This document shows, in pieces, positions 1 through 30,999 of a stretch of DNA of 30,999 nt. The DNA is from Bacteroides sp. Lineage in GTDB: Bacteria; Bacteroidota; Bacteroidia; Bacteroidales; Bacteroidaceae. A program made the position numbers and the translations under genes. Where the stretch lies: positions 1 through 30,999 of the forward strand of contig JAUMWZ010000002.1 of assembly GCA_030529405.1 (NCBI GenBank). Direction: 5' to 3'. A model generated the notes under the pieces. That model searched no databases and was not told the DNA's origin. It saw nothing but the letters and a program-made list of their open reading frames with translations. How positions within the stretch are numbered: position 1 is the first letter of the stretch; every line of letters begins with the position of its first letter.

Positions 1-131
1 AAGTCGTAATGTTTCACACTTGTTTGAGCAGAGCGAGCTTGTGAAACATAGACTTGACGGCAACAAACGGCAAACGGACACACGGGCGAAACCTTTTCTT
101 GGTTCTTATTTTCGGTTCTGAAAAGAAGAAC
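1..131. other. Structured non-coding segment at the window edge (two hairpins), possibly part of a REP/MITE-like element
   Basis: AAGTC(1-5)/GACTT(51-55) plus ATGTTTCACA(9-18)/TGTGAAACAT(40-49); second hairpin GTTCTT-A-TTTTC(102-113)/GAAAA-G-AAGAAC(120-131). Truncated by the window start. Confidence 0.35.
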
Positions 132-237
132 ATTACTGATAAAAGGAGAAGAAAAGAAGAAATGAAAAGAAGAACATTTACAAAGAAAAAGGAAAGACGA
201 GAAAGAAGAAAATATTATATATAAAAACAGCTTTCTA

Positions 238-361
238 AATGATATACAGCTGATTTGTAAAACGTATATCATTTAGATATAAAATATATACAGTTTGGAA
301 ATTGACTATATACAGTTTGGTTGTAAACTATATATAGCTTAGGAACCAACTGTGTGTTGTT
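238..361. repeat. 22-bp-period palindromic array A (6 units, last degenerate)
   Basis: Units start at 238, 260, 282, 304, 326, 348 (e.g. GACTATATACAGTT, AACTATATATAGCT); spacers gatttgta, tagatata, tggaaatt, tggttgta, taggaacc. Confidence 0.9.
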
Positions 362-382
362 TACTCAATAGATGTTATATGT

Positions 383-1003
383 TTACTCTTCCTCCTCGTT
401 GCCTTTTAGTGTTGGCAAACATATATGGTATTTTGCAGAAATAAGTCTTGCGGCGAAAACAGTACTTCCTGCAAGTATTTGGCAAACTACATCTTCCAGT
501 CCTATGTAGCTTGCAAACCAATATGTTATACCACCAATAACGCAGGCTATTGCATATATTTCTTTTCTGAAAATAAGAGGTATTTCATTTATCAATACAT
601 CTCTAATTACGCCTCCAGCAGCACCTGTCATGCTACCCATAATAACTGCCACCCAAAAAGGCATTCCAAGAGCAATGCTTTTTCCTACACCTACCACTGT
701 GAAAAGAGCCAATCCGATGCTGTCGAATATGAAAAAAGTGTTGTGGAGATGTATGAGTGTGCGGCTGAAAAGAATAACCCATAGCAAAGCCAAGCCCGTA
801 CATATCAAATATATTGGGTCTGTCATCCAACCTGGAGTTACATCTAAAAGCAAATCTCTGATAGTACCCCCACCAATGGCAGTTACAAAGCCCACGACAT
901 AAGCTCCAAACCAGTCGAAACGCTTAGCTGATGCAAGCCTTATTCCACTGATAGCAAAGGCGAAAGTTCCTACGAAGTCGAGTATTTGTACAAATGTTGT
1001 CAT
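383..1003 (-). CDS. Trimeric intracellular cation channel (TRIC / UPF0126, YadS-like) family membrane protein
   Basis: Duplicated motifs GTFAFAISG...TAIGGGTIRDLLL and DSIGLALF...GAAGGVIRDVL; hydrophobic. Start moved to MTTFVQ (1003) because the ORF-track extension overlaps the divergent gene. Confidence 0.9.
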   Translation of the reverse strand: MTTFVQILDFVGTFAFAISGIRLASAKRFDWFGAYVVGFVTAIGGGTIRDLLLDVTPGWMTDPIYLICTGLALLWVILFSRTLIHLHNTFFIFDSIGLALFTVVGVGKSIALGMPFWVAVIMGSMTGAAGGVIRDVLINEIPLIFRKEIYAIACVIGGITYWFASYIGLEDVVCQILAGSTVFAARLISAKYHICLPTLKGNEEEE

Positions 1004-1054
1004 ATATAAACTATTTTTGTCTGCAAAGTAACTAATAAATTCCCTAAGAAAATA

Positions 1055-1062
1055 TACTTTTG
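1055..1062 (+). promoter_or_regulatory. Bacteroidetes -7 promoter element (TAnnTTTG) for the wecB-like gene
   Basis: TACTTTTG ending 26 nt upstream of ATG 1088. Confidence 0.55.
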
Positions 1063-1087
1063 TGTTCCAAACGGAAGTTATATAAAT

Positions 1088-2176
1088 ATGAAAATAACAA
1101 TAATAGCAGGGGCAAGACCTAACTTTATGAAAATTGCTCCCATAGTACATGCAATAGATGCAGCTAAAACAAACGGTAAGAACGTGTCTTATAGGTTGGT
1201 GTTTACAGGAACTAAAGACGACAGCAGTATTGATGCATCTTTGTTTTCTGACCTAGATATGAGAGAACCTGATGTGTATTTAGGTGTGAAACACTCTAAC
1301 TCTATTGCTATGGCAGCAAACATTATGATTGAGTTTGAAAGGGAATTACTGCAAAATACTGCCGACTTGGTTTTGGTGGTAGATGACCTTACTGCCACAA
1401 TGAGTTGTTCTATCGTTGCAAAGAAAAGGGGCTTGAAGGTGGCGCATCTTGTAGCTGGAACACGTTCGTTTGATATAAATATGCCTAAAGAGGTAAACAG
1501 AGTAATCACTGACGGACTAGCTGATTATCTTTTCACAGCTGGTATGGTGGCAAACAAAAACCTTAACCAAACGGGGGCAGAAAGCAAGAAAATATATTAC
1601 GTGGGTAATGTGTTGATTGACTCAATAAGGTATAACAGACACAGACTTATACGTCCTATGTGGTTTGGCTCATTAGGACTAGAGGAAAAGAAATATATAC
1701 TACTGACCATAAATAGAAGAACGCTTACGTCTAATAAAGAGAAGCTGAAAGAAATTGTATCTAAGGTGGTAGAAAAATCAAAAGGCATTCCAGTAATAGC
1801 ACCATTGCATAACTACGTGAGAGAAGCTATTGAAAAGTTGAATGTCAAAGCAGATAATCTGCATATAATACCATCGCAAAGCTATCTGTCATTCGGTTTC
1901 TTGGTAAATAATGCTATGGGGATTGTAACTGACTCTGGAAATGTGGCAGAAGAAGCTACTTTCTTGAACATACCTTGCATCACTTTGAATGATTTTGCTG
2001 AACACCCAGAAACTTATAAAGTAGGAACTAATGTGTTGGTGGGAGAAGATGTAGAGGCACTTTCTCAATCATTGGAAGTTATGATTAACGGAGAATGGAA
2101 GAAAGGTGTGTTGCCAGAAAAATGGGACGGAAGAACATCTGAAAGAATAATACAGATTCTTACAGAAGTGGAATAA
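1088..2176 (+). CDS. wecB: UDP-N-acetylglucosamine 2-epimerase (non-hydrolysing) family protein, divergent active site
   Basis: N-terminal GARPNFMKIAP, AGTRSFD..MPKEVNR, VTDSG..AEEA...IPCITL, HPET motifs. Confidence 0.85.
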   Translation: MKITIIAGARPNFMKIAPIVHAIDAAKTNGKNVSYRLVFTGTKDDSSIDASLFSDLDMREPDVYLGVKHSNSIAMAANIMIEFERELLQNTADLVLVVDDLTATMSCSIVAKKRGLKVAHLVAGTRSFDINMPKEVNRVITDGLADYLFTAGMVANKNLNQTGAESKKIYYVGNVLIDSIRYNRHRLIRPMWFGSLGLEEKKYILLTINRRTLTSNKEKLKEIVSKVVEKSKGIPVIAPLHNYVREAIEKLNVKADNLHIIPSQSYLSFGFLVNNAMGIVTDSGNVAEEATFLNIPCITLNDFAEHPETYKVGTNVLVGEDVEALSQSLEVMINGEWKKGVLPEKWDGRTSERIIQILTEVE

Positions 2177-2322
2177 ATATAACTCAAGGTTGGGCAATGA
2201 ATGTGTTATGTCATGTTGCTCAACCTTTTGTGCTTTATCTGAAACTGTTGGGAGGGTAGGAGATTATCATCTGCAAATGTTTCATCAATAATCATAATAA
2301 TAGACTTTATTATCAAAACAGT

Positions 2323-4917
2323 ATGAAGTTTTTGAGGTTTATAGCCATAATATATTTTATGTCTTTTGTCTTTATTGCGAAAGGGCAAATGATATCTGGA
2401 GTAGTGACAGATTCTGTTACTAAAGAAGCAGTAATGTATGCGTCGGTGGTTTACGAGGACAAGAGAGATTCGGGAACAAGCACAAATATCGATGGCGAAT
2501 ACAAACTGCTTTCAAGAGGAAAAGGAAAGAGGCTTATTTTCTCAGCTCTTGGATATAAATCTAAAACTGTTTCTGTAAAAGGAGGAGAAGAAGTTATAAA
2601 TGTTGTGTTGGAACAAGAGAGTATCGCTCTGAATGAAGTTGTAGTGAAGGCAAGGAAAGATAAGTATTCGCGCAAAAACAATCCTGCTGTCGAGTTTATG
2701 AAGAAGGTTATAAGCAACAAAAAGCATCAGAAACTCGAAGAGAATGATTACTACAGGTACAATAAGTATGAGAAGATGAAACTTTCTATCAATGATATCA
2801 CTGAAGAAAGTATGAAGAAAGGGATATACAAGAAGTATGCCTTCATCAAAGATCAGGTTGAACGCTCTCTAGTTACTGGTAAGATGATTCTTCCAATATC
2901 TGTGCAAGAAACCGTGTCGGAGGTTGTTTACCGAAAAAATCCAGAAGATAAGAAAGAGATAATACACGGAGTTAATAACAACGGTATAGAGGAATATTTT
3001 TCATCTGGAGAAATGTTGGGTACAATACTAAAAGAAGTTTTTGCCAATGTAAACATATACGACAACGAGATAAGATTACTTCGCCAGAGATTTGTTAGCC
3101 CTATAAGCGACAACTCTATATCATTCTATAAGTTTTACTTGATGGATACCGTCAAGATTGAGGATAGAGAATGCGTACACCTTACTTTTGTACCGCAAAA
3201 TTCGCAAGACTTTGGTTTCACAGGTCACCTTTATGTGCTTAAAGACTCTACTTATGCCGTGAGAAAATGTATAATGAACTTACCTAAAAACACTGGAGTT
3301 AATTGGGTAAATAATATGAACATAGTGCAAAAGTTTCATCAATTGAGCAATGGTAATTGGGCACTTACTGATGATGACGTTACGGTTGATTTGTCATGGG
3401 ATAAGAATAAAACTTCACAGAGTTTACAGGTGGAGAAATTGACAAAGTACAGTGACTATTCATTTGAAGAAGTAGACAAACGCATTTTTAAGTTCAAGGG
3501 CGACCTGATTAAAGAGGCTAATATGCTCAACAAAGATGAAAGCTTTTGGCAGAAGTTCAGAAAGGTGCCGCTGACTAAGAACGAAAGCAACATGGACGTA
3601 TTTATGAATAAACTTGGACAAATACCAGGTTTCAAGTTCATAATATTCGGAACAAAAGCACTTATAGAAAACAGTATCGAGCTAGGAACTAAGGATAAGC
3701 CGAGCAAGATAGATATTGCTCCAGTAAACACTATGGTTACAAGCAACTATGTAGATGGGCTTCGCCTCAGATTGAGTGCAATGACTACGGCAAAACTTAA
3801 TCCTTATCTTTTCGCTGATGGTTATCTTGCTTACGGATTCAAAGATAAACGTTGGAAATATAATGCTAAACTGTCTTATTCTTTTCTTAAAAGAGATTTT
3901 GTTGTATGGGAGTTCCCTAAGCACTTTATATCTGCATCATATTCTTACGATGTAATGTCTCCGATGGATAAGTTCTTGTTTACCGACAAGGATAATGTCT
4001 TTGTGTCTTTCAAGACTACTACAGTAGACCAAATGTCATATATAAGAGATGCGGTAATAAACTATGAATTGGAACAAAGGAATGGTTTGTCTGTAAAAGC
4101 AATGTTAAGACATAGAAACGACGAGCCAGCAGGAATACTCCAATATATACCTAATGTTCGCGACGAGAATAATAACATCGTTCTCGGAACTTCTCCTATA
4201 AAAGATATAACTACTTCTGAAATAAACCTTACACTAAGGTATGCTCCGGGCGAAAGATTTGTGAATACAAAGCAAAGACGCATACCTGTATCTCTTGATG
4301 CTCCACGATTTTCTATCAGCCATACTATGGGATTGAAGGGAGTGTTAGGTGGTCAGTACAACTTCAATCGTACAGAAGCAAGTATATGGAAGAGATTTTG
4401 GTTGCCATCTTCTTGGGGTAGAGTAGACTTCAGTATAAAAGGTGGAGTTGAATGGAATAAAGTTCCTTTCCCATTGCTTATCATGCCAGAAGCCAACCTC
4501 TCTTATATCACTCAGAACGAAACATTCTGTTTGATAAACAATATGGAGTTTTTGAACGACAGGTTTGCATCTCTTTCAATGTCATACAATATGAACGGAA
4601 AACTATTTAATAGAATTCCACTTCTAAGAAAACTAAACTGGAGAGAGATGTTCAGGGTAAGAATGCTGTGGGGTACTCTTACAGACAAGAACAATCCGTT
4701 TAAGAGTAAGGACGACTATCTGTTTGACTTCCCTCGCAGGAATGGTCAATACACAAGTCATGTAATGGACCCTAAGATGCCATATATAGAGGCTAGCTTT
4801 GGTATATACAATATATTCAAACTGTTACATATAGAATATGTACACAGATTTACTTACTTGAACCACCCAAATATAAATAAAAACGGATTACGTTTTATGA
4901 TACAAACAGTGTTCTGA
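2323..4917 (+). CDS. DUF5686 family outer-membrane protein with N-terminal carboxypeptidase-regulatory-like domain
   Basis: Signal peptide; ISGVVTDSVTKE...TSTNIDGEY...FSALGY domain; KYSRKNNPAVEFMKKVI; C-terminal aromatic beta-strand ending in F. Confidence 0.8.
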   Translation: MKFLRFIAIIYFMSFVFIAKGQMISGVVTDSVTKEAVMYASVVYEDKRDSGTSTNIDGEYKLLSRGKGKRLIFSALGYKSKTVSVKGGEEVINVVLEQESIALNEVVVKARKDKYSRKNNPAVEFMKKVISNKKHQKLEENDYYRYNKYEKMKLSINDITEESMKKGIYKKYAFIKDQVERSLVTGKMILPISVQETVSEVVYRKNPEDKKEIIHGVNNNGIEEYFSSGEMLGTILKEVFANVNIYDNEIRLLRQRFVSPISDNSISFYKFYLMDTVKIEDRECVHLTFVPQNSQDFGFTGHLYVLKDSTYAVRKCIMNLPKNTGVNWVNNMNIVQKFHQLSNGNWALTDDDVTVDLSWDKNKTSQSLQVEKLTKYSDYSFEEVDKRIFKFKGDLIKEANMLNKDESFWQKFRKVPLTKNESNMDVFMNKLGQIPGFKFIIFGTKALIENSIELGTKDKPSKIDIAPVNTMVTSNYVDGLRLRLSAMTTAKLNPYLFADGYLAYGFKDKRWKYNAKLSYSFLKRDFVVWEFPKHFISASYSYDVMSPMDKFLFTDKDNVFVSFKTTTVDQMSYIRDAVINYELEQRNGLSVKAMLRHRNDEPAGILQYIPNVRDENNNIVLGTSPIKDITTSEINLTLRYAPGERFVNTKQRRIPVSLDAPRFSISHTMGLKGVLGGQYNFNRTEASIWKRFWLPSSWGRVDFSIKGGVEWNKVPFPLLIMPEANLSYITQNETFCLINNMEFLNDRFASLSMSYNMNGKLFNRIPLLRKLNWREMFRVRMLWGTLTDKNNPFKSKDDYLFDFPRRNGQYTSHVMDPKMPYIEASFGIYNIFKLLHIEYVHRFTYLNHPNINKNGLRFMIQTVF

Positions 4918-4940
4918 TGAACACATAAACAGTATTATAT

Positions 4941-6212
4941 ATGCAACCTTTGGCAGAAAGATTACGACCTCGCACGTTTGATGACTACATAGGACAAGAA
5001 CATTTAGTAGGAAAGGGGGCTGTTATCCGCAATATGGTGGAATCAGGTCGTATCTCTTCTTTCATTCTTTGGGGACCTCCTGGAGTGGGAAAGACCACTC
5101 TTGCCCAAATGATAGCCAACAAACTTTCCACATCTTTTTATACTCTCAGCGCAGTGACCTCTGGAGTTAAAGATGTGCGTGAGGTTATTGAGAAAGCTAA
5201 AAATAGTCGCTTTTTCAGTCAGAACAGCCCAATTCTTTTCATAGACGAGATTCATCGTTTCAGCAAATCACAACAAGACTCACTACTTGGTGCAGTAGAA
5301 AACGGCACAATAACTTTGATTGGTGCCACAACTGAGAATCCTTCGTTCGAGGTTATTCGTCCTCTTCTCTCACGCTGTCAATTATATGTTCTAAAGCCAT
5401 TAGAGAAAGACCATCTACTCAAACTCCTTGAAAATGCTATCAAAAAAGACGTTGTTTTGAAAGAGAAAAACATTGTTCTTTCAGAAACAGATGCCATCAT
5501 CAGATACTCTGGAGGAGATGCTCGCAAACTGTTAAACATTCTCGAGTTGGTTGTATATTACCAACCTGGAAACGATATACAAATTACAAATGAATTAGTA
5601 ATAAATGTTCTCCAGCAAAACCCTCTTGCTTACGACAAGAGTGGAGACCTGCACTACGATATAATATCAGCCTTTATCAAGTCAATAAGAGGTAGCGACC
5701 CAGATGCAGCTGTCTATTGGTTAGCTAGAATGATTGAAGGTGGCGAAGACCCAACCTTTATAGCTCGGAGATTAGTTATTTCAGCCTCAGAAGACATAGG
5801 CTTGGCAAATCCTAATGCACTCTTGCTTGCCAATTCATGCTTTGACACGGTTAAGAATATAGGAATGCCAGAGGGCAGGATAGTACTCTCTCAAACGGCA
5901 ATATATTTGGCTACAAGCCCAAAAAGCAATTCTGCCTACATGGCTATAAACGATGCTCTTGATTTGGTAAAACGAACAGGAAATCTACCCGTGCCACTCC
6001 ACCTGAGAAATGCGCCAACTAAGCTGATGAAAGAGCTTGGTTATGGGGCTGACTATAAATATTCTCACAACTACGACAATAATTTTGTGGCGCAAGAATA
6101 CCTTCCACCTCAACTTGGTGATGTGTCATTGTGGCAACCACAAAACAATTCTGCCGAGCAGAAGATAAGAGAGCGTATGCAATCTATTTGGAAAGACAGA
6201 TACAATAAATAA
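4941..6212 (+). CDS. rarA: Replication-associated recombination protein A (AAA+ ATPase, MgsA/RarA)
   Basis: MQPLAERLRPRTF, Walker A GPPGVGKTT, Walker B LFIDEIHRF, GATTENPSFEV, HYDIISAFIKSIRGSDPDAA, VPLHLRNAPTKLMKELGYG. Confidence 0.95.
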   Translation: MQPLAERLRPRTFDDYIGQEHLVGKGAVIRNMVESGRISSFILWGPPGVGKTTLAQMIANKLSTSFYTLSAVTSGVKDVREVIEKAKNSRFFSQNSPILFIDEIHRFSKSQQDSLLGAVENGTITLIGATTENPSFEVIRPLLSRCQLYVLKPLEKDHLLKLLENAIKKDVVLKEKNIVLSETDAIIRYSGGDARKLLNILELVVYYQPGNDIQITNELVINVLQQNPLAYDKSGDLHYDIISAFIKSIRGSDPDAAVYWLARMIEGGEDPTFIARRLVISASEDIGLANPNALLLANSCFDTVKNIGMPEGRIVLSQTAIYLATSPKSNSAYMAINDALDLVKRTGNLPVPLHLRNAPTKLMKELGYGADYKYSHNYDNNFVAQEYLPPQLGDVSLWQPQNNSAEQKIRERMQSIWKDRYNK

Positions 6213-6236
6213 TAATAAACAATATAACACAGAACT

Positions 6237-7193
6237 ATGAAAATTGTAGTATTAGACGGATATGCGGCAAACCCAGGAGATTTGTCTTGGGACGTGTTGA
6301 AAACTTTGGGCGACTGCACTATATACGACAGAACAATGCCAAATGAAGTAGTGGAAAGAGCTTTTGATGCAGAGGCTATTTTGACAAACAAGGTTATACT
6401 AAAAGATGAGTTATTGGCTCAACTTCCTAATCTGAAATACATCGGAATATTAGCTACTGGATATAACTCTGTAGATATTGAGTCGGCAAAGCAAAGAGGA
6501 ATTATCGTTACAAACATACCTTCTTACAGCACACCTTCAGTAGCACAGATGGTTTTTGCACATATACTAAACATAGCATCTCAAGTGAAACACCACTCTG
6601 ATGAAGTAAGAAAAGGAAGGTGGACAAACAGCCAAGACTTCTGCTTTATAGACTCTCCACTTCTTGAACTAAGAGGAAAGAAAATAGGTCTTATAGGTTT
6701 GGGAAACATAGGATATAACACTGCCAGAATAGCAATAGGTTTCGGAATGGAAGTCTATGCTTACACTTCAAAGTCAGTGTTTCAGTTGCCACCAGAAATC
6801 AAGAAACTAGATTTGGACGGCATATTCAAAGAGTGCGACATTGTTAGCTTACACTGTCCGCTTACTCCAGAAACAAGAGGGCTGGTAAATAAAACTCGCC
6901 TTGAACTTATGCGTCCTTCGTCTATAATTATAAATACAGGACGTGGCCCGCTAATAGTAGAACAAGACCTAGCAGACGCACTCAACAGCGGAAAGATATA
7001 TGCTGCAGGACTGGACGTACTATCGTCTGAACCACCAAAAGCAGACAATCCGTTGCTGGCTGCTAAGAATTGTTTCATAACTCCACACATTGCTTGGGCA
7101 ACGGCAGAAGCACGCGAACGCCTTATGTCTATTGCTATTGAGAATGTAAAGTCTTACATTGCAGGAAACCCTACAAATGTAGTCAATAAGTAA
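6237..7193 (+). CDS. D-2-hydroxyacid dehydrogenase (glycerate dehydrogenase / hydroxypyruvate reductase-like)
   Basis: GLIGLGNIG Rossmann motif, SLHCPLTPET, INTGRGPLI, AGLDVLSSEPP, ITPHIAWAT. Confidence 0.92.
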   Translation: MKIVVLDGYAANPGDLSWDVLKTLGDCTIYDRTMPNEVVERAFDAEAILTNKVILKDELLAQLPNLKYIGILATGYNSVDIESAKQRGIIVTNIPSYSTPSVAQMVFAHILNIASQVKHHSDEVRKGRWTNSQDFCFIDSPLLELRGKKIGLIGLGNIGYNTARIAIGFGMEVYAYTSKSVFQLPPEIKKLDLDGIFKECDIVSLHCPLTPETRGLVNKTRLELMRPSSIIINTGRGPLIVEQDLADALNSGKIYAAGLDVLSSEPPKADNPLLAAKNCFITPHIAWATAEARERLMSIAIENVKSYIAGNPTNVVNK

Positions 7194-7230
7194 TGCTTAT
7201 CTGCCCTCTTGGGCTAGCGTTTTATCATAC

Positions 7231-7283
7231 AAAACAGTTATCATTTGGTTGCTTATTAGCTACACTTGATAACTGTTTTTTTA
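7231..7283 (+). terminator. Intrinsic terminator after the dehydrogenase
   Basis: AAAACAGTTATCA(7231-7243)/TGATAACTGTTTT(7267-7279) followed by a T run; long loop. Confidence 0.6.
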
Positions 7284-7526
7284 TTGCTTACACCCATACT
7301 GACACTATTTCTTTCCCTTTTTCTCTTTTCATCTTTCTCGTTTTAATTGTTGTTTTGTTATCTATGTGATTGGTTCCTCTTGTCGTCTACTTTATCTGAT
7401 TTTCTTGTAATAATCTGTTATATAATACGTTTTATGTATTTTTCACGTTTGGCTATTTGTGTGATAATTATAAATATATATCTTTCTGCAGATTATTAAC
7501 CAAAAATTAAAAACGAGAGAAGTATT

Positions 7527-7937
7527 ATGGCTAATTACAAAATTGAAGAAATTGAAGGTATAGGACCTGCATATGGTGAGAAACTAAGAAAAATTGGTAT
7601 AACAAGTACAGACAAATTGTTGGAGGCTTGTTTAACAAAGAAGCAAAGAAAAGAAGTATCTGAAAAGACTGGTCTTGACGAAGCTAAAATCCTTAAATGG
7701 GCAAATATGACAGATTTGTTCAGAATAAAGGGTGTAGGTTCTGAATATGCAGAACTTCTTGAGGCTGCAGGTGTAGACACAGTGAAGGAACTTGCGCAAC
7801 GCAAAGCAGACAATCTTACAGCAAAGATGGAAGAAGTAAACGCACAAAAGAAGTTAGTTCGCAGAACACCAGCTTTGAAGAGCGTTGAAAGTTGGGTTGC
7901 ACAAGCCAAACAGCTACCAAGAAAGTTAGAGTATTAG
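7527..7937 (+). CDS. DUF4332 domain protein (helix-hairpin-helix-like)
   Basis: IEEIEGIGPAYGEKL, DLFRIKGVGSEYAELLEAAGVDTVKELAQR, WVAQAKQLPRKLEY. Confidence 0.85.
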   Translation: MANYKIEEIEGIGPAYGEKLRKIGITSTDKLLEACLTKKQRKEVSEKTGLDEAKILKWANMTDLFRIKGVGSEYAELLEAAGVDTVKELAQRKADNLTAKMEEVNAQKKLVRRTPALKSVESWVAQAKQLPRKLEY

Positions 7938-7959
7938 TGCATACTCACTGTTAAGTTAT

Positions 7960-8002
7960 ATGAGTGGTCAGAACAAAAGAATGCTCTGACCACTCATTTT
8001 TT
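7960..8002 (+). terminator. Intrinsic terminator after DUF4332
   Basis: ATGAGTGGTCAGA/TCTGACCACTCAT 13-bp stem followed by a T run. Confidence 0.8.
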
Positions 8003-8151
8003 ATATACATCTCTCGTCTTGAGTGTCTTTATATAGAGTATGAATATAGTTGCCCATTTCCTGCTTTATGCAATCTTTCAAAGCTAGGACTATATTCTTT
8101 CAAGGGAAATAATAAACGCCACCTCCAAATACTGTTTGCCTCCATTTCCTA

Positions 8152-8231
8152 AACCATATACAGTTGAGTTGCAAACCGTATATAGTCAATAAACAAACTA
8201 TATATAGTTTAGAAATCAACTGTATATAGTC
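8152..8231. repeat. 22-bp-period palindromic array B (4 units)
   Basis: Units at 8152, 8174, 8196, 8218 (AACCATATACAGTT, AACCGTATATAGTC, AACTATATATAGTT, AACTGTATATAGTC); spacers gagttgca, aataaaca, tagaaatc. Confidence 0.92.
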
Positions 8232-8325
8232 TGCAAAACGGTTGTGAATACTTTTTTTGCACTATTACTTATTCTTTTGGTTATAAAGAGTTATATTCGC
8301 CATCAAATTAAAAAAACAGTGTGAA

Positions 8326-10434
8326 ATGAAAAAGATTAACGTTTTTATTATGTCTGCTATTATTATGACTACTTCATCTTGTGTTGGTGGGGCAAAGTCG
8401 TCTGACTCTTCTAACGGAGTGTTAATTGAAAAGTCGAATATCAAGATAGAAAACAAGCGTATGTCTCCTGAAGCTCTTTGGGCAATGGGAAGAATTGGCG
8501 ATTTTGCAGTATCGCCTGACGGCAAGAAAATAGCATATACGGTGGCTTATTACAGTGTTGCTGAGAACAAGAGCAACAGAGAAGTGTATGTTATGAATGC
8601 TGACGGAACAGACAATAAGCAAATCACTAAAACAACACACCAAGAGAGCCAAGTGGCATGGATTAAAGGGGGTGAGAAGATTGCATTCTTGAGTAATGAG
8701 TCGGGTAGCAACCAAATATATCAAATGAATGCTGACGGTAGTGCAAGAGAACAGCTTACTAGCTATGAGGGTAATATTGAAGGCTTTTCATTCTCTCCTG
8801 ACGAAAAGAAGTTGATGTTTATATCTACCGTGAAAACCAAGGCAGAAACATCGGCAATGTATCCAGACCTGCCAAAAACAACAGGTATGATTATTACTGA
8901 CCTTATGTATAAACATTGGGACGAGTGGGTTACAGAAGCACCTCACCCTTTCGTTGCTGACTTCGACGGTAAGTCTATAAGCAACGTGGTTGATGTTCTT
9001 CAAGGCGAACCTTATGAAAGTCCTATGCGTCCGTTCGGTGGAGTTGAGCAGTTGGCGTGGAGCAATGACGGCAAAGAAATAGCATATACTTGCAGAAAGA
9101 AAATAGGACTGGAATATGCGTTATCTACAAACTCTGACATATATGTATATAACTTAGAGTCAAAGGAAACACGCAACATAACTGAAGAAAATAAAGGTTA
9201 CGACACAAATCCGCAATACTCGCCAGACGGTAAACATATTGCTTGGCTTAGTATGGAAAGAGATGGGTTTGAAGCAGACTTAAACAGATTGTTCGTTATG
9301 AATGTTGAAACGGGTGAGAAAACATTCGTAAGCGACAAGTTCGAGTCAAACGTAGACCAATTTGTATGGACAAAAGACTCTAAGGGCTTTTACTTTGTTG
9401 GCGTATGGCACGGACTTAGCCACATATACTCTCTTGACATAGCAACAAAAGAGATAAAGCAACTAACACAAGGTCAGTATGACTATGTTGCTGTTTCTCA
9501 TTTGGGCGACCAGCTGATAACAAAGAGACACTCGATGAGTGAAGCTGACGAACTGTTTGCGGTAAATACAAACGGCGAGGTGAGTCAGCTTACTAAAGAA
9601 AACAGTCATATATACGACCAAATTGAAATGGGTAAGGTTGCGCCTCGTTGGGTTAAGACTACTGACGGAAAAGATATGCTTGTGTGGGTTATATTCCCTC
9701 CACAATTCGACCCAAATAAGAAGTATCCAGCTATACTTTATTGTCAAGGAGGACCACAAAGTGCAGTGAGTCAGTTCTGGTCATACAGATGGAATATGCA
9801 AACTTTTGCTGCTAAGGACTACATTATTGTTGCTCCTAACCGTCGTGGACTACCGGGATTTGGCAAAGAATGGAACGAACAGATTAGTGGCGACTATGGT
9901 GGTCAGTGTATGAGAGATTATTTCAGTGCAATAGACGAAGTGGCTAAGGAAAGCTATGTAGACGAAAACCGTCTTGGTGCAGTAGGTGCCAGCTTCGGAG
10001 GCTTCTCTGTTTACTGGCTAGCAGGCAATCACAACAAACGTTTCAAAGCATTCATTGCTCACAATGGTATATTCAACATGGAAATGCAATATCTTGAAAC
10101 AGAAGAAAAATGGTTTGCAAACTGGGATATGGGTGGTGCTTATTGGGAAAAAGACAATAAAGTGGCACAAGGCACATTCGCTAACTCTCCGCACAAGTTT
10201 GTAGACAAATGGGACACACCTATTCTATGTATTCACAGCGAAAAAGACTATCGCATTCTTGCAAATCAAGCTATGGCAGCCTTTGACGCCGCTAAGTTGA
10301 GAGGTGTACCAGCTAAGATGCTGATGTTTCCAGACGAAAACCATTGGGTGCTTAAACCACAGAATGGTATCTTATGGCAAAGAGTGTTTGCCGATTGGCT
10401 TGATGAATGGCTAAAAGACGATGCAAAGAAGTAA
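8326..10434 (+). CDS. S9 family (prolyl oligopeptidase / acylaminoacyl peptidase-like) serine peptidase, probable lipoprotein
   Basis: Lipobox-like TSSC; PD40/WD-like propeller repeats (FAVSPDGKK, PQYSPDGKH); catalytic GASFGG, HSEKDYR, PDENHW. Confidence 0.92.
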   Translation: MKKINVFIMSAIIMTTSSCVGGAKSSDSSNGVLIEKSNIKIENKRMSPEALWAMGRIGDFAVSPDGKKIAYTVAYYSVAENKSNREVYVMNADGTDNKQITKTTHQESQVAWIKGGEKIAFLSNESGSNQIYQMNADGSAREQLTSYEGNIEGFSFSPDEKKLMFISTVKTKAETSAMYPDLPKTTGMIITDLMYKHWDEWVTEAPHPFVADFDGKSISNVVDVLQGEPYESPMRPFGGVEQLAWSNDGKEIAYTCRKKIGLEYALSTNSDIYVYNLESKETRNITEENKGYDTNPQYSPDGKHIAWLSMERDGFEADLNRLFVMNVETGEKTFVSDKFESNVDQFVWTKDSKGFYFVGVWHGLSHIYSLDIATKEIKQLTQGQYDYVAVSHLGDQLITKRHSMSEADELFAVNTNGEVSQLTKENSHIYDQIEMGKVAPRWVKTTDGKDMLVWVIFPPQFDPNKKYPAILYCQGGPQSAVSQFWSYRWNMQTFAAKDYIIVAPNRRGLPGFGKEWNEQISGDYGGQCMRDYFSAIDEVAKESYVDENRLGAVGASFGGFSVYWLAGNHNKRFKAFIAHNGIFNMEMQYLETEEKWFANWDMGGAYWEKDNKVAQGTFANSPHKFVDKWDTPILCIHSEKDYRILANQAMAAFDAAKLRGVPAKMLMFPDENHWVLKPQNGILWQRVFADWLDEWLKDDAKK

Positions 10435-10460
10435 ACTGTGCATATAACACACCGTTTCTA

Positions 10461-10540
10461 AACGATATATTGTTTGGAAGTTGGTTATATATAAATTGGG
10501 AGCAAACTGTATACAGTCTGCTCCCAATTTATATATACTC
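10461..10540. repeat. 22-bp-period palindromic array C (4 units)
   Basis: Units at 10461, 10483, 10505 (AACTGTATACAGTC), 10527; spacers tggaagtt, tgggagca, tgctccca. Confidence 0.85.
10486..10537. terminator. Near-perfect 52-bp palindrome between convergent genes; probable bidirectional terminator
   Basis: TATATATAAATTGGGAGCA(10486-10504)/TGCTCCCAATTTATATATA(10519-10537) around the palindromic core ACTGTATACAGT. Confidence 0.65.
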
Positions 10541-10581
10541 AGTTTTTGAGTTGTAATTGTGTTATTTCAAAGACGATATTC

Positions 10582-12771
10582 CTACTTAGCAAAAAGCAGT
10601 TCTCTGTACTTCGGCAATGGCCATATTTCGTCGTCAATCTCTAGCTCTAAGTGGTCTATGTGATCTCTTATTTCGTCAAGATAAGGCTTAACTTTTTCTT
10701 CATACATAAAGGCTTTCTCTTTGTGGTCTTTTAGTTTGTTTGCCTCTTTTCTAGTCTCTATCATGTCGTGTACTAACTGTTTTATTGCAGTTACTCTACG
10801 AGATATTTCCCTAACAAGGTCTTTTCTGTCCTTGCTTATTGCTTCATATTCGTCTGTGTCAAATATCTTTTTTAGTCCAATCAAGTTTTCTAAAAGTCTG
10901 TTTTGATAAGTCACAGCAGTTGGAACGATATGATTTATAGCCAAATCTCCAAGCACACGACTTTCAATTTGTACTTTCATAGTATACTTATCAAGCTCAA
11001 CCTCAAGCCTACTTTTTAACTCCACTTCGTTGAAAATCTGCTCTCCTATCAGCACACTCTTAGCCTGTTCGTCAGTCAATTTAGTAAGAGCCTCCGGCAC
11101 ATGACATATATTTGTCAGTCCTCTGCGCTTTGCTTCGTCTCTCCATTCTTGAGAATATCCGTCGCCTTCAAACCTTATCGGCTCAGACTCTATTATCAGC
11201 TCTTTCAGTACCTTAAATATAGCTTCGTCTTTATTCATACCGTTTTCTATCAAGCCTAAAACGGTTTTATTGAACTTGTTTAGTTGGTTTGCCATAGCGG
11301 CATTTATAACTATCATCGCAGCAGCACAGTTTGACGATGAACCTGCTGCTCTAAATTCAAATCTGTTGCCTGTAAATGCAAACGGAGATGTGCGGTTTCT
11401 GTCGGTCGTGTCTAGTAGTATGTCTGGCAATCTCCGTATTCCCAACTTCAAGGTTGTCTTTTCTTCTGGTGTCATCTTGCTATCGCCAACCTGACGGACA
11501 ATGTCATCAAGAATAGTAGAAAGCTCTCTTCCGAGGAAACATGATAATATTGCTGGCGGAGCCTCACTAGCACCAAGGCGGTAACTATTGCCTGCACTCG
11601 AGATAGATGCTCTTAGCAAATCTTGATTCTTATATACCATCATGAGTGCATTAACAAGAAACGTCAAGAAAAGCATATTGCCCTTTGGATTCTTTCCAGG
11701 AGCAAACAGATTTATTCCGTTATCAGTGCATAGCGACCAGTTATTGTGTTTGCCCGAACCATTAACACCACTGTAAGGCTTTTCGTGAAGAAGTACGTTG
11801 AACTTATGCTTTTGTGCAATCCTTTTCATCAAATCCATTACAAGTTGGTTATGGTCATTTGCCAAGTTGCAATTCTCGAATATAGGAGCAAGTTCAAATT
11901 GGTTTGGAGCCACTTCATTATGTCTTGTCTTGGCAGGTATACCTAGTTTGTGGCATTCTATTTCTACCTCTTTCATAAAAGCAGTAACTCTTGGCGGGAT
12001 AGAACCGAAGTAATGGTCTTCTAGCTGTTGGTCTTTTGCCGATGAATGACCCATAAGTGTTCTGCCAGTTAAACACAAATCGGGGCGAGCATTATATAGT
12101 GCAGAATCTACTAAGAAATACTCTTGTTCCCAACCTAGGTTGGTGTACACTCGAGTGACGTTTTTATCAAACAACTGACATACATCTGTTGCGGCTTTAT
12201 CTACTGCAGCCAATGCCTTTAGTAATGGAGTTTTGTAGTCTAAGGCTTCTCCTGTGTACGATATGAATATAGTAGGGATACACAAAGTGTTATCCACCAC
12301 GAAGGCAGGTGAAGATACGTCCCATGCTGTGTAACCTCTTGCTTCGAAGGTGTTTCTTATTCCTCCGTTTGGAAAAGAAGATGCGTCTGGCTCTTGTTGA
12401 ACAAGAAGTTTTCCCGAAAATCTTTCTATCACTCCTCCATCGTCAGATATTTCTATGAATCCGTCGTGTTTTTCTGCTGTTCCGTCTGTCAATGGTTGAA
12501 ACCAGTGTGTGTAATGTGTTACGTTCAAAGACTTCGCCCAGCTTTTCATACCGTTAGCTATCAAGTCTGCCATTTCTCTACTTATGGGTGTTCCTCTCTC
12601 CACAGCATCGACCACAGCTCTATACGCTTCCTTTGGAAGATATTCTTGCATCTTCTTTCTGTCAAACACATTCATTCCATAGTAGTCTGATATTTTGTTA
12701 GAAGGAGGTGTTACTTCTAACGGTTTTCTATTAGATAGCTCTTTAAGAGCAAAGAATCTCATTTCTGACAT
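10582..12771 (-). CDS. glnA: Glutamine synthetase type III
   Basis: 729 aa; THYTHWFQPLT..TAEKHD, EPDASSFPNGG, GWEQEYFL, HNEVAPNQFE, HEKP..GVNGSGKHNNWS, DRNRTSPFAFTGNRFEFRA, WPLPKYRELLF. Confidence 0.96.
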   Translation of the reverse strand: MSEMRFFALKELSNRKPLEVTPPSNKISDYYGMNVFDRKKMQEYLPKEAYRAVVDAVERGTPISREMADLIANGMKSWAKSLNVTHYTHWFQPLTDGTAEKHDGFIEISDDGGVIERFSGKLLVQQEPDASSFPNGGIRNTFEARGYTAWDVSSPAFVVDNTLCIPTIFISYTGEALDYKTPLLKALAAVDKAATDVCQLFDKNVTRVYTNLGWEQEYFLVDSALYNARPDLCLTGRTLMGHSSAKDQQLEDHYFGSIPPRVTAFMKEVEIECHKLGIPAKTRHNEVAPNQFELAPIFENCNLANDHNQLVMDLMKRIAQKHKFNVLLHEKPYSGVNGSGKHNNWSLCTDNGINLFAPGKNPKGNMLFLTFLVNALMMVYKNQDLLRASISSAGNSYRLGASEAPPAILSCFLGRELSTILDDIVRQVGDSKMTPEEKTTLKLGIRRLPDILLDTTDRNRTSPFAFTGNRFEFRAAGSSSNCAAAMIVINAAMANQLNKFNKTVLGLIENGMNKDEAIFKVLKELIIESEPIRFEGDGYSQEWRDEAKRRGLTNICHVPEALTKLTDEQAKSVLIGEQIFNEVELKSRLEVELDKYTMKVQIESRVLGDLAINHIVPTAVTYQNRLLENLIGLKKIFDTDEYEAISKDRKDLVREISRRVTAIKQLVHDMIETRKEANKLKDHKEKAFMYEEKVKPYLDEIRDHIDHLELEIDDEIWPLPKYRELLFAK

Positions 12772-12802
12772 AATACTACCTTTATTTTATGTTTATAGCG
12801 TG

Positions 12803-12810
12803 CAAAAGTA
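12803..12810 (-). promoter_or_regulatory. -7 promoter element for glnA
   Basis: TACTTTTG on the minus strand, about 32 nt upstream of the start. Confidence 0.55.
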
Positions 12811-12994
12811 TTTGTTTTCTATGAAATACCCCTAAAATATAAGGGTTCTTTTCAGAAATAGTATGATTTTTCTTCTTGATACCCCTTTTGTGTGGTGGCT
12901 GGTAAACTTTGATGAATATATATAGTTAGCATGATAAATGTGTCAGTTGTATATAAATTAGGCACAATTTTGTTATTATAAAGCCTTTTATTTA

Positions 12995-13002
12995 TACCTT
13001 TG
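12995..13002 (+). promoter_or_regulatory. -7 promoter element for the hypothetical at 13029
   Basis: TACCTTTG. Confidence 0.55.
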
Positions 13003-13028
13003 ATAAAAATAATGTTTGGAGGGTTTAT

Positions 13029-13475
13029 ATGATGTTCAAGGAAAGTACAATTAAAAAGATTAAAGAAGCTATTAAGCAGGCTATATCTGTCTACACTTCG
13101 TCAGATATAGAATTTATTCACACTGATATTTACATTCAGGCAGACAGATTGCTTGGTGAGTTGAATTTCAGTAACGATGAAGATGCAGAACTATATTCTG
13201 TAAGCATAGGAGAATTGAAGTCTGACACTCTAGAGGGCTATTACGAAAACTTAGAAGATGAATTGCGTAGCATTTTGGAAGATATGTATTCGGAATCAGT
13301 CTTTGATAAAGTGAAAATATCTACTCCTTACTCTTTCGTATTGATAGACGAAAACAAGGAAACAATATCTGACCTTTTGTTGATAGATGATGACACTGTT
13401 GTTCTTAACGGCGGACTTTTGAAAGGTTTAGATAAAGAGTTGGACGACTTTTTGAAGAACCTTTTAGAATCGTGA
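13029..13475 (+). CDS. Acidic conserved hypothetical protein (Bacteroidales type)
   Basis: 148-aa ORF with its own promoter box; C-terminus PYSFVLIDENKETISDLLLIDDD...LKGLDKELDDFLKNLL resembles, from recall, a Bacteroides-conserved hypothetical family. Confidence 0.8.
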   Translation: MMFKESTIKKIKEAIKQAISVYTSSDIEFIHTDIYIQADRLLGELNFSNDEDAELYSVSIGELKSDTLEGYYENLEDELRSILEDMYSESVFDKVKISTPYSFVLIDENKETISDLLLIDDDTVVLNGGLLKGLDKELDDFLKNLLES

Positions 13476-13713
13476 TGTGAATAAAACAGCAATAATATCT
13501 CTATGTGGCTTGCGGTGTGCAATTACTCTGTGGGCAACGTAGCAGGTGTTTTTGTTTGTTGTTTTTTATTCCCTCCTTATAAGTGTTACATTCTTGAATC
13601 TCTCTAAACATTCATTCTAAGTCGTTTATGCTTATATGTCACATGTAGATGTACTGTGATATGTAACACCGTTATATACACTCTCTTGTTATGTCTTTAT
13701 CTGTTTTCTAACC

Positions 13714-13815
13714 ACCTGTATTAAGTCATTTTCTAATTTATATACAACTGACTTGCAAATAATATATAGCTGACTTCTAAACCATATATAGTTTGTTTAT
13801 TGACTGTATACAGTT
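13714..13815. repeat. 22-bp-period palindromic array D (5 units, first degenerate)
   Basis: Units at 13714, 13736, 13758, 13780, 13802 (GACTGTATACAGTT); spacers attttcta, gacttgca, gacttcta, tgtttatt. Confidence 0.9.
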
Positions 13816-13910
13816 TGCAAAGCGTGTTTTCTTAACCTTTATCTGAGATAATAATATTCAATAGAAAAAATATATGCTTTTTGTGTTGCTATGATGCAAA
13901 CAAAAAAACT

Positions 13911-13918
13911 TATATTTG
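13911..13918 (+). promoter_or_regulatory. -7 promoter element for fhs
   Basis: TATATTTG ending 60 nt upstream of ATG 13978. Confidence 0.5.
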
Positions 13919-13977
13919 TGTTTATGAACTAAAAGGCAAAGAGTCTTTTATCCTTAACAATCTAATAACAAAACAAT

Positions 13978-15645
13978 ATGAAAACAGATATTGAAATTGC
14001 ACGTAGCATAGAGCTAAAGAATATTGCAGAGGTTGCAGAATCGGTTGGTATAGATGCTAACAGTCTGGAAAGCTATGGCAAGCACATAGCAAAGGTGCCA
14101 TACAAGCTAATTGATGAAGAAAAGGTAAAGAAAAGTAACCTTATTCTTGTTACAGCCATTACTGCCACAAAGGCGGGAATAGGTAAGACTACCGTGTCAA
14201 TAGGTCTTGCTCTTGGACTAAACAAAATAGGAAAGAAAGCCATAGTAGCTTTACGTGAGCCGTCATTGGGCCCATGTTTCGGAATGAAAGGTGGTGCTAC
14301 TGGCGGTGGATATGCACAAGTGTTGCCTATGGAAAAGATAAATCTGCACTTCACTGGAGATTTTCATGCCATAACATCTGCTCACAACATGATTTCGGCA
14401 ATGCTAGACAACTACTTGTATCAGAATCAATCTAACGGATTCTCTCTTAAAGAAGTGCTTTGGAAGAGAGTGTTAGACGTCAATGACCGCTCACTTCGTA
14501 GCATCATTGTAGGTATGGGGCCTAAAACTAATGGACTGTTGCAAGAGTCAGGCTTCGACATTACCTCGGCTTCTGAGATTATGGCAATTCTATGCTTATC
14601 TAAAGACATAGAAGATTTAAGAAGAAGAATAGAAAACATCATACTTGGTTTCACTCACGACGATAAACCATTCACTGTGAAAGACCTTGGAGTTGCAGGA
14701 GCAGTAACAGTGTTGTTGCAGGAGGCTATTAACCCTAACTTAGTGCAAACTACTGAGGGTACGCCTGCGTTTGTACACGGTGGACCATTTGCTAATATAG
14801 CACACGGTTGCAACTCTCTTATTGCTACCAAGACAGCAATGACCTTTGCAGACTATGTTGTTACAGAGGCTGGATTTGGAGCAGACTTAGGTGCTGAGAA
14901 ATTCTATGACATCAAGTGTCGCAAGTCTGGTCTTCGTCCGCGTGCAACAGTTATTGTTGCCACCGCACAAGGGCTTAAAATGCACGGAGGTGTAGAACTT
15001 GAGAAGATAAAAGAGCCAAACATTGACGGACTGAGAGAAGGACTTAAAAACCTAGATAAGCACATCAAAAACTTACAGTCTTTTGGTCAGACAGTAGTGG
15101 TAGCTTTCAACAGGTTTGCAACAGATACAAATGAGGAGATAGAAGTCTTAAAGAACTACTGTAATGCTATCGGTGTGGACTGTGCTATAAACAATGCCTT
15201 TATGGAAGGTGGTGATGGTGCTATAGAGCTAGCCAACGTTGTTGTTAATGCAATAGAGAAACACCCTTCTAAGGAGCTAAAGTTTGCTTACGAAGAAAAC
15301 GACAGCGTGAAGACAAAGGTTGATAAGTTGGCAAAAAATATATATGGAGCTAAAGATGTGGTATATAGTCTTGCGGCTAAAAACAAGATTAAGCTGATAG
15401 AAAGTTTAGGTATATCTCACTATCCGATATGTATTGCTAAGACTCAATTCTCTTTCTCTGCCGACCAAAAGGCGTATGGAGTTGCCAAAGACTTTGAGTT
15501 TAGTATAAAAGACATTGTTATAAACAATGGGGCAGAGATGATTGTGGTTATAGCGGGAGAAATAATGAGAATGCCGGGACTTCCTAAATCGCCTCAAGCG
15601 TTGCATATTGACATTGTAGATGGCGAAATTGAAGGACTTAGCTAA
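13978..15645 (+). CDS. fhs: Formate--tetrahydrofolate ligase
   Basis: [83 protein letters not shown]. Confidence 0.97.
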
Positions 15646-15680
15646 TAACACATAACAAAACATATAGCAAGTAATGCTAG

Positions 15681-15722
15681 GAGCAACCGAGTGATGACAT
15701 CACTTTGGTTGCTCTTTTTTTA
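15681..15722 (+). terminator. Intrinsic terminator after fhs
   Basis: GAGCAACCGAGTGATG/CATCACTTTGGTTGCTC stem followed by a T run. Confidence 0.8.
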
Positions 15723-15800
15723 TTGTCGTGTTTTGAAGTATTGTTGTCTTAGTTGTTGATTATGAATGTGTTATCTCTTTGTGTGAATGCTGGTTTTGCA

Positions 15801-15880
15801 AACAATATATTGTTTGCAAGTCAGCTGTATATAATTGACTTCTAGACTGTATATAGTTTAATTGTTAGCTGTATATGGTT
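15801..15880. repeat. 22-bp-period palindromic array E (4 units)
   Basis: Units at 15801, 15823, 15845 (GACTGTATATAGTT), 15867; spacers tgcaagtc, gacttcta, taattgtt. Confidence 0.92.
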
Positions 15881-15923
15881 TGAAGTGGAGGGAATAATGT
15901 CTTTTGTTAGCCGTATAAACAAA

Positions 15924-15953
15924 TCAAGGCAGTGATAATGTTCACTGCCTTGA
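15924..15953 (-). terminator. Terminator downstream of tRNA-Arg
   Basis: TCAAGGCAGTGA/TCACTGCCTTGA 12-bp perfect stem; minus strand continues TTTGTTTAT. Confidence 0.75.
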
Positions 15954-15959
15954 CGATTG

Positions 15960-16032
15960 TGACTCCGGTGCGATTCAAACGCACGACCTTCAGAACCGGA
16001 ATCTGACGCTCTATTCACTAAGCTACGGAGCC
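15960..16032 (-). tRNA. tRNA-Arg (CCG)
   Basis: Minus strand GGCTCCG...CGGAGTC-A acceptor; anticodon arm TCAGA-TTCCGGT-TCTGA; T arm GTGCG-TTTGAAT-CGCAC; CCA not encoded. Confidence 0.93.
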
Positions 16033-16046
16033 TTTTGATGTGAACG

Positions 16047-16054
16047 CAAAATTA
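16047..16054 (-). promoter_or_regulatory. -7 promoter element for tRNA-Arg
   Basis: TAATTTTG on the minus strand, 15 nt upstream of the tRNA 5' end. Confidence 0.6.
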
Positions 16055-16248
16055 AGAAAAAACAAAGAAGTAAGAAATATAGATTGTTCAAATCATTGTT
16101 TGTGGCTCAAATACCCATATCTCTTTGGTCAGAAAACATCTTGTAAGTGGCAAAAACAATATAAACAAGCAACTAATGATGAAGTTTTGTCTGTGTAATG
16201 ATTAAATAATACTATTTTTGCTGTTTATGAATGAAAAAGATAGGATAT

Positions 16249-17286
16249 ATGAGTTATTTGATAAATATAGAAAACTATAAACCAATTATTGATGTAAAAC
16301 AGACAGAATTAGGCATAAAGCAGATAAAAGATTTCTTTCAGCTAAATCTGTCGTCTGAATTACGCCTTCGCAGAGTAACAGCTCCTTTGTTCGTGCTTAA
16401 AGGTATGGGGATAAACGATGACCTTAATGGAAAAGAGAATCCAGTAAGTTTTTCTATTAGCGATATGGATAGTAAAATTGCAGAGGTAGTTCATTCGTTA
16501 GCTAAATGGAAAAGACTAACTTTGGCAGAACATAACATCAGAAGCGGTTATGGCATATATACAGATATGAACGCTATAAGAGCTGACGAAGAATTGGGCA
16601 ATCTTCACTCGCTATATGTAGACCAATGGGACTGGGAAATGTCTATAAATGAGGAAAACAGAAACATTGATTTTCTGAAAGATATAGTACGAAGAATATA
16701 TGCAGCAATAGTAAGGACGGAGTATATGGTGTATGAGATGTTTCCAAGTATAGAACCGCAACTGCCAGAACAGATAAAGTTTATACACTCGGAAGAACTA
16801 CTTCAGATGTACCCCAATATGGAACCAAAAGACAGAGAACACGCAATATGCCGGGAATATAAAGCTGTTTTCATAATGGGTATAGGTTGCCAACTTAGCA
16901 ACGGAGAGAAACACGACAACAGAGCTGCAGACTATGACGACTATTCCAGCATAAATAGCGACGGATATAAGGGACTTAACGGAGATTTGCTTATATGGAA
17001 TGATGTTCTGAAAAGGTCGGTCGAGTTGTCGTCTATGGGAATACGTGTAGATAAAGAAACCTTGCTTAGACAGCTGAAAGAGAAAGGTCAGGAGCATAAG
17101 ACAGAACTGTTTTTCCATAAGAAGTTGATAAATGGCGAGTTGCCACTATCTGTTGGAGGCGGAATTGGTCAATCAAGACTGTGTATGTACTACTTGCGTA
17201 AAGCGCATATAGGCGAGATTCAAGCCAGTATTTGGCCTGATGATATGATAAAACAATGCAGAAAACAAAACATACGTTTGTTGTAA
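16249..17286 (+). CDS. asnA: Aspartate--ammonia ligase (asparagine synthetase A)
   Basis: EVVHSLAKWKR, YTDMNAIRADE, HSLYVDQWDWE, ELSSMGIRVD, LSVGGGIGQSRL. Start at MSYLI preferred; alternative 16231. Confidence 0.96.
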   Translation: MSYLINIENYKPIIDVKQTELGIKQIKDFFQLNLSSELRLRRVTAPLFVLKGMGINDDLNGKENPVSFSISDMDSKIAEVVHSLAKWKRLTLAEHNIRSGYGIYTDMNAIRADEELGNLHSLYVDQWDWEMSINEENRNIDFLKDIVRRIYAAIVRTEYMVYEMFPSIEPQLPEQIKFIHSEELLQMYPNMEPKDREHAICREYKAVFIMGIGCQLSNGEKHDNRAADYDDYSSINSDGYKGLNGDLLIWNDVLKRSVELSSMGIRVDKETLLRQLKEKGQEHKTELFFHKKLINGELPLSVGGGIGQSRLCMYYLRKAHIGEIQASIWPDDMIKQCRKQNIRLL

Positions 17287-17301
17287 TAATCTATAAGTGA
17301 T

Positions 17302-17964
17302 ATGGACGTTAGGATAGAAGAAAGCTGGAAAAAGGTGCTAAAAGATGAGTTTGAGAAAGACTACTTTATTAGGCTTACAGACTTTGTAAGGAGAGAATAC
17401 GCTCAATATAGGGTGTTTCCGCCTGCAAAGTTAATATTTAATGCGTTCAATATCTGTCCTATTGACAAAGTGAATGTAGTCATCATTGGGCAAGACCCAT
17501 ATCACGGAGCTGGACAAGCACACGGACTTTGTTTCTCTGTGAACGATGGTGTGCCGTTTCCACCTTCATTAGTGAACATCTTCAAAGAGATAGAAAACGA
17601 CATGGGTAAGCACATTCCGCAGTCTGGCAATCTTGAACGTTGGGCAAAACAAGGCGTTTTTCTGCTTAATGCAACATTAACGGTCAGAGAAAACACTGCT
17701 GGTTCGCACCAAAAGCAAGGTTGGGAAACCTTTACAGACAGTGTCATTGCAAAAATATCTGACTATAAAGACCACGTAGTCTTTATTCTTTGGGGGGCAT
17801 ACGCACAAAGCAAAGCGCAGATGATAGATAGAAATAAGCACTTGATACTCTCGTCTGCACACCCATCTCCACTATCGGCTCATCGTGGATTCTTCGGTAA
17901 TCATCACTTCAGCAAAGCCAATGAGTTTCTTGTTAGTCATGGCAAGAAACCAATAGAATGGTAG
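17302..17964 (+). CDS. ung: Uracil-DNA glycosylase (family 1)
   Basis: GQDPYHG, QAHGLCFSV, PPSLVNIFKE, GVFLLNATLTV, LWGAYAQ, HPSPLSA. Confidence 0.97.
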   Translation: MDVRIEESWKKVLKDEFEKDYFIRLTDFVRREYAQYRVFPPAKLIFNAFNICPIDKVNVVIIGQDPYHGAGQAHGLCFSVNDGVPFPPSLVNIFKEIENDMGKHIPQSGNLERWAKQGVFLLNATLTVRENTAGSHQKQGWETFTDSVIAKISDYKDHVVFILWGAYAQSKAQMIDRNKHLILSSAHPSPLSAHRGFFGNHHFSKANEFLVSHGKKPIEW

Positions 17965-17997
17965 TGTTGTACATAAATATTATTTAATCGGAAAATC

Positions 17998-18099
17998 AAC
18001 TGTATATAGTTGGAAAATCAGTTATTTATAGTTTGCAAGTCAGCTGTATATGTTTTGCAAATAGACCGTATATGTTTTGCAAAATGTGTATATATAGTC
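17998..18099. repeat. 22-bp-period palindromic array F (5 units)
   Basis: Units at 17998 (AACTGTATATAGTT), 18020, 18042, 18064, 18086; spacers ggaaaatc, tgcaagtc, tgcaaata, tgcaaaat. Confidence 0.92.
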
Positions 18100-18180
18100 T
18101 GAAAACAGGGGCTATTCTATTTGATTTTTTGTTGTCGATTAAAAAGAAATAGAGTGTAATTATTCCACTTATGAGATAAT

Positions 18181-18226
18181 AAAAAAATAGCCTTACAACA
18201 TTCATTTAGAGTGTGGTAAGGCTATT
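18181..18226 (-). terminator. Terminator for the lptD-like gene
   Basis: AATAGCCTTAC(18186-18196)/GTAAGGCTATT(18216-18226); T run on the minus strand. Confidence 0.65.
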
Positions 18227-18241
18227 GTCTTTATGTGGTGG

Positions 18242-20977
18242 TTAATACCATTGTATGTTTGAACGGGTTTCACTTCTCGACTCATATTTCAAGTCTTGAA
18301 GTATGCTTGCTTTTGCACCTATCGTGATGTTATAGTACTTCCATCTGCCAAAAGGCGATAGGTTGGCGGTAAGTGTGAAACAGTGTAGGTCGCGAGTAAC
18401 TGAACACGATGTCTGAGTTATCTCTTTTGCTTGAAAGTCGTAACCTGTGTTGAAAGACATAGCCCAGTTATTCGAAATCTTGATGTTGCCGTTTACGCTC
18501 AAGTTGTGAGTATATTTGTAAGGATAACGCATGGAGTGTCTGTTTATTGGCTTACTAGTGTCTTCACGTATGTTATATGAATAACTGAAATTGACAGACC
18601 ATGGCATCTTGAACACTTGATAACCCTCTCTGTCGGCTTCAGCATTCTTTACCACCTTTTTGTTTTCATCATTCCCCTCAGCAAGTATATTGTCTTCTCC
18701 ACCTGCTTCTGGGTTTGTTTGCTCTTTCTTTTCGTCTTTCTTTGGTTTATCCTCATCTTTGTCGCCAAACCACTTCTTCCAAGTGTTGTTGTCTAATGTA
18801 TAGCTGAACGATGAACCATAGCCCTGGAAACGACCAAATCTACCATACGACCATTCTGTTCTGTTTCCAATTCTTACATTACCATTCTTGTCGAACTCGT
18901 AAGCATAAGTTGCAAACGTGGCGTTAATGCTGAAGGTGTATTTTGGAGTTATTCTAAGGCGCAACCCCATATTCAAATCGCTCCAAGGACGCTCTTTTGC
19001 CGCCAAGTTGTAAGACATACTTGCACTCAACTCATCTATTATGCTTTGCTTCACAATAGAGTCGTTAGAGTTTCTGTACTTCATCTCTATGTTGTTTGAT
19101 AAAGACATATGTACAGTTCCAGAGCCATCTTTGTTCGGAACTCCATACGGTTGCCCTTGATATGGTGAATAGTAGCGGAGGTCGCCAGCATTATTTTCGT
19201 ATTCATACCAATATTGCTTAAATCCTGGCGATGAACTAAAACTGATGTTAGGTGTTATTACATGACGTATCTGTATTTCTTTCTTTCTCATGAAAAGAGG
19301 CTTATACATTCCGTAAAGTTTAGTGTTCATGCTTATGCTACCTGAATAGTTGTAAACTCTGTAAAAGCCATTTTCTATCTCAGCACCCCTTTCTGTATCG
19401 GTAATTATATTACCCCTTTCGTCAAAAGCGGGCTTAAGTTTCTTGGTATACCAACGTTCTGTGTAGTTAAACGAAGGTGTTATTTGGAAATACTTAAACG
19501 CAGTGAAGGTGGCATTTATAGGTATGTTGTGGTTCATTGCATTTTGCCATTGAGACAAACCTGCCTTAAATAAGAGGTTGTCTTTAGTTCTAAGACTGTT
19601 TGTCAAACGTCCAGAGTAACTCATAGAAATCTTTTCGTACCAGCGTTCTGAGCCTACTGCCTTCTTGCGCTTTAATGGATAGAAGCGAGAGAGAGAAATG
19701 TTTAGGTCTGGAAGGGTTATTGCTATCGACGAATCTCTCATTGTTTGAGCTATGTTTGCAGTAGAGTGTATGCTCAAACCTATGCTTGGAAAGTTTCTGC
19801 TGTAGTTTATACTTGAAGTTTTAGTGTTCTGTGTTAGCAGTTGAGAGTTGTATAGGTTTCCCACATTTGAACGTTCGTAGCTACTTGTAGAAAAGTTTAC
19901 ACTTGCCGAGAAGTTGCTGTTTGGACTTGACTTAGGGTCTTGTCTGTGGTTCCAAATAATCTTAAAGTCTTTGGCTACTGAATAGTCTGGTTGTCCTTTA
20001 TCTCCTACAACTGTAACTTGATAGTCTGTTTGTAGCGAGCCAGAAAACTTATATCTTTTCATATAATTGGTTAGTCCAGACAGTCGCCAAGACCCTCTTG
20101 TGAATATATCTCCCTTAATTGTGAAGTCAAAGTAGTCGTTTATGGCAAAATAATATCCTCCGTCAGTAAGTCCATAACCTCTACTTGAGTCGTCCATGTG
20201 TGTTGGCATGTGGAAACCTGATGTAGTAGAGTTATTGTTTGGAAAGAAGAAGAAGGGCAAGAATAACGGCAGTGGCACATCTGCTACTTCTAGATACACG
20301 GGTCCAGAAACCACTTTTCTCTTGTCTACAATCTTTGCTTTCGAGCCTCTTATTCTGAAGTGGGGACAATCGTGATGGTCACAAGTGGTATAACTAAAGC
20401 CGTGCAGACATATATTGTCGTCACTGTCTTTCTTGGCTACTTTACCTACTAGGTATCCTTCGTCTTGTTTGGTTATGATGTCTCTGATTCCTGCTTTTCT
20501 TGACTTAAAGTTATAGCTTATCATCTTAGTGTCATAAGCCGTATCTCCTTCTTTGAACACAGGTTTACCTTTTATGTTTCCCAATGAATCTGTAACTCCA
20601 TAGGCATGCACAGTAGCACTGTCTAGGTTCATAGAGATTATTTCTGCATCGAGTTCTATGTTTTGATACCTCACTTTTCCATCTCCATAGAGTTTTGCAA
20701 AACCGCTTGATAGGAATAAAATTGAGTCTTTCGATTCGTAAGTTACAGGAGCCTCAAGCATACTTTTCTTTTTCTCTTTGCTCTGAATTGTGTCTGTTTT
20801 GGCTGTTCCAACTCTTATGCTGTCCGTTTTTTCAACGTTATTTTTCACCGAGTCGTTGGTTACTACATTTGGACGCACTCTTTCTCTTCGAGTGTTTTGT
20901 GCAAAACAATCGGCAGAAACGAGTATTGCCAGCAGAGGGATTATATATAAAAGTATATTGAGTCTGTTTAATAACAT
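18242..20977 (-). CDS. lptD: Putative LPS assembly protein LptD (Bacteroidetes type)
   Basis: Signal peptide; OstA-like N-domain (APVTYESKDS..LYGDGKVRY), YTTCD.H..PHF, GYGLTDGGYYFAIND, long beta-barrel. Start at MLLNR (20977) preferred because a TATTTTTG box lies at 21001-21008 on the minus strand. Confidence 0.8.
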   Translation of the reverse strand: MLLNRLNILLYIIPLLAILVSADCFAQNTRRERVRPNVVTNDSVKNNVEKTDSIRVGTAKTDTIQSKEKKKSMLEAPVTYESKDSILFLSSGFAKLYGDGKVRYQNIELDAEIISMNLDSATVHAYGVTDSLGNIKGKPVFKEGDTAYDTKMISYNFKSRKAGIRDIITKQDEGYLVGKVAKKDSDDNICLHGFSYTTCDHHDCPHFRIRGSKAKIVDKRKVVSGPVYLEVADVPLPLFLPFFFFPNNNSTTSGFHMPTHMDDSSRGYGLTDGGYYFAINDYFDFTIKGDIFTRGSWRLSGLTNYMKRYKFSGSLQTDYQVTVVGDKGQPDYSVAKDFKIIWNHRQDPKSSPNSNFSASVNFSTSSYERSNVGNLYNSQLLTQNTKTSSINYSRNFPSIGLSIHSTANIAQTMRDSSIAITLPDLNISLSRFYPLKRKKAVGSERWYEKISMSYSGRLTNSLRTKDNLLFKAGLSQWQNAMNHNIPINATFTAFKYFQITPSFNYTERWYTKKLKPAFDERGNIITDTERGAEIENGFYRVYNYSGSISMNTKLYGMYKPLFMRKKEIQIRHVITPNISFSSSPGFKQYWYEYENNAGDLRYYSPYQGQPYGVPNKDGSGTVHMSLSNNIEMKYRNSNDSIVKQSIIDELSASMSYNLAAKERPWSDLNMGLRLRITPKYTFSINATFATYAYEFDKNGNVRIGNRTEWSYGRFGRFQGYGSSFSYTLDNNTWKKWFGDKDEDKPKKDEKKEQTNPEAGGEDNILAEGNDENKKVVKNAEADREGYQVFKMPWSVNFSYSYNIREDTSKPINRHSMRYPYKYTHNLSVNGNIKISNNWAMSFNTGYDFQAKEITQTSCSVTRDLHCFTLTANLSPFGRWKYYNITIGAKASILQDLKYESRSETRSNIQWY

Positions 20978-21091
20978 TATAGTCCAAAGTCTTAGAGCGA
21001 CAAAAATATACATAAAAAACACACGTAGCATAGTTACACTTTATATTTTTATATTTTTTGTGTCTAAAAGTGTGTGCTTTTTCTGTTTCTA

Positions 21092-21171
21092 AAGTATATA
21101 TGATTTACTTCTTAGCTATATATGGTTTGCAAGTCAGCTGTATATGATTTAGAAATTGACTGTATACGGTT
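21092..21171. repeat. 22-bp-period palindromic array G (4 units)
   Basis: Units at 21092, 21114, 21136, 21158 (GACTGTATACGGTT); spacers tacttctt, tgcaagtc, tagaaatt. Confidence 0.9.
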
Positions 21172-21226
21172 TACTTTTGCCTTGTGTAATATCTCTGATT
21201 ATGTGATGTTTACTGTGTTGCGTGTG

Positions 21227-21763
21227 CTACAAGAAAATCTTACACCACGAGTTGAATCTTGCCACACCTTCTTCTCCGTATTTAGATATGCTCTTAAGTG
21301 CTTCTTCCACGGTCTTGGTCTTTTCCAACTTTGTTTTAGAATAAAACTTGTCTGCAAAGCATATTATCTGTTCCTCAATGCTTACGGGTATCATCTCTCG
21401 GTGTGGTATTGGCAGGTTGTTTTCTACTATTGCTTTTAGTGAAATCCCTGCTCCCGTGTGTCGTTCGCATACTAATGCGTGTCGCTCATATCCCTCTTTT
21501 CTCATCAAGTCTGCACCTAAATAGCCGTGGCATATATATTTGTGTTCTCCGTGGCAATGTATTGGTTTGGCGTCAGTAAGGAATATTCCGATGTCGTGTG
21601 TCATTGCTGCCTGCTCAATAAAATCTCTGTCGGCACCTAGTTCGGGGTGAGCGTCTACAATCTGCAAGGCTCTCTGTGCCACACTGTGACTATGAGTCAG
21701 AAGTATTTCTTTCAACTCTCGGTTGTCGTTGTAGTATTTATCTATTATTGCGTTATAATCCAT
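21227..21763 (-). CDS. HD (HDIG) domain metal-dependent phosphohydrolase
   Basis: HSHSVA, AAMTHDIG, CHG.LGA, ERHTGAG, ICFADKFYSK. Confidence 0.9.
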   Translation of the reverse strand: MDYNAIIDKYYNDNRELKEILLTHSHSVAQRALQIVDAHPELGADRDFIEQAAMTHDIGIFLTDAKPIHCHGEHKYICHGYLGADLMRKEGYERHALVCERHTGAGISLKAIVENNLPIPHREMIPVSIEEQIICFADKFYSKTKLEKTKTVEEALKSISKYGEEGVARFNSWCKIFL

Positions 21764-21859
21764 TTCGTCTGTTGTGTTGTCGTTTGTTTGGAAGTATGTT
21801 TTTGTCTTGTACGGTAAAATGTGTCGCTTTGTAATTTGTTGTATATTAGCTTGCTATTT

Positions 21860-21961
21860 AGTTGTAAATGTCTGCTTTGCAAACTGTATACAGTTGTTGT
21901 CTAAACTGTATATAGTTAGTTTTCTGATTATATACAGTTTGTTTCTTGACCATATATGATT
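21860..21961. repeat. 22-bp-period palindromic array H (5 units, first degenerate)
   Basis: Units at 21860, 21882 (perfect palindrome AACTGTATACAGTT), 21904, 21926, 21948; spacers gctttgca, gttgtcta, agttttct, tgtttctt. Confidence 0.92.
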
Positions 21962-21988
21962 TGCTGTGCCAAGATAATTAAAAAGTTT

Positions 21989-22891
21989 TCAGCTTATAGT
22001 TTTCTCTGCCTCTTTTCTTGCTTTCCAGAGTTGATAGCTGTTTATTGTGTTTTGCCACAACACGTACATTCCTGGTGCAATTGCAGAGGTCGGGTTAAGG
22101 TAAGTCTGACCCACCCAAATGGCAAAAATAGTGTTCTTCTGTCCTAAGGCTTGTCCCACTGTGATTGTTTCGCCATACACTTTGCCCAGCTTTCTGCCTA
22201 TTATGAATTGCAACACACATACAATCAGTGAGGCAATGCCTATACCTATCTCCACAACTCCAGATGTGTCAGAGTTGATTAGCCAATTAGTGGTTTTTGC
22301 AGTAACTATAATCAAAGACAAAGCCCAAAGATAGAATGCCATTCCGCTGTGTTTACCTATCTCGGTGTTTGTCTTAGGAGAAATCCAACGCAGTATAAGC
22401 GACACGACGAAAGGAAGTATAAGCACGGGCAGAACTTTAGACAGTATGGTTGCTATGGAAGACATAAATCCCATGTCATCATGTATTTCTACCAGCGGAA
22501 AAACTATCGGTATGAACATAGCCGCAAGAGCGTTGCTGAGCAAAGTGTAAGTGGCAATACTCGAAGCATTACCTCCTAACTTCATAGTTATAACGCTTGC
22601 AGCCGTGGCTGTAGGACATATTATGCACAACATCATGCTTTGTGCTATGAGATTGTCTATCTCTCGAAGAGCAAAATATGAAACCAAAGAAGCAAAAAGC
22701 TGTATGATGAGCAACCAAAAATGCCACTGACGAAGTCTGATGTCTGATAGATTTATCTTGCAATAGGTAAGAAACAACATCGCAAAAATGAAGTAAGGAG
22801 TAAGAAAAGAAAAGTGTATGAACACAGATTGACCTAATATACCTAGCAAAATAGATATAGGCAATGCCCAGTTTCTTATCAATTTAATCAT
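21989..22891 (-). CDS. Bile acid:sodium symporter-like (SBF/BASS) membrane transporter
   Basis: About 9-10 TM segments; ICPTATAASVITMKLGG and GQALGQKNT motifs. Confidence 0.8.
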   Translation of the reverse strand: MIKLIRNWALPISILLGILGQSVFIHFSFLTPYFIFAMLFLTYCKINLSDIRLRQWHFWLLIIQLFASLVSYFALREIDNLIAQSMMLCIICPTATAASVITMKLGGNASSIATYTLLSNALAAMFIPIVFPLVEIHDDMGFMSSIATILSKVLPVLILPFVVSLILRWISPKTNTEIGKHSGMAFYLWALSLIIVTAKTTNWLINSDTSGVVEIGIGIASLIVCVLQFIIGRKLGKVYGETITVGQALGQKNTIFAIWVGQTYLNPTSAIAPGMYVLWQNTINSYQLWKARKEAEKTIS

Positions 22892-23016
22892 TATAAAACT
22901 TACGTTTTGGGGTTAAATGACTGCAAAGTAAATACGTTTTGCAGTAAAAAGTCCATTAAAATGCAGAAAAACAAAATCCTTTCAGTACATTTTTTTCATA
23001 TAATCGCAAAAGAAAC

Positions 23017-23024
23017 TACATTTG
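23017..23024 (+). promoter_or_regulatory. -7 promoter element for the amidase-MCE pair
   Basis: TACATTTG ending 23 nt upstream of ATG 23047. Confidence 0.6.
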
Positions 23025-23046
23025 CGCTGATGTAAAAAATAAGTAA

Positions 23047-24237
23047 ATGTTAAGTAGTCTTTTCAAACATATAAAGTACATCGTTATTCTAATGGCTATT
23101 GCGTTTAGTAGCGATGTGTATGCGAAGAAATTTATAGTAGTGATAGATGCAGGGCATGGAGGTAGAGACCCCGGAGCTGTGGGCAAAATCACTCAAGAGA
23201 AAGTTATTAACCTTAATGTTGCACTAAGGCTTGGCGAACTGATAGAAAAAAACTGTTCGGACGTTAAAGTGATATACACACGAAAGACAGACATATTTAT
23301 CCCGCTAAACGAAAGAGCAAACATTGCCAACAAAGCAAAGGCAGATTTGTTCATATCTATACACACCAACTCGATAGGGAAAAATAAGAAAGCAAGAGGA
23401 GTATCTACATGGACGCTCGGACTTGCTAAGTCTAAAGACAACCTTGAAGCTGCAAAAAGAGAGAACTCCGTAATACTTTTGGAAGAAGGTTATGAGAAAA
23501 CATACGCAGGCTTTGATCCTAATGTGCCAGAGACGTATATAATCTTTGAGTTTATGCAAGACAAATACATGAAAGAAAGCGTAGACTTTGCATCTATGGT
23601 ACAGAAACAAATGGTCAAACATACTAATCTTGTAAATCGTGGTGTACATCAAGATGTGTTTTGGGTGTTAAAAGCTAGCGCGATGCCAAGCGTTCTGATA
23701 GAGGTAGGCTTTATATCTACACCAGAAGAAGAAAGGTATCTTGCCTCGAAGAAAGGTGTGGAACAACTTTCTAACGCTATATACAATGCTTTCTTGAAGT
23801 ATAAGAATAAGAACATGAATAAGGAGAGTAGGACGGAAAAGAAAGAAAAACAAGAAGCAGAGAGAGATAGTTTGGCTGAAATAGATAGTCAGTCAGAGGC
23901 TGCAGACACTATAAAAGATGAGAAGTCAAAGGTGGTTTCTGACGCAAAAGATACTGAACAGCCACTTACATTCAAGATACAAATACTCACATCTTCAAAG
24001 ATTTTGAAAGCGGGTAGTCGTGAGTTTAAGGGAGAGAAAAACATATCATACTACAAGGATAAGGGGCTTTACAAATACACTTGTTTTGAAAGTGAAAACT
24101 ATAACACTACTCTTTCAGAGTTGAGAAAGGTTAGCAAAAAGTTCAAATCAGCTTTTATTGTTGCTTTTGAAGCAGGAAAACGAATAGACACAAATAAGGG
24201 TATCAAGAAATTTAAGGAGAAAAACAGAAAAAGATAA
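23047..24237 (+). CDS. N-acetylmuramoyl-L-alanine amidase (Amidase_3)
   Basis: VVIDAGHGGRDPGA, EKVINL, L.ERA..AN...ADLFISIHTN, MPSVLIEVGFIST; charged linker and C-terminal domain. Confidence 0.94.
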   Translation: MLSSLFKHIKYIVILMAIAFSSDVYAKKFIVVIDAGHGGRDPGAVGKITQEKVINLNVALRLGELIEKNCSDVKVIYTRKTDIFIPLNERANIANKAKADLFISIHTNSIGKNKKARGVSTWTLGLAKSKDNLEAAKRENSVILLEEGYEKTYAGFDPNVPETYIIFEFMQDKYMKESVDFASMVQKQMVKHTNLVNRGVHQDVFWVLKASAMPSVLIEVGFISTPEEERYLASKKGVEQLSNAIYNAFLKYKNKNMNKESRTEKKEKQEAERDSLAEIDSQSEAADTIKDEKSKVVSDAKDTEQPLTFKIQILTSSKILKAGSREFKGEKNISYYKDKGLYKYTCFESENYNTTLSELRKVSKKFKSAFIVAFEAGKRIDTNKGIKKFKEKNRKR

Positions 24238-24238
24238 T

Positions 24239-25135
24239 ATGAAAAAGTTTACAAAAGAAGTAAGAATAGGAATTGCAGCAATAATAAGTCTGACGTTGGC
24301 AATATTTGGCTTTAACTGGCTTAAAGGAACAAATCTGTTAGAACCAAAGACTTTTTACTACATAACCTTTAGTAACATTGGAGGTTTGTCAAAGTCGAGT
24401 GCCGTGTTTGCCGATGGTGTTAAGATTGGTAATGTTAGAGATATAAAATACAGACAAACAGAGGAAGACAACATCGTTGTTCAGATTGAAGTCAGCGATG
24501 ATATACGCATACCAAAAGGAAGTACTGCCGAACTGGTGTCAGAGATAATGGGTGGAATGCATATTGATATACTTATGACAAACAATCCACGTGAAAGAGT
24601 GATGGTAGGCGACACATTGAAGGGCGAGCTGAATAAAGGATTGATGGCAAACGTTGCACGAATTGCACCGAAAATAGAGCAGCTTGTGCCTAAAGTTGAT
24701 TCTATTTTGGTCGGAATGAATAGTGTGTTCAGAAACGAAAAGCTACAAAAGTCTATGGAAAATCTTGAGAAAACTACCGCAAACCTAGCAGAGATAACTC
24801 AAGCGATAAAGGGACTTATGAACTCAGAAGTAAAGGAAATAGCTAAGAATATAAATATTGCAAGCAATAACTTTGCTCACGTGAGCGGAGAACTAAAAAG
24901 TATTGACTATAAAAAGATGTTAGACCAAATAGACCAAACAGTAGCCACTACCAAGAATTTGGTAAACAAACTGAATACATCAGAAGGTACTATTGGACTG
25001 CTACTAAACGATGCTACGCTGTATAACAACCTTAATCAAGCATCAGAAAATGCAGCATCTCTGTTGAAAGACTTACAGACTAACCCTAAGAAATACGTTC
25101 ACTTCTCTATATGGGGAAGAAAGAATAATAAATAG
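24239..25135 (+). CDS. MCE / MlaD family protein
   Basis: KEVRIG N-terminal TM anchor, GL..SSAVFADGVKIG.V, IP.GSTAEL, helical tail GTIGLLLND..LY.NL...LL.DL..NPKKYVHFS. Confidence 0.9.
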   Translation: MKKFTKEVRIGIAAIISLTLAIFGFNWLKGTNLLEPKTFYYITFSNIGGLSKSSAVFADGVKIGNVRDIKYRQTEEDNIVVQIEVSDDIRIPKGSTAELVSEIMGGMHIDILMTNNPRERVMVGDTLKGELNKGLMANVARIAPKIEQLVPKVDSILVGMNSVFRNEKLQKSMENLEKTTANLAEITQAIKGLMNSEVKEIAKNINIASNNFAHVSGELKSIDYKKMLDQIDQTVATTKNLVNKLNTSEGTIGLLLNDATLYNNLNQASENAASLLKDLQTNPKKYVHFSIWGRKNNK

Positions 25136-25155
25136 TGATTATCAGTCTGTTTGCA

Positions 25156-25235
25156 GACTATATATCATTTAGAAATTGACTGTATATAAATTGAAAGTTG
25201 ATTGTATATAACTGACTTCTAATTTATATACAGTT
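25156..25235. repeat. 22-bp-period palindromic array I (4 units)
   Basis: Units at 25156, 25178, 25200, 25222; spacers tagaaatt, tgaaagtt, gacttcta. Confidence 0.9.
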
Positions 25236-25465
25236 TTCTTTTTATGTGATAATACCCCTTTTCTGTGCGTATGTCATCATAGAATTATAATCTACTTATC
25301 CACTATTCCATCTAAAAACATCTGTCTTGCAAACCCCCTCTATTGGTGTGATAATTAGTTGTTTCACTAATAAAACTATTCTTCGTTTCGACATCTATAC
25401 TATATAATATGCGTTTTATGCAACAAAAAAAGAGCAATAAGTGTTGCTCATTAAGAAATTAGTGC

Positions 25466-25473
25466 TACCTTTG
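25466..25473 (+). promoter_or_regulatory. -7 promoter element for tRNA-Cys
   Basis: TACCTTTG ending 18 nt upstream of the tRNA. Confidence 0.6.
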
Positions 25474-25490
25474 CAGACGTATTAACCAAC

Positions 25491-25562
25491 GGTTCCTTGG
25501 ATGAGTGGTTTAGTCAGCGGTCTGCAAAACCGTTTACGGCGGTTCGAATCCGCCAGGAACCT
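25491..25562 (+). tRNA. tRNA-Cys (GCA)
   Basis: GGTTCCT...AGGAACC-T acceptor with U73; anticodon arm GCGGT-CTGCAAA-ACCGT; T arm GGCGG-TTCGAAT-CCGCC; CCA not encoded. Confidence 0.95.
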
Positions 25563-25569
25563 CAAGAGA

Positions 25570-25608
25570 AATCCTCTAAAAGATTTTATTAAAATCTTTT
25601 AGAGGATT
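25570..25608. terminator. 18-bp perfect hairpin after tRNA-Cys (probable bidirectional terminator)
   Basis: AATCCTCTAAAAGATTTT-att-AAAATCTTTTAGAGGATT between convergent tRNA-Cys and the ICMT-like gene. Confidence 0.75.
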
Positions 25609-25758
25609 GTTTTATTGCCTTCTTTAACTTTGAGTCTAGTTGATTTTTCTTGTTTTGTTATATCACACACATTCATTATAAAGCATAAAGAAGTCGTTCG
25701 CTTTATCTTGTTTATTTGATTTAATTGTTCAGATATGTCTTTTGTAATAACATATACG

Positions 25759-26322
25759 TCACTTTATCAATAAATATCGTGGTGTTTCAGCTTTATATTT
25801 AAGGTATTCCTCGCCGTATGTTTGTTCGCAGTAGCGTTCTTCTCCAAGTATAATCAAGTGGGTTAAGATGATGAAAGGTATCATTATCAATGTGAGCCAA
25901 AGCGATGCGGTGGCTATGCACACACCAAACATTCCTGCAAAGAAAAATGAGTACATTGGGTTGCGAGAATAACGATATATCCCTCTTACGACGGTCTTGT
26001 CTGACGGCGTGTTGGCATAGCAATGGAAGGCATATACAAAACAAATTAGTGATGGAATAAAGATTATTGAGCCTATGATAAACCAAACTGTGCCTATTTT
26101 CAGAGGTATGAATATGGAAACTATCAAAACGAGTATTTGCATCGCACTACTTCCGTATGAGTTTATCTTATCTTTTGTGGTGTACCACGAAGTGTCTACG
26201 GCACGTTTGCCACCTTCAATGAAGAACAGCATATACATAAACTGAATGATAATCATACCAAATGACGGTATCCATGCGTTTAGCCAGCCGGCTTGTAGTG
26301 TTGTGTAGAAAGATAAATCCAT
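25759..26322 (-). CDS. Isoprenylcysteine carboxylmethyltransferase / PEMT family membrane methyltransferase
   Basis: Hydrophobic; V.RGIYRYSRNPMY, EERYC...YGEEY..YK..TPRY motifs. Confidence 0.85.
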   Translation of the reverse strand: MDLSFYTTLQAGWLNAWIPSFGMIIIQFMYMLFFIEGGKRAVDTSWYTTKDKINSYGSSAMQILVLIVSIFIPLKIGTVWFIIGSIIFIPSLICFVYAFHCYANTPSDKTVVRGIYRYSRNPMYSFFFAGMFGVCIATASLWLTLIMIPFIILTHLIILGEERYCEQTYGEEYLKYKAETPRYLLIK

Positions 26323-26337
26323 TATAATGTGTTTTTT

Positions 26338-26417
26338 AGTTGTTAATAGTTCGTTTTTCAGCTGTATATGGTTTGCTTCTAAACTGTATATACTCTATTT
26401 GTAAACCATATATGGTT
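26338..26417. repeat. 22-bp-period palindromic array J (4 units, first degenerate)
   Basis: Units at 26338, 26360, 26382, 26404 (AACCATATATGGTT); spacers cgtttttc, tgcttcta, tatttgta. Confidence 0.88.
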
Positions 26418-26648
26418 TGTTTTGCCGTTGTGTGTTGGGCTCTCAACAATATGTTATAACTCGATTTTTCGTGATTAAACTTGCTGTGCAAAACGATATG
26501 TCAAAGTTATGCGGTTGATGAATGGTTTGCAATAGCAATAAATAATGATTTTAGAGTGAAAGTCAGATTGTTATAGCGTGATATCGTTACTTCTTGTAGC
26601 AGATAGTGTTCGATGTGTTTTTATTCTTAGAAGAAAAAAGTCTTTGAT

Positions 26649-26972
26649 ATGTTTTCTTTTTCGCCACAATCTGCTTATGTTCGCAGAGTTATGACTGACG
26701 AAGAATTGCTGTTATATATTAGTGGTATCAAGCTCAATGGTTTCTTTGCCCTCACGGAGATTTCAAAGAGGGGAGAGGGTATGCCTATTGGGGTGGAAGA
26801 GTTTCTACAAACGAGGGTGGAAGATATAATATGCGGTGCCAAGACAAAGAAGTTTGTGTATTCAAACGGTGGTTGGCGTCTTGTGTTTACATTGTTTCCT
26901 ACTACCAAGGTTGTTGAGGAACGCTATGCCGTGAAAAATAAGGTTATGTCCGTGATGAAGAGGAAACTGTAA
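26649..26972 (+). CDS. Hypothetical protein (107 aa)
   Basis: Only substantial ORF in the interval; protein-like composition (KFVYSNGGWRLVFTLFPT); no function recognised. Confidence 0.65.
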   Translation: MFSFSPQSAYVRRVMTDEELLLYISGIKLNGFFALTEISKRGEGMPIGVEEFLQTRVEDIICGAKTKKFVYSNGGWRLVFTLFPTTKVVEERYAVKNKVMSVMKRKL

Positions 26973-27062
26973 TCTTGTGTAGATTGCTGGCTCGTCTTAA
27001 ATTTATCTTTTCTTTATTTTTTCTATTCAGATTGTTTTTAGGCGTGTTTTTGTCTGTTCTCA

Positions 27063-27164
27063 GACTGTATATTGCTGATATGTAAACTGTATATTATCTG
27101 GGATTAAACTATGAATAACTGAAAAATAGATTATATACAGTTTGGAATATGATTGTATATGGTT
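27063..27164. repeat. 22-bp-period palindromic array K (5 units)
   Basis: Units at 27063, 27085, 27107, 27129 (GATTATATACAGTT), 27151; spacers gatatgta, tgggatta, gaaaaata, tggaatat. Confidence 0.88.
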
Positions 27165-27223
27165 AATTTATGTGTTTTGTATAGTCCCTTTCACTGCTGT
27201 ATGTTAGTTTTCAGCAAGACCAA

Positions 27224-27265
27224 ATAAAAAGGGCTGGAAACTTTTCTTTGTGTTCCCAACCCTTA
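27224..27265 (-). terminator. Probable terminator for ompH
   Basis: Imperfect stem AAGGGCTGGAAAC/GTTCCCAACCCTT, followed by TTTAT on the minus strand. Confidence 0.5.
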
Positions 27266-27290
27266 TGTATGTTTTATGTTCTAAATCTTA

Positions 27291-27893
27291 TTACTTCTTC
27301 GCTGAAGTATATCTTGAGTTTAGACCATCTACTATTTCTTTAGTGATGTTGTATGCTTCTTCTGCGTGAAGAATATTCTCAAATCCTGTTCTGCTGAATA
27401 TCATACTGTATTTTTTCTCTGCATTATACTCCTTCAAGTAAGTGCTTATTGAGTCTCTAAGTCTTTGAGTGTTGCTCATGTTTGCTTCTGCCAAACTTCC
27501 TTGCAACTTATTGTTCAACTCTTCCAACTCTCTTTCTTTCTTCAAAAGTCTAGTATATTCTTGTTCTGCTCTCTCTTTAGAAAGGAATGCGTTGTTTTCT
27601 ACTTTTGACTGAAATTCTTGCTTCTCTTTTGCCAATGCGTTAGCTTTTTGGTTTAGCGTAAGTCTTACGTCTTCTGCCTTTTTAACCATCTCTTCGTTGA
27701 TGTCTATGCTTAGTTGATATTTTGTAAGTAGTGAATCAACATCTACATAAGCTAATTTTAGTTCTGAATTTGTAGAAGAATTATTTGCAGAACTAGCAGT
27801 AGATTCAACTTCAGAGTTCTTAGCACATTGTGCAAACAGGATAGCTACTGCCACAATAGTCAATCCTTTCAAAAGAAAATTTAATTTGTTCAT
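27291..27893 (-). CDS. ompH: OmpH/Skp family chaperone, probable lipoprotein
   Basis: Lipobox-like FAQC; LAYVDVDSLL, coiled-coil body, YSMIF, ILHAEEAYNITKEIVDGLN. Confidence 0.88.
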   Translation of the reverse strand: MNKLNFLLKGLTIVAVAILFAQCAKNSEVESTASSANNSSTNSELKLAYVDVDSLLTKYQLSIDINEEMVKKAEDVRLTLNQKANALAKEKQEFQSKVENNAFLSKERAEQEYTRLLKKERELEELNNKLQGSLAEANMSNTQRLRDSISTYLKEYNAEKKYSMIFSRTGFENILHAEEAYNITKEIVDGLNSRYTSAKK

Positions 27894-27944
27894 AATATTA
27901 TTGTTGTTTTTTTTATATTCAAGTTTTACTAGTTTGTTAGCTGA

Positions 27945-28157
27945 CTAACAACTCTTTTGCTTTACTCCTTTCATTGGTTTTCTCTGTGCTTCTCTGTCTT
28001 GTGACTGAACACAACCTACACCTTTATCACGCAAATACTTGTTTCCGCTGACGTGTCCGTTAGGAAACTTTTTGCCTTTAATAAAGAATATGTTCACTCC
28101 AAGTAGTATCAGAGAAATAGCAACTATTAACAGAGTTATGATTACAGTATCAATCAT
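27945..28157 (-). CDS. Small conserved membrane-anchored hypothetical protein
   Basis: N-terminal TM helix, then KFPNGHVSGNKYLRDKGVGCVQSQDREAQ; start at MIDT because TATATTTG lies at 28177-28184 on the minus strand. Confidence 0.75.
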   Translation of the reverse strand: MIDTVIITLLIVAISLILLGVNIFFIKGKKFPNGHVSGNKYLRDKGVGCVQSQDREAQRKPMKGVKQKSC

Positions 28158-28257
28158 TTGTATTAAATTTGTTGTGCAAATATAAACCTTATATATATAA
28201 AGCATTAAGTATATAGTATCAAATTAACCATATTTAGCACAGAGCGAGAGCAAAAAA

Positions 28258-28265
28258 TATCTTTG
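28258..28265 (+). promoter_or_regulatory. -7 promoter element for pepD
   Basis: TATCTTTG ending 26 nt upstream of ATG 28291. Confidence 0.6.
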
Positions 28266-28290
28266 TGCTGGATAAGTAAAATAAAATATC

Positions 28291-29751
28291 ATGGAAATAA
28301 AAGATTTTAAGTCAGCAGGAGTGTTTAAGTACTTCGAAGAAATATGTCAAGTACCGCGTCCGTCAAAGAAAGAAGAAAAGATTATTCAGTATCTTAAAGA
28401 CTTCGGTAAGAAGCATAATCTTGAAACATCAGTAGATGAGATTGGCAACGTACTTATAAAAAAGCCTGCAACTAAAGGAAAAGAAAACCTAGAAACAGTA
28501 GTGTTGCAGTCGCACGTAGATATGGTGTGCGAGAAAAATAAAGATGTAGAACACGACTTCCTAAAAGACCCTATTGTTACAATAATAGAAGGTGAGTGGA
28601 TGAAAGCTAAGGGTACAACGCTTGGTGCAGATAACGGTATCGGTGTTGCTACTGAACTTGCAATCCTAGCAGATAATACTTTGGAGCATGGACCAATAGA
28701 ATGTCTGTTTACAGTAGACGAAGAAACCGGACTAACAGGAGCATTTGCCCTCAAAGAAGGCTTTATTTCGGGCAATATACTTCTTAACTTAGACTCAGAA
28801 GATGAAGGCGAGTTGTTTATAGGCTGTGCAGGTGGTATAGATTCTGTAGCTGAGTTTGAATATAAGACAGTAGACGTTCCAAAAGATTACTTCTGCTTTA
28901 GAGTGGACGTTAAGGGCTTAAAAGGTGGTCACTCAGGTGGAGATATTCACTTAGGAAGAGGAAATGCGAACAAGATTCTTAACAGATTTCTTGTAAGGGT
29001 ATCTAAGAAATACAACCTATATCTATGCGAAATAGACGGTGGTAATCTTAGAAATGCAATTCCGAGAGAGGCACATGCTGTGTTCGCTGTACCTCAAGAA
29101 GCAAAACACGATATAGTAACTATGTTGAATGTGTTCAATGCTGAGATGGAGTCTGAGCTTGGTGTGGTAGAACCAGACTTGAAATTGATTCTAGAATCAG
29201 AAAACTTCTGTGCTAAAGCAATAGATCAAGACACAACATGTAAACTTATGAGTGCTCTTACTGCTGTACACCATGGAGTTTATGCAATGAGCCACGACAT
29301 ACCAGGACTTGTTGAAACATCTACAAACCTTGCATCTATCAAGATGAAACCGAACAACATTATAAAGGTAGAAACTAGTCAAAGAAGTTCTATTGCATCT
29401 GCAAAAGAAGATATGGCAAACACTGTTCGCGCGGTATTTAACCTTGCTGGTGCGAAGGTTAGCTTTGGTGATGGTTATCCTGGTTGGAAACCTAATCCTA
29501 ATTCAGCTATACTTAAGGTTGCAGCAGAGTCTTACAAAAAACTATTTGGTGTAGAGGCTAAGGTTAAGGCTATACATGCCGGACTTGAGTGTGGTCTATT
29601 CTTAGACAAATATCCTAACTTGGATATGGTTTCATTTGGCCCAACTTTGACTGGAGTTCACTCTCCTGACGAACGTATGCATATACCTTCAGTAGAGAAA
29701 TTCTGGATACATTTGATAGATATATTAGCTAACGCACCGGTTAAGAAGTAA
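28291..29751 (+). CDS. pepD: Aminoacyl-histidine dipeptidase (M20 family)
   Basis: LQSHVDMVCEK, TTLGADNGIG, FTVDEETGL, LNLDSEDEGE, GGHSG.DIH.GRGNANK, IHAGLECG, VHSPDER. Confidence 0.96.
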   Translation: MEIKDFKSAGVFKYFEEICQVPRPSKKEEKIIQYLKDFGKKHNLETSVDEIGNVLIKKPATKGKENLETVVLQSHVDMVCEKNKDVEHDFLKDPIVTIIEGEWMKAKGTTLGADNGIGVATELAILADNTLEHGPIECLFTVDEETGLTGAFALKEGFISGNILLNLDSEDEGELFIGCAGGIDSVAEFEYKTVDVPKDYFCFRVDVKGLKGGHSGGDIHLGRGNANKILNRFLVRVSKKYNLYLCEIDGGNLRNAIPREAHAVFAVPQEAKHDIVTMLNVFNAEMESELGVVEPDLKLILESENFCAKAIDQDTTCKLMSALTAVHHGVYAMSHDIPGLVETSTNLASIKMKPNNIIKVETSQRSSIASAKEDMANTVRAVFNLAGAKVSFGDGYPGWKPNPNSAILKVAAESYKKLFGVEAKVKAIHAGLECGLFLDKYPNLDMVSFGPTLTGVHSPDERMHIPSVEKFWIHLIDILANAPVKK

Positions 29752-29769
29752 TTTCTTAGCTATAAATAT

Positions 29770-29803
29770 AGGCTACCCAATCAATGGGTAGCCTTTTCTT
29801 TTT
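29770..29803 (+). terminator. Intrinsic terminator after pepD
   Basis: AGGCTACCCA/TGGGTAGCCT 10-bp stem followed by TTTCTTTTT. Confidence 0.8.
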
Positions 29804-29843
29804 GTGCATATTACGCACATCTTTCAGCCCACTTATATTTGCT

Positions 29844-30890
29844 ATGAAATCAGTTCTATATTACTTTGTTTTCACACTGTATTTACTTGTGTCGCAAACT
29901 GTATATTGCCAAAAAACAGACTCTATACAGTTTAGAATAATGTCGTGGAACGTTGAAAATCTGTTTGATACAAAACACGACACACTAAAGCAAGACTATG
30001 AGTTTTTGCCAGATACTCTCAGGCGTTGGACAAATACACGTTACAGGAAGAAACTCAAAGATATAGCAACGACTATTGTGTCTGTTGGCGAAATGATACC
30101 ACCGTCTTTGGTGGCACTCTGCGAGGTTGAAAACGAAAAGGTGATGAACGACCTTACAAAGTATTCTCCGCTAAAGAAGATGGAGTATGATTATGTGATG
30201 ACAAACTCTAAGGATTTGCGTGGAATAGATGTTGCACTGCTCTATCAGCGAGCAATGTTTAACCTCATAGAAAGCAGATCTATACGGATAGGTAAGTTTG
30301 ATGATTACCCACCTACAAGAGATGTTCTGCATGTTTCGGGCAGAGTTCTGTCGGGTGATACCCTAGATGTGTTTGTCTGCCATTTACCGTCACGCCGTTT
30401 GGGATATAAGCGTTCAGAAAGATATAGGACACACGTTGCCAAAACGATAAAGACTTATGCCGACAGCATAATGAATATAAGGCAGATACCTAATATTATC
30501 CTTATGGGCGACTTTAACGCTACACTTACCGACCCTTGCATCTGCAAAGCACTGTCTGCAACTCCAACTTCCAAATACACAACCGATAAAGACAAAACTC
30601 TGTTTATTCTCCAACCCAAAGAGTATGGCAGTATCAAGATTGGTACATACAAGTATCGTGGAGAGTGGGAGTTTATTGACCATATAATCATCAGTGGCAG
30701 AATGCTTAACGATAAAAACAAGGTTAAGTATGTAAAAGATAGTGGCAGACTGTCTAAACTCGATTTTTTGTTAATGCCAGACGAAAAGTACAACGGTGTT
30801 CAGATGAACAAAACCTATGTTGGGTTCAGATATAAAGGCGGTATAAGCGACCACCTGCCCGTATGTGCTGACTTCGTCATACACTTCTAA
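29844..30890 (+). CDS. Endonuclease/exonuclease/phosphatase (EEP) family protein, probably secreted
   Basis: SWNVENLFD, LCEVEN, GIDVALLY, TRDVLHV, HLPSR, MGDFN, SDHLPV. Start at MKSV (29844); the ORF-track start 29784 lies inside the pepD terminator. Confidence 0.9.
   Translation: MKSVLYYFVFTLYLLVSQTVYCQKTDSIQFRIMSWNVENLFDTKHDTLKQDYEFLPDTLRRWTNTRYRKKLKDIATTIVSVGEMIPPSLVALCEVENEKVMNDLTKYSPLKKMEYDYVMTNSKDLRGIDVALLYQRAMFNLIESRSIRIGKFDDYPPTRDVLHVSGRVLSGDTLDVFVCHLPSRRLGYKRSERYRTHVAKTIKTYADSIMNIRQIPNIILMGDFNATLTDPCICKALSATPTSKYTTDKDKTLFILQPKEYGSIKIGTYKYRGEWEFIDHIIISGRMLNDKNKVKYVKDSGRLSKLDFLLMPDEKYNGVQMNKTYVGFRYKGGISDHLPVCADFVIHF
29875..29932. repeat. 22-bp-period array M inside the EEP gene N-terminus (3 units)
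   Basis: CACTGTATTTACTT(29875), AACTGTATATTGCC(29897), GACTCTATACAGTT(29919), followed by the family-type spacer tagaataa. Confidence 0.7.
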
Positions 30891-30965
30891 TTATCATCAG
30901 GTAATTCGTCTTGCCGAAACAATACAAAAGCTCTCTGTTTCAAGTTGATTTATAATGGTTACGCC

Positions 30966-30999
30966 AACTATATACAGTTTGCAAATCAGCTGTATATGG
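30966..30999. repeat. 22-bp-period palindromic array L (at least 2 units; truncated by the window end)
   Basis: AACTATATACAGTT(30966)-tgcaaatc-AGCTGTATATGG(30988). Confidence 0.85.

Follow-up and report, generated by a model that had tools for sequence, protein, structure and literature searches.

Most of the dispersed extragenic palindromic repeats known so far come from Proteobacteria, and what they do is still under debate. ARG boxes are 18-bp AT-rich palindromes set about 21 bp apart on one face of the helix, and NrdR boxes lie in pairs, 31–32 bp apart, at nrd promoters. REP/BIME elements, found in Enterobacteria and Pseudomonas, are GC-rich hairpins of 20–40 bp that carry a GTAG or CGTC tag, are linked to a Y1 (HUH) RAYT, and alternate in orientation with variable linkers between them (PMC3733652). 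BrickBuilt, a MITE or minisatellite of Porphyromonas gingivalis (Klein et al. 2015), is made of 23-nt units with leader and tail segments and has IS5-type ends of the form GAGACC..., and the same report cites uncharacterised "22 nucleotide tandem direct repeats" in P. gingivalis W83 (PMC4596501).

Here we describe arrays found in a 30,999-nt stretch of DNA (the window) and throughout its source genome, a 1.66-Mb Bacteroidaceae-like MAG from animal gut that is 77% complete. They form one highly abundant, lineage-specific family within an apparently undescribed class of Bacteroidales repeats, in which short palindromes keep a strict 22-bp register and an array (~90 bp) usually contains four of them. 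The TATA-core family of 22-bp arrays is new.

Array architecture and distribution

Within the window, the motif AACTRTATAYAGTT is matched 54 times at no more than three mismatches, compared with 10.2 ± 3.2 times in shuffles (largest 18), and Tandem Repeats Finder reports a period of 22 at 10 of the 13 arrays (Table 1). The original prediction had named 13 array starts, and an array was confirmed at each, with one adjustment: the array placed at 21860 begins at 21882, the earlier start taking in one extra, very degenerate unit. Its estimate of about 55 units in the window was slightly high, as we find about 53.

Table 1. Position, unit number and surroundings of the arrays in the window
Array	Position	Units	Surroundings and state in the sister species
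Array	238–361	6	22-bp register; outer units degenerate
B	8152–8231	4	
C	10461–10540	4	Convergent S9 peptidase and type III glutamine synthetase genes; 27 bp past stop codon
D	13714–13815	5	Upstream of fhs
E	15801–15880	4	Between fhs RNA contig ends (15575–15692) and tRNA gene
F	17998–18099	5	Also in sister species
G	21092–21171	4	HD–LptD gap; also in sister species
H	21882–21961	4	SBF–HD gap; in sister species, in register
I	25156–25235	4	21 bp past MlaD stop; sister-species identity 91%
J	26338–26417	4	16 bp upstream of PEMT-like gene
K	27063–27164	5	Downstream of OmpH gene; present in sister species, rearranged
L	29875–29932	3	Within or just before 5′ end of nuclease-like ORF
M	30966–30999	1+	Cut by window end; matching sister-species site is a four-unit array

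Each unit consists of an 8-bp core, TRTATAYA, flanked by the arms AAAC/GTTT. A directional 14-bp junction, GTTTRNAARTMRRC, separates the cores and is found in either orientation, both being present within arrays. The outer ends of an array are always good arms (TTTGCAAAC ... GTTTGCAAA), inverted with respect to each other but identical to internal arms, and beyond the terminal arm the profile contains no conserved flank. Of 312 four-unit arrays, 35 contain GTAG and 2 contain CGTC, and neither tetranucleotide falls on a conserved profile position. Across the roughly 1900 units of the MAG, per-position conservation reaches 0.94–0.99 in the central TATA, falls to 0.56–0.92 in the arms and is lower still in the spacers. 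The mean identity of a unit to the consensus is 0.70 and two units resemble each other at only ~60%; the distribution of pairwise identities is unimodal, and young copies are almost absent. Concerted evolution within arrays was rejected, with an identity of 0.605 within an array and 0.596 between arrays.

Many hundreds of arrays had been anticipated genome-wide, and the MAG contains about 620: 622 were counted, 515 of them with at least two units, together making up 2.8% of the assembly. Four is the modal unit number (317 of 622 arrays). At no more than one mismatch the motif is matched 572 times across the genome, versus 5 times for a reversed control pattern; at no more than two, there are 1322 matches versus 55–67 in Markov shuffles, and 560 neighbour pairs at exactly 22 bp versus none. 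The sharp peak expected in the inter-match distances is also present, since at no more than three mismatches neighbours lie 22 bp apart 1073 times, 44 bp apart 107 times, 23 bp apart once and 21 bp apart never, with four spacings in all between 20 and 24 bp that are not 22. Substitutions are thus tolerated and altered spacing is not, as had been proposed: units diverge by ~30%, yet the 22-bp register, about two turns of the helix, is held.

Intergenic enrichment, likewise predicted, is seen: 84% of the assembly is coding, yet about 90% of the arrays fall outside called genes. Of intergenic gaps of at least 200 bp, about 70–95% are occupied, for convergent, divergent and tandem gene pairs alike, with arrays just as common in divergent gaps; 321 gaps hold one array versus 5 that hold two. 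Many arrays are found 0–30 bp past stop codons, and they are depleted 50–120 bp upstream of start codons. Most 3′ gaps are without a recognisable intrinsic terminator; where a terminator-like hairpin is present, it precedes the array 47 times and follows it 13 times. RNA contigs of a 148-aa ORF upstream of array D extend into that array, and fhs RNA contigs from four runs leave out both flanking arrays, beginning past array D at 13924–14029. RNA contigs break or form chimeras at arrays and therefore cannot fix transcript ends. Arrays also coincide with 21% of contig ends, and in practical terms they break metagenome assemblies.

The Bacteroidetes −7 box is TAnnTTTG. By eye, the array end reads TA-n-TTTG or TA-nnn-TTTG, and array-to-start-codon distances vary widely, so that a Bacteroidetes promoter was rejected; a sigma-70 scan gave no enrichment. 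The idea of a "home" or master array next to one specific gene was also rejected, the longest arrays having unrelated neighbours.

Inheritance, copying and rates of change

The sister species shares ~90% protein identity with the MAG and is identical at 0.60 of four-fold sites, and the gene order of the two matches. All seven arrays that were checked occupy the same place in the sister species, and the arrays predate the split. Orientation patterns are stable between the species in aligned arrays, and the region of array L is ~90% identical. At array F, one same-species contig (L206) is without exactly one 22-bp unit. The whole 225-bp SBF–HD gap that contains array H has zero indels relative to the sister species, so indels may be rare generally, which makes the argument from spacing somewhat weaker.

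Rates between species were taken from a small sample, the four arrays that align without gaps (16 units). In these, the central TATA is identical at 60 of 64 positions (0.94), compared with 176 of 239 flanking A/T sites (0.74), while the arms (0.76) and spacers (0.73) differ about as often as the intergenic A/T sites around them. Among the parts of the array, only the central TATA is clearly slower than flanking A/T sites, and the register is kept too. Since the arms and spacers are no more conserved than the flanks, there is at present no support for base-specific reading of the 14-bp palindrome as a whole.

The arrays once spread by copying, as seen in shared multi-unit blocks and in one site gained within the lineage. 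Near-identical two-unit blocks (at least 38 of 44 matches) number 524 versus 57 in a column shuffle, and in the window the block at 8169–8217 (array B) matches the reverse complement of 13772–13820 (array D) at 45 of 49 positions. The gained site lies in the HD–LptD gap: array G is missing in relatives with HD proteins of 74% and 69% identity, and there the gap measures only 87–90 bp. The empty sites in relatives are too diverged for target-site duplications to show.

Relatives and candidate partner genes

In 40 relatives the exact motif does not rise above control level, and none of 400 other order-level genomes shows enrichment of the phased TATA-core pattern. Other Bacteroidota have parallel families, likewise dispersed, that share the core and the period and differ in the arms. 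In Porphyromonas gulae, 86 core pairs lie at 22 bp versus 0 in the control, and the 22-nucleotide repeats of strain W83 may be this Porphyromonas TATA-core family. A scan of the genome collection for a triple-core pattern returned mostly (TA)n noise, with leads in Porphyromonas, Prevotella and others. A metagenome scan with AsnA found only relatives ~74% identical, in which there are other 22-bp array types, and other Bacteroidales 22-bp array families have GC-rich or non-TATA centres. A literature search found no description of 22-bp phased arrays and Rfam gave no family match, in agreement with the original prediction that no named repeat family fits. The unit number near four, the single array per gap and the parallel families in other Bacteroidota go beyond that prediction.

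No cognate gene had been evident, and none of RAYT, NrdR and DUF6078 was found in the 77%-complete MAG. A six-frame search gave no match to RAYT (Y1_Tnp, PF01797) at E ≤ 0.01, and the search of the MAG for a transposase partner found one broken DDE_Tnp_1 fragment only. DUF6078 (PF19555) was not found in the MAG by its Pfam model, by our own profile or by a scan for its Cys motif, nor was it found in P. gulae or in two other genomes with TATA-core arrays. Among 40 same-family genomes, 14 have the gene, and an array of the same architecture lies at its 3′ end in 6 of 7 loci checked (5 of 6 in the same family, plus one Prevotella MAG); in the Prevotella MAG the adjoining array is a different one, outside the TATA-core family. 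The DUF6078 fold was modelled confidently, with no significant PDB match. Compared with the NrdR-box consensus, the 16-bp unit agrees at 14 of 16 positions. The resemblance to NrdR boxes was rejected as a lead, a search for TIGR00244 having found NrdR neither in the MAG (where there is only a 20.9-bit ATP-cone match) nor in the 40 genomes of the same family. The 148-aa ORF beside array D, which is highly expressed, very acidic and without a family match, was rejected as a binder.

Explanations and known systems

We give roughly even credence to the explanation that the arrays are a repeat that once spread by copying, is now inherited vertically and is maintained at the DNA level as a set of putative phased protein-binding sites. 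A copy mechanism reading the arms would first have spread them, and selection on the DNA itself would now keep them. Four sites on one helix face would then serve a candidate dimeric or dyad-reading protein that depends on the flexible TATA centre, and the complex so formed, of fixed size, may lie between transcription units and play an architectural or topological part there or act as a roadblock. Counting against this explanation, the consensus identity of 0.70 is near the expectation for neutral decay since an old burst, and the better-than-shuffled folding of the arrays as single strands leaves a small chance of a structural role for the single strand. The original prediction had left phased binding of a dimer and a REP/BIME-like selfish repeat standing side by side; the evidence points to a mixture of the two, with the binding part putative. 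In a bolder and rather improbable version, the arrays would be the DNA half of a chromosome-organising system in which a candidate architectural protein reads the phased TATA centres. One four-site, 88-bp array at nearly every transcription-unit boundary would carry a complex that insulates adjacent operons from each other by acting as a barrier to supercoils or a roadblock to polymerase; such a system would be the bacterial equivalent of boundary elements, derived from a domesticated repeat.

A purely selfish non-autonomous repeat, REP/BIME- or MITE-like, that saturated ancestral intergenic DNA and is now decaying is a possible though somewhat unlikely alternative, in which the apparent constraints would stem from mutation bias and slippage by whole units. 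The signs of copying and the gained site fit such a repeat, as do the lineage-specific exact motif (at control level in the 40 relatives, unenriched in the 400 order-level genomes), arms and spacers that evolve like flanking A/T sites, and a consensus identity close to that of decay since before the species split; 22-bp indel polymorphism exists, the arrays avoid the region 50–120 bp upstream of starts as tolerated insertions would, and a fifth of contig ends fall at arrays. Such decay sits poorly, however, with the near absence of 21- and 23-bp spacings (0 and 1 versus 1073 at 22 bp) despite ~30% divergence per unit, and with a central TATA kept at 0.94–0.99 over ~1900 units and at 0.94 versus 0.74 in the flanks between species. 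Single occupancy (321 versus 5) at 70–95% saturation is far from random insertion, the pairwise identities form a single peak with hardly any young copies, and no transposase partner was found in the MAG.

Hairpins in RNA or single-stranded DNA, serving like REPs as two-way terminators, 3′-end stabilisers or single-strand transposase substrates, are quite unlikely. The units are palindromic and single strands of the arrays fold better than shuffles (mean −21.6 versus −10.3 kcal/mol, z = −4.3), many arrays closely follow stop codons, most 3′ gaps offer no recognisable intrinsic terminator, and some RNA contigs extend into arrays. Maintained pairing is, however, not supported: in 10 of 11 pairs of mirror positions, Watson–Crick pairing is no more frequent than expected under independence, the compensated G..C variant is two-fold depleted (83 seen versus ~157 expected), and real arrays retain only about one third of the consensus folding energy. 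The strand bias of G–T-type mispairs is unrelated to gene direction, with G–U-type mispairs not favoured on the sense strand; divergent gaps, with nothing to terminate, are equally occupied, and existing terminators mostly stand before the array. Selection on RNA or hairpins was rejected on the co-variation and strand tests, together with the lack of an Rfam match. There is a similarly slim chance of a protein-independent DNA element, whose phased flexible TATA steps would confer directional bendability or easy melting and buffer supercoils between transcription units. It would account for the TATA and the two-turn register being the only features shown to be conserved above the flanks between species, for the recurrence in other Bacteroidota of the core and period next to unrelated arms, and for arrays between transcription units of all orientations; but other Bacteroidales 22-bp families have GC-rich or non-TATA centres, the four-unit number and conserved outer arms suggest a defined complex, and cruciform extrusion needs a complementarity that is not maintained. 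Directional junctions in both orientations within arrays would suit site-specific recombination sites, with inverted arms around an asymmetric 8-bp spacer that inversion flips, as in lox/FRT. A recombinase, which the original prediction had listed among possible binders, is nevertheless extremely improbable because ~1900 sites would scramble the chromosome, whereas gene order matches the sister species and orientation patterns are stable in aligned arrays; the only tyrosine recombinases found in the MAG are two Xer-like ones.

Three features set this case apart: a geometric rule (a spacing of exactly 22 bp and, in most arrays, four units), an occupancy near one array per inter-operon gap, and measured conservation that lies on the phased TATA centre and not on the pairing of hairpins. 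A reader protein, if there is one, would represent a new level of chromosome organisation in Bacteroidales, which are dominant among gut bacteria, and the parallel families in genetically tractable Porphyromonas make the question testable.

As in BrickBuilt, the arrays are a Bacteroidales intergenic element of short tandem units dispersed through the genome; the period of exactly 22 bp and the profile, which holds no conserved flank beyond the terminal arm, mark them as a different element. The DUF6078-adjoining arrays resemble them in having palindromic units in a 21–22-bp register, few per array and dispersed between genes. With REP/BIME they share hundreds of short imperfect palindromes that are extragenic and clustered in composite arrays. 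Unlike REP/BIME, the present units are AT-rich, follow one another head to tail with a fixed 22-bp period and usually number four to an array; they have neither a tag nor maintained pairing, no RAYT was found in the MAG, and arrays are common between divergent genes. ARG and NrdR boxes are likewise AT-rich dyad sites at integral helical turns, bound cooperatively by oligomers; those are few sites at specific promoters, whereas here 600 arrays keep a spacing of 22 bp.

Phased palindromic units across the genome

All 13 arrays of the original prediction were recovered in the window, where AACTRTATAYAGTT gives 54 matches with at most three mismatches against 10 expected. Across the whole metagenome-assembled genome (MAG; 1.66 Mb in 247 contigs, 77% complete, 0.09% contamination, 37% G+C), near-exact sites number 572 against 5 with a reversed control. 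When up to two mismatches are allowed, 1322 sites form 560 adjacent pairs at exactly 22 bp, while shuffled genomes yield 55–67 sites and no pair at this distance. The predicted peak at 22 bp is sharp genome-wide, as a looser threshold gives 1073 adjacent pairs at 22 bp, one at 23 bp and none at 21 bp. The array observation is confirmed, and the family comprises 622 arrays, 515 with two or more units, that cover 2.8% of the assembly. The arrays are also assembly break points: 103 of the 622 are found no more than 100 bp from the end of a contig, corresponding to ~21% of all contig ends, perhaps reflecting between-strain variation in unit number.

No other species of this MAG's genus is represented in the set of genomes compared. 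The window encodes ordinary housekeeping functions typical of Bacteroidota, among them DUF5686, type III glutamine synthetase, LptD_2, FTHFS, AsnA and OmpH, with nearest named homologues in Bacteroides and Mediterranea at 58–71% identity. Public runs containing the window sequence are animal-gut metagenomes, several of which carry a feline label.

Each unit consists of an 8-bp core, TRTATAYA, between AAAC and GTTT. Cores are separated by a 14-bp junction that reads GTTTRNAARTMRRC once oriented; its strongly conserved, off-centre AA gives the junction a direction, and both directions are found within arrays. The outer ends always retain a complete arm (TTTGCAAAC ... GTTTGCAAA). Exactly four units form the modal array (317 of 622), and unit pairs at 88-bp separation are rare. 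In the genome-wide profile of about 1900 units, the central TATA is conserved at 0.94–0.99, while the A/T positions of the arms reach only 0.64–0.92. Units are no more alike within an array (0.605) than between arrays (0.596). Whole four-unit arrays are 61% alike, with a one-peak distribution near that of independent draws from the profile, and no array exceeds 79% identity to the consensus.

Placement between transcription units

On a rough gene annotation (1292 genes, with 84% of the assembly coding), arrays fall in 62% of convergent, 52% of divergent and 26–30% of tandem gaps; tandem gaps that lack an array are mostly short and lie within operons. Roughly 70–95% of gaps of at least 200 bp are occupied. 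At such saturation random insertion would be expected to produce many double occupancies, but 321 gaps hold one array and only 5 hold two. In tandem gaps, the array lies a median of 71 bp from the upstream stop codon versus 119 bp from the downstream start codon, and arrays are scarce in the final ~50 bp before start codons. A simple scan found no terminator-like hairpin in most gaps; where one was found, it preceded the array in 47 cases and followed it in 13.

In four metatranscriptome assemblies, RNA contigs of fhs start at 13924–14029 and end at 15575–15692, excluding arrays D and E, and those of a 148-aa open reading frame (ORF) adjoining array D extend into that array; this evidence is weak because RNA contigs end prematurely or become chimeric at arrays. 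The 148-aa ORF had the highest contig depth (~540) among those listed, in one feline metatranscriptome.

Locations of arrays, genes and compared loci
Feature	Location	Strand	Remarks
148-aa ORF	window 13029-13475	+	very acidic; no Pfam or NCBIfam family
Array D	window 13714-13815		
Array E	window 15801-15880		
Array F	window 17998-18099		
Array F locus, same species	L206:7279-7533		
Array L	window 29875-29932		three units
Segment around array L	window 29752-29990		
Segment around array L, sister species	L236:7607-7849		
Near-identical array pair, this MAG	C13:1617-1712 and C13:2432-2527		98% identity
DDE_Tnp_1 match, this MAG	C209:2992-3309		broken by TAG stop
Array examples, Porphyromonas gulae DSM 15663	L051:5069-5252, L057:6655-6838, L067:845-1028		
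Array examples, red-deer Prevotella MAG	L064:540-723, L074:3001-3184		TATA-core type
DUF6078 locus with array, red-deer Prevotella MAG	L228:1300-1520		
Tandem repeat, Bacteroidaceae MAG RUI084	L046:993-1242		12 units

If pairing were important, the two halves of a unit would be expected to co-vary, and no co-variation was observed. Mirror positions are Watson–Crick complementary no more often than independence predicts at 10 of 11 position pairs, the compensated G..C state of the R/Y pair occurs 83 times against ~157 expected, and single-sided transitions make up nearly all unit variation. G-T-type versus A-C-type mispairs show a strand bias inside arrays (variance 21 against 8.8 expected) with no correspondence to the direction of neighbouring genes, a bias that reflects junction polarity and not RNA selection. 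Single strands of the arrays fold better than shuffles (z = -4.3), the folding energy of real arrays is about one third of that of the consensus, and no Rfam family matches them. A function as a hairpin is not fitted by the array evidence.

Conservation, copying and proposed selection

Logan contigs supplied orthologous loci from the same species (98% identity in HD, the HD protein flanking arrays G and H) and from a sister species (HD 90%, OmpH 91%). Between the two species, identity at four-fold degenerate sites is only 0.60. All seven arrays examined in the sister species stand at the matching place, one of them rearranged, and the four that can be aligned without gaps are all in register. 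Over these four (16 units), between-species identity is 0.94 at the central TATA (60/64), 0.72 at the adjacent R/Y positions, 0.76 in the arms and 0.73 in the spacers; flanking intergenic DNA is identical at 0.74 of A/T sites and 0.53 of G/C sites. These rates, which agree with the genome-wide profile, indicate for this small sample that the central TATA and the register are conserved above background and that the arms are not. Array L overlaps or immediately precedes the 5′ end of a nuclease-like gene (ExeM/NucH-like, Exo_endo_phos). The segment around it shares ~90% identity with its counterpart in the sister species, a much higher value than in other gaps, so this copy of the repeat may have a coding or regulatory role.

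Relatives with an HD protein identity of 74% and 69% lack the array between HD and LptD and have a gap of 87–90 bp there, which indicates a gain in the present lineage; the relative at 74% carries array-like remnants of the same motif at other places. Two-unit blocks that agree at 38 or more of 44 positions make up 524 pairs, where a column shuffle gives 57, and one such pair within the window, from arrays B and D, matches at 45 of 49 positions. This tail of similar blocks indicates that copying between arrays took place, for the most part in the distant past. The sole near-identical pair of whole arrays, on contig C13, is probably a local segmental duplication. At array F, one contig of the same species is shorter by exactly one 22-bp unit (four instead of five), showing that unit number changes by whole units, probably via slippage or unequal exchange.

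We propose that the family arose by copying in the ancestor of this small clade and came to occupy the spaces between operons with a single array apiece, and that it has been inherited vertically since. Present selection would act on DNA geometry, namely TATA centres at each 22 bp, usually four consecutively. Since 22 bp is about two helical turns, the centres would lie on one face, a geometry that fits a putative dyad- or shape-reading protein bound side by side in a complex of fixed size between transcription units. A selfish repeat in slow decay has to be taken seriously as an alternative, since the arms drift at the pace of the flanking DNA and no binding protein was found. The original prediction, which offered phased sites for a dimeric protein or a REP/BIME-like selfish repeat, is partly supported: the evidence points to a copied, intergenic family with DNA-level constraint on the TATA centre and register.

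Candidate partners and related repeats

No REP-associated transposase (RAYT, Y1_Tnp) was found in this 77% complete MAG, and the recombination genes found are two Xer-like tyrosine recombinases and one DDE transposase fragment, the sole DDE_Tnp_1 match, which is a broken transposase. The array unit resembles the NrdR box. A search of this MAG and of 40 genomes from its family found no NrdR, which was therefore rejected as the protein reading the unit.

A gene for DUF6078 (PF19555) occurs in 14 of 40 same-family genomes, and in relatives its 3′ end carries a 21–22-bp array at six of seven loci, with a different palindrome each time. Five of six loci in same-family genomes (L229–L234) have such an array, L231 having none, and one shows GTTTA..TAAAC arms like those of the window. 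The single DUF6078 gene of the red-deer Prevotella MAG has a TGGTAGC..GCTACCA array at its 3′ end, not of the TATA-core type. DUF6078 was not detected in the present MAG at its 77% completeness, in P. gulae or in two more carriers of TATA-core arrays. The predicted DUF6078 model is confident (pLDDT 95) and has no significant match in the PDB; a helical part bears only a faint resemblance to lambda-repressor-type domains, and three cysteines are invariant and a fourth nearly so.

In 24 genera of the same family and 16 further families of the order, the exact motif does not rise above its control. Three TATA cores at 22-bp spacing occur 112 times in this MAG, and the phased pattern is not enriched in 400 other genomes across the order, only two of which match (5 and 1 occurrences, equalled or exceeded by the reversed control at 7 and 2). 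A scan of one genome per species revealed parallel dispersed families that share the core and the period but have different arms. P. gulae DSM 15663 carries five-unit, 22-bp arrays with a TRTATAYA core, AAATCG/CGATTT arms and the junction AATCGTTTTCGATT; its core pairs number 86, and the control gives 0. The TATA-core family of the red-deer Prevotella MAG is very homogeneous and probably young. Two further MAGs, one of Bacteroidales from human gut and one of Saprospiraceae, yield 13 core pairs apiece, with 0 in the control. Unrelated Bacteroidales contigs carry 22-bp arrays of quite different palindromes. The nearly perfect 22-bp tandem repeat of RUI084, with a TGTATATACG core, resembles an ordinary minisatellite of recent origin more than it does a four-unit array.

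The arrays of this MAG are a new sequence family; a limited literature search gave no published description fitting 22-bp phased arrays, so undescribed here means not found. REP elements are defined by GTAG/CGTC tags and a link to RAYT (PMC3733652); the arrays carry no such tag, and no RAYT was found in this 77% complete MAG. BrickBuilt of P. gingivalis (PMC4596501) is a distinct element: its units measure 23 nt, it has leader and tail segments and IS5-type ends, and it occurs in 19 copies. The same paper mentions uncharacterised 22-nt tandem repeats in P. gingivalis strain W83, and the P. gulae arrays may be these repeats.

Follow-up and report, generated by a model that had tools for sequence, protein, structure and literature searches.

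Probable occasional copying of blocks among 22-bp phased palindrome arrays dispersed through a Bacteroides genome

Short intergenic arrays of a palindromic unit, repeated at a rigid 22-bp period, are dispersed through the 1.66-Mb MAG of a Bacteroides species (GenBank assembly GCA_030529405.1), and some of these arrays share ordered blocks of several units. True multi-unit sharing exceeds chance about 2–3 fold and concerns few arrays; it is a tail effect and not the general mode by which arrays are built. The arrays discussed individually (Table 1) lie in the window, a stretch of 30,999 nucleotides at positions 1 to 30,999 of contig JAUMWZ010000002.1, which is contained in 19 public runs. A first-pass annotation of this window, made from its sequence alone, had read the arrays as mosaics assembled from a limited repertoire of units and spacers inserted in either orientation, comparable to the BIMEs of enterobacteria.

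The family comprises about 2,000 units in ~1,000 arrays, and array sequence accounts for ~2.6% of the assembly. The 14-bp palindromic unit AACTRTATAYAGTT alternates with 8-bp spacers, which follow the pattern TRNAARTM in one orientation or the other. The consensus of the 22-column profile is AAACTRTATAYAGTTT, with no GTAG or CGTC tetranucleotide head at either end of the unit. Consecutive units are spaced by 22 bp in 799 cases, by 44 bp in 135, by 23 bp in one and by 21 bp in none. Arrays contain 2–7 units, with a mode of 3–4 detected units. About 77% of the gaps of at least 200 bp between genes hold a unit (estimates range from 76 to 85%), and 450 of 485 arrays lie outside predicted ORFs, in tandem, convergent and divergent gaps. 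Units and spacers show no orientation bias relative to gene strand, and the orientation of a unit is independent of the neighbouring spacers. About 65% of array ends carry an outward-facing TGCAA (TTGCA...TGCAA), followed by a degenerate unit and, by ~25 bp, by background sequence. Restriction avoidance was considered as a reason for the GTATAC deficit; the ratio of observed to expected GTATAC is 0.53, similar to other palindromes.

The two half-sites of the unit vary independently, with no hairpin covariation: at none of the seven positions do Watson–Crick pairs between mirrored bases exceed the number expected under independence. The perfect G..C form of the unit was observed 75 times compared to ~147 expected. 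No Rfam family matches the arrays, and no matching arrays turned up in 150 further genomes from the same taxonomic family or in 80 metagenome loci of relatives that carry an orthologue of the S9 peptidase of the window (69–75% amino-acid identity). Among the genomes searched, the family was seen only in this genus. None of the 80 loci has a DUF4332 gene upstream or glnA downstream of the peptidase gene, and their gene order is unlike that of the window. An exact-protein look-up of orf148 gave no match.

Table 1. Palindrome arrays of the window, with the block of array B that is common to array D
Feature	Positions	Strand	Remarks
Array A	274–347		directly adjoins a copy (1–214) of another dispersed repeat, unrelated to the arrays
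Array B	8144–8239		4 units, cores at 8153, 8175, 8197 and 8219; spacers GAGTTGCA, AATAAACA, TAGAAATC, TGCAAAAC; DUF4332 gene on one side, S9 peptidase gene on the other
Block of B common to D	8169–8217	+	two units plus two and a half spacers, one of them the rare AATAAACA
Array C	10453–10526		convergent gap between S9 peptidase gene and glnA; no close relative genome-wide
Array D	13714–13823		apparent mosaic; left-hand units degenerate
Array E	15793–15888		family member
Array F	17990–18083		family member
Array G	21106–21179		module 21141–21166 (half-unit, spacer TAGAAATT, half-unit) matches array I
Array H	21874–21947		between HD-domain gene and SBF transporter gene
Array I	25148–25243		25161–25186 pairs with G
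Array J	26352–26425		family member
Array K	27055–27172		five detected units
Array L	29867–29940		overlaps an ORF start

The three matches counted by hand in the first pass proved exact: 45 of 49 positions between B 8169–8217 and the reverse complement of D 13772–13820, 25 of 26 between G 21141–21166 and I 25161–25186, and 21 of 22 between H 21874–21895 and the reverse complement of D 13802–13823. The 52-bp blocks of B and D, in arrays 5.6 kb apart, are reciprocal best matches among ~1,060 blocks of the genome (46 of 52 positions). They reach a log-odds score of 15.5, for which three shuffling nulls predict 0.012 to 0.051 occurrences in the 55 array pairs of the window. The spacer AATAAACA fills only 4 of 1,957 spacer slots genome-wide (0.2%), and B and D hold two of these four. 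The reciprocal best matches and the shared rare spacer together indicate that B and D are real relatives. The other two matches are individually unremarkable, since they lie within the background rate of the genome: the G–I pair (score 13.2) and the H–D pair (score 13.8, joining GCTTTGCA plus one unit at the end of H to the end of D) each involve a single module, and 0.34 and 0.24 such pairs, respectively, are expected per 55. Array D resembles two different sequences. Positions 13730–13794 match C101:894–958 at 88% on the same strand, and positions 13772–13820 match B at 92% on the opposite strand. In an alignment of B, D and an array at C83:7874 the order of spacers is kept. Judging from these alignments, the three arrays form one related group and D appears to be a mosaic of two sources.

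Sharing of blocks was assessed genome-wide by an all-versus-all comparison of 101,025 array pairs, measured by a log-likelihood score (LLR), against three null models. Units and spacers were shuffled independently in one, arrays were cut at spacer centres in another, and in the third they were cut at unit centres, leaving each spacer with its two half-palindromes intact. At LLR values of at least 16, 18 and 20 we found 116, 36 and 17 real pairs, compared to 15, 2.3 and 0.7 under the independent null, 37, 10.7 and 3.3 under the spacer-centre null, and 61, 16.7 and 5.7 under the unit-centre null. The finding named beforehand as contrary to copying was a frequency of shared blocks no higher than that of random draws; high-scoring pairs are instead 5 to 15 times commoner than random draws of units and spacers. 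Most of the excess over the independent null consists of recurring single 22-mers, that is, a spacer plus its two half-palindromes. The excess of the unit-centre null over the independent null shows that spacers are linked to the variants of their flanking half-units. Constraint on spacer types, and not descent, could explain why the unit-centre null exceeds the spacer-centre null. Ordered spacer pairs recur 36 times compared to 16.4 ± 3.6 expected. The bulk of array pairs fits the nulls, with a mean of 59.7 identical bases of 96 against 58.9.

Similar arrays also tend to be neighbours. Of 684 pairs on the same contig, 3 reach an LLR of at least 18 where 0.22 are expected (p = 0.0016), and 8% of pairs less than 1.5 kb apart score at least 12 compared to 1.4% overall. 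Near-identical arrays occur on contigs C13 and C107. On C13, a whole array (1601–1715) recurs 815 bp away (2416–2530) between unrelated flanks, with 97% identity across 115 bp. The second of these copies may be flanked by a 6-bp repeat, TAGTCT; this is one isolated case, and its boundaries are uncertain.

In line with the first pass, recent local tandem expansion is not the origin of the arrays: units of one array agree at 10.41 of 14 bases, no more than units taken from different arrays do (10.49 of 14). The first-pass suggestion of shared ancestry or gene conversion in either orientation holds for some arrays, namely the group of B, D and C83:7874, the apparent mosaic D, and the arrays on C13 and C107; as a general mode of building it does not, the tail excess being 2–3 fold. 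The counts do not support a small set of modules: the 1,596 units include 546 different sequences, the 1,111 spacers include 446, and 1,466 of the 1,507 ordered spacer pairs are distinct. Some spacer types are nevertheless preferred, with 248 distinct oriented spacers where 316 are expected and the spacer TGCAAGTC over-represented about five-fold (54 occurrences compared to 10.6). A full-length master element is likewise not apparent: identity between arrays is 0.62 in register and 0.60 when slid by one unit, and a single-profile EM search for a 4-unit master element returned only the generic consensus. The flanks give no signal of target-site duplication, as the longest direct repeat common to the two sides averages 4.61, compared to 4.58 in shuffled flank pairings. 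A search for RAYT genes (PF01797, Y1_Tnp) found no match in this 77%-complete assembly. Because no small module set, master order, RAYT gene, hairpin covariation or target-site duplication was found, the likeness to BIMEs does not extend to membership.

Repeats dispersed between genes have been studied extensively in Proteobacteria (REP/BIME, REPIN-RAYT); to our knowledge they have barely been described in Bacteroidales, a dominant gut order. REP/BIME elements serve as docking sites for DNA-binding proteins. Plasmid iterons are direct repeats of 17–22 bp, about 22 bp apart, that bind Rep at a single origin. The present arrays resemble iterons as short arrays of repeats phased at two helical turns, with protein binding being a property of iterons and a putative one of the Bacteroides arrays; they differ from iterons in their palindromic units and in their ~1,000 chromosomal sites. 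With the REP/BIME of Enterobacteria (PMC3733652) they have in common abundant extragenic palindromic repeats, clustered in arrays and found in both orientations. The REP/BIME unit has a GTAG or CGTC tetranucleotide at one end (PMC3733652), whereas the Bacteroides family lacks this head, stem-loop covariation, a small linker set and a regular alternation of unit orientation, and keeps a rigid 22-bp register. BrickBuilt, the minisatellite MITE of Porphyromonas gingivalis (PMC4596501; Klein et al. 2015), is similar as a species-restricted intergenic element of Bacteroidales with an internal short-period tandem array of imperfect repeats. It consists of 23-nt direct repeats without spacers, in 1 to 23 copies, with leader and tail segments bearing IS5-type terminal inverted repeats, and 19 copies are present per genome (PMC4596501). 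The Bacteroides family has instead 22-bp palindromic units, 2–7 per array, no leader or tail, and ~1,000 arrays. A 77-bp inverted repeat element of P. gingivalis was also considered as a relative and rejected as an unrelated single-locus feature.

The closest resemblance in period and core is to arrays of Porphyromonas gulae DSM 15663, which have an exact 22-bp period, a palindromic unit with core YTRTATAYAR, a spacer with a TTTT/AAAA centre in either orientation, and 4–5 units, and which are intergenic and dispersed. The P. gulae arrays differ in their arms (GATYT...ARATC), in being about five times fewer, in having five units in 24 of 26 arrays, and in lying inside an element of ~330 bp with conserved flanks that include the palindrome TGGAATSATTCYA and a GC-rich hairpin. 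Their master-copy structure is evident from an identity of 0.80 between units at the same position compared to 0.70 at other positions, in contrast to the 0.62 and 0.60 of the Bacteroides arrays, which have no conserved flanks and no master order. The P. gulae arrays are probably the "22 nucleotide tandem direct repeats" of P. gingivalis W83, which appear without locations where PMC4596501 cites Nelson et al. (2003). In two other genomes, G032 and G033, a DUF6078 gene adjoins a 22-bp array with other palindromes, and no paper on such DUF6078-linked arrays was found in the literature. These arrays of Bacteroidales are like the present ones in their exact 22-bp period, palindromic units, count of about four units and lineage-specific unit sequence; they differ in that the copy number in the present Bacteroides is far higher and no DUF6078 gene was found there. 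By its period, short arrays, intergenic position and lineage specificity the present family belongs with the 22-bp phased palindrome arrays of Bacteroidales; a home copy beside a DUF6078 gene was not found in the 77%-complete assembly.

These results lead us to consider it fairly probable that the arrays are old and constrained, form candidate docking sites for a protein, and are subject to occasional duplication or patch conversion. Most arrays would have diverged to a limit set by constraint on double-stranded DNA, which would preserve the TATA core, both half-sites and the exact 22-bp register. Since 22 bp make up two turns of the helix, with an AT-rich dyad every 11 bp, the arrays could provide a lattice on which a dimeric DNA-binding protein docks. 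Occasional copying between arrays, in the form of whole-array duplication or gene conversion of short patches, would proceed in either orientation and more often between neighbours. The conserved cores would supply the homology, so that the travelling piece would be a spacer with its two flanking half-palindromes, singly or in runs of two to four, and conversion tracts would end in the cores. DUF6078 (PF19555), the candidate partner of other 22-bp arrays, had no match in the 77%-complete assembly, nor in P. gulae, and the canonical HU gene, on C217, is not followed by an array.

Several other explanations can be weighed against this one. It is unlikely, in our assessment, that the arrays are MITE-like mobile elements, transposed whole from active copies and then decayed, with the shared blocks as remnants of common sources. 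Such transposition would fit the duplicate on C13 with its unrelated flanks, the expansion in one lineage and absence from 150 genomes of the family, the outward-facing terminal spacers, and the P. gulae cousin, a defined element with position-specific units that looks like copies of one master. It is at odds with the missing target-site duplication signal, the lack of a master order, and ends that appear to trail off into degenerate units instead of stopping sharply. Under neutral decay to 62% identity, indels would moreover be expected, yet the register is intact; three arrays are also unchanged by gain or loss across four strains. No DDE_3 or IS630-type transposase was found in the 77%-complete assembly, where the single DDE_Tnp_1 gene found has an internal stop, and among multi-copy coding fragments from self-BLAST, of which the longest ORFs were read, there were no obvious transposases. 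A BIME-like origin, in which a REP-associated tyrosine transposase builds and spreads arrays from few oriented units and linkers, is suggested by abundant palindromic extragenic arrays in both orientations; the lack of a Y1_Tnp match, of stem covariation and of the GTAG/CGTC head, the independence of unit orientation from the neighbouring spacer and the hundreds of distinct spacers make it very improbable.

The absence of any copying, with shared blocks arising as coincidences among draws from a constrained consensus with favoured spacer types, is already disfavoured and strikes us as improbable. The fit of the bulk of pairs to the nulls, the background-level matches of G with I and H with D, and the preferred spacer types shown by the excess of TGCAAGTC all speak for it. 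Against it stand the excess that survives all three nulls, the linkage of spacers to half-unit variants, the spacer common to B and D that occupies 0.2% of slots, the near-identical arrays on C13 and C107, and the enrichment of similar pairs on the same contig. Finally, contig overlaps of exactly 55 bp and the frequent location of contig ends in arrays might suggest that the mosaics arose as artefacts of assembly, when chimeric paths were taken through repeats in a de Bruijn graph with k = 55. With differences at 4 of 49 positions, B and D have no common 55-mer, and independently assembled Logan contigs, from samples of four other studies, span C, D and E. These arrays keep their place and length there, and across the four strains, ~1% diverged, no gain or loss of arrays was detected at C, D and E, only point differences. 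We regard an artefact as having almost no chance of being the explanation.

The reading of old, constrained arrays with rare core-mediated copying and otherwise mostly independent evolution argues against active transposition and tandem slippage and favours a function at the level of double-stranded DNA. The family is extreme in density and geometry, with the register kept (a single 23-bp spacing) despite 38% sequence divergence. We tentatively speculate, as a possibility still in doubt, that the arrays form a genome-wide docking lattice for a candidate DNA-binding protein, a chromosome-organising or insulating system that occupies about three quarters of the sizeable gaps in the genus, with the two-turn register under selection and the variable spacers swapped between sites in 22-bp cassettes through recombination at cores that do not vary. 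If this were true, the lattice, the P. gulae family and other 22-bp families would represent an undescribed class of protein-and-array systems across Bacteroidales.

The arrays also have a practical consequence in that they break short-read assemblies. Contig ends lie inside arrays in 19% of cases compared to a background of 4.4%, so the most similar array copies probably break the assembly. Apparent joints in the Logan contigs were considered as rearrangements and rejected, as they represent other arrays of the genome mapping onto arrays of the window. The Logan contigs themselves break at B, F, G and I.

The window is contig C207 of a MAG (G000; 1.66 Mb, 247 contigs, 37% GC, 77% complete) that contains 2,006 occurrences of the core ACTRTATAYAGT with at most two mismatches. 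Of the core-to-core spacings, 799 measure 22 bp and 135 measure 44 bp, compared to a single one of 23 bp and none of 21 bp, and the cores chain into 1,058 arrays, most commonly with three or four detected units and rarely with more than five. The window has 13 arrays of 22-bp period, all intergenic except one that overlaps an ORF start. Across G000, the unit is present in 43% of the gaps of 100–199 bp and in 76–85% of those of at least 200 bp; arrays occur in tandem, convergent and divergent gaps alike, and neither spacers nor units show an orientation bias with respect to the flanking genes.

The entire 22-bp period is symmetric, combining the unit AAACTRTATAYAGTTT with an A/T-centered spacer (oriented pattern T-R-N-A-A-R-T-M), which places AT-rich dyads every 11 bp. 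Mirrored positions of the unit change independently, chiefly via transitions, Watson–Crick pairing between them is nowhere above expectation, and the perfect G..C form is found about half as often as expected (75 vs. ~147). Independent variation of the two arms with no excess of pairing shows that the constraint acts on double-stranded DNA rather than on a hairpin. One strain, from another sample, has lost 1 bp in array H and gained 1 bp at a distance of 7 bp, so that the 22-bp register stays intact.

The first-pass annotation proposed that the arrays share ordered blocks, a claim to be refuted if such blocks were no more frequent than random draws of units and spacers give, and that they are mosaics built from a small set of modules. 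All in-register alignments of 450 arrays (101,025 pairs, both orientations) were scored by log-odds with conserved columns discounted, and the scores were compared with three null models, of which the one cut at unit centers preserves each spacer together with its two half-palindromes.

Number of array pairs reaching each alignment score in G000 and under the null models
Data	≥12	≥14	≥16	≥18	≥20	≥22
Real pairs	1419	395	116	36	17	6
Units and spacers shuffled independently	444	87	15	2.3	0.7	0
22-mers cut at spacer centers	698	146	37	10.7	3.3	0.7
22-mers cut at unit centers	1122	271	61	16.7	5.7	2.3

Block sharing among the arrays is real, as the observed pairs exceed random draws of units and spacers (116 vs. 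15 at scores ≥16), and a simple identity count concurs (116 block pairs with at least 44/52 identities vs. 11.7). The bulk of the sharing consists of single spacer-centered 22-mers that recur; ordered multi-module runs exceed chance 2–3 fold, and this only among the highest scores, where they make up a few dozen pairs. Exact ordered spacer pairs occurring at least twice number 36, compared to 16.4 ± 3.6. There is no small module set: the 1,111 spacers fall into 446 different sequences and the 1,596 units into 546, with the spacer TGCAAGTC as the sole over-represented standout (54 copies vs. 10.6 expected). A full-length master element or order is also absent: in-register identity is 0.62 vs. 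0.60 when the arrays are slid by one unit, and 1,466 of the 1,507 ordered spacer pairs are unique. Whole 4-unit arrays are on average 62% identical, and nearest neighbors reach 74% vs. 72% in shuffled data.

Within the window, the earlier hand counts proved exact for arrays B and D (45/49, D in reverse complement), G and I (25/26), and H and the reverse complement of D (21/22). The last two pairs each comprise a single module and lie inside the G000 background rate. Among all G000 blocks, B and D are each the other's best match. For their score of 15.5 the null models predict 0.012–0.051 occurrences among the 55 array pairs of the window, and they hold two of the four G000 copies of the spacer AATAAACA. 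Together with an array on contig C83, B and D have a common spacer order (nnnTTGCA, AAnAAACA, TAnAAnTC, TGCAA/TAGAA) over 3–4 units. Array D is a mosaic, its left part being 88% identical to a segment of contig C101 on the same strand and its right part 92% identical to B on the opposite strand.

Recent tandem expansion can be excluded, because units are no more alike within arrays (10.41 of 14 bases) than between arrays (10.49), and the earlier rejection of local tandem expansion thus stands. The claim that some arrays are related by ancestry or conversion likewise holds, for B, D and the C83 array and for copies on contigs C13 and C107, which are among the best pairs. On C13 a whole array is duplicated 815 bp apart in direct orientation, with 97% identity over 115 bp and unrelated flanks; on C107 a partial copy lies 1.25 kb away. 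The C13 copies bracket one small minus-strand gene, one being upstream of the gene start and the other between the stop and the terminator hairpin. High scores (≥18) are enriched on the same contig (3 vs. 0.22 expected, p = 0.0016), and 8% of the pairs less than 1.5 kb apart score ≥12, compared to 1.4% overall. Contig ends of G000 fall inside arrays in 94 of 494 cases, a fourfold excess over the expected 4.4%, so the copies closest in sequence are probably concealed by the assembly, and the figures for sharing would be a lower bound. Neighboring contigs overlap by exactly 55 bp, and 100-N scaffold gaps are bordered by identical 55 bp on both sides; these gaps and overlaps are assembly conventions, not biology.

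The proposed likeness to BIMEs, the enterobacterial mosaic repeats, fails along with the small module set, and no RAYT, the transposase linked to such repeats, was found in G000 (77% complete). An IS630-type transposase was not found there either, and the single DDE gene found contains a stop. Neither target-site duplications nor sharp ends were found at the arrays, which grade into degenerate units, and about 65% of the array ends carry an outward-facing TGCAA. Arrays C, D and E are unchanged in place and length in contigs from four other studies' samples, which are ~1% diverged from the window. Conserved cores probably mediate array duplication or patch conversion, events that would be rare and mostly local.

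The unit is absent in 30 relatives, in 150 further genomes from 35 genera of the family, and in 80 loci that represent the nearest relatives in metagenomes. When 185,579 species genomes were scanned for exact matches to three phased YTRTATAYAR cores, one further genome proved rich in them, that of Porphyromonas gulae DSM 15663, with 118 three-unit windows vs. 534 in G000. Its arrays have unit arms GATYT...ARATC, and 24 of the 26 contain five units. With their conserved flanks they form a ~330 bp element in dozens of copies (loci L085–L122), comprising the conserved palindrome TGGAATSATTCYA, ~90 bp of sequence, five TATA-core units of 22 bp each, and a GC-rich hairpin that resembles a terminator; no description of it was found in the literature searched. 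The P. gulae units are position-specific (identity 0.80 at the same position vs. 0.70 at other positions), and this family appears to have been copied whole from a master, unlike that of G000. In P. gingivalis W83, 22-nt tandem repeats were reported and never located (PMC4596501); BrickBuilt is an element with a 23-nt repeat (PMC4596501) and differs from the 22-bp family. The best reading is that the G000 family is old and, among the searched genomes, restricted to this lineage, and that its 22-bp register is probably kept by a constraint on double-stranded DNA, which we infer to reflect the docking of protein along a single face of the helix.

Two other genomes, a Tannerellaceae MAG and Ca. 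Bacteroides avicola, have a DUF6078 gene with an array of 22-bp period, made of other palindromes, directly after it. A DUF6078 gene was not found in G000 (77% complete) or P. gulae, a literature search found no mention of DUF6078, and the HU gene of G000 has no array downstream. In Ca. Bacteroides avicola the TATA-core pattern is matched over three units (≤2 mismatches) at four places. One of these has an HD-domain gene on one side and an SBF transporter gene on the other, the same pair that flanks array H. This shared setting could be a coincidence, since so many G000 gaps are filled.

Coordinates of the features discussed (C, contigs of G000; L, loci of compared genomes except L081)
Feature	Sequence	Positions
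Array B, block shared with D	window	8169-8217
Array D, block shared with B	window	13772-13820
Match to left part of D	C101	894-958
Array with the B/D spacer order	C83	7874
Duplicated array	C13	1601-1715, 2416-2530
Paired indels in array H	window	21918-21925
Array H region compared with L092	window	21860-21956
HD-domain/SBF match, Ca. B. avicola	L092	5397-5450
Array after DUF6078, Tannerellaceae MAG (TTCTCAT..ATGAGAA)	L132	1354-1460
Array after DUF6078, Ca. B. avicola (TGTTAC..GTAACA)	L133	1403-1477
100-N gap, example	C73	5418-5517
100-N gap, example	C106	2024-2123
~590-bp repeat	window	1-214
~590-bp repeat	L081 (G000:C212)	~1440-2030
148-aa ORF	window	13029-13475

A second dispersed non-coding repeat of ~590 bp, which has long inverted arms rich in AGAAGAA as well as an inner inverted pair, matches no Rfam family; its copies are 85–97% identical, occur on at least 15 G000 contigs, and often lie at contig ends and right next to a 22-bp array. 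The 148-aa ORF between glnA and array D is without a Pfam family, an exact match on record or a tblastn match in 80 relatives' loci, and may not be a gene. The sequence GTTAAC is nearly missing from G000 (11 vs. ~263 expected), a scarcity that suggests a restriction system specific for this hexamer.

Follow-up and report, generated by a model that had tools for sequence, protein, structure and literature searches.

The window analysed here is a stretch of 30,999 nucleotides from the forward strand of Bacteroides sp. contig JAUMWZ010000002.1, and close to its end, at 29844-30890 on the forward strand, lies a gene for a 348-residue member of the endonuclease/exonuclease/phosphatase (EEP) family. 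Residues 32-341 of the product match the Pfam profile PF19580 (E 4.5e-78) over positions 2-306 of 311, which represents a full-length domain, and orthologues are present in 39 of 41 relatives. The upstream neighbour is a dipeptidase gene (28291-29751), separated from the nuclease gene by a gap of 92 bp. Within this gap is the intrinsic terminator of the dipeptidase gene (29770-29804, forward strand), composed of a 10-bp stem, a 5-nt loop and a T-run, detected in a scan that returned 2 terminator-like sites against 0.1 expected. The gap also holds, on the same strand at 29834-29841, the box TATATTTG, a TAnnTTTG element of the Bacteroidetes -7 type and of doubtful function, which as the first-pass annotation had pointed out almost abuts the ATG at 29844, from which only 2 nt separate it. 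Downstream of the nuclease gene a repeat array (30966-30999) is cut by the contig end, and a sister species carries a full four-unit array at the same place (L031 4125-4206).

A second array of the same kind occupies the 5' end of the nuclease gene, where it covers codons 3-32 rather than intergenic DNA. The units were scored with a weight matrix for a palindromic 16-mer (consensus AAACTRTATAYAGTTT, 14.5 bits), built from 86 unselected array-internal, or middle, units with the nuclease locus excluded from them; across the genome the background of this matrix has a median of -26 and a 99th percentile of -2.3. Three clear units span codons 11-30 of the open reading frame (TLYLLVSQTVYCQKTDSIQF), of which codon 11 begins at 29874 and codon 30 (TTT, Phe) corresponds to 29931-29933. 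Unit 1 (29874-29889, 5.8 bits) is read as T-L-Y-L-L, unit 2 (29896-29911, 12.6 bits) as Q-T-V-Y-C-Q, which includes a predicted cleavage site, and unit 3 together with its TAGAA-type terminal spacer (29918-29939, 14.7 bits) as D-S-I-Q-F-R-I, ending exactly at a second ATG at 29940. The unit starts at 29874, 29896 and 29918 are exact 22-bp steps, each one base ahead of the starts in the first-pass annotation (29875, 29897, 29919), which had recognised both this phase and the fact that successive units fall in three different frames, read as L-Y-L, T-V-Y-C and S-I-Q-F. Its placing of the array start at 29852 is accounted for by a degenerate unit 0 (29851-29866, 6.5 bits), which lies 23 bp before unit 1 and is therefore out of phase by one base. 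With three clear units and a degenerate fourth, set against a family mode of four, the nuclease array appears to be the modal four-unit array in slightly damaged form.

Could a TA-rich signal-peptide stretch resemble three such units by chance? The units are weaker than is typical (5.8-14.7 against 10-21 bits), and Tandem Repeats Finder does not report the array at a score of 30, placing it among the weaker members of the family. The controls nevertheless refute chance, leaving it a negligible probability. Triples of equal quality are absent from 20 codon-shuffles of all 1201 long open reading frames (1.2 Mb), and when codons 11-30 are resampled synonymously the mean score is 2.9 (sd 8.3) compared with 33.0 observed, a value reached by none of 20,000 versions. 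The best triple scores +30.9 in the sister species, where the array is kept despite 14% DNA divergence and where unit 2 is stronger (16.1 bits against 12.6), whilst the 27 orthologous signal-peptide loci from other genera give -22 to -54. The pattern is thus absent from orthologues that lack arrays and stands above coding background, on both of which comparisons the first-pass annotation had made its reading depend.

The nuclease array belongs to a lineage-wide family of phased arrays. The 1.66-Mb draft genome contains 518 arrays, with about 1,900 units in all, built from 16-bp palindromic cores placed every 22 bp, and 321 of the 518 have exactly four units. The arrays are largely extragenic: 457 lie outside long open reading frames, and they are found in 68-93% of gaps of at least 200 bp but in 0-4% of gaps below 100 bp. 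In-phase triples as good as the nuclease triple occur at 869 genome positions, of which 808 are outside and 26 inside long open reading frames. The core sequence appears to be private to the source lineage, with no match in 200 sampled other genomes of the family, and a literature search returned neither the core sequence nor anything relevant on 22-bp palindromic repeats in Bacteroidales. An interpretation of the arrays as RNA elements was rejected, given that an Rfam comparison of the window matched two tRNAs alone and none of the arrays, and that the transcribed strand folds in an ordinary manner, with 29830-29960 giving -20.7 kcal/mol (z -0.37 against shuffles).

Whether the array is translated depends upon where the nuclease begins. 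The public annotation of the contig gives a 316-residue product that starts at M33, i.e. at ATG 29940, and the first-pass annotation had offered the same start (MSWNVEN) as its alternative to a repeat within the coding region. On this account the array would lie in a 5' untranslated region of about 90 nt below the TATATTTG box, the open frame upstream would be accidental and the signal peptide would have been lost in the genus. The position of the box lends this some support. Across the genome TAnnTTTG boxes peak 20-44 nt ahead of the first ATG, a 2-nt spacing is seen in none of 1005 long open reading frames, and if the box is a promoter element transcription would begin inside or after ATG 29844. 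The bases preceding ATG 29940 are A/T-rich, a context that accompanies the choice of this codon by the NCBI pipeline, and the substitution counts look near neutral: the 96-nt region differs between the species and its sister at 4 synonymous and 9 non-synonymous positions, with no clear dN/dS signal.

Most of the evidence runs the other way. The residues F30-R31-I32-M33 (29931-29942, forward strand) form a family-wide F-R-[V/I]-[M/V] motif that opens the mature domain, and among 137 homologues Phe is found in 135, Arg in 134 and Val or Ile in 136, whilst the final position, the proposed initiator, is split between Val (71) and Met (66). Of the 12 full-length variants read from the sister cluster, 5 have a GTG valine codon at the same position, and the Pfam domain begins one residue before it. 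At least unit 3 of the array is accordingly coding sequence. Of 19 full-length variants read across the clusters of both species, 18 keep the frame from 29844 unbroken, the sole exception being the shorter NCBI call on contig JAUMWZ010000002.1 itself. Replacements among the variants are conservative (L5V, V20I/L, C22S, K24Q, T25A/V) apart from a singleton L12Q, and they preserve both the hydrophobic core and the cleavage rule, with -3 remaining V, I or L and -1 remaining C or S. The sister species has A in place of the last G of the box. Assembled contigs from two RNA libraries, which lack read ends and may include DNA carry-over for so low-depth a gene, span 29778-30005 (run X2) and 29778-29861 (run X1), thereby covering ATG 29844, and over 29778-29861 their depth is similar to that of the gene body. 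A start at ATG 29940 is consequently improbable and the public 316-residue annotation is probably truncated at its N-terminus. One point against this conclusion is that the F-R codons may in part be produced by the array consensus itself, in that the end of the core (CAGTTT) followed by the TAGAA spacer would encode them in the nuclease frame; a rough estimate puts this coincidence at about 1-2%.

A start at ATG 29844 would furnish the nuclease with a predicted Sec/SPI signal peptide (29844-29909, forward strand, codons 1-22), in which an MK n-region (K2) is followed by a Tyr-rich hydrophobic core (residues 4-16) and by V-Y-C, with cleavage before Gln23 (29910-29912). Most Bacteroidetes SPI substrates carry Gln at +1, a preference termed the Q-rule (PMC5837995, PMC10653852). 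The nuclease N-terminus has the features of such signal peptides, namely the n-region Lys, the hydrophobic core, V-x-C at -3/-1 and Gln at +1, and is predicted to direct export and cleavage, much as the first-pass annotation had supposed. It departs from the usual form in its core, which is unusually rich in Tyr (four residues) and falls in the low quartile of family hydrophobicity (1.94, where the family 5th and 25th percentiles are 1.52 and 2.09), a composition that reflects the TATA-rich DNA motif underneath. Array units yield hydrophobic, Tyr-rich peptides in any frame, which is a point in favour of the downstream start, and resemblance to a signal peptide is on its own therefore weak evidence. 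Comparison with relatives adds to it. An equivalent signal peptide is found in 27 of 27 orthologue loci read, many ending xQ, and in every homologue with a full N-terminus, and the length of the N-terminal region is normal, with 22 residues of signal peptide and 7 more to the conserved Phe (3-11 in orthologues).

A start further upstream, at ATG 29784, would give a product of 368 residues in which the array is still coding but lies deeper within a 42-residue leader. Both species have an open frame from 29784, some automated calls use this codon and the RNA-library contigs begin at 29778. However, the codon lies within the 3' arm of the dipeptidase terminator hairpin, it is GTG in a sister contig, and in the 20 additional residues the species differ by radical replacements (I9K, S15N, A20T), whereas MK and a single hydrophobic core from 29844 reproduce the canonical form of the orthologues. 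This start is thus very improbable, and translation is best placed at ATG 29844. RNA-library contigs of the dipeptidase gene itself end at 29727-29773 and have a depth 10-30 times that of the nuclease gene.

A further question concerns how a repeat array came to coincide with a signal peptide. The first-pass annotation had proposed exaptation in the manner of the Rickettsia palindromic elements (RPEs). An RPE is an inserted element, folding as a single long hairpin, that lengthens its host protein by a peptide segment which the orthologues do not have. By analogy, a mobile array of about 88 bp would have inserted in frame into the nuclease gene and been recruited as a new signal peptide in place of the ancestral one. 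The extent of the array (29851-29939, codons 3-32) does approximate to the whole N-terminal extension, the modal size of four units is discrete, and arrays commonly share multi-unit blocks (median best non-self match 43 bp), as copying would give. Against insertion, the best match of the nuclease array elsewhere in the genome is a single unit (24 bp at 96%), with a bit score below the 5th percentile of ordinary arrays, and at one syntenic intergenic site the sister species retains degenerate in-phase units with no clean indel. A search for the Y1/RAYT transposase (PF01797) found none in the source genome, which is 77% complete.

The other arrays within genes provide a more direct view. Arrays are present in frame in at least 12 genes that are intact and encode recognised domains, two of these arrays being in signal peptides (the nuclease and a TolC-like protein). 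Length was compared for four that have usable alignments or domain spans, together with the TolC-like case. PepT aligns without gaps to two solved PepT structures and to six PepTs of the Bacteroides type, as does YfiH to its homologues and DUF2520 to five orthologues, whilst the DUF4131 domain of ComEC has 155 residues for 155 profile positions. The four thus add no length, and in the TolC-like protein the signal peptide exceeds that of two orthologues by 7-9 residues, far below the length of an array. Judged by these alignments, in-gene arrays elsewhere in the genome are near length-neutral. For the nuclease, whose signal peptide can be aligned only to the sister species, a length-neutral origin is suggested by these other genes and by its own normal N-terminal length, and an RPE-like insertion is unlikely.

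Codon choice within the in-gene arrays bears the mark of the motif. Under synonymous resampling the fraction of versions reaching the observed score is 0 to 0.003 for the remaining 11 in-gene arrays, such that with the nuclease codon choice lies at or near the motif-maximising extreme in 12 of 12. The DNA motif and the protein code are therefore superimposed, and the codons of in-gene arrays are tuned to both. At the level of amino acids the arrays appear to override conserved residues only in part. Invariant columns of PepT show no significant excess of changes (2 of 11 versus 29 of 241), whereas those of DUF2520 do (5 of 6 versus 18 of 75, p 0.006). For a GT1 gene with an array, orthologues were not found in five relatives with the query used.

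The combination resembles several known systems without coinciding with any of them. As with RPEs, a dispersed palindromic repeat family is translated within intact reading frames of functional proteins, but in-gene arrays here add no length, or only 7-9 residues, and consist of short palindromes set four in a row at a fixed phase, with no unusual folding of the transcribed strand. As with the REP, BIME and REPIN sequences of enterobacteria and pseudomonads, the units are very abundant, short, imperfect palindromes, mainly extragenic and clustered in gaps. They differ in their strict 22-bp phase and modal four units, in the RAYT (Y1_Tnp) partner, for which the same 77% complete genome gave no hit, and, compared with REP, in having about 12 copies within genes whose codons are tuned to the motif. 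Sites such as parS, the Noc- and SlmA-binding sites and DnaA boxes are single sites, present in tens per genome and with known readers. They share with the present arrays the capacity of a palindromic DNA site to sit in coding sequence and place its codons under two constraints, but here about 1,900 units are distributed over 518 arrays of four. Finally, the 22-bp iterons of the plasmids R6K and pPS10, of which pPS10 has four, are directly repeated within one replication origin and bind Rep monomers. The tandem 22-bp step, equal to two helical turns, would in both cases align bound proteins along the same helix face; unlike iterons, the cores described here are palindromic and the arrays genome-wide.

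The reading that best accommodates these observations, and which is probably correct, is that a genuine though weakened four-unit array at 29851-29939 is overlaid on the coding sequence of a nuclease that starts at ATG 29844. The 92-bp gap between the dipeptidase and nuclease genes is taken up by the terminator and the promoter-like box, and the array lies instead in the first 32 codons, those of the signal peptide and the first mature residues, where the same bases may serve both readings. The TATA-rich cores would supply Tyr, Ile, Val, Leu and Thr codons and with them a usable hydrophobic core, unit 2 spells the predicted V-Y-C|Q cleavage site, and unit 3 with its spacer spells the conserved F-R-I. 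To judge from the other in-gene arrays, coding sequence that already existed would have acquired the array without a change in length, either by point substitutions under selection at the level of the DNA or by short-patch conversion from other arrays. The overlay would have been tolerated since the signal peptide is the least sequence-constrained part of the nuclease.

What might read such a structure? The most likely candidate would be a symmetric DNA-binding protein, four dimers of which could dock on one helix face, docking being the putative function of the arrays. A broader and more tentative proposal, which is plausible but on present evidence rather less than even in probability, is that the arrays act as lineage-specific DNA 'punctuation' for a dedicated docking protein, written by point substitution into genes that lack intergenic room. 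Were this so, selection for the docking site would bend both codon and amino-acid choice, here including a signal-peptide cleavage site, and bacteria would offer an instance of pervasive dual-use coding sequence driven by an undescribed chromosome-structuring system.

Several consequences follow for the gene and for the repeat family. The start codon in the public record is probably wrong, with the outcome that the nuclease is predicted to be cytoplasmic instead of secreted. More generally, a dispersed repeat need not be inserted in order to come to lie in coding DNA, and at least 12 genes have a periodic motif of 66-88 bp laid over homologous protein sequence. That their codons lie at or near the motif-favouring extreme points to a force acting on the DNA, whether docking-site selection or biased conversion, that rivals protein constraint, and signal peptides may be the most tolerant hosts for such overlays. 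Synonymous recoding of the signal peptide would erase the nuclease array and leave the protein unchanged, providing a clean handle on array function.

Some smaller observations relate to possible array-binding proteins and to the draft genome. The core, as CTGT-N4-ACAG, recalls the E. coli SOS box. Identity with a LexA/SOS box was considered and dropped, as the Bacteroidetes SOS motifs differ, being GGA-N5-TCC and CTAA-N5-TTAG (PMC8565304). The genome has two HU-HIG genes, one of which has a three-unit array about 310 bp upstream, although 68-93% of gaps of at least 200 bp hold arrays anyway, and the other of which has a different 22-bp direct repeat upstream. Arrays also lie at contig ends about threefold above expectation, an excess which indicates that they contribute to the fragmentation of the draft genome.

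The draft genome that holds the window, contig C207, amounts to 1.66 Mb in 247 contigs, with 37% G+C, and is 77% complete. Close to the end of the window lies a gene for an endonuclease/exonuclease/phosphatase (EEP) family nuclease (PF19580, 29844-30890), the domain match of which covers residues 32-341, preceded by a dipeptidase gene (28291-29751) with its intrinsic terminator (29770-29804). The beginning of the nuclease gene is overlain by an array of short palindromic units (29851-29939), and a second array, of which a full copy is found in the sister-species locus, starts just past the gene at 30966 and continues to the contig end at 30999. The window contains 26 copies of the ACTGTAT heptamer associated with such units, where 5.9 would be expected, and genome-wide the spacing of consecutive CTGTATA words is 22, 44 or 66 bp. 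A weight matrix for the palindromic 16-mer was made from 86 units, none from the nuclease locus, which were picked solely for the presence of the core in both ±22-bp neighbours and hence were unselected for their own sequence; its consensus is AAACTRTATAYAGTTT, with 14.5 bits. With this matrix the nuclease units score 5.8 bits (29874), 12.6 bits (29896) and 14.7 bits (29918), flanking in-phase positions score -11 or less, and a degenerate fourth unit at 29851 (6.5 bits) is set off by a step of 23 bp. The coordinates and codon numbers of the first-pass annotation, its argument that a 22-bp step places each unit in a different reading frame, and its TATATTTG box are all right on direct reading of the sequence.

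In-phase triples at least as good as that of the nuclease are found at 869 genome positions, 808 of them outside long ORFs, in what is 24% of the genome, and 26 inside, and none arose in 20 codon-shuffles of the complete set of 1201 long ORFs. The best triples in the signal-peptide DNA of 27 orthologue loci from other genera score -22 to -54 versus +33 here, and a strict two-unit pattern, of which this genome has 50 copies on each strand, was not found in 200 further genomes of its family, representing 34 other genera. Three of the tests that the first-pass annotation had set for refuting the array were run and all favour a real one; the array at the nuclease signal peptide is confirmed.

Where, then, does translation of the nuclease begin? 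In the public annotation of the contig the product has 316 aa and begins at Met33 (ATG 29940), which coincides with the alternative offered at first pass, where the array would sit in the 5' UTR. Consistent with such a start, the TATATTTG box ends 2 nt upstream of ATG 29844, whereas in this genome the distance of such boxes from the first ATG is most often 20-44 nt, and a distance of 2 nt is seen in 0 of 1005 long ORFs, although the box may not be a promoter, since its G is an A in the sister species. An N-terminal signal peptide is nonetheless found in all 27 readable orthologue loci, many ending in xQ followed by F-R-[V/I]-M, and among 137 homologues the residues preceding the Met33 position are F in 135, R in 134 and V or I in 136, with Val (71) or Met (66) at the position itself. 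In this gene codons 30-33 spell F-R-I-M. On the side of the 29940 start, the F-R codons coincide with CAGTTT, the end of the array core, and with the TAGAA spacer, such that the match could be partly array-driven, and array DNA translates into hydrophobic, Tyr-rich peptide whatever the frame. Public assemblies of the sister species (82% protein identity) have the same start and a closely similar leader, with Val at position 33 in 5 of 12 full-length variants read from the sister cluster. The leader replacements are conservative (L5V, V20I/L at -3, C22S at -1, K24Q and T25A/V, with L12Q a singleton). The substitution counts, 4 synonymous versus 9 non-synonymous differences, give no dN/dS signal.

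Contigs from metatranscriptome libraries also span the region, at 29778-30005 in run X2 and at 29778-29861 in run X1, the latter as two strain variants with depths of 27 and 28 where the nuclease gene body has 69. When depth was compared over 29300-30500 in four metatranscriptome runs (gut and feline assemblies), the dipeptidase gene had 10-30 times the depth of the nuclease gene; such a difference within runs speaks for RNA as the source of the signal and against flat DNA carry-over. Translation very probably starts at ATG 29844, giving 348 residues; a start at 29940 is unlikely in view of the homologue, sister-species and RNA-library evidence, and the public start is probably mis-called, cutting off the signal peptide together with the conserved F-R-I. 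As a separate observation, three contigs from two runs start at exactly 29778, within the terminator hairpin.

With translation from ATG 29844, the leader is a predicted signal peptide, a reading made at first pass that is well supported by the orthologue leaders, the F-R-[V/I] motif and the sister-species variants. It conforms to the Q-rule of Bacteroidetes signal peptides (PMC5837995, PMC10653852) and is unusually Tyr-rich, with a hydrophobicity of 1.94, between the 5th and 25th family percentiles. One unit encodes the predicted cleavage site, ACT-GTA-TAT-TGC and then CAA giving T-V-Y-C↓Q; in the sister species this unit takes the consensus form and reads I-Y-S↓Q. When the peptide of codons 11-30 was fixed and synonymous codons were redrawn from the genome's own usage, the mean array score was 2.9 (sd 8.3), and the 33.0 of the real DNA was reached by none of 20,000 samples. 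The fractions for the other eleven in-gene arrays were 0 to 0.003, indicating that the amino-acid sequence is already array-friendly and that codon choice is near its maximum.

Counting the nuclease, arrays lie within no fewer than 12 intact genes whose products have recognised domains, the others encoding PepT, YfiH, a DUF2520 protein, ComEC, SbcC, a helicase, Cas9, an HHH-motif protein, a glycosyltransferase, a DUF6048 protein and a TolC-like outer-membrane protein. In the Cas9 gene (1216-aa frame, HNH and RuvC-III domains) a 3-unit coding array lies at 2675-2735 of locus L044 (contig C218). A second signal peptide over an array is that of the TolC-like protein (7405-7487 of L036, contig C98, minus strand), with four units of 11.9-19.1 bits and a predicted cleavage at Y-I-Y-S↓Q. 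The first-pass annotation had likened the nuclease array to Rickettsia palindromic elements (RPEs), which are insertions. Against two solved PepT structures and six Bacteroides-type PepTs, however, the 4-unit PepT region (L033, contig C138, 2029-2110; 14.7, 13.9, 11.9 and 11.7 bits) is gapless, with mean identity of 52% inside versus 68% outside. YfiH is gapless against structure 6dzd, as is the DUF2520 protein against five orthologues (identity 15% inside, 43% outside), ComEC (DUF4131) has 155 residues for 155 Pfam profile positions, and the TolC-like region is only 7-9 residues longer than in two orthologues. RPE-style insertion is therefore not supported, there being no added length in four genes and 7-9 residues in the fifth, and the arrays are instead superimposed on pre-existing coding sequence. 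The nuclease signal peptide (22 residues) and its linker to the conserved Phe (7) are both within the orthologue range. The more interesting result is a lineage-specific periodic DNA motif overlaid on working genes, their length unchanged.

Such an overlay could have come about through point substitutions accumulated step by step under selection on the DNA, or through short-patch conversion from the many donor arrays. Ordinary arrays share multi-unit blocks (best non-self match, median 43 bp), as do some in-gene arrays, that of DUF2520 for instance (50 bp at 90%), and the nuclease array matches others over a single unit only. The nuclease and PepT arrays are both older than the split of the two species, the sister-species PepT array being weaker (14.4, 9.0, 0.9 and 5.7 bits). 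One PepT codon is AAA (Lys) in this genome versus GAA (Glu) in the sister species, and Glu occupies the position in most Bacteroides-type PepTs; the AAA change, which improves a unit, is derived in the present lineage. Judged from aligned loci, arrays seem to weaken or strengthen in place, not as clean indels. A 5-unit array at 27062-27165 corresponds to a degenerate in-phase remnant in the sister species (26960-27300 against 100-460 of L031).

When units are chained genome-wide, 518 arrays result, comprising about 1,940 units, and 321 of the arrays have exactly four. Whatever the gene orientation, an array is held by 68-93% of gaps of at least 200 bp, 10-40% where the gap measures 100-200 bp and 0-4% where it is shorter, and occupancy of the longest class is far from the expectation for random insertion. 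The 92-bp gap between the dipeptidase and nuclease genes is taken up by the terminator and the promoter-like box, and gaps that short almost never hold arrays, from which we infer why this array is in coding sequence: placing it in the first 32 codons, which would be the most change-tolerant part of the gene, would fit if every gene boundary requires one array. A strong unit lies within 60 bp of 19% of contig ends versus 6% expected from unit density, and arrays contribute to breaks in the assembly; 30966-30999 of the window is among the array-bearing ends.

Palindromic cores at two helical turns, the modal four units, the single array in most gaps and codon-level maintenance within genes suggest that the arrays are cooperative docking sites for a symmetric DNA-binding protein on one helix face, more than an element of RNA or of the classical mobile kind. 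None of the arrays in the window has a match in Rfam, and a Y1 transposase was not found in this genome at 77% completeness. The core sequence was not found in the literature searched. Two genes of the HU-HIG protein family (PMC5499826) are present, one with an array about 310 bp upstream, which carries no weight because array density is so high. Directly upstream of an HU-HIG gene, at about 10146-10189 of contig C91 (locus L052), another 22-bp direct repeat, CAGTCTCATCGGGATAAGA plus 3 bases, is present in two copies.
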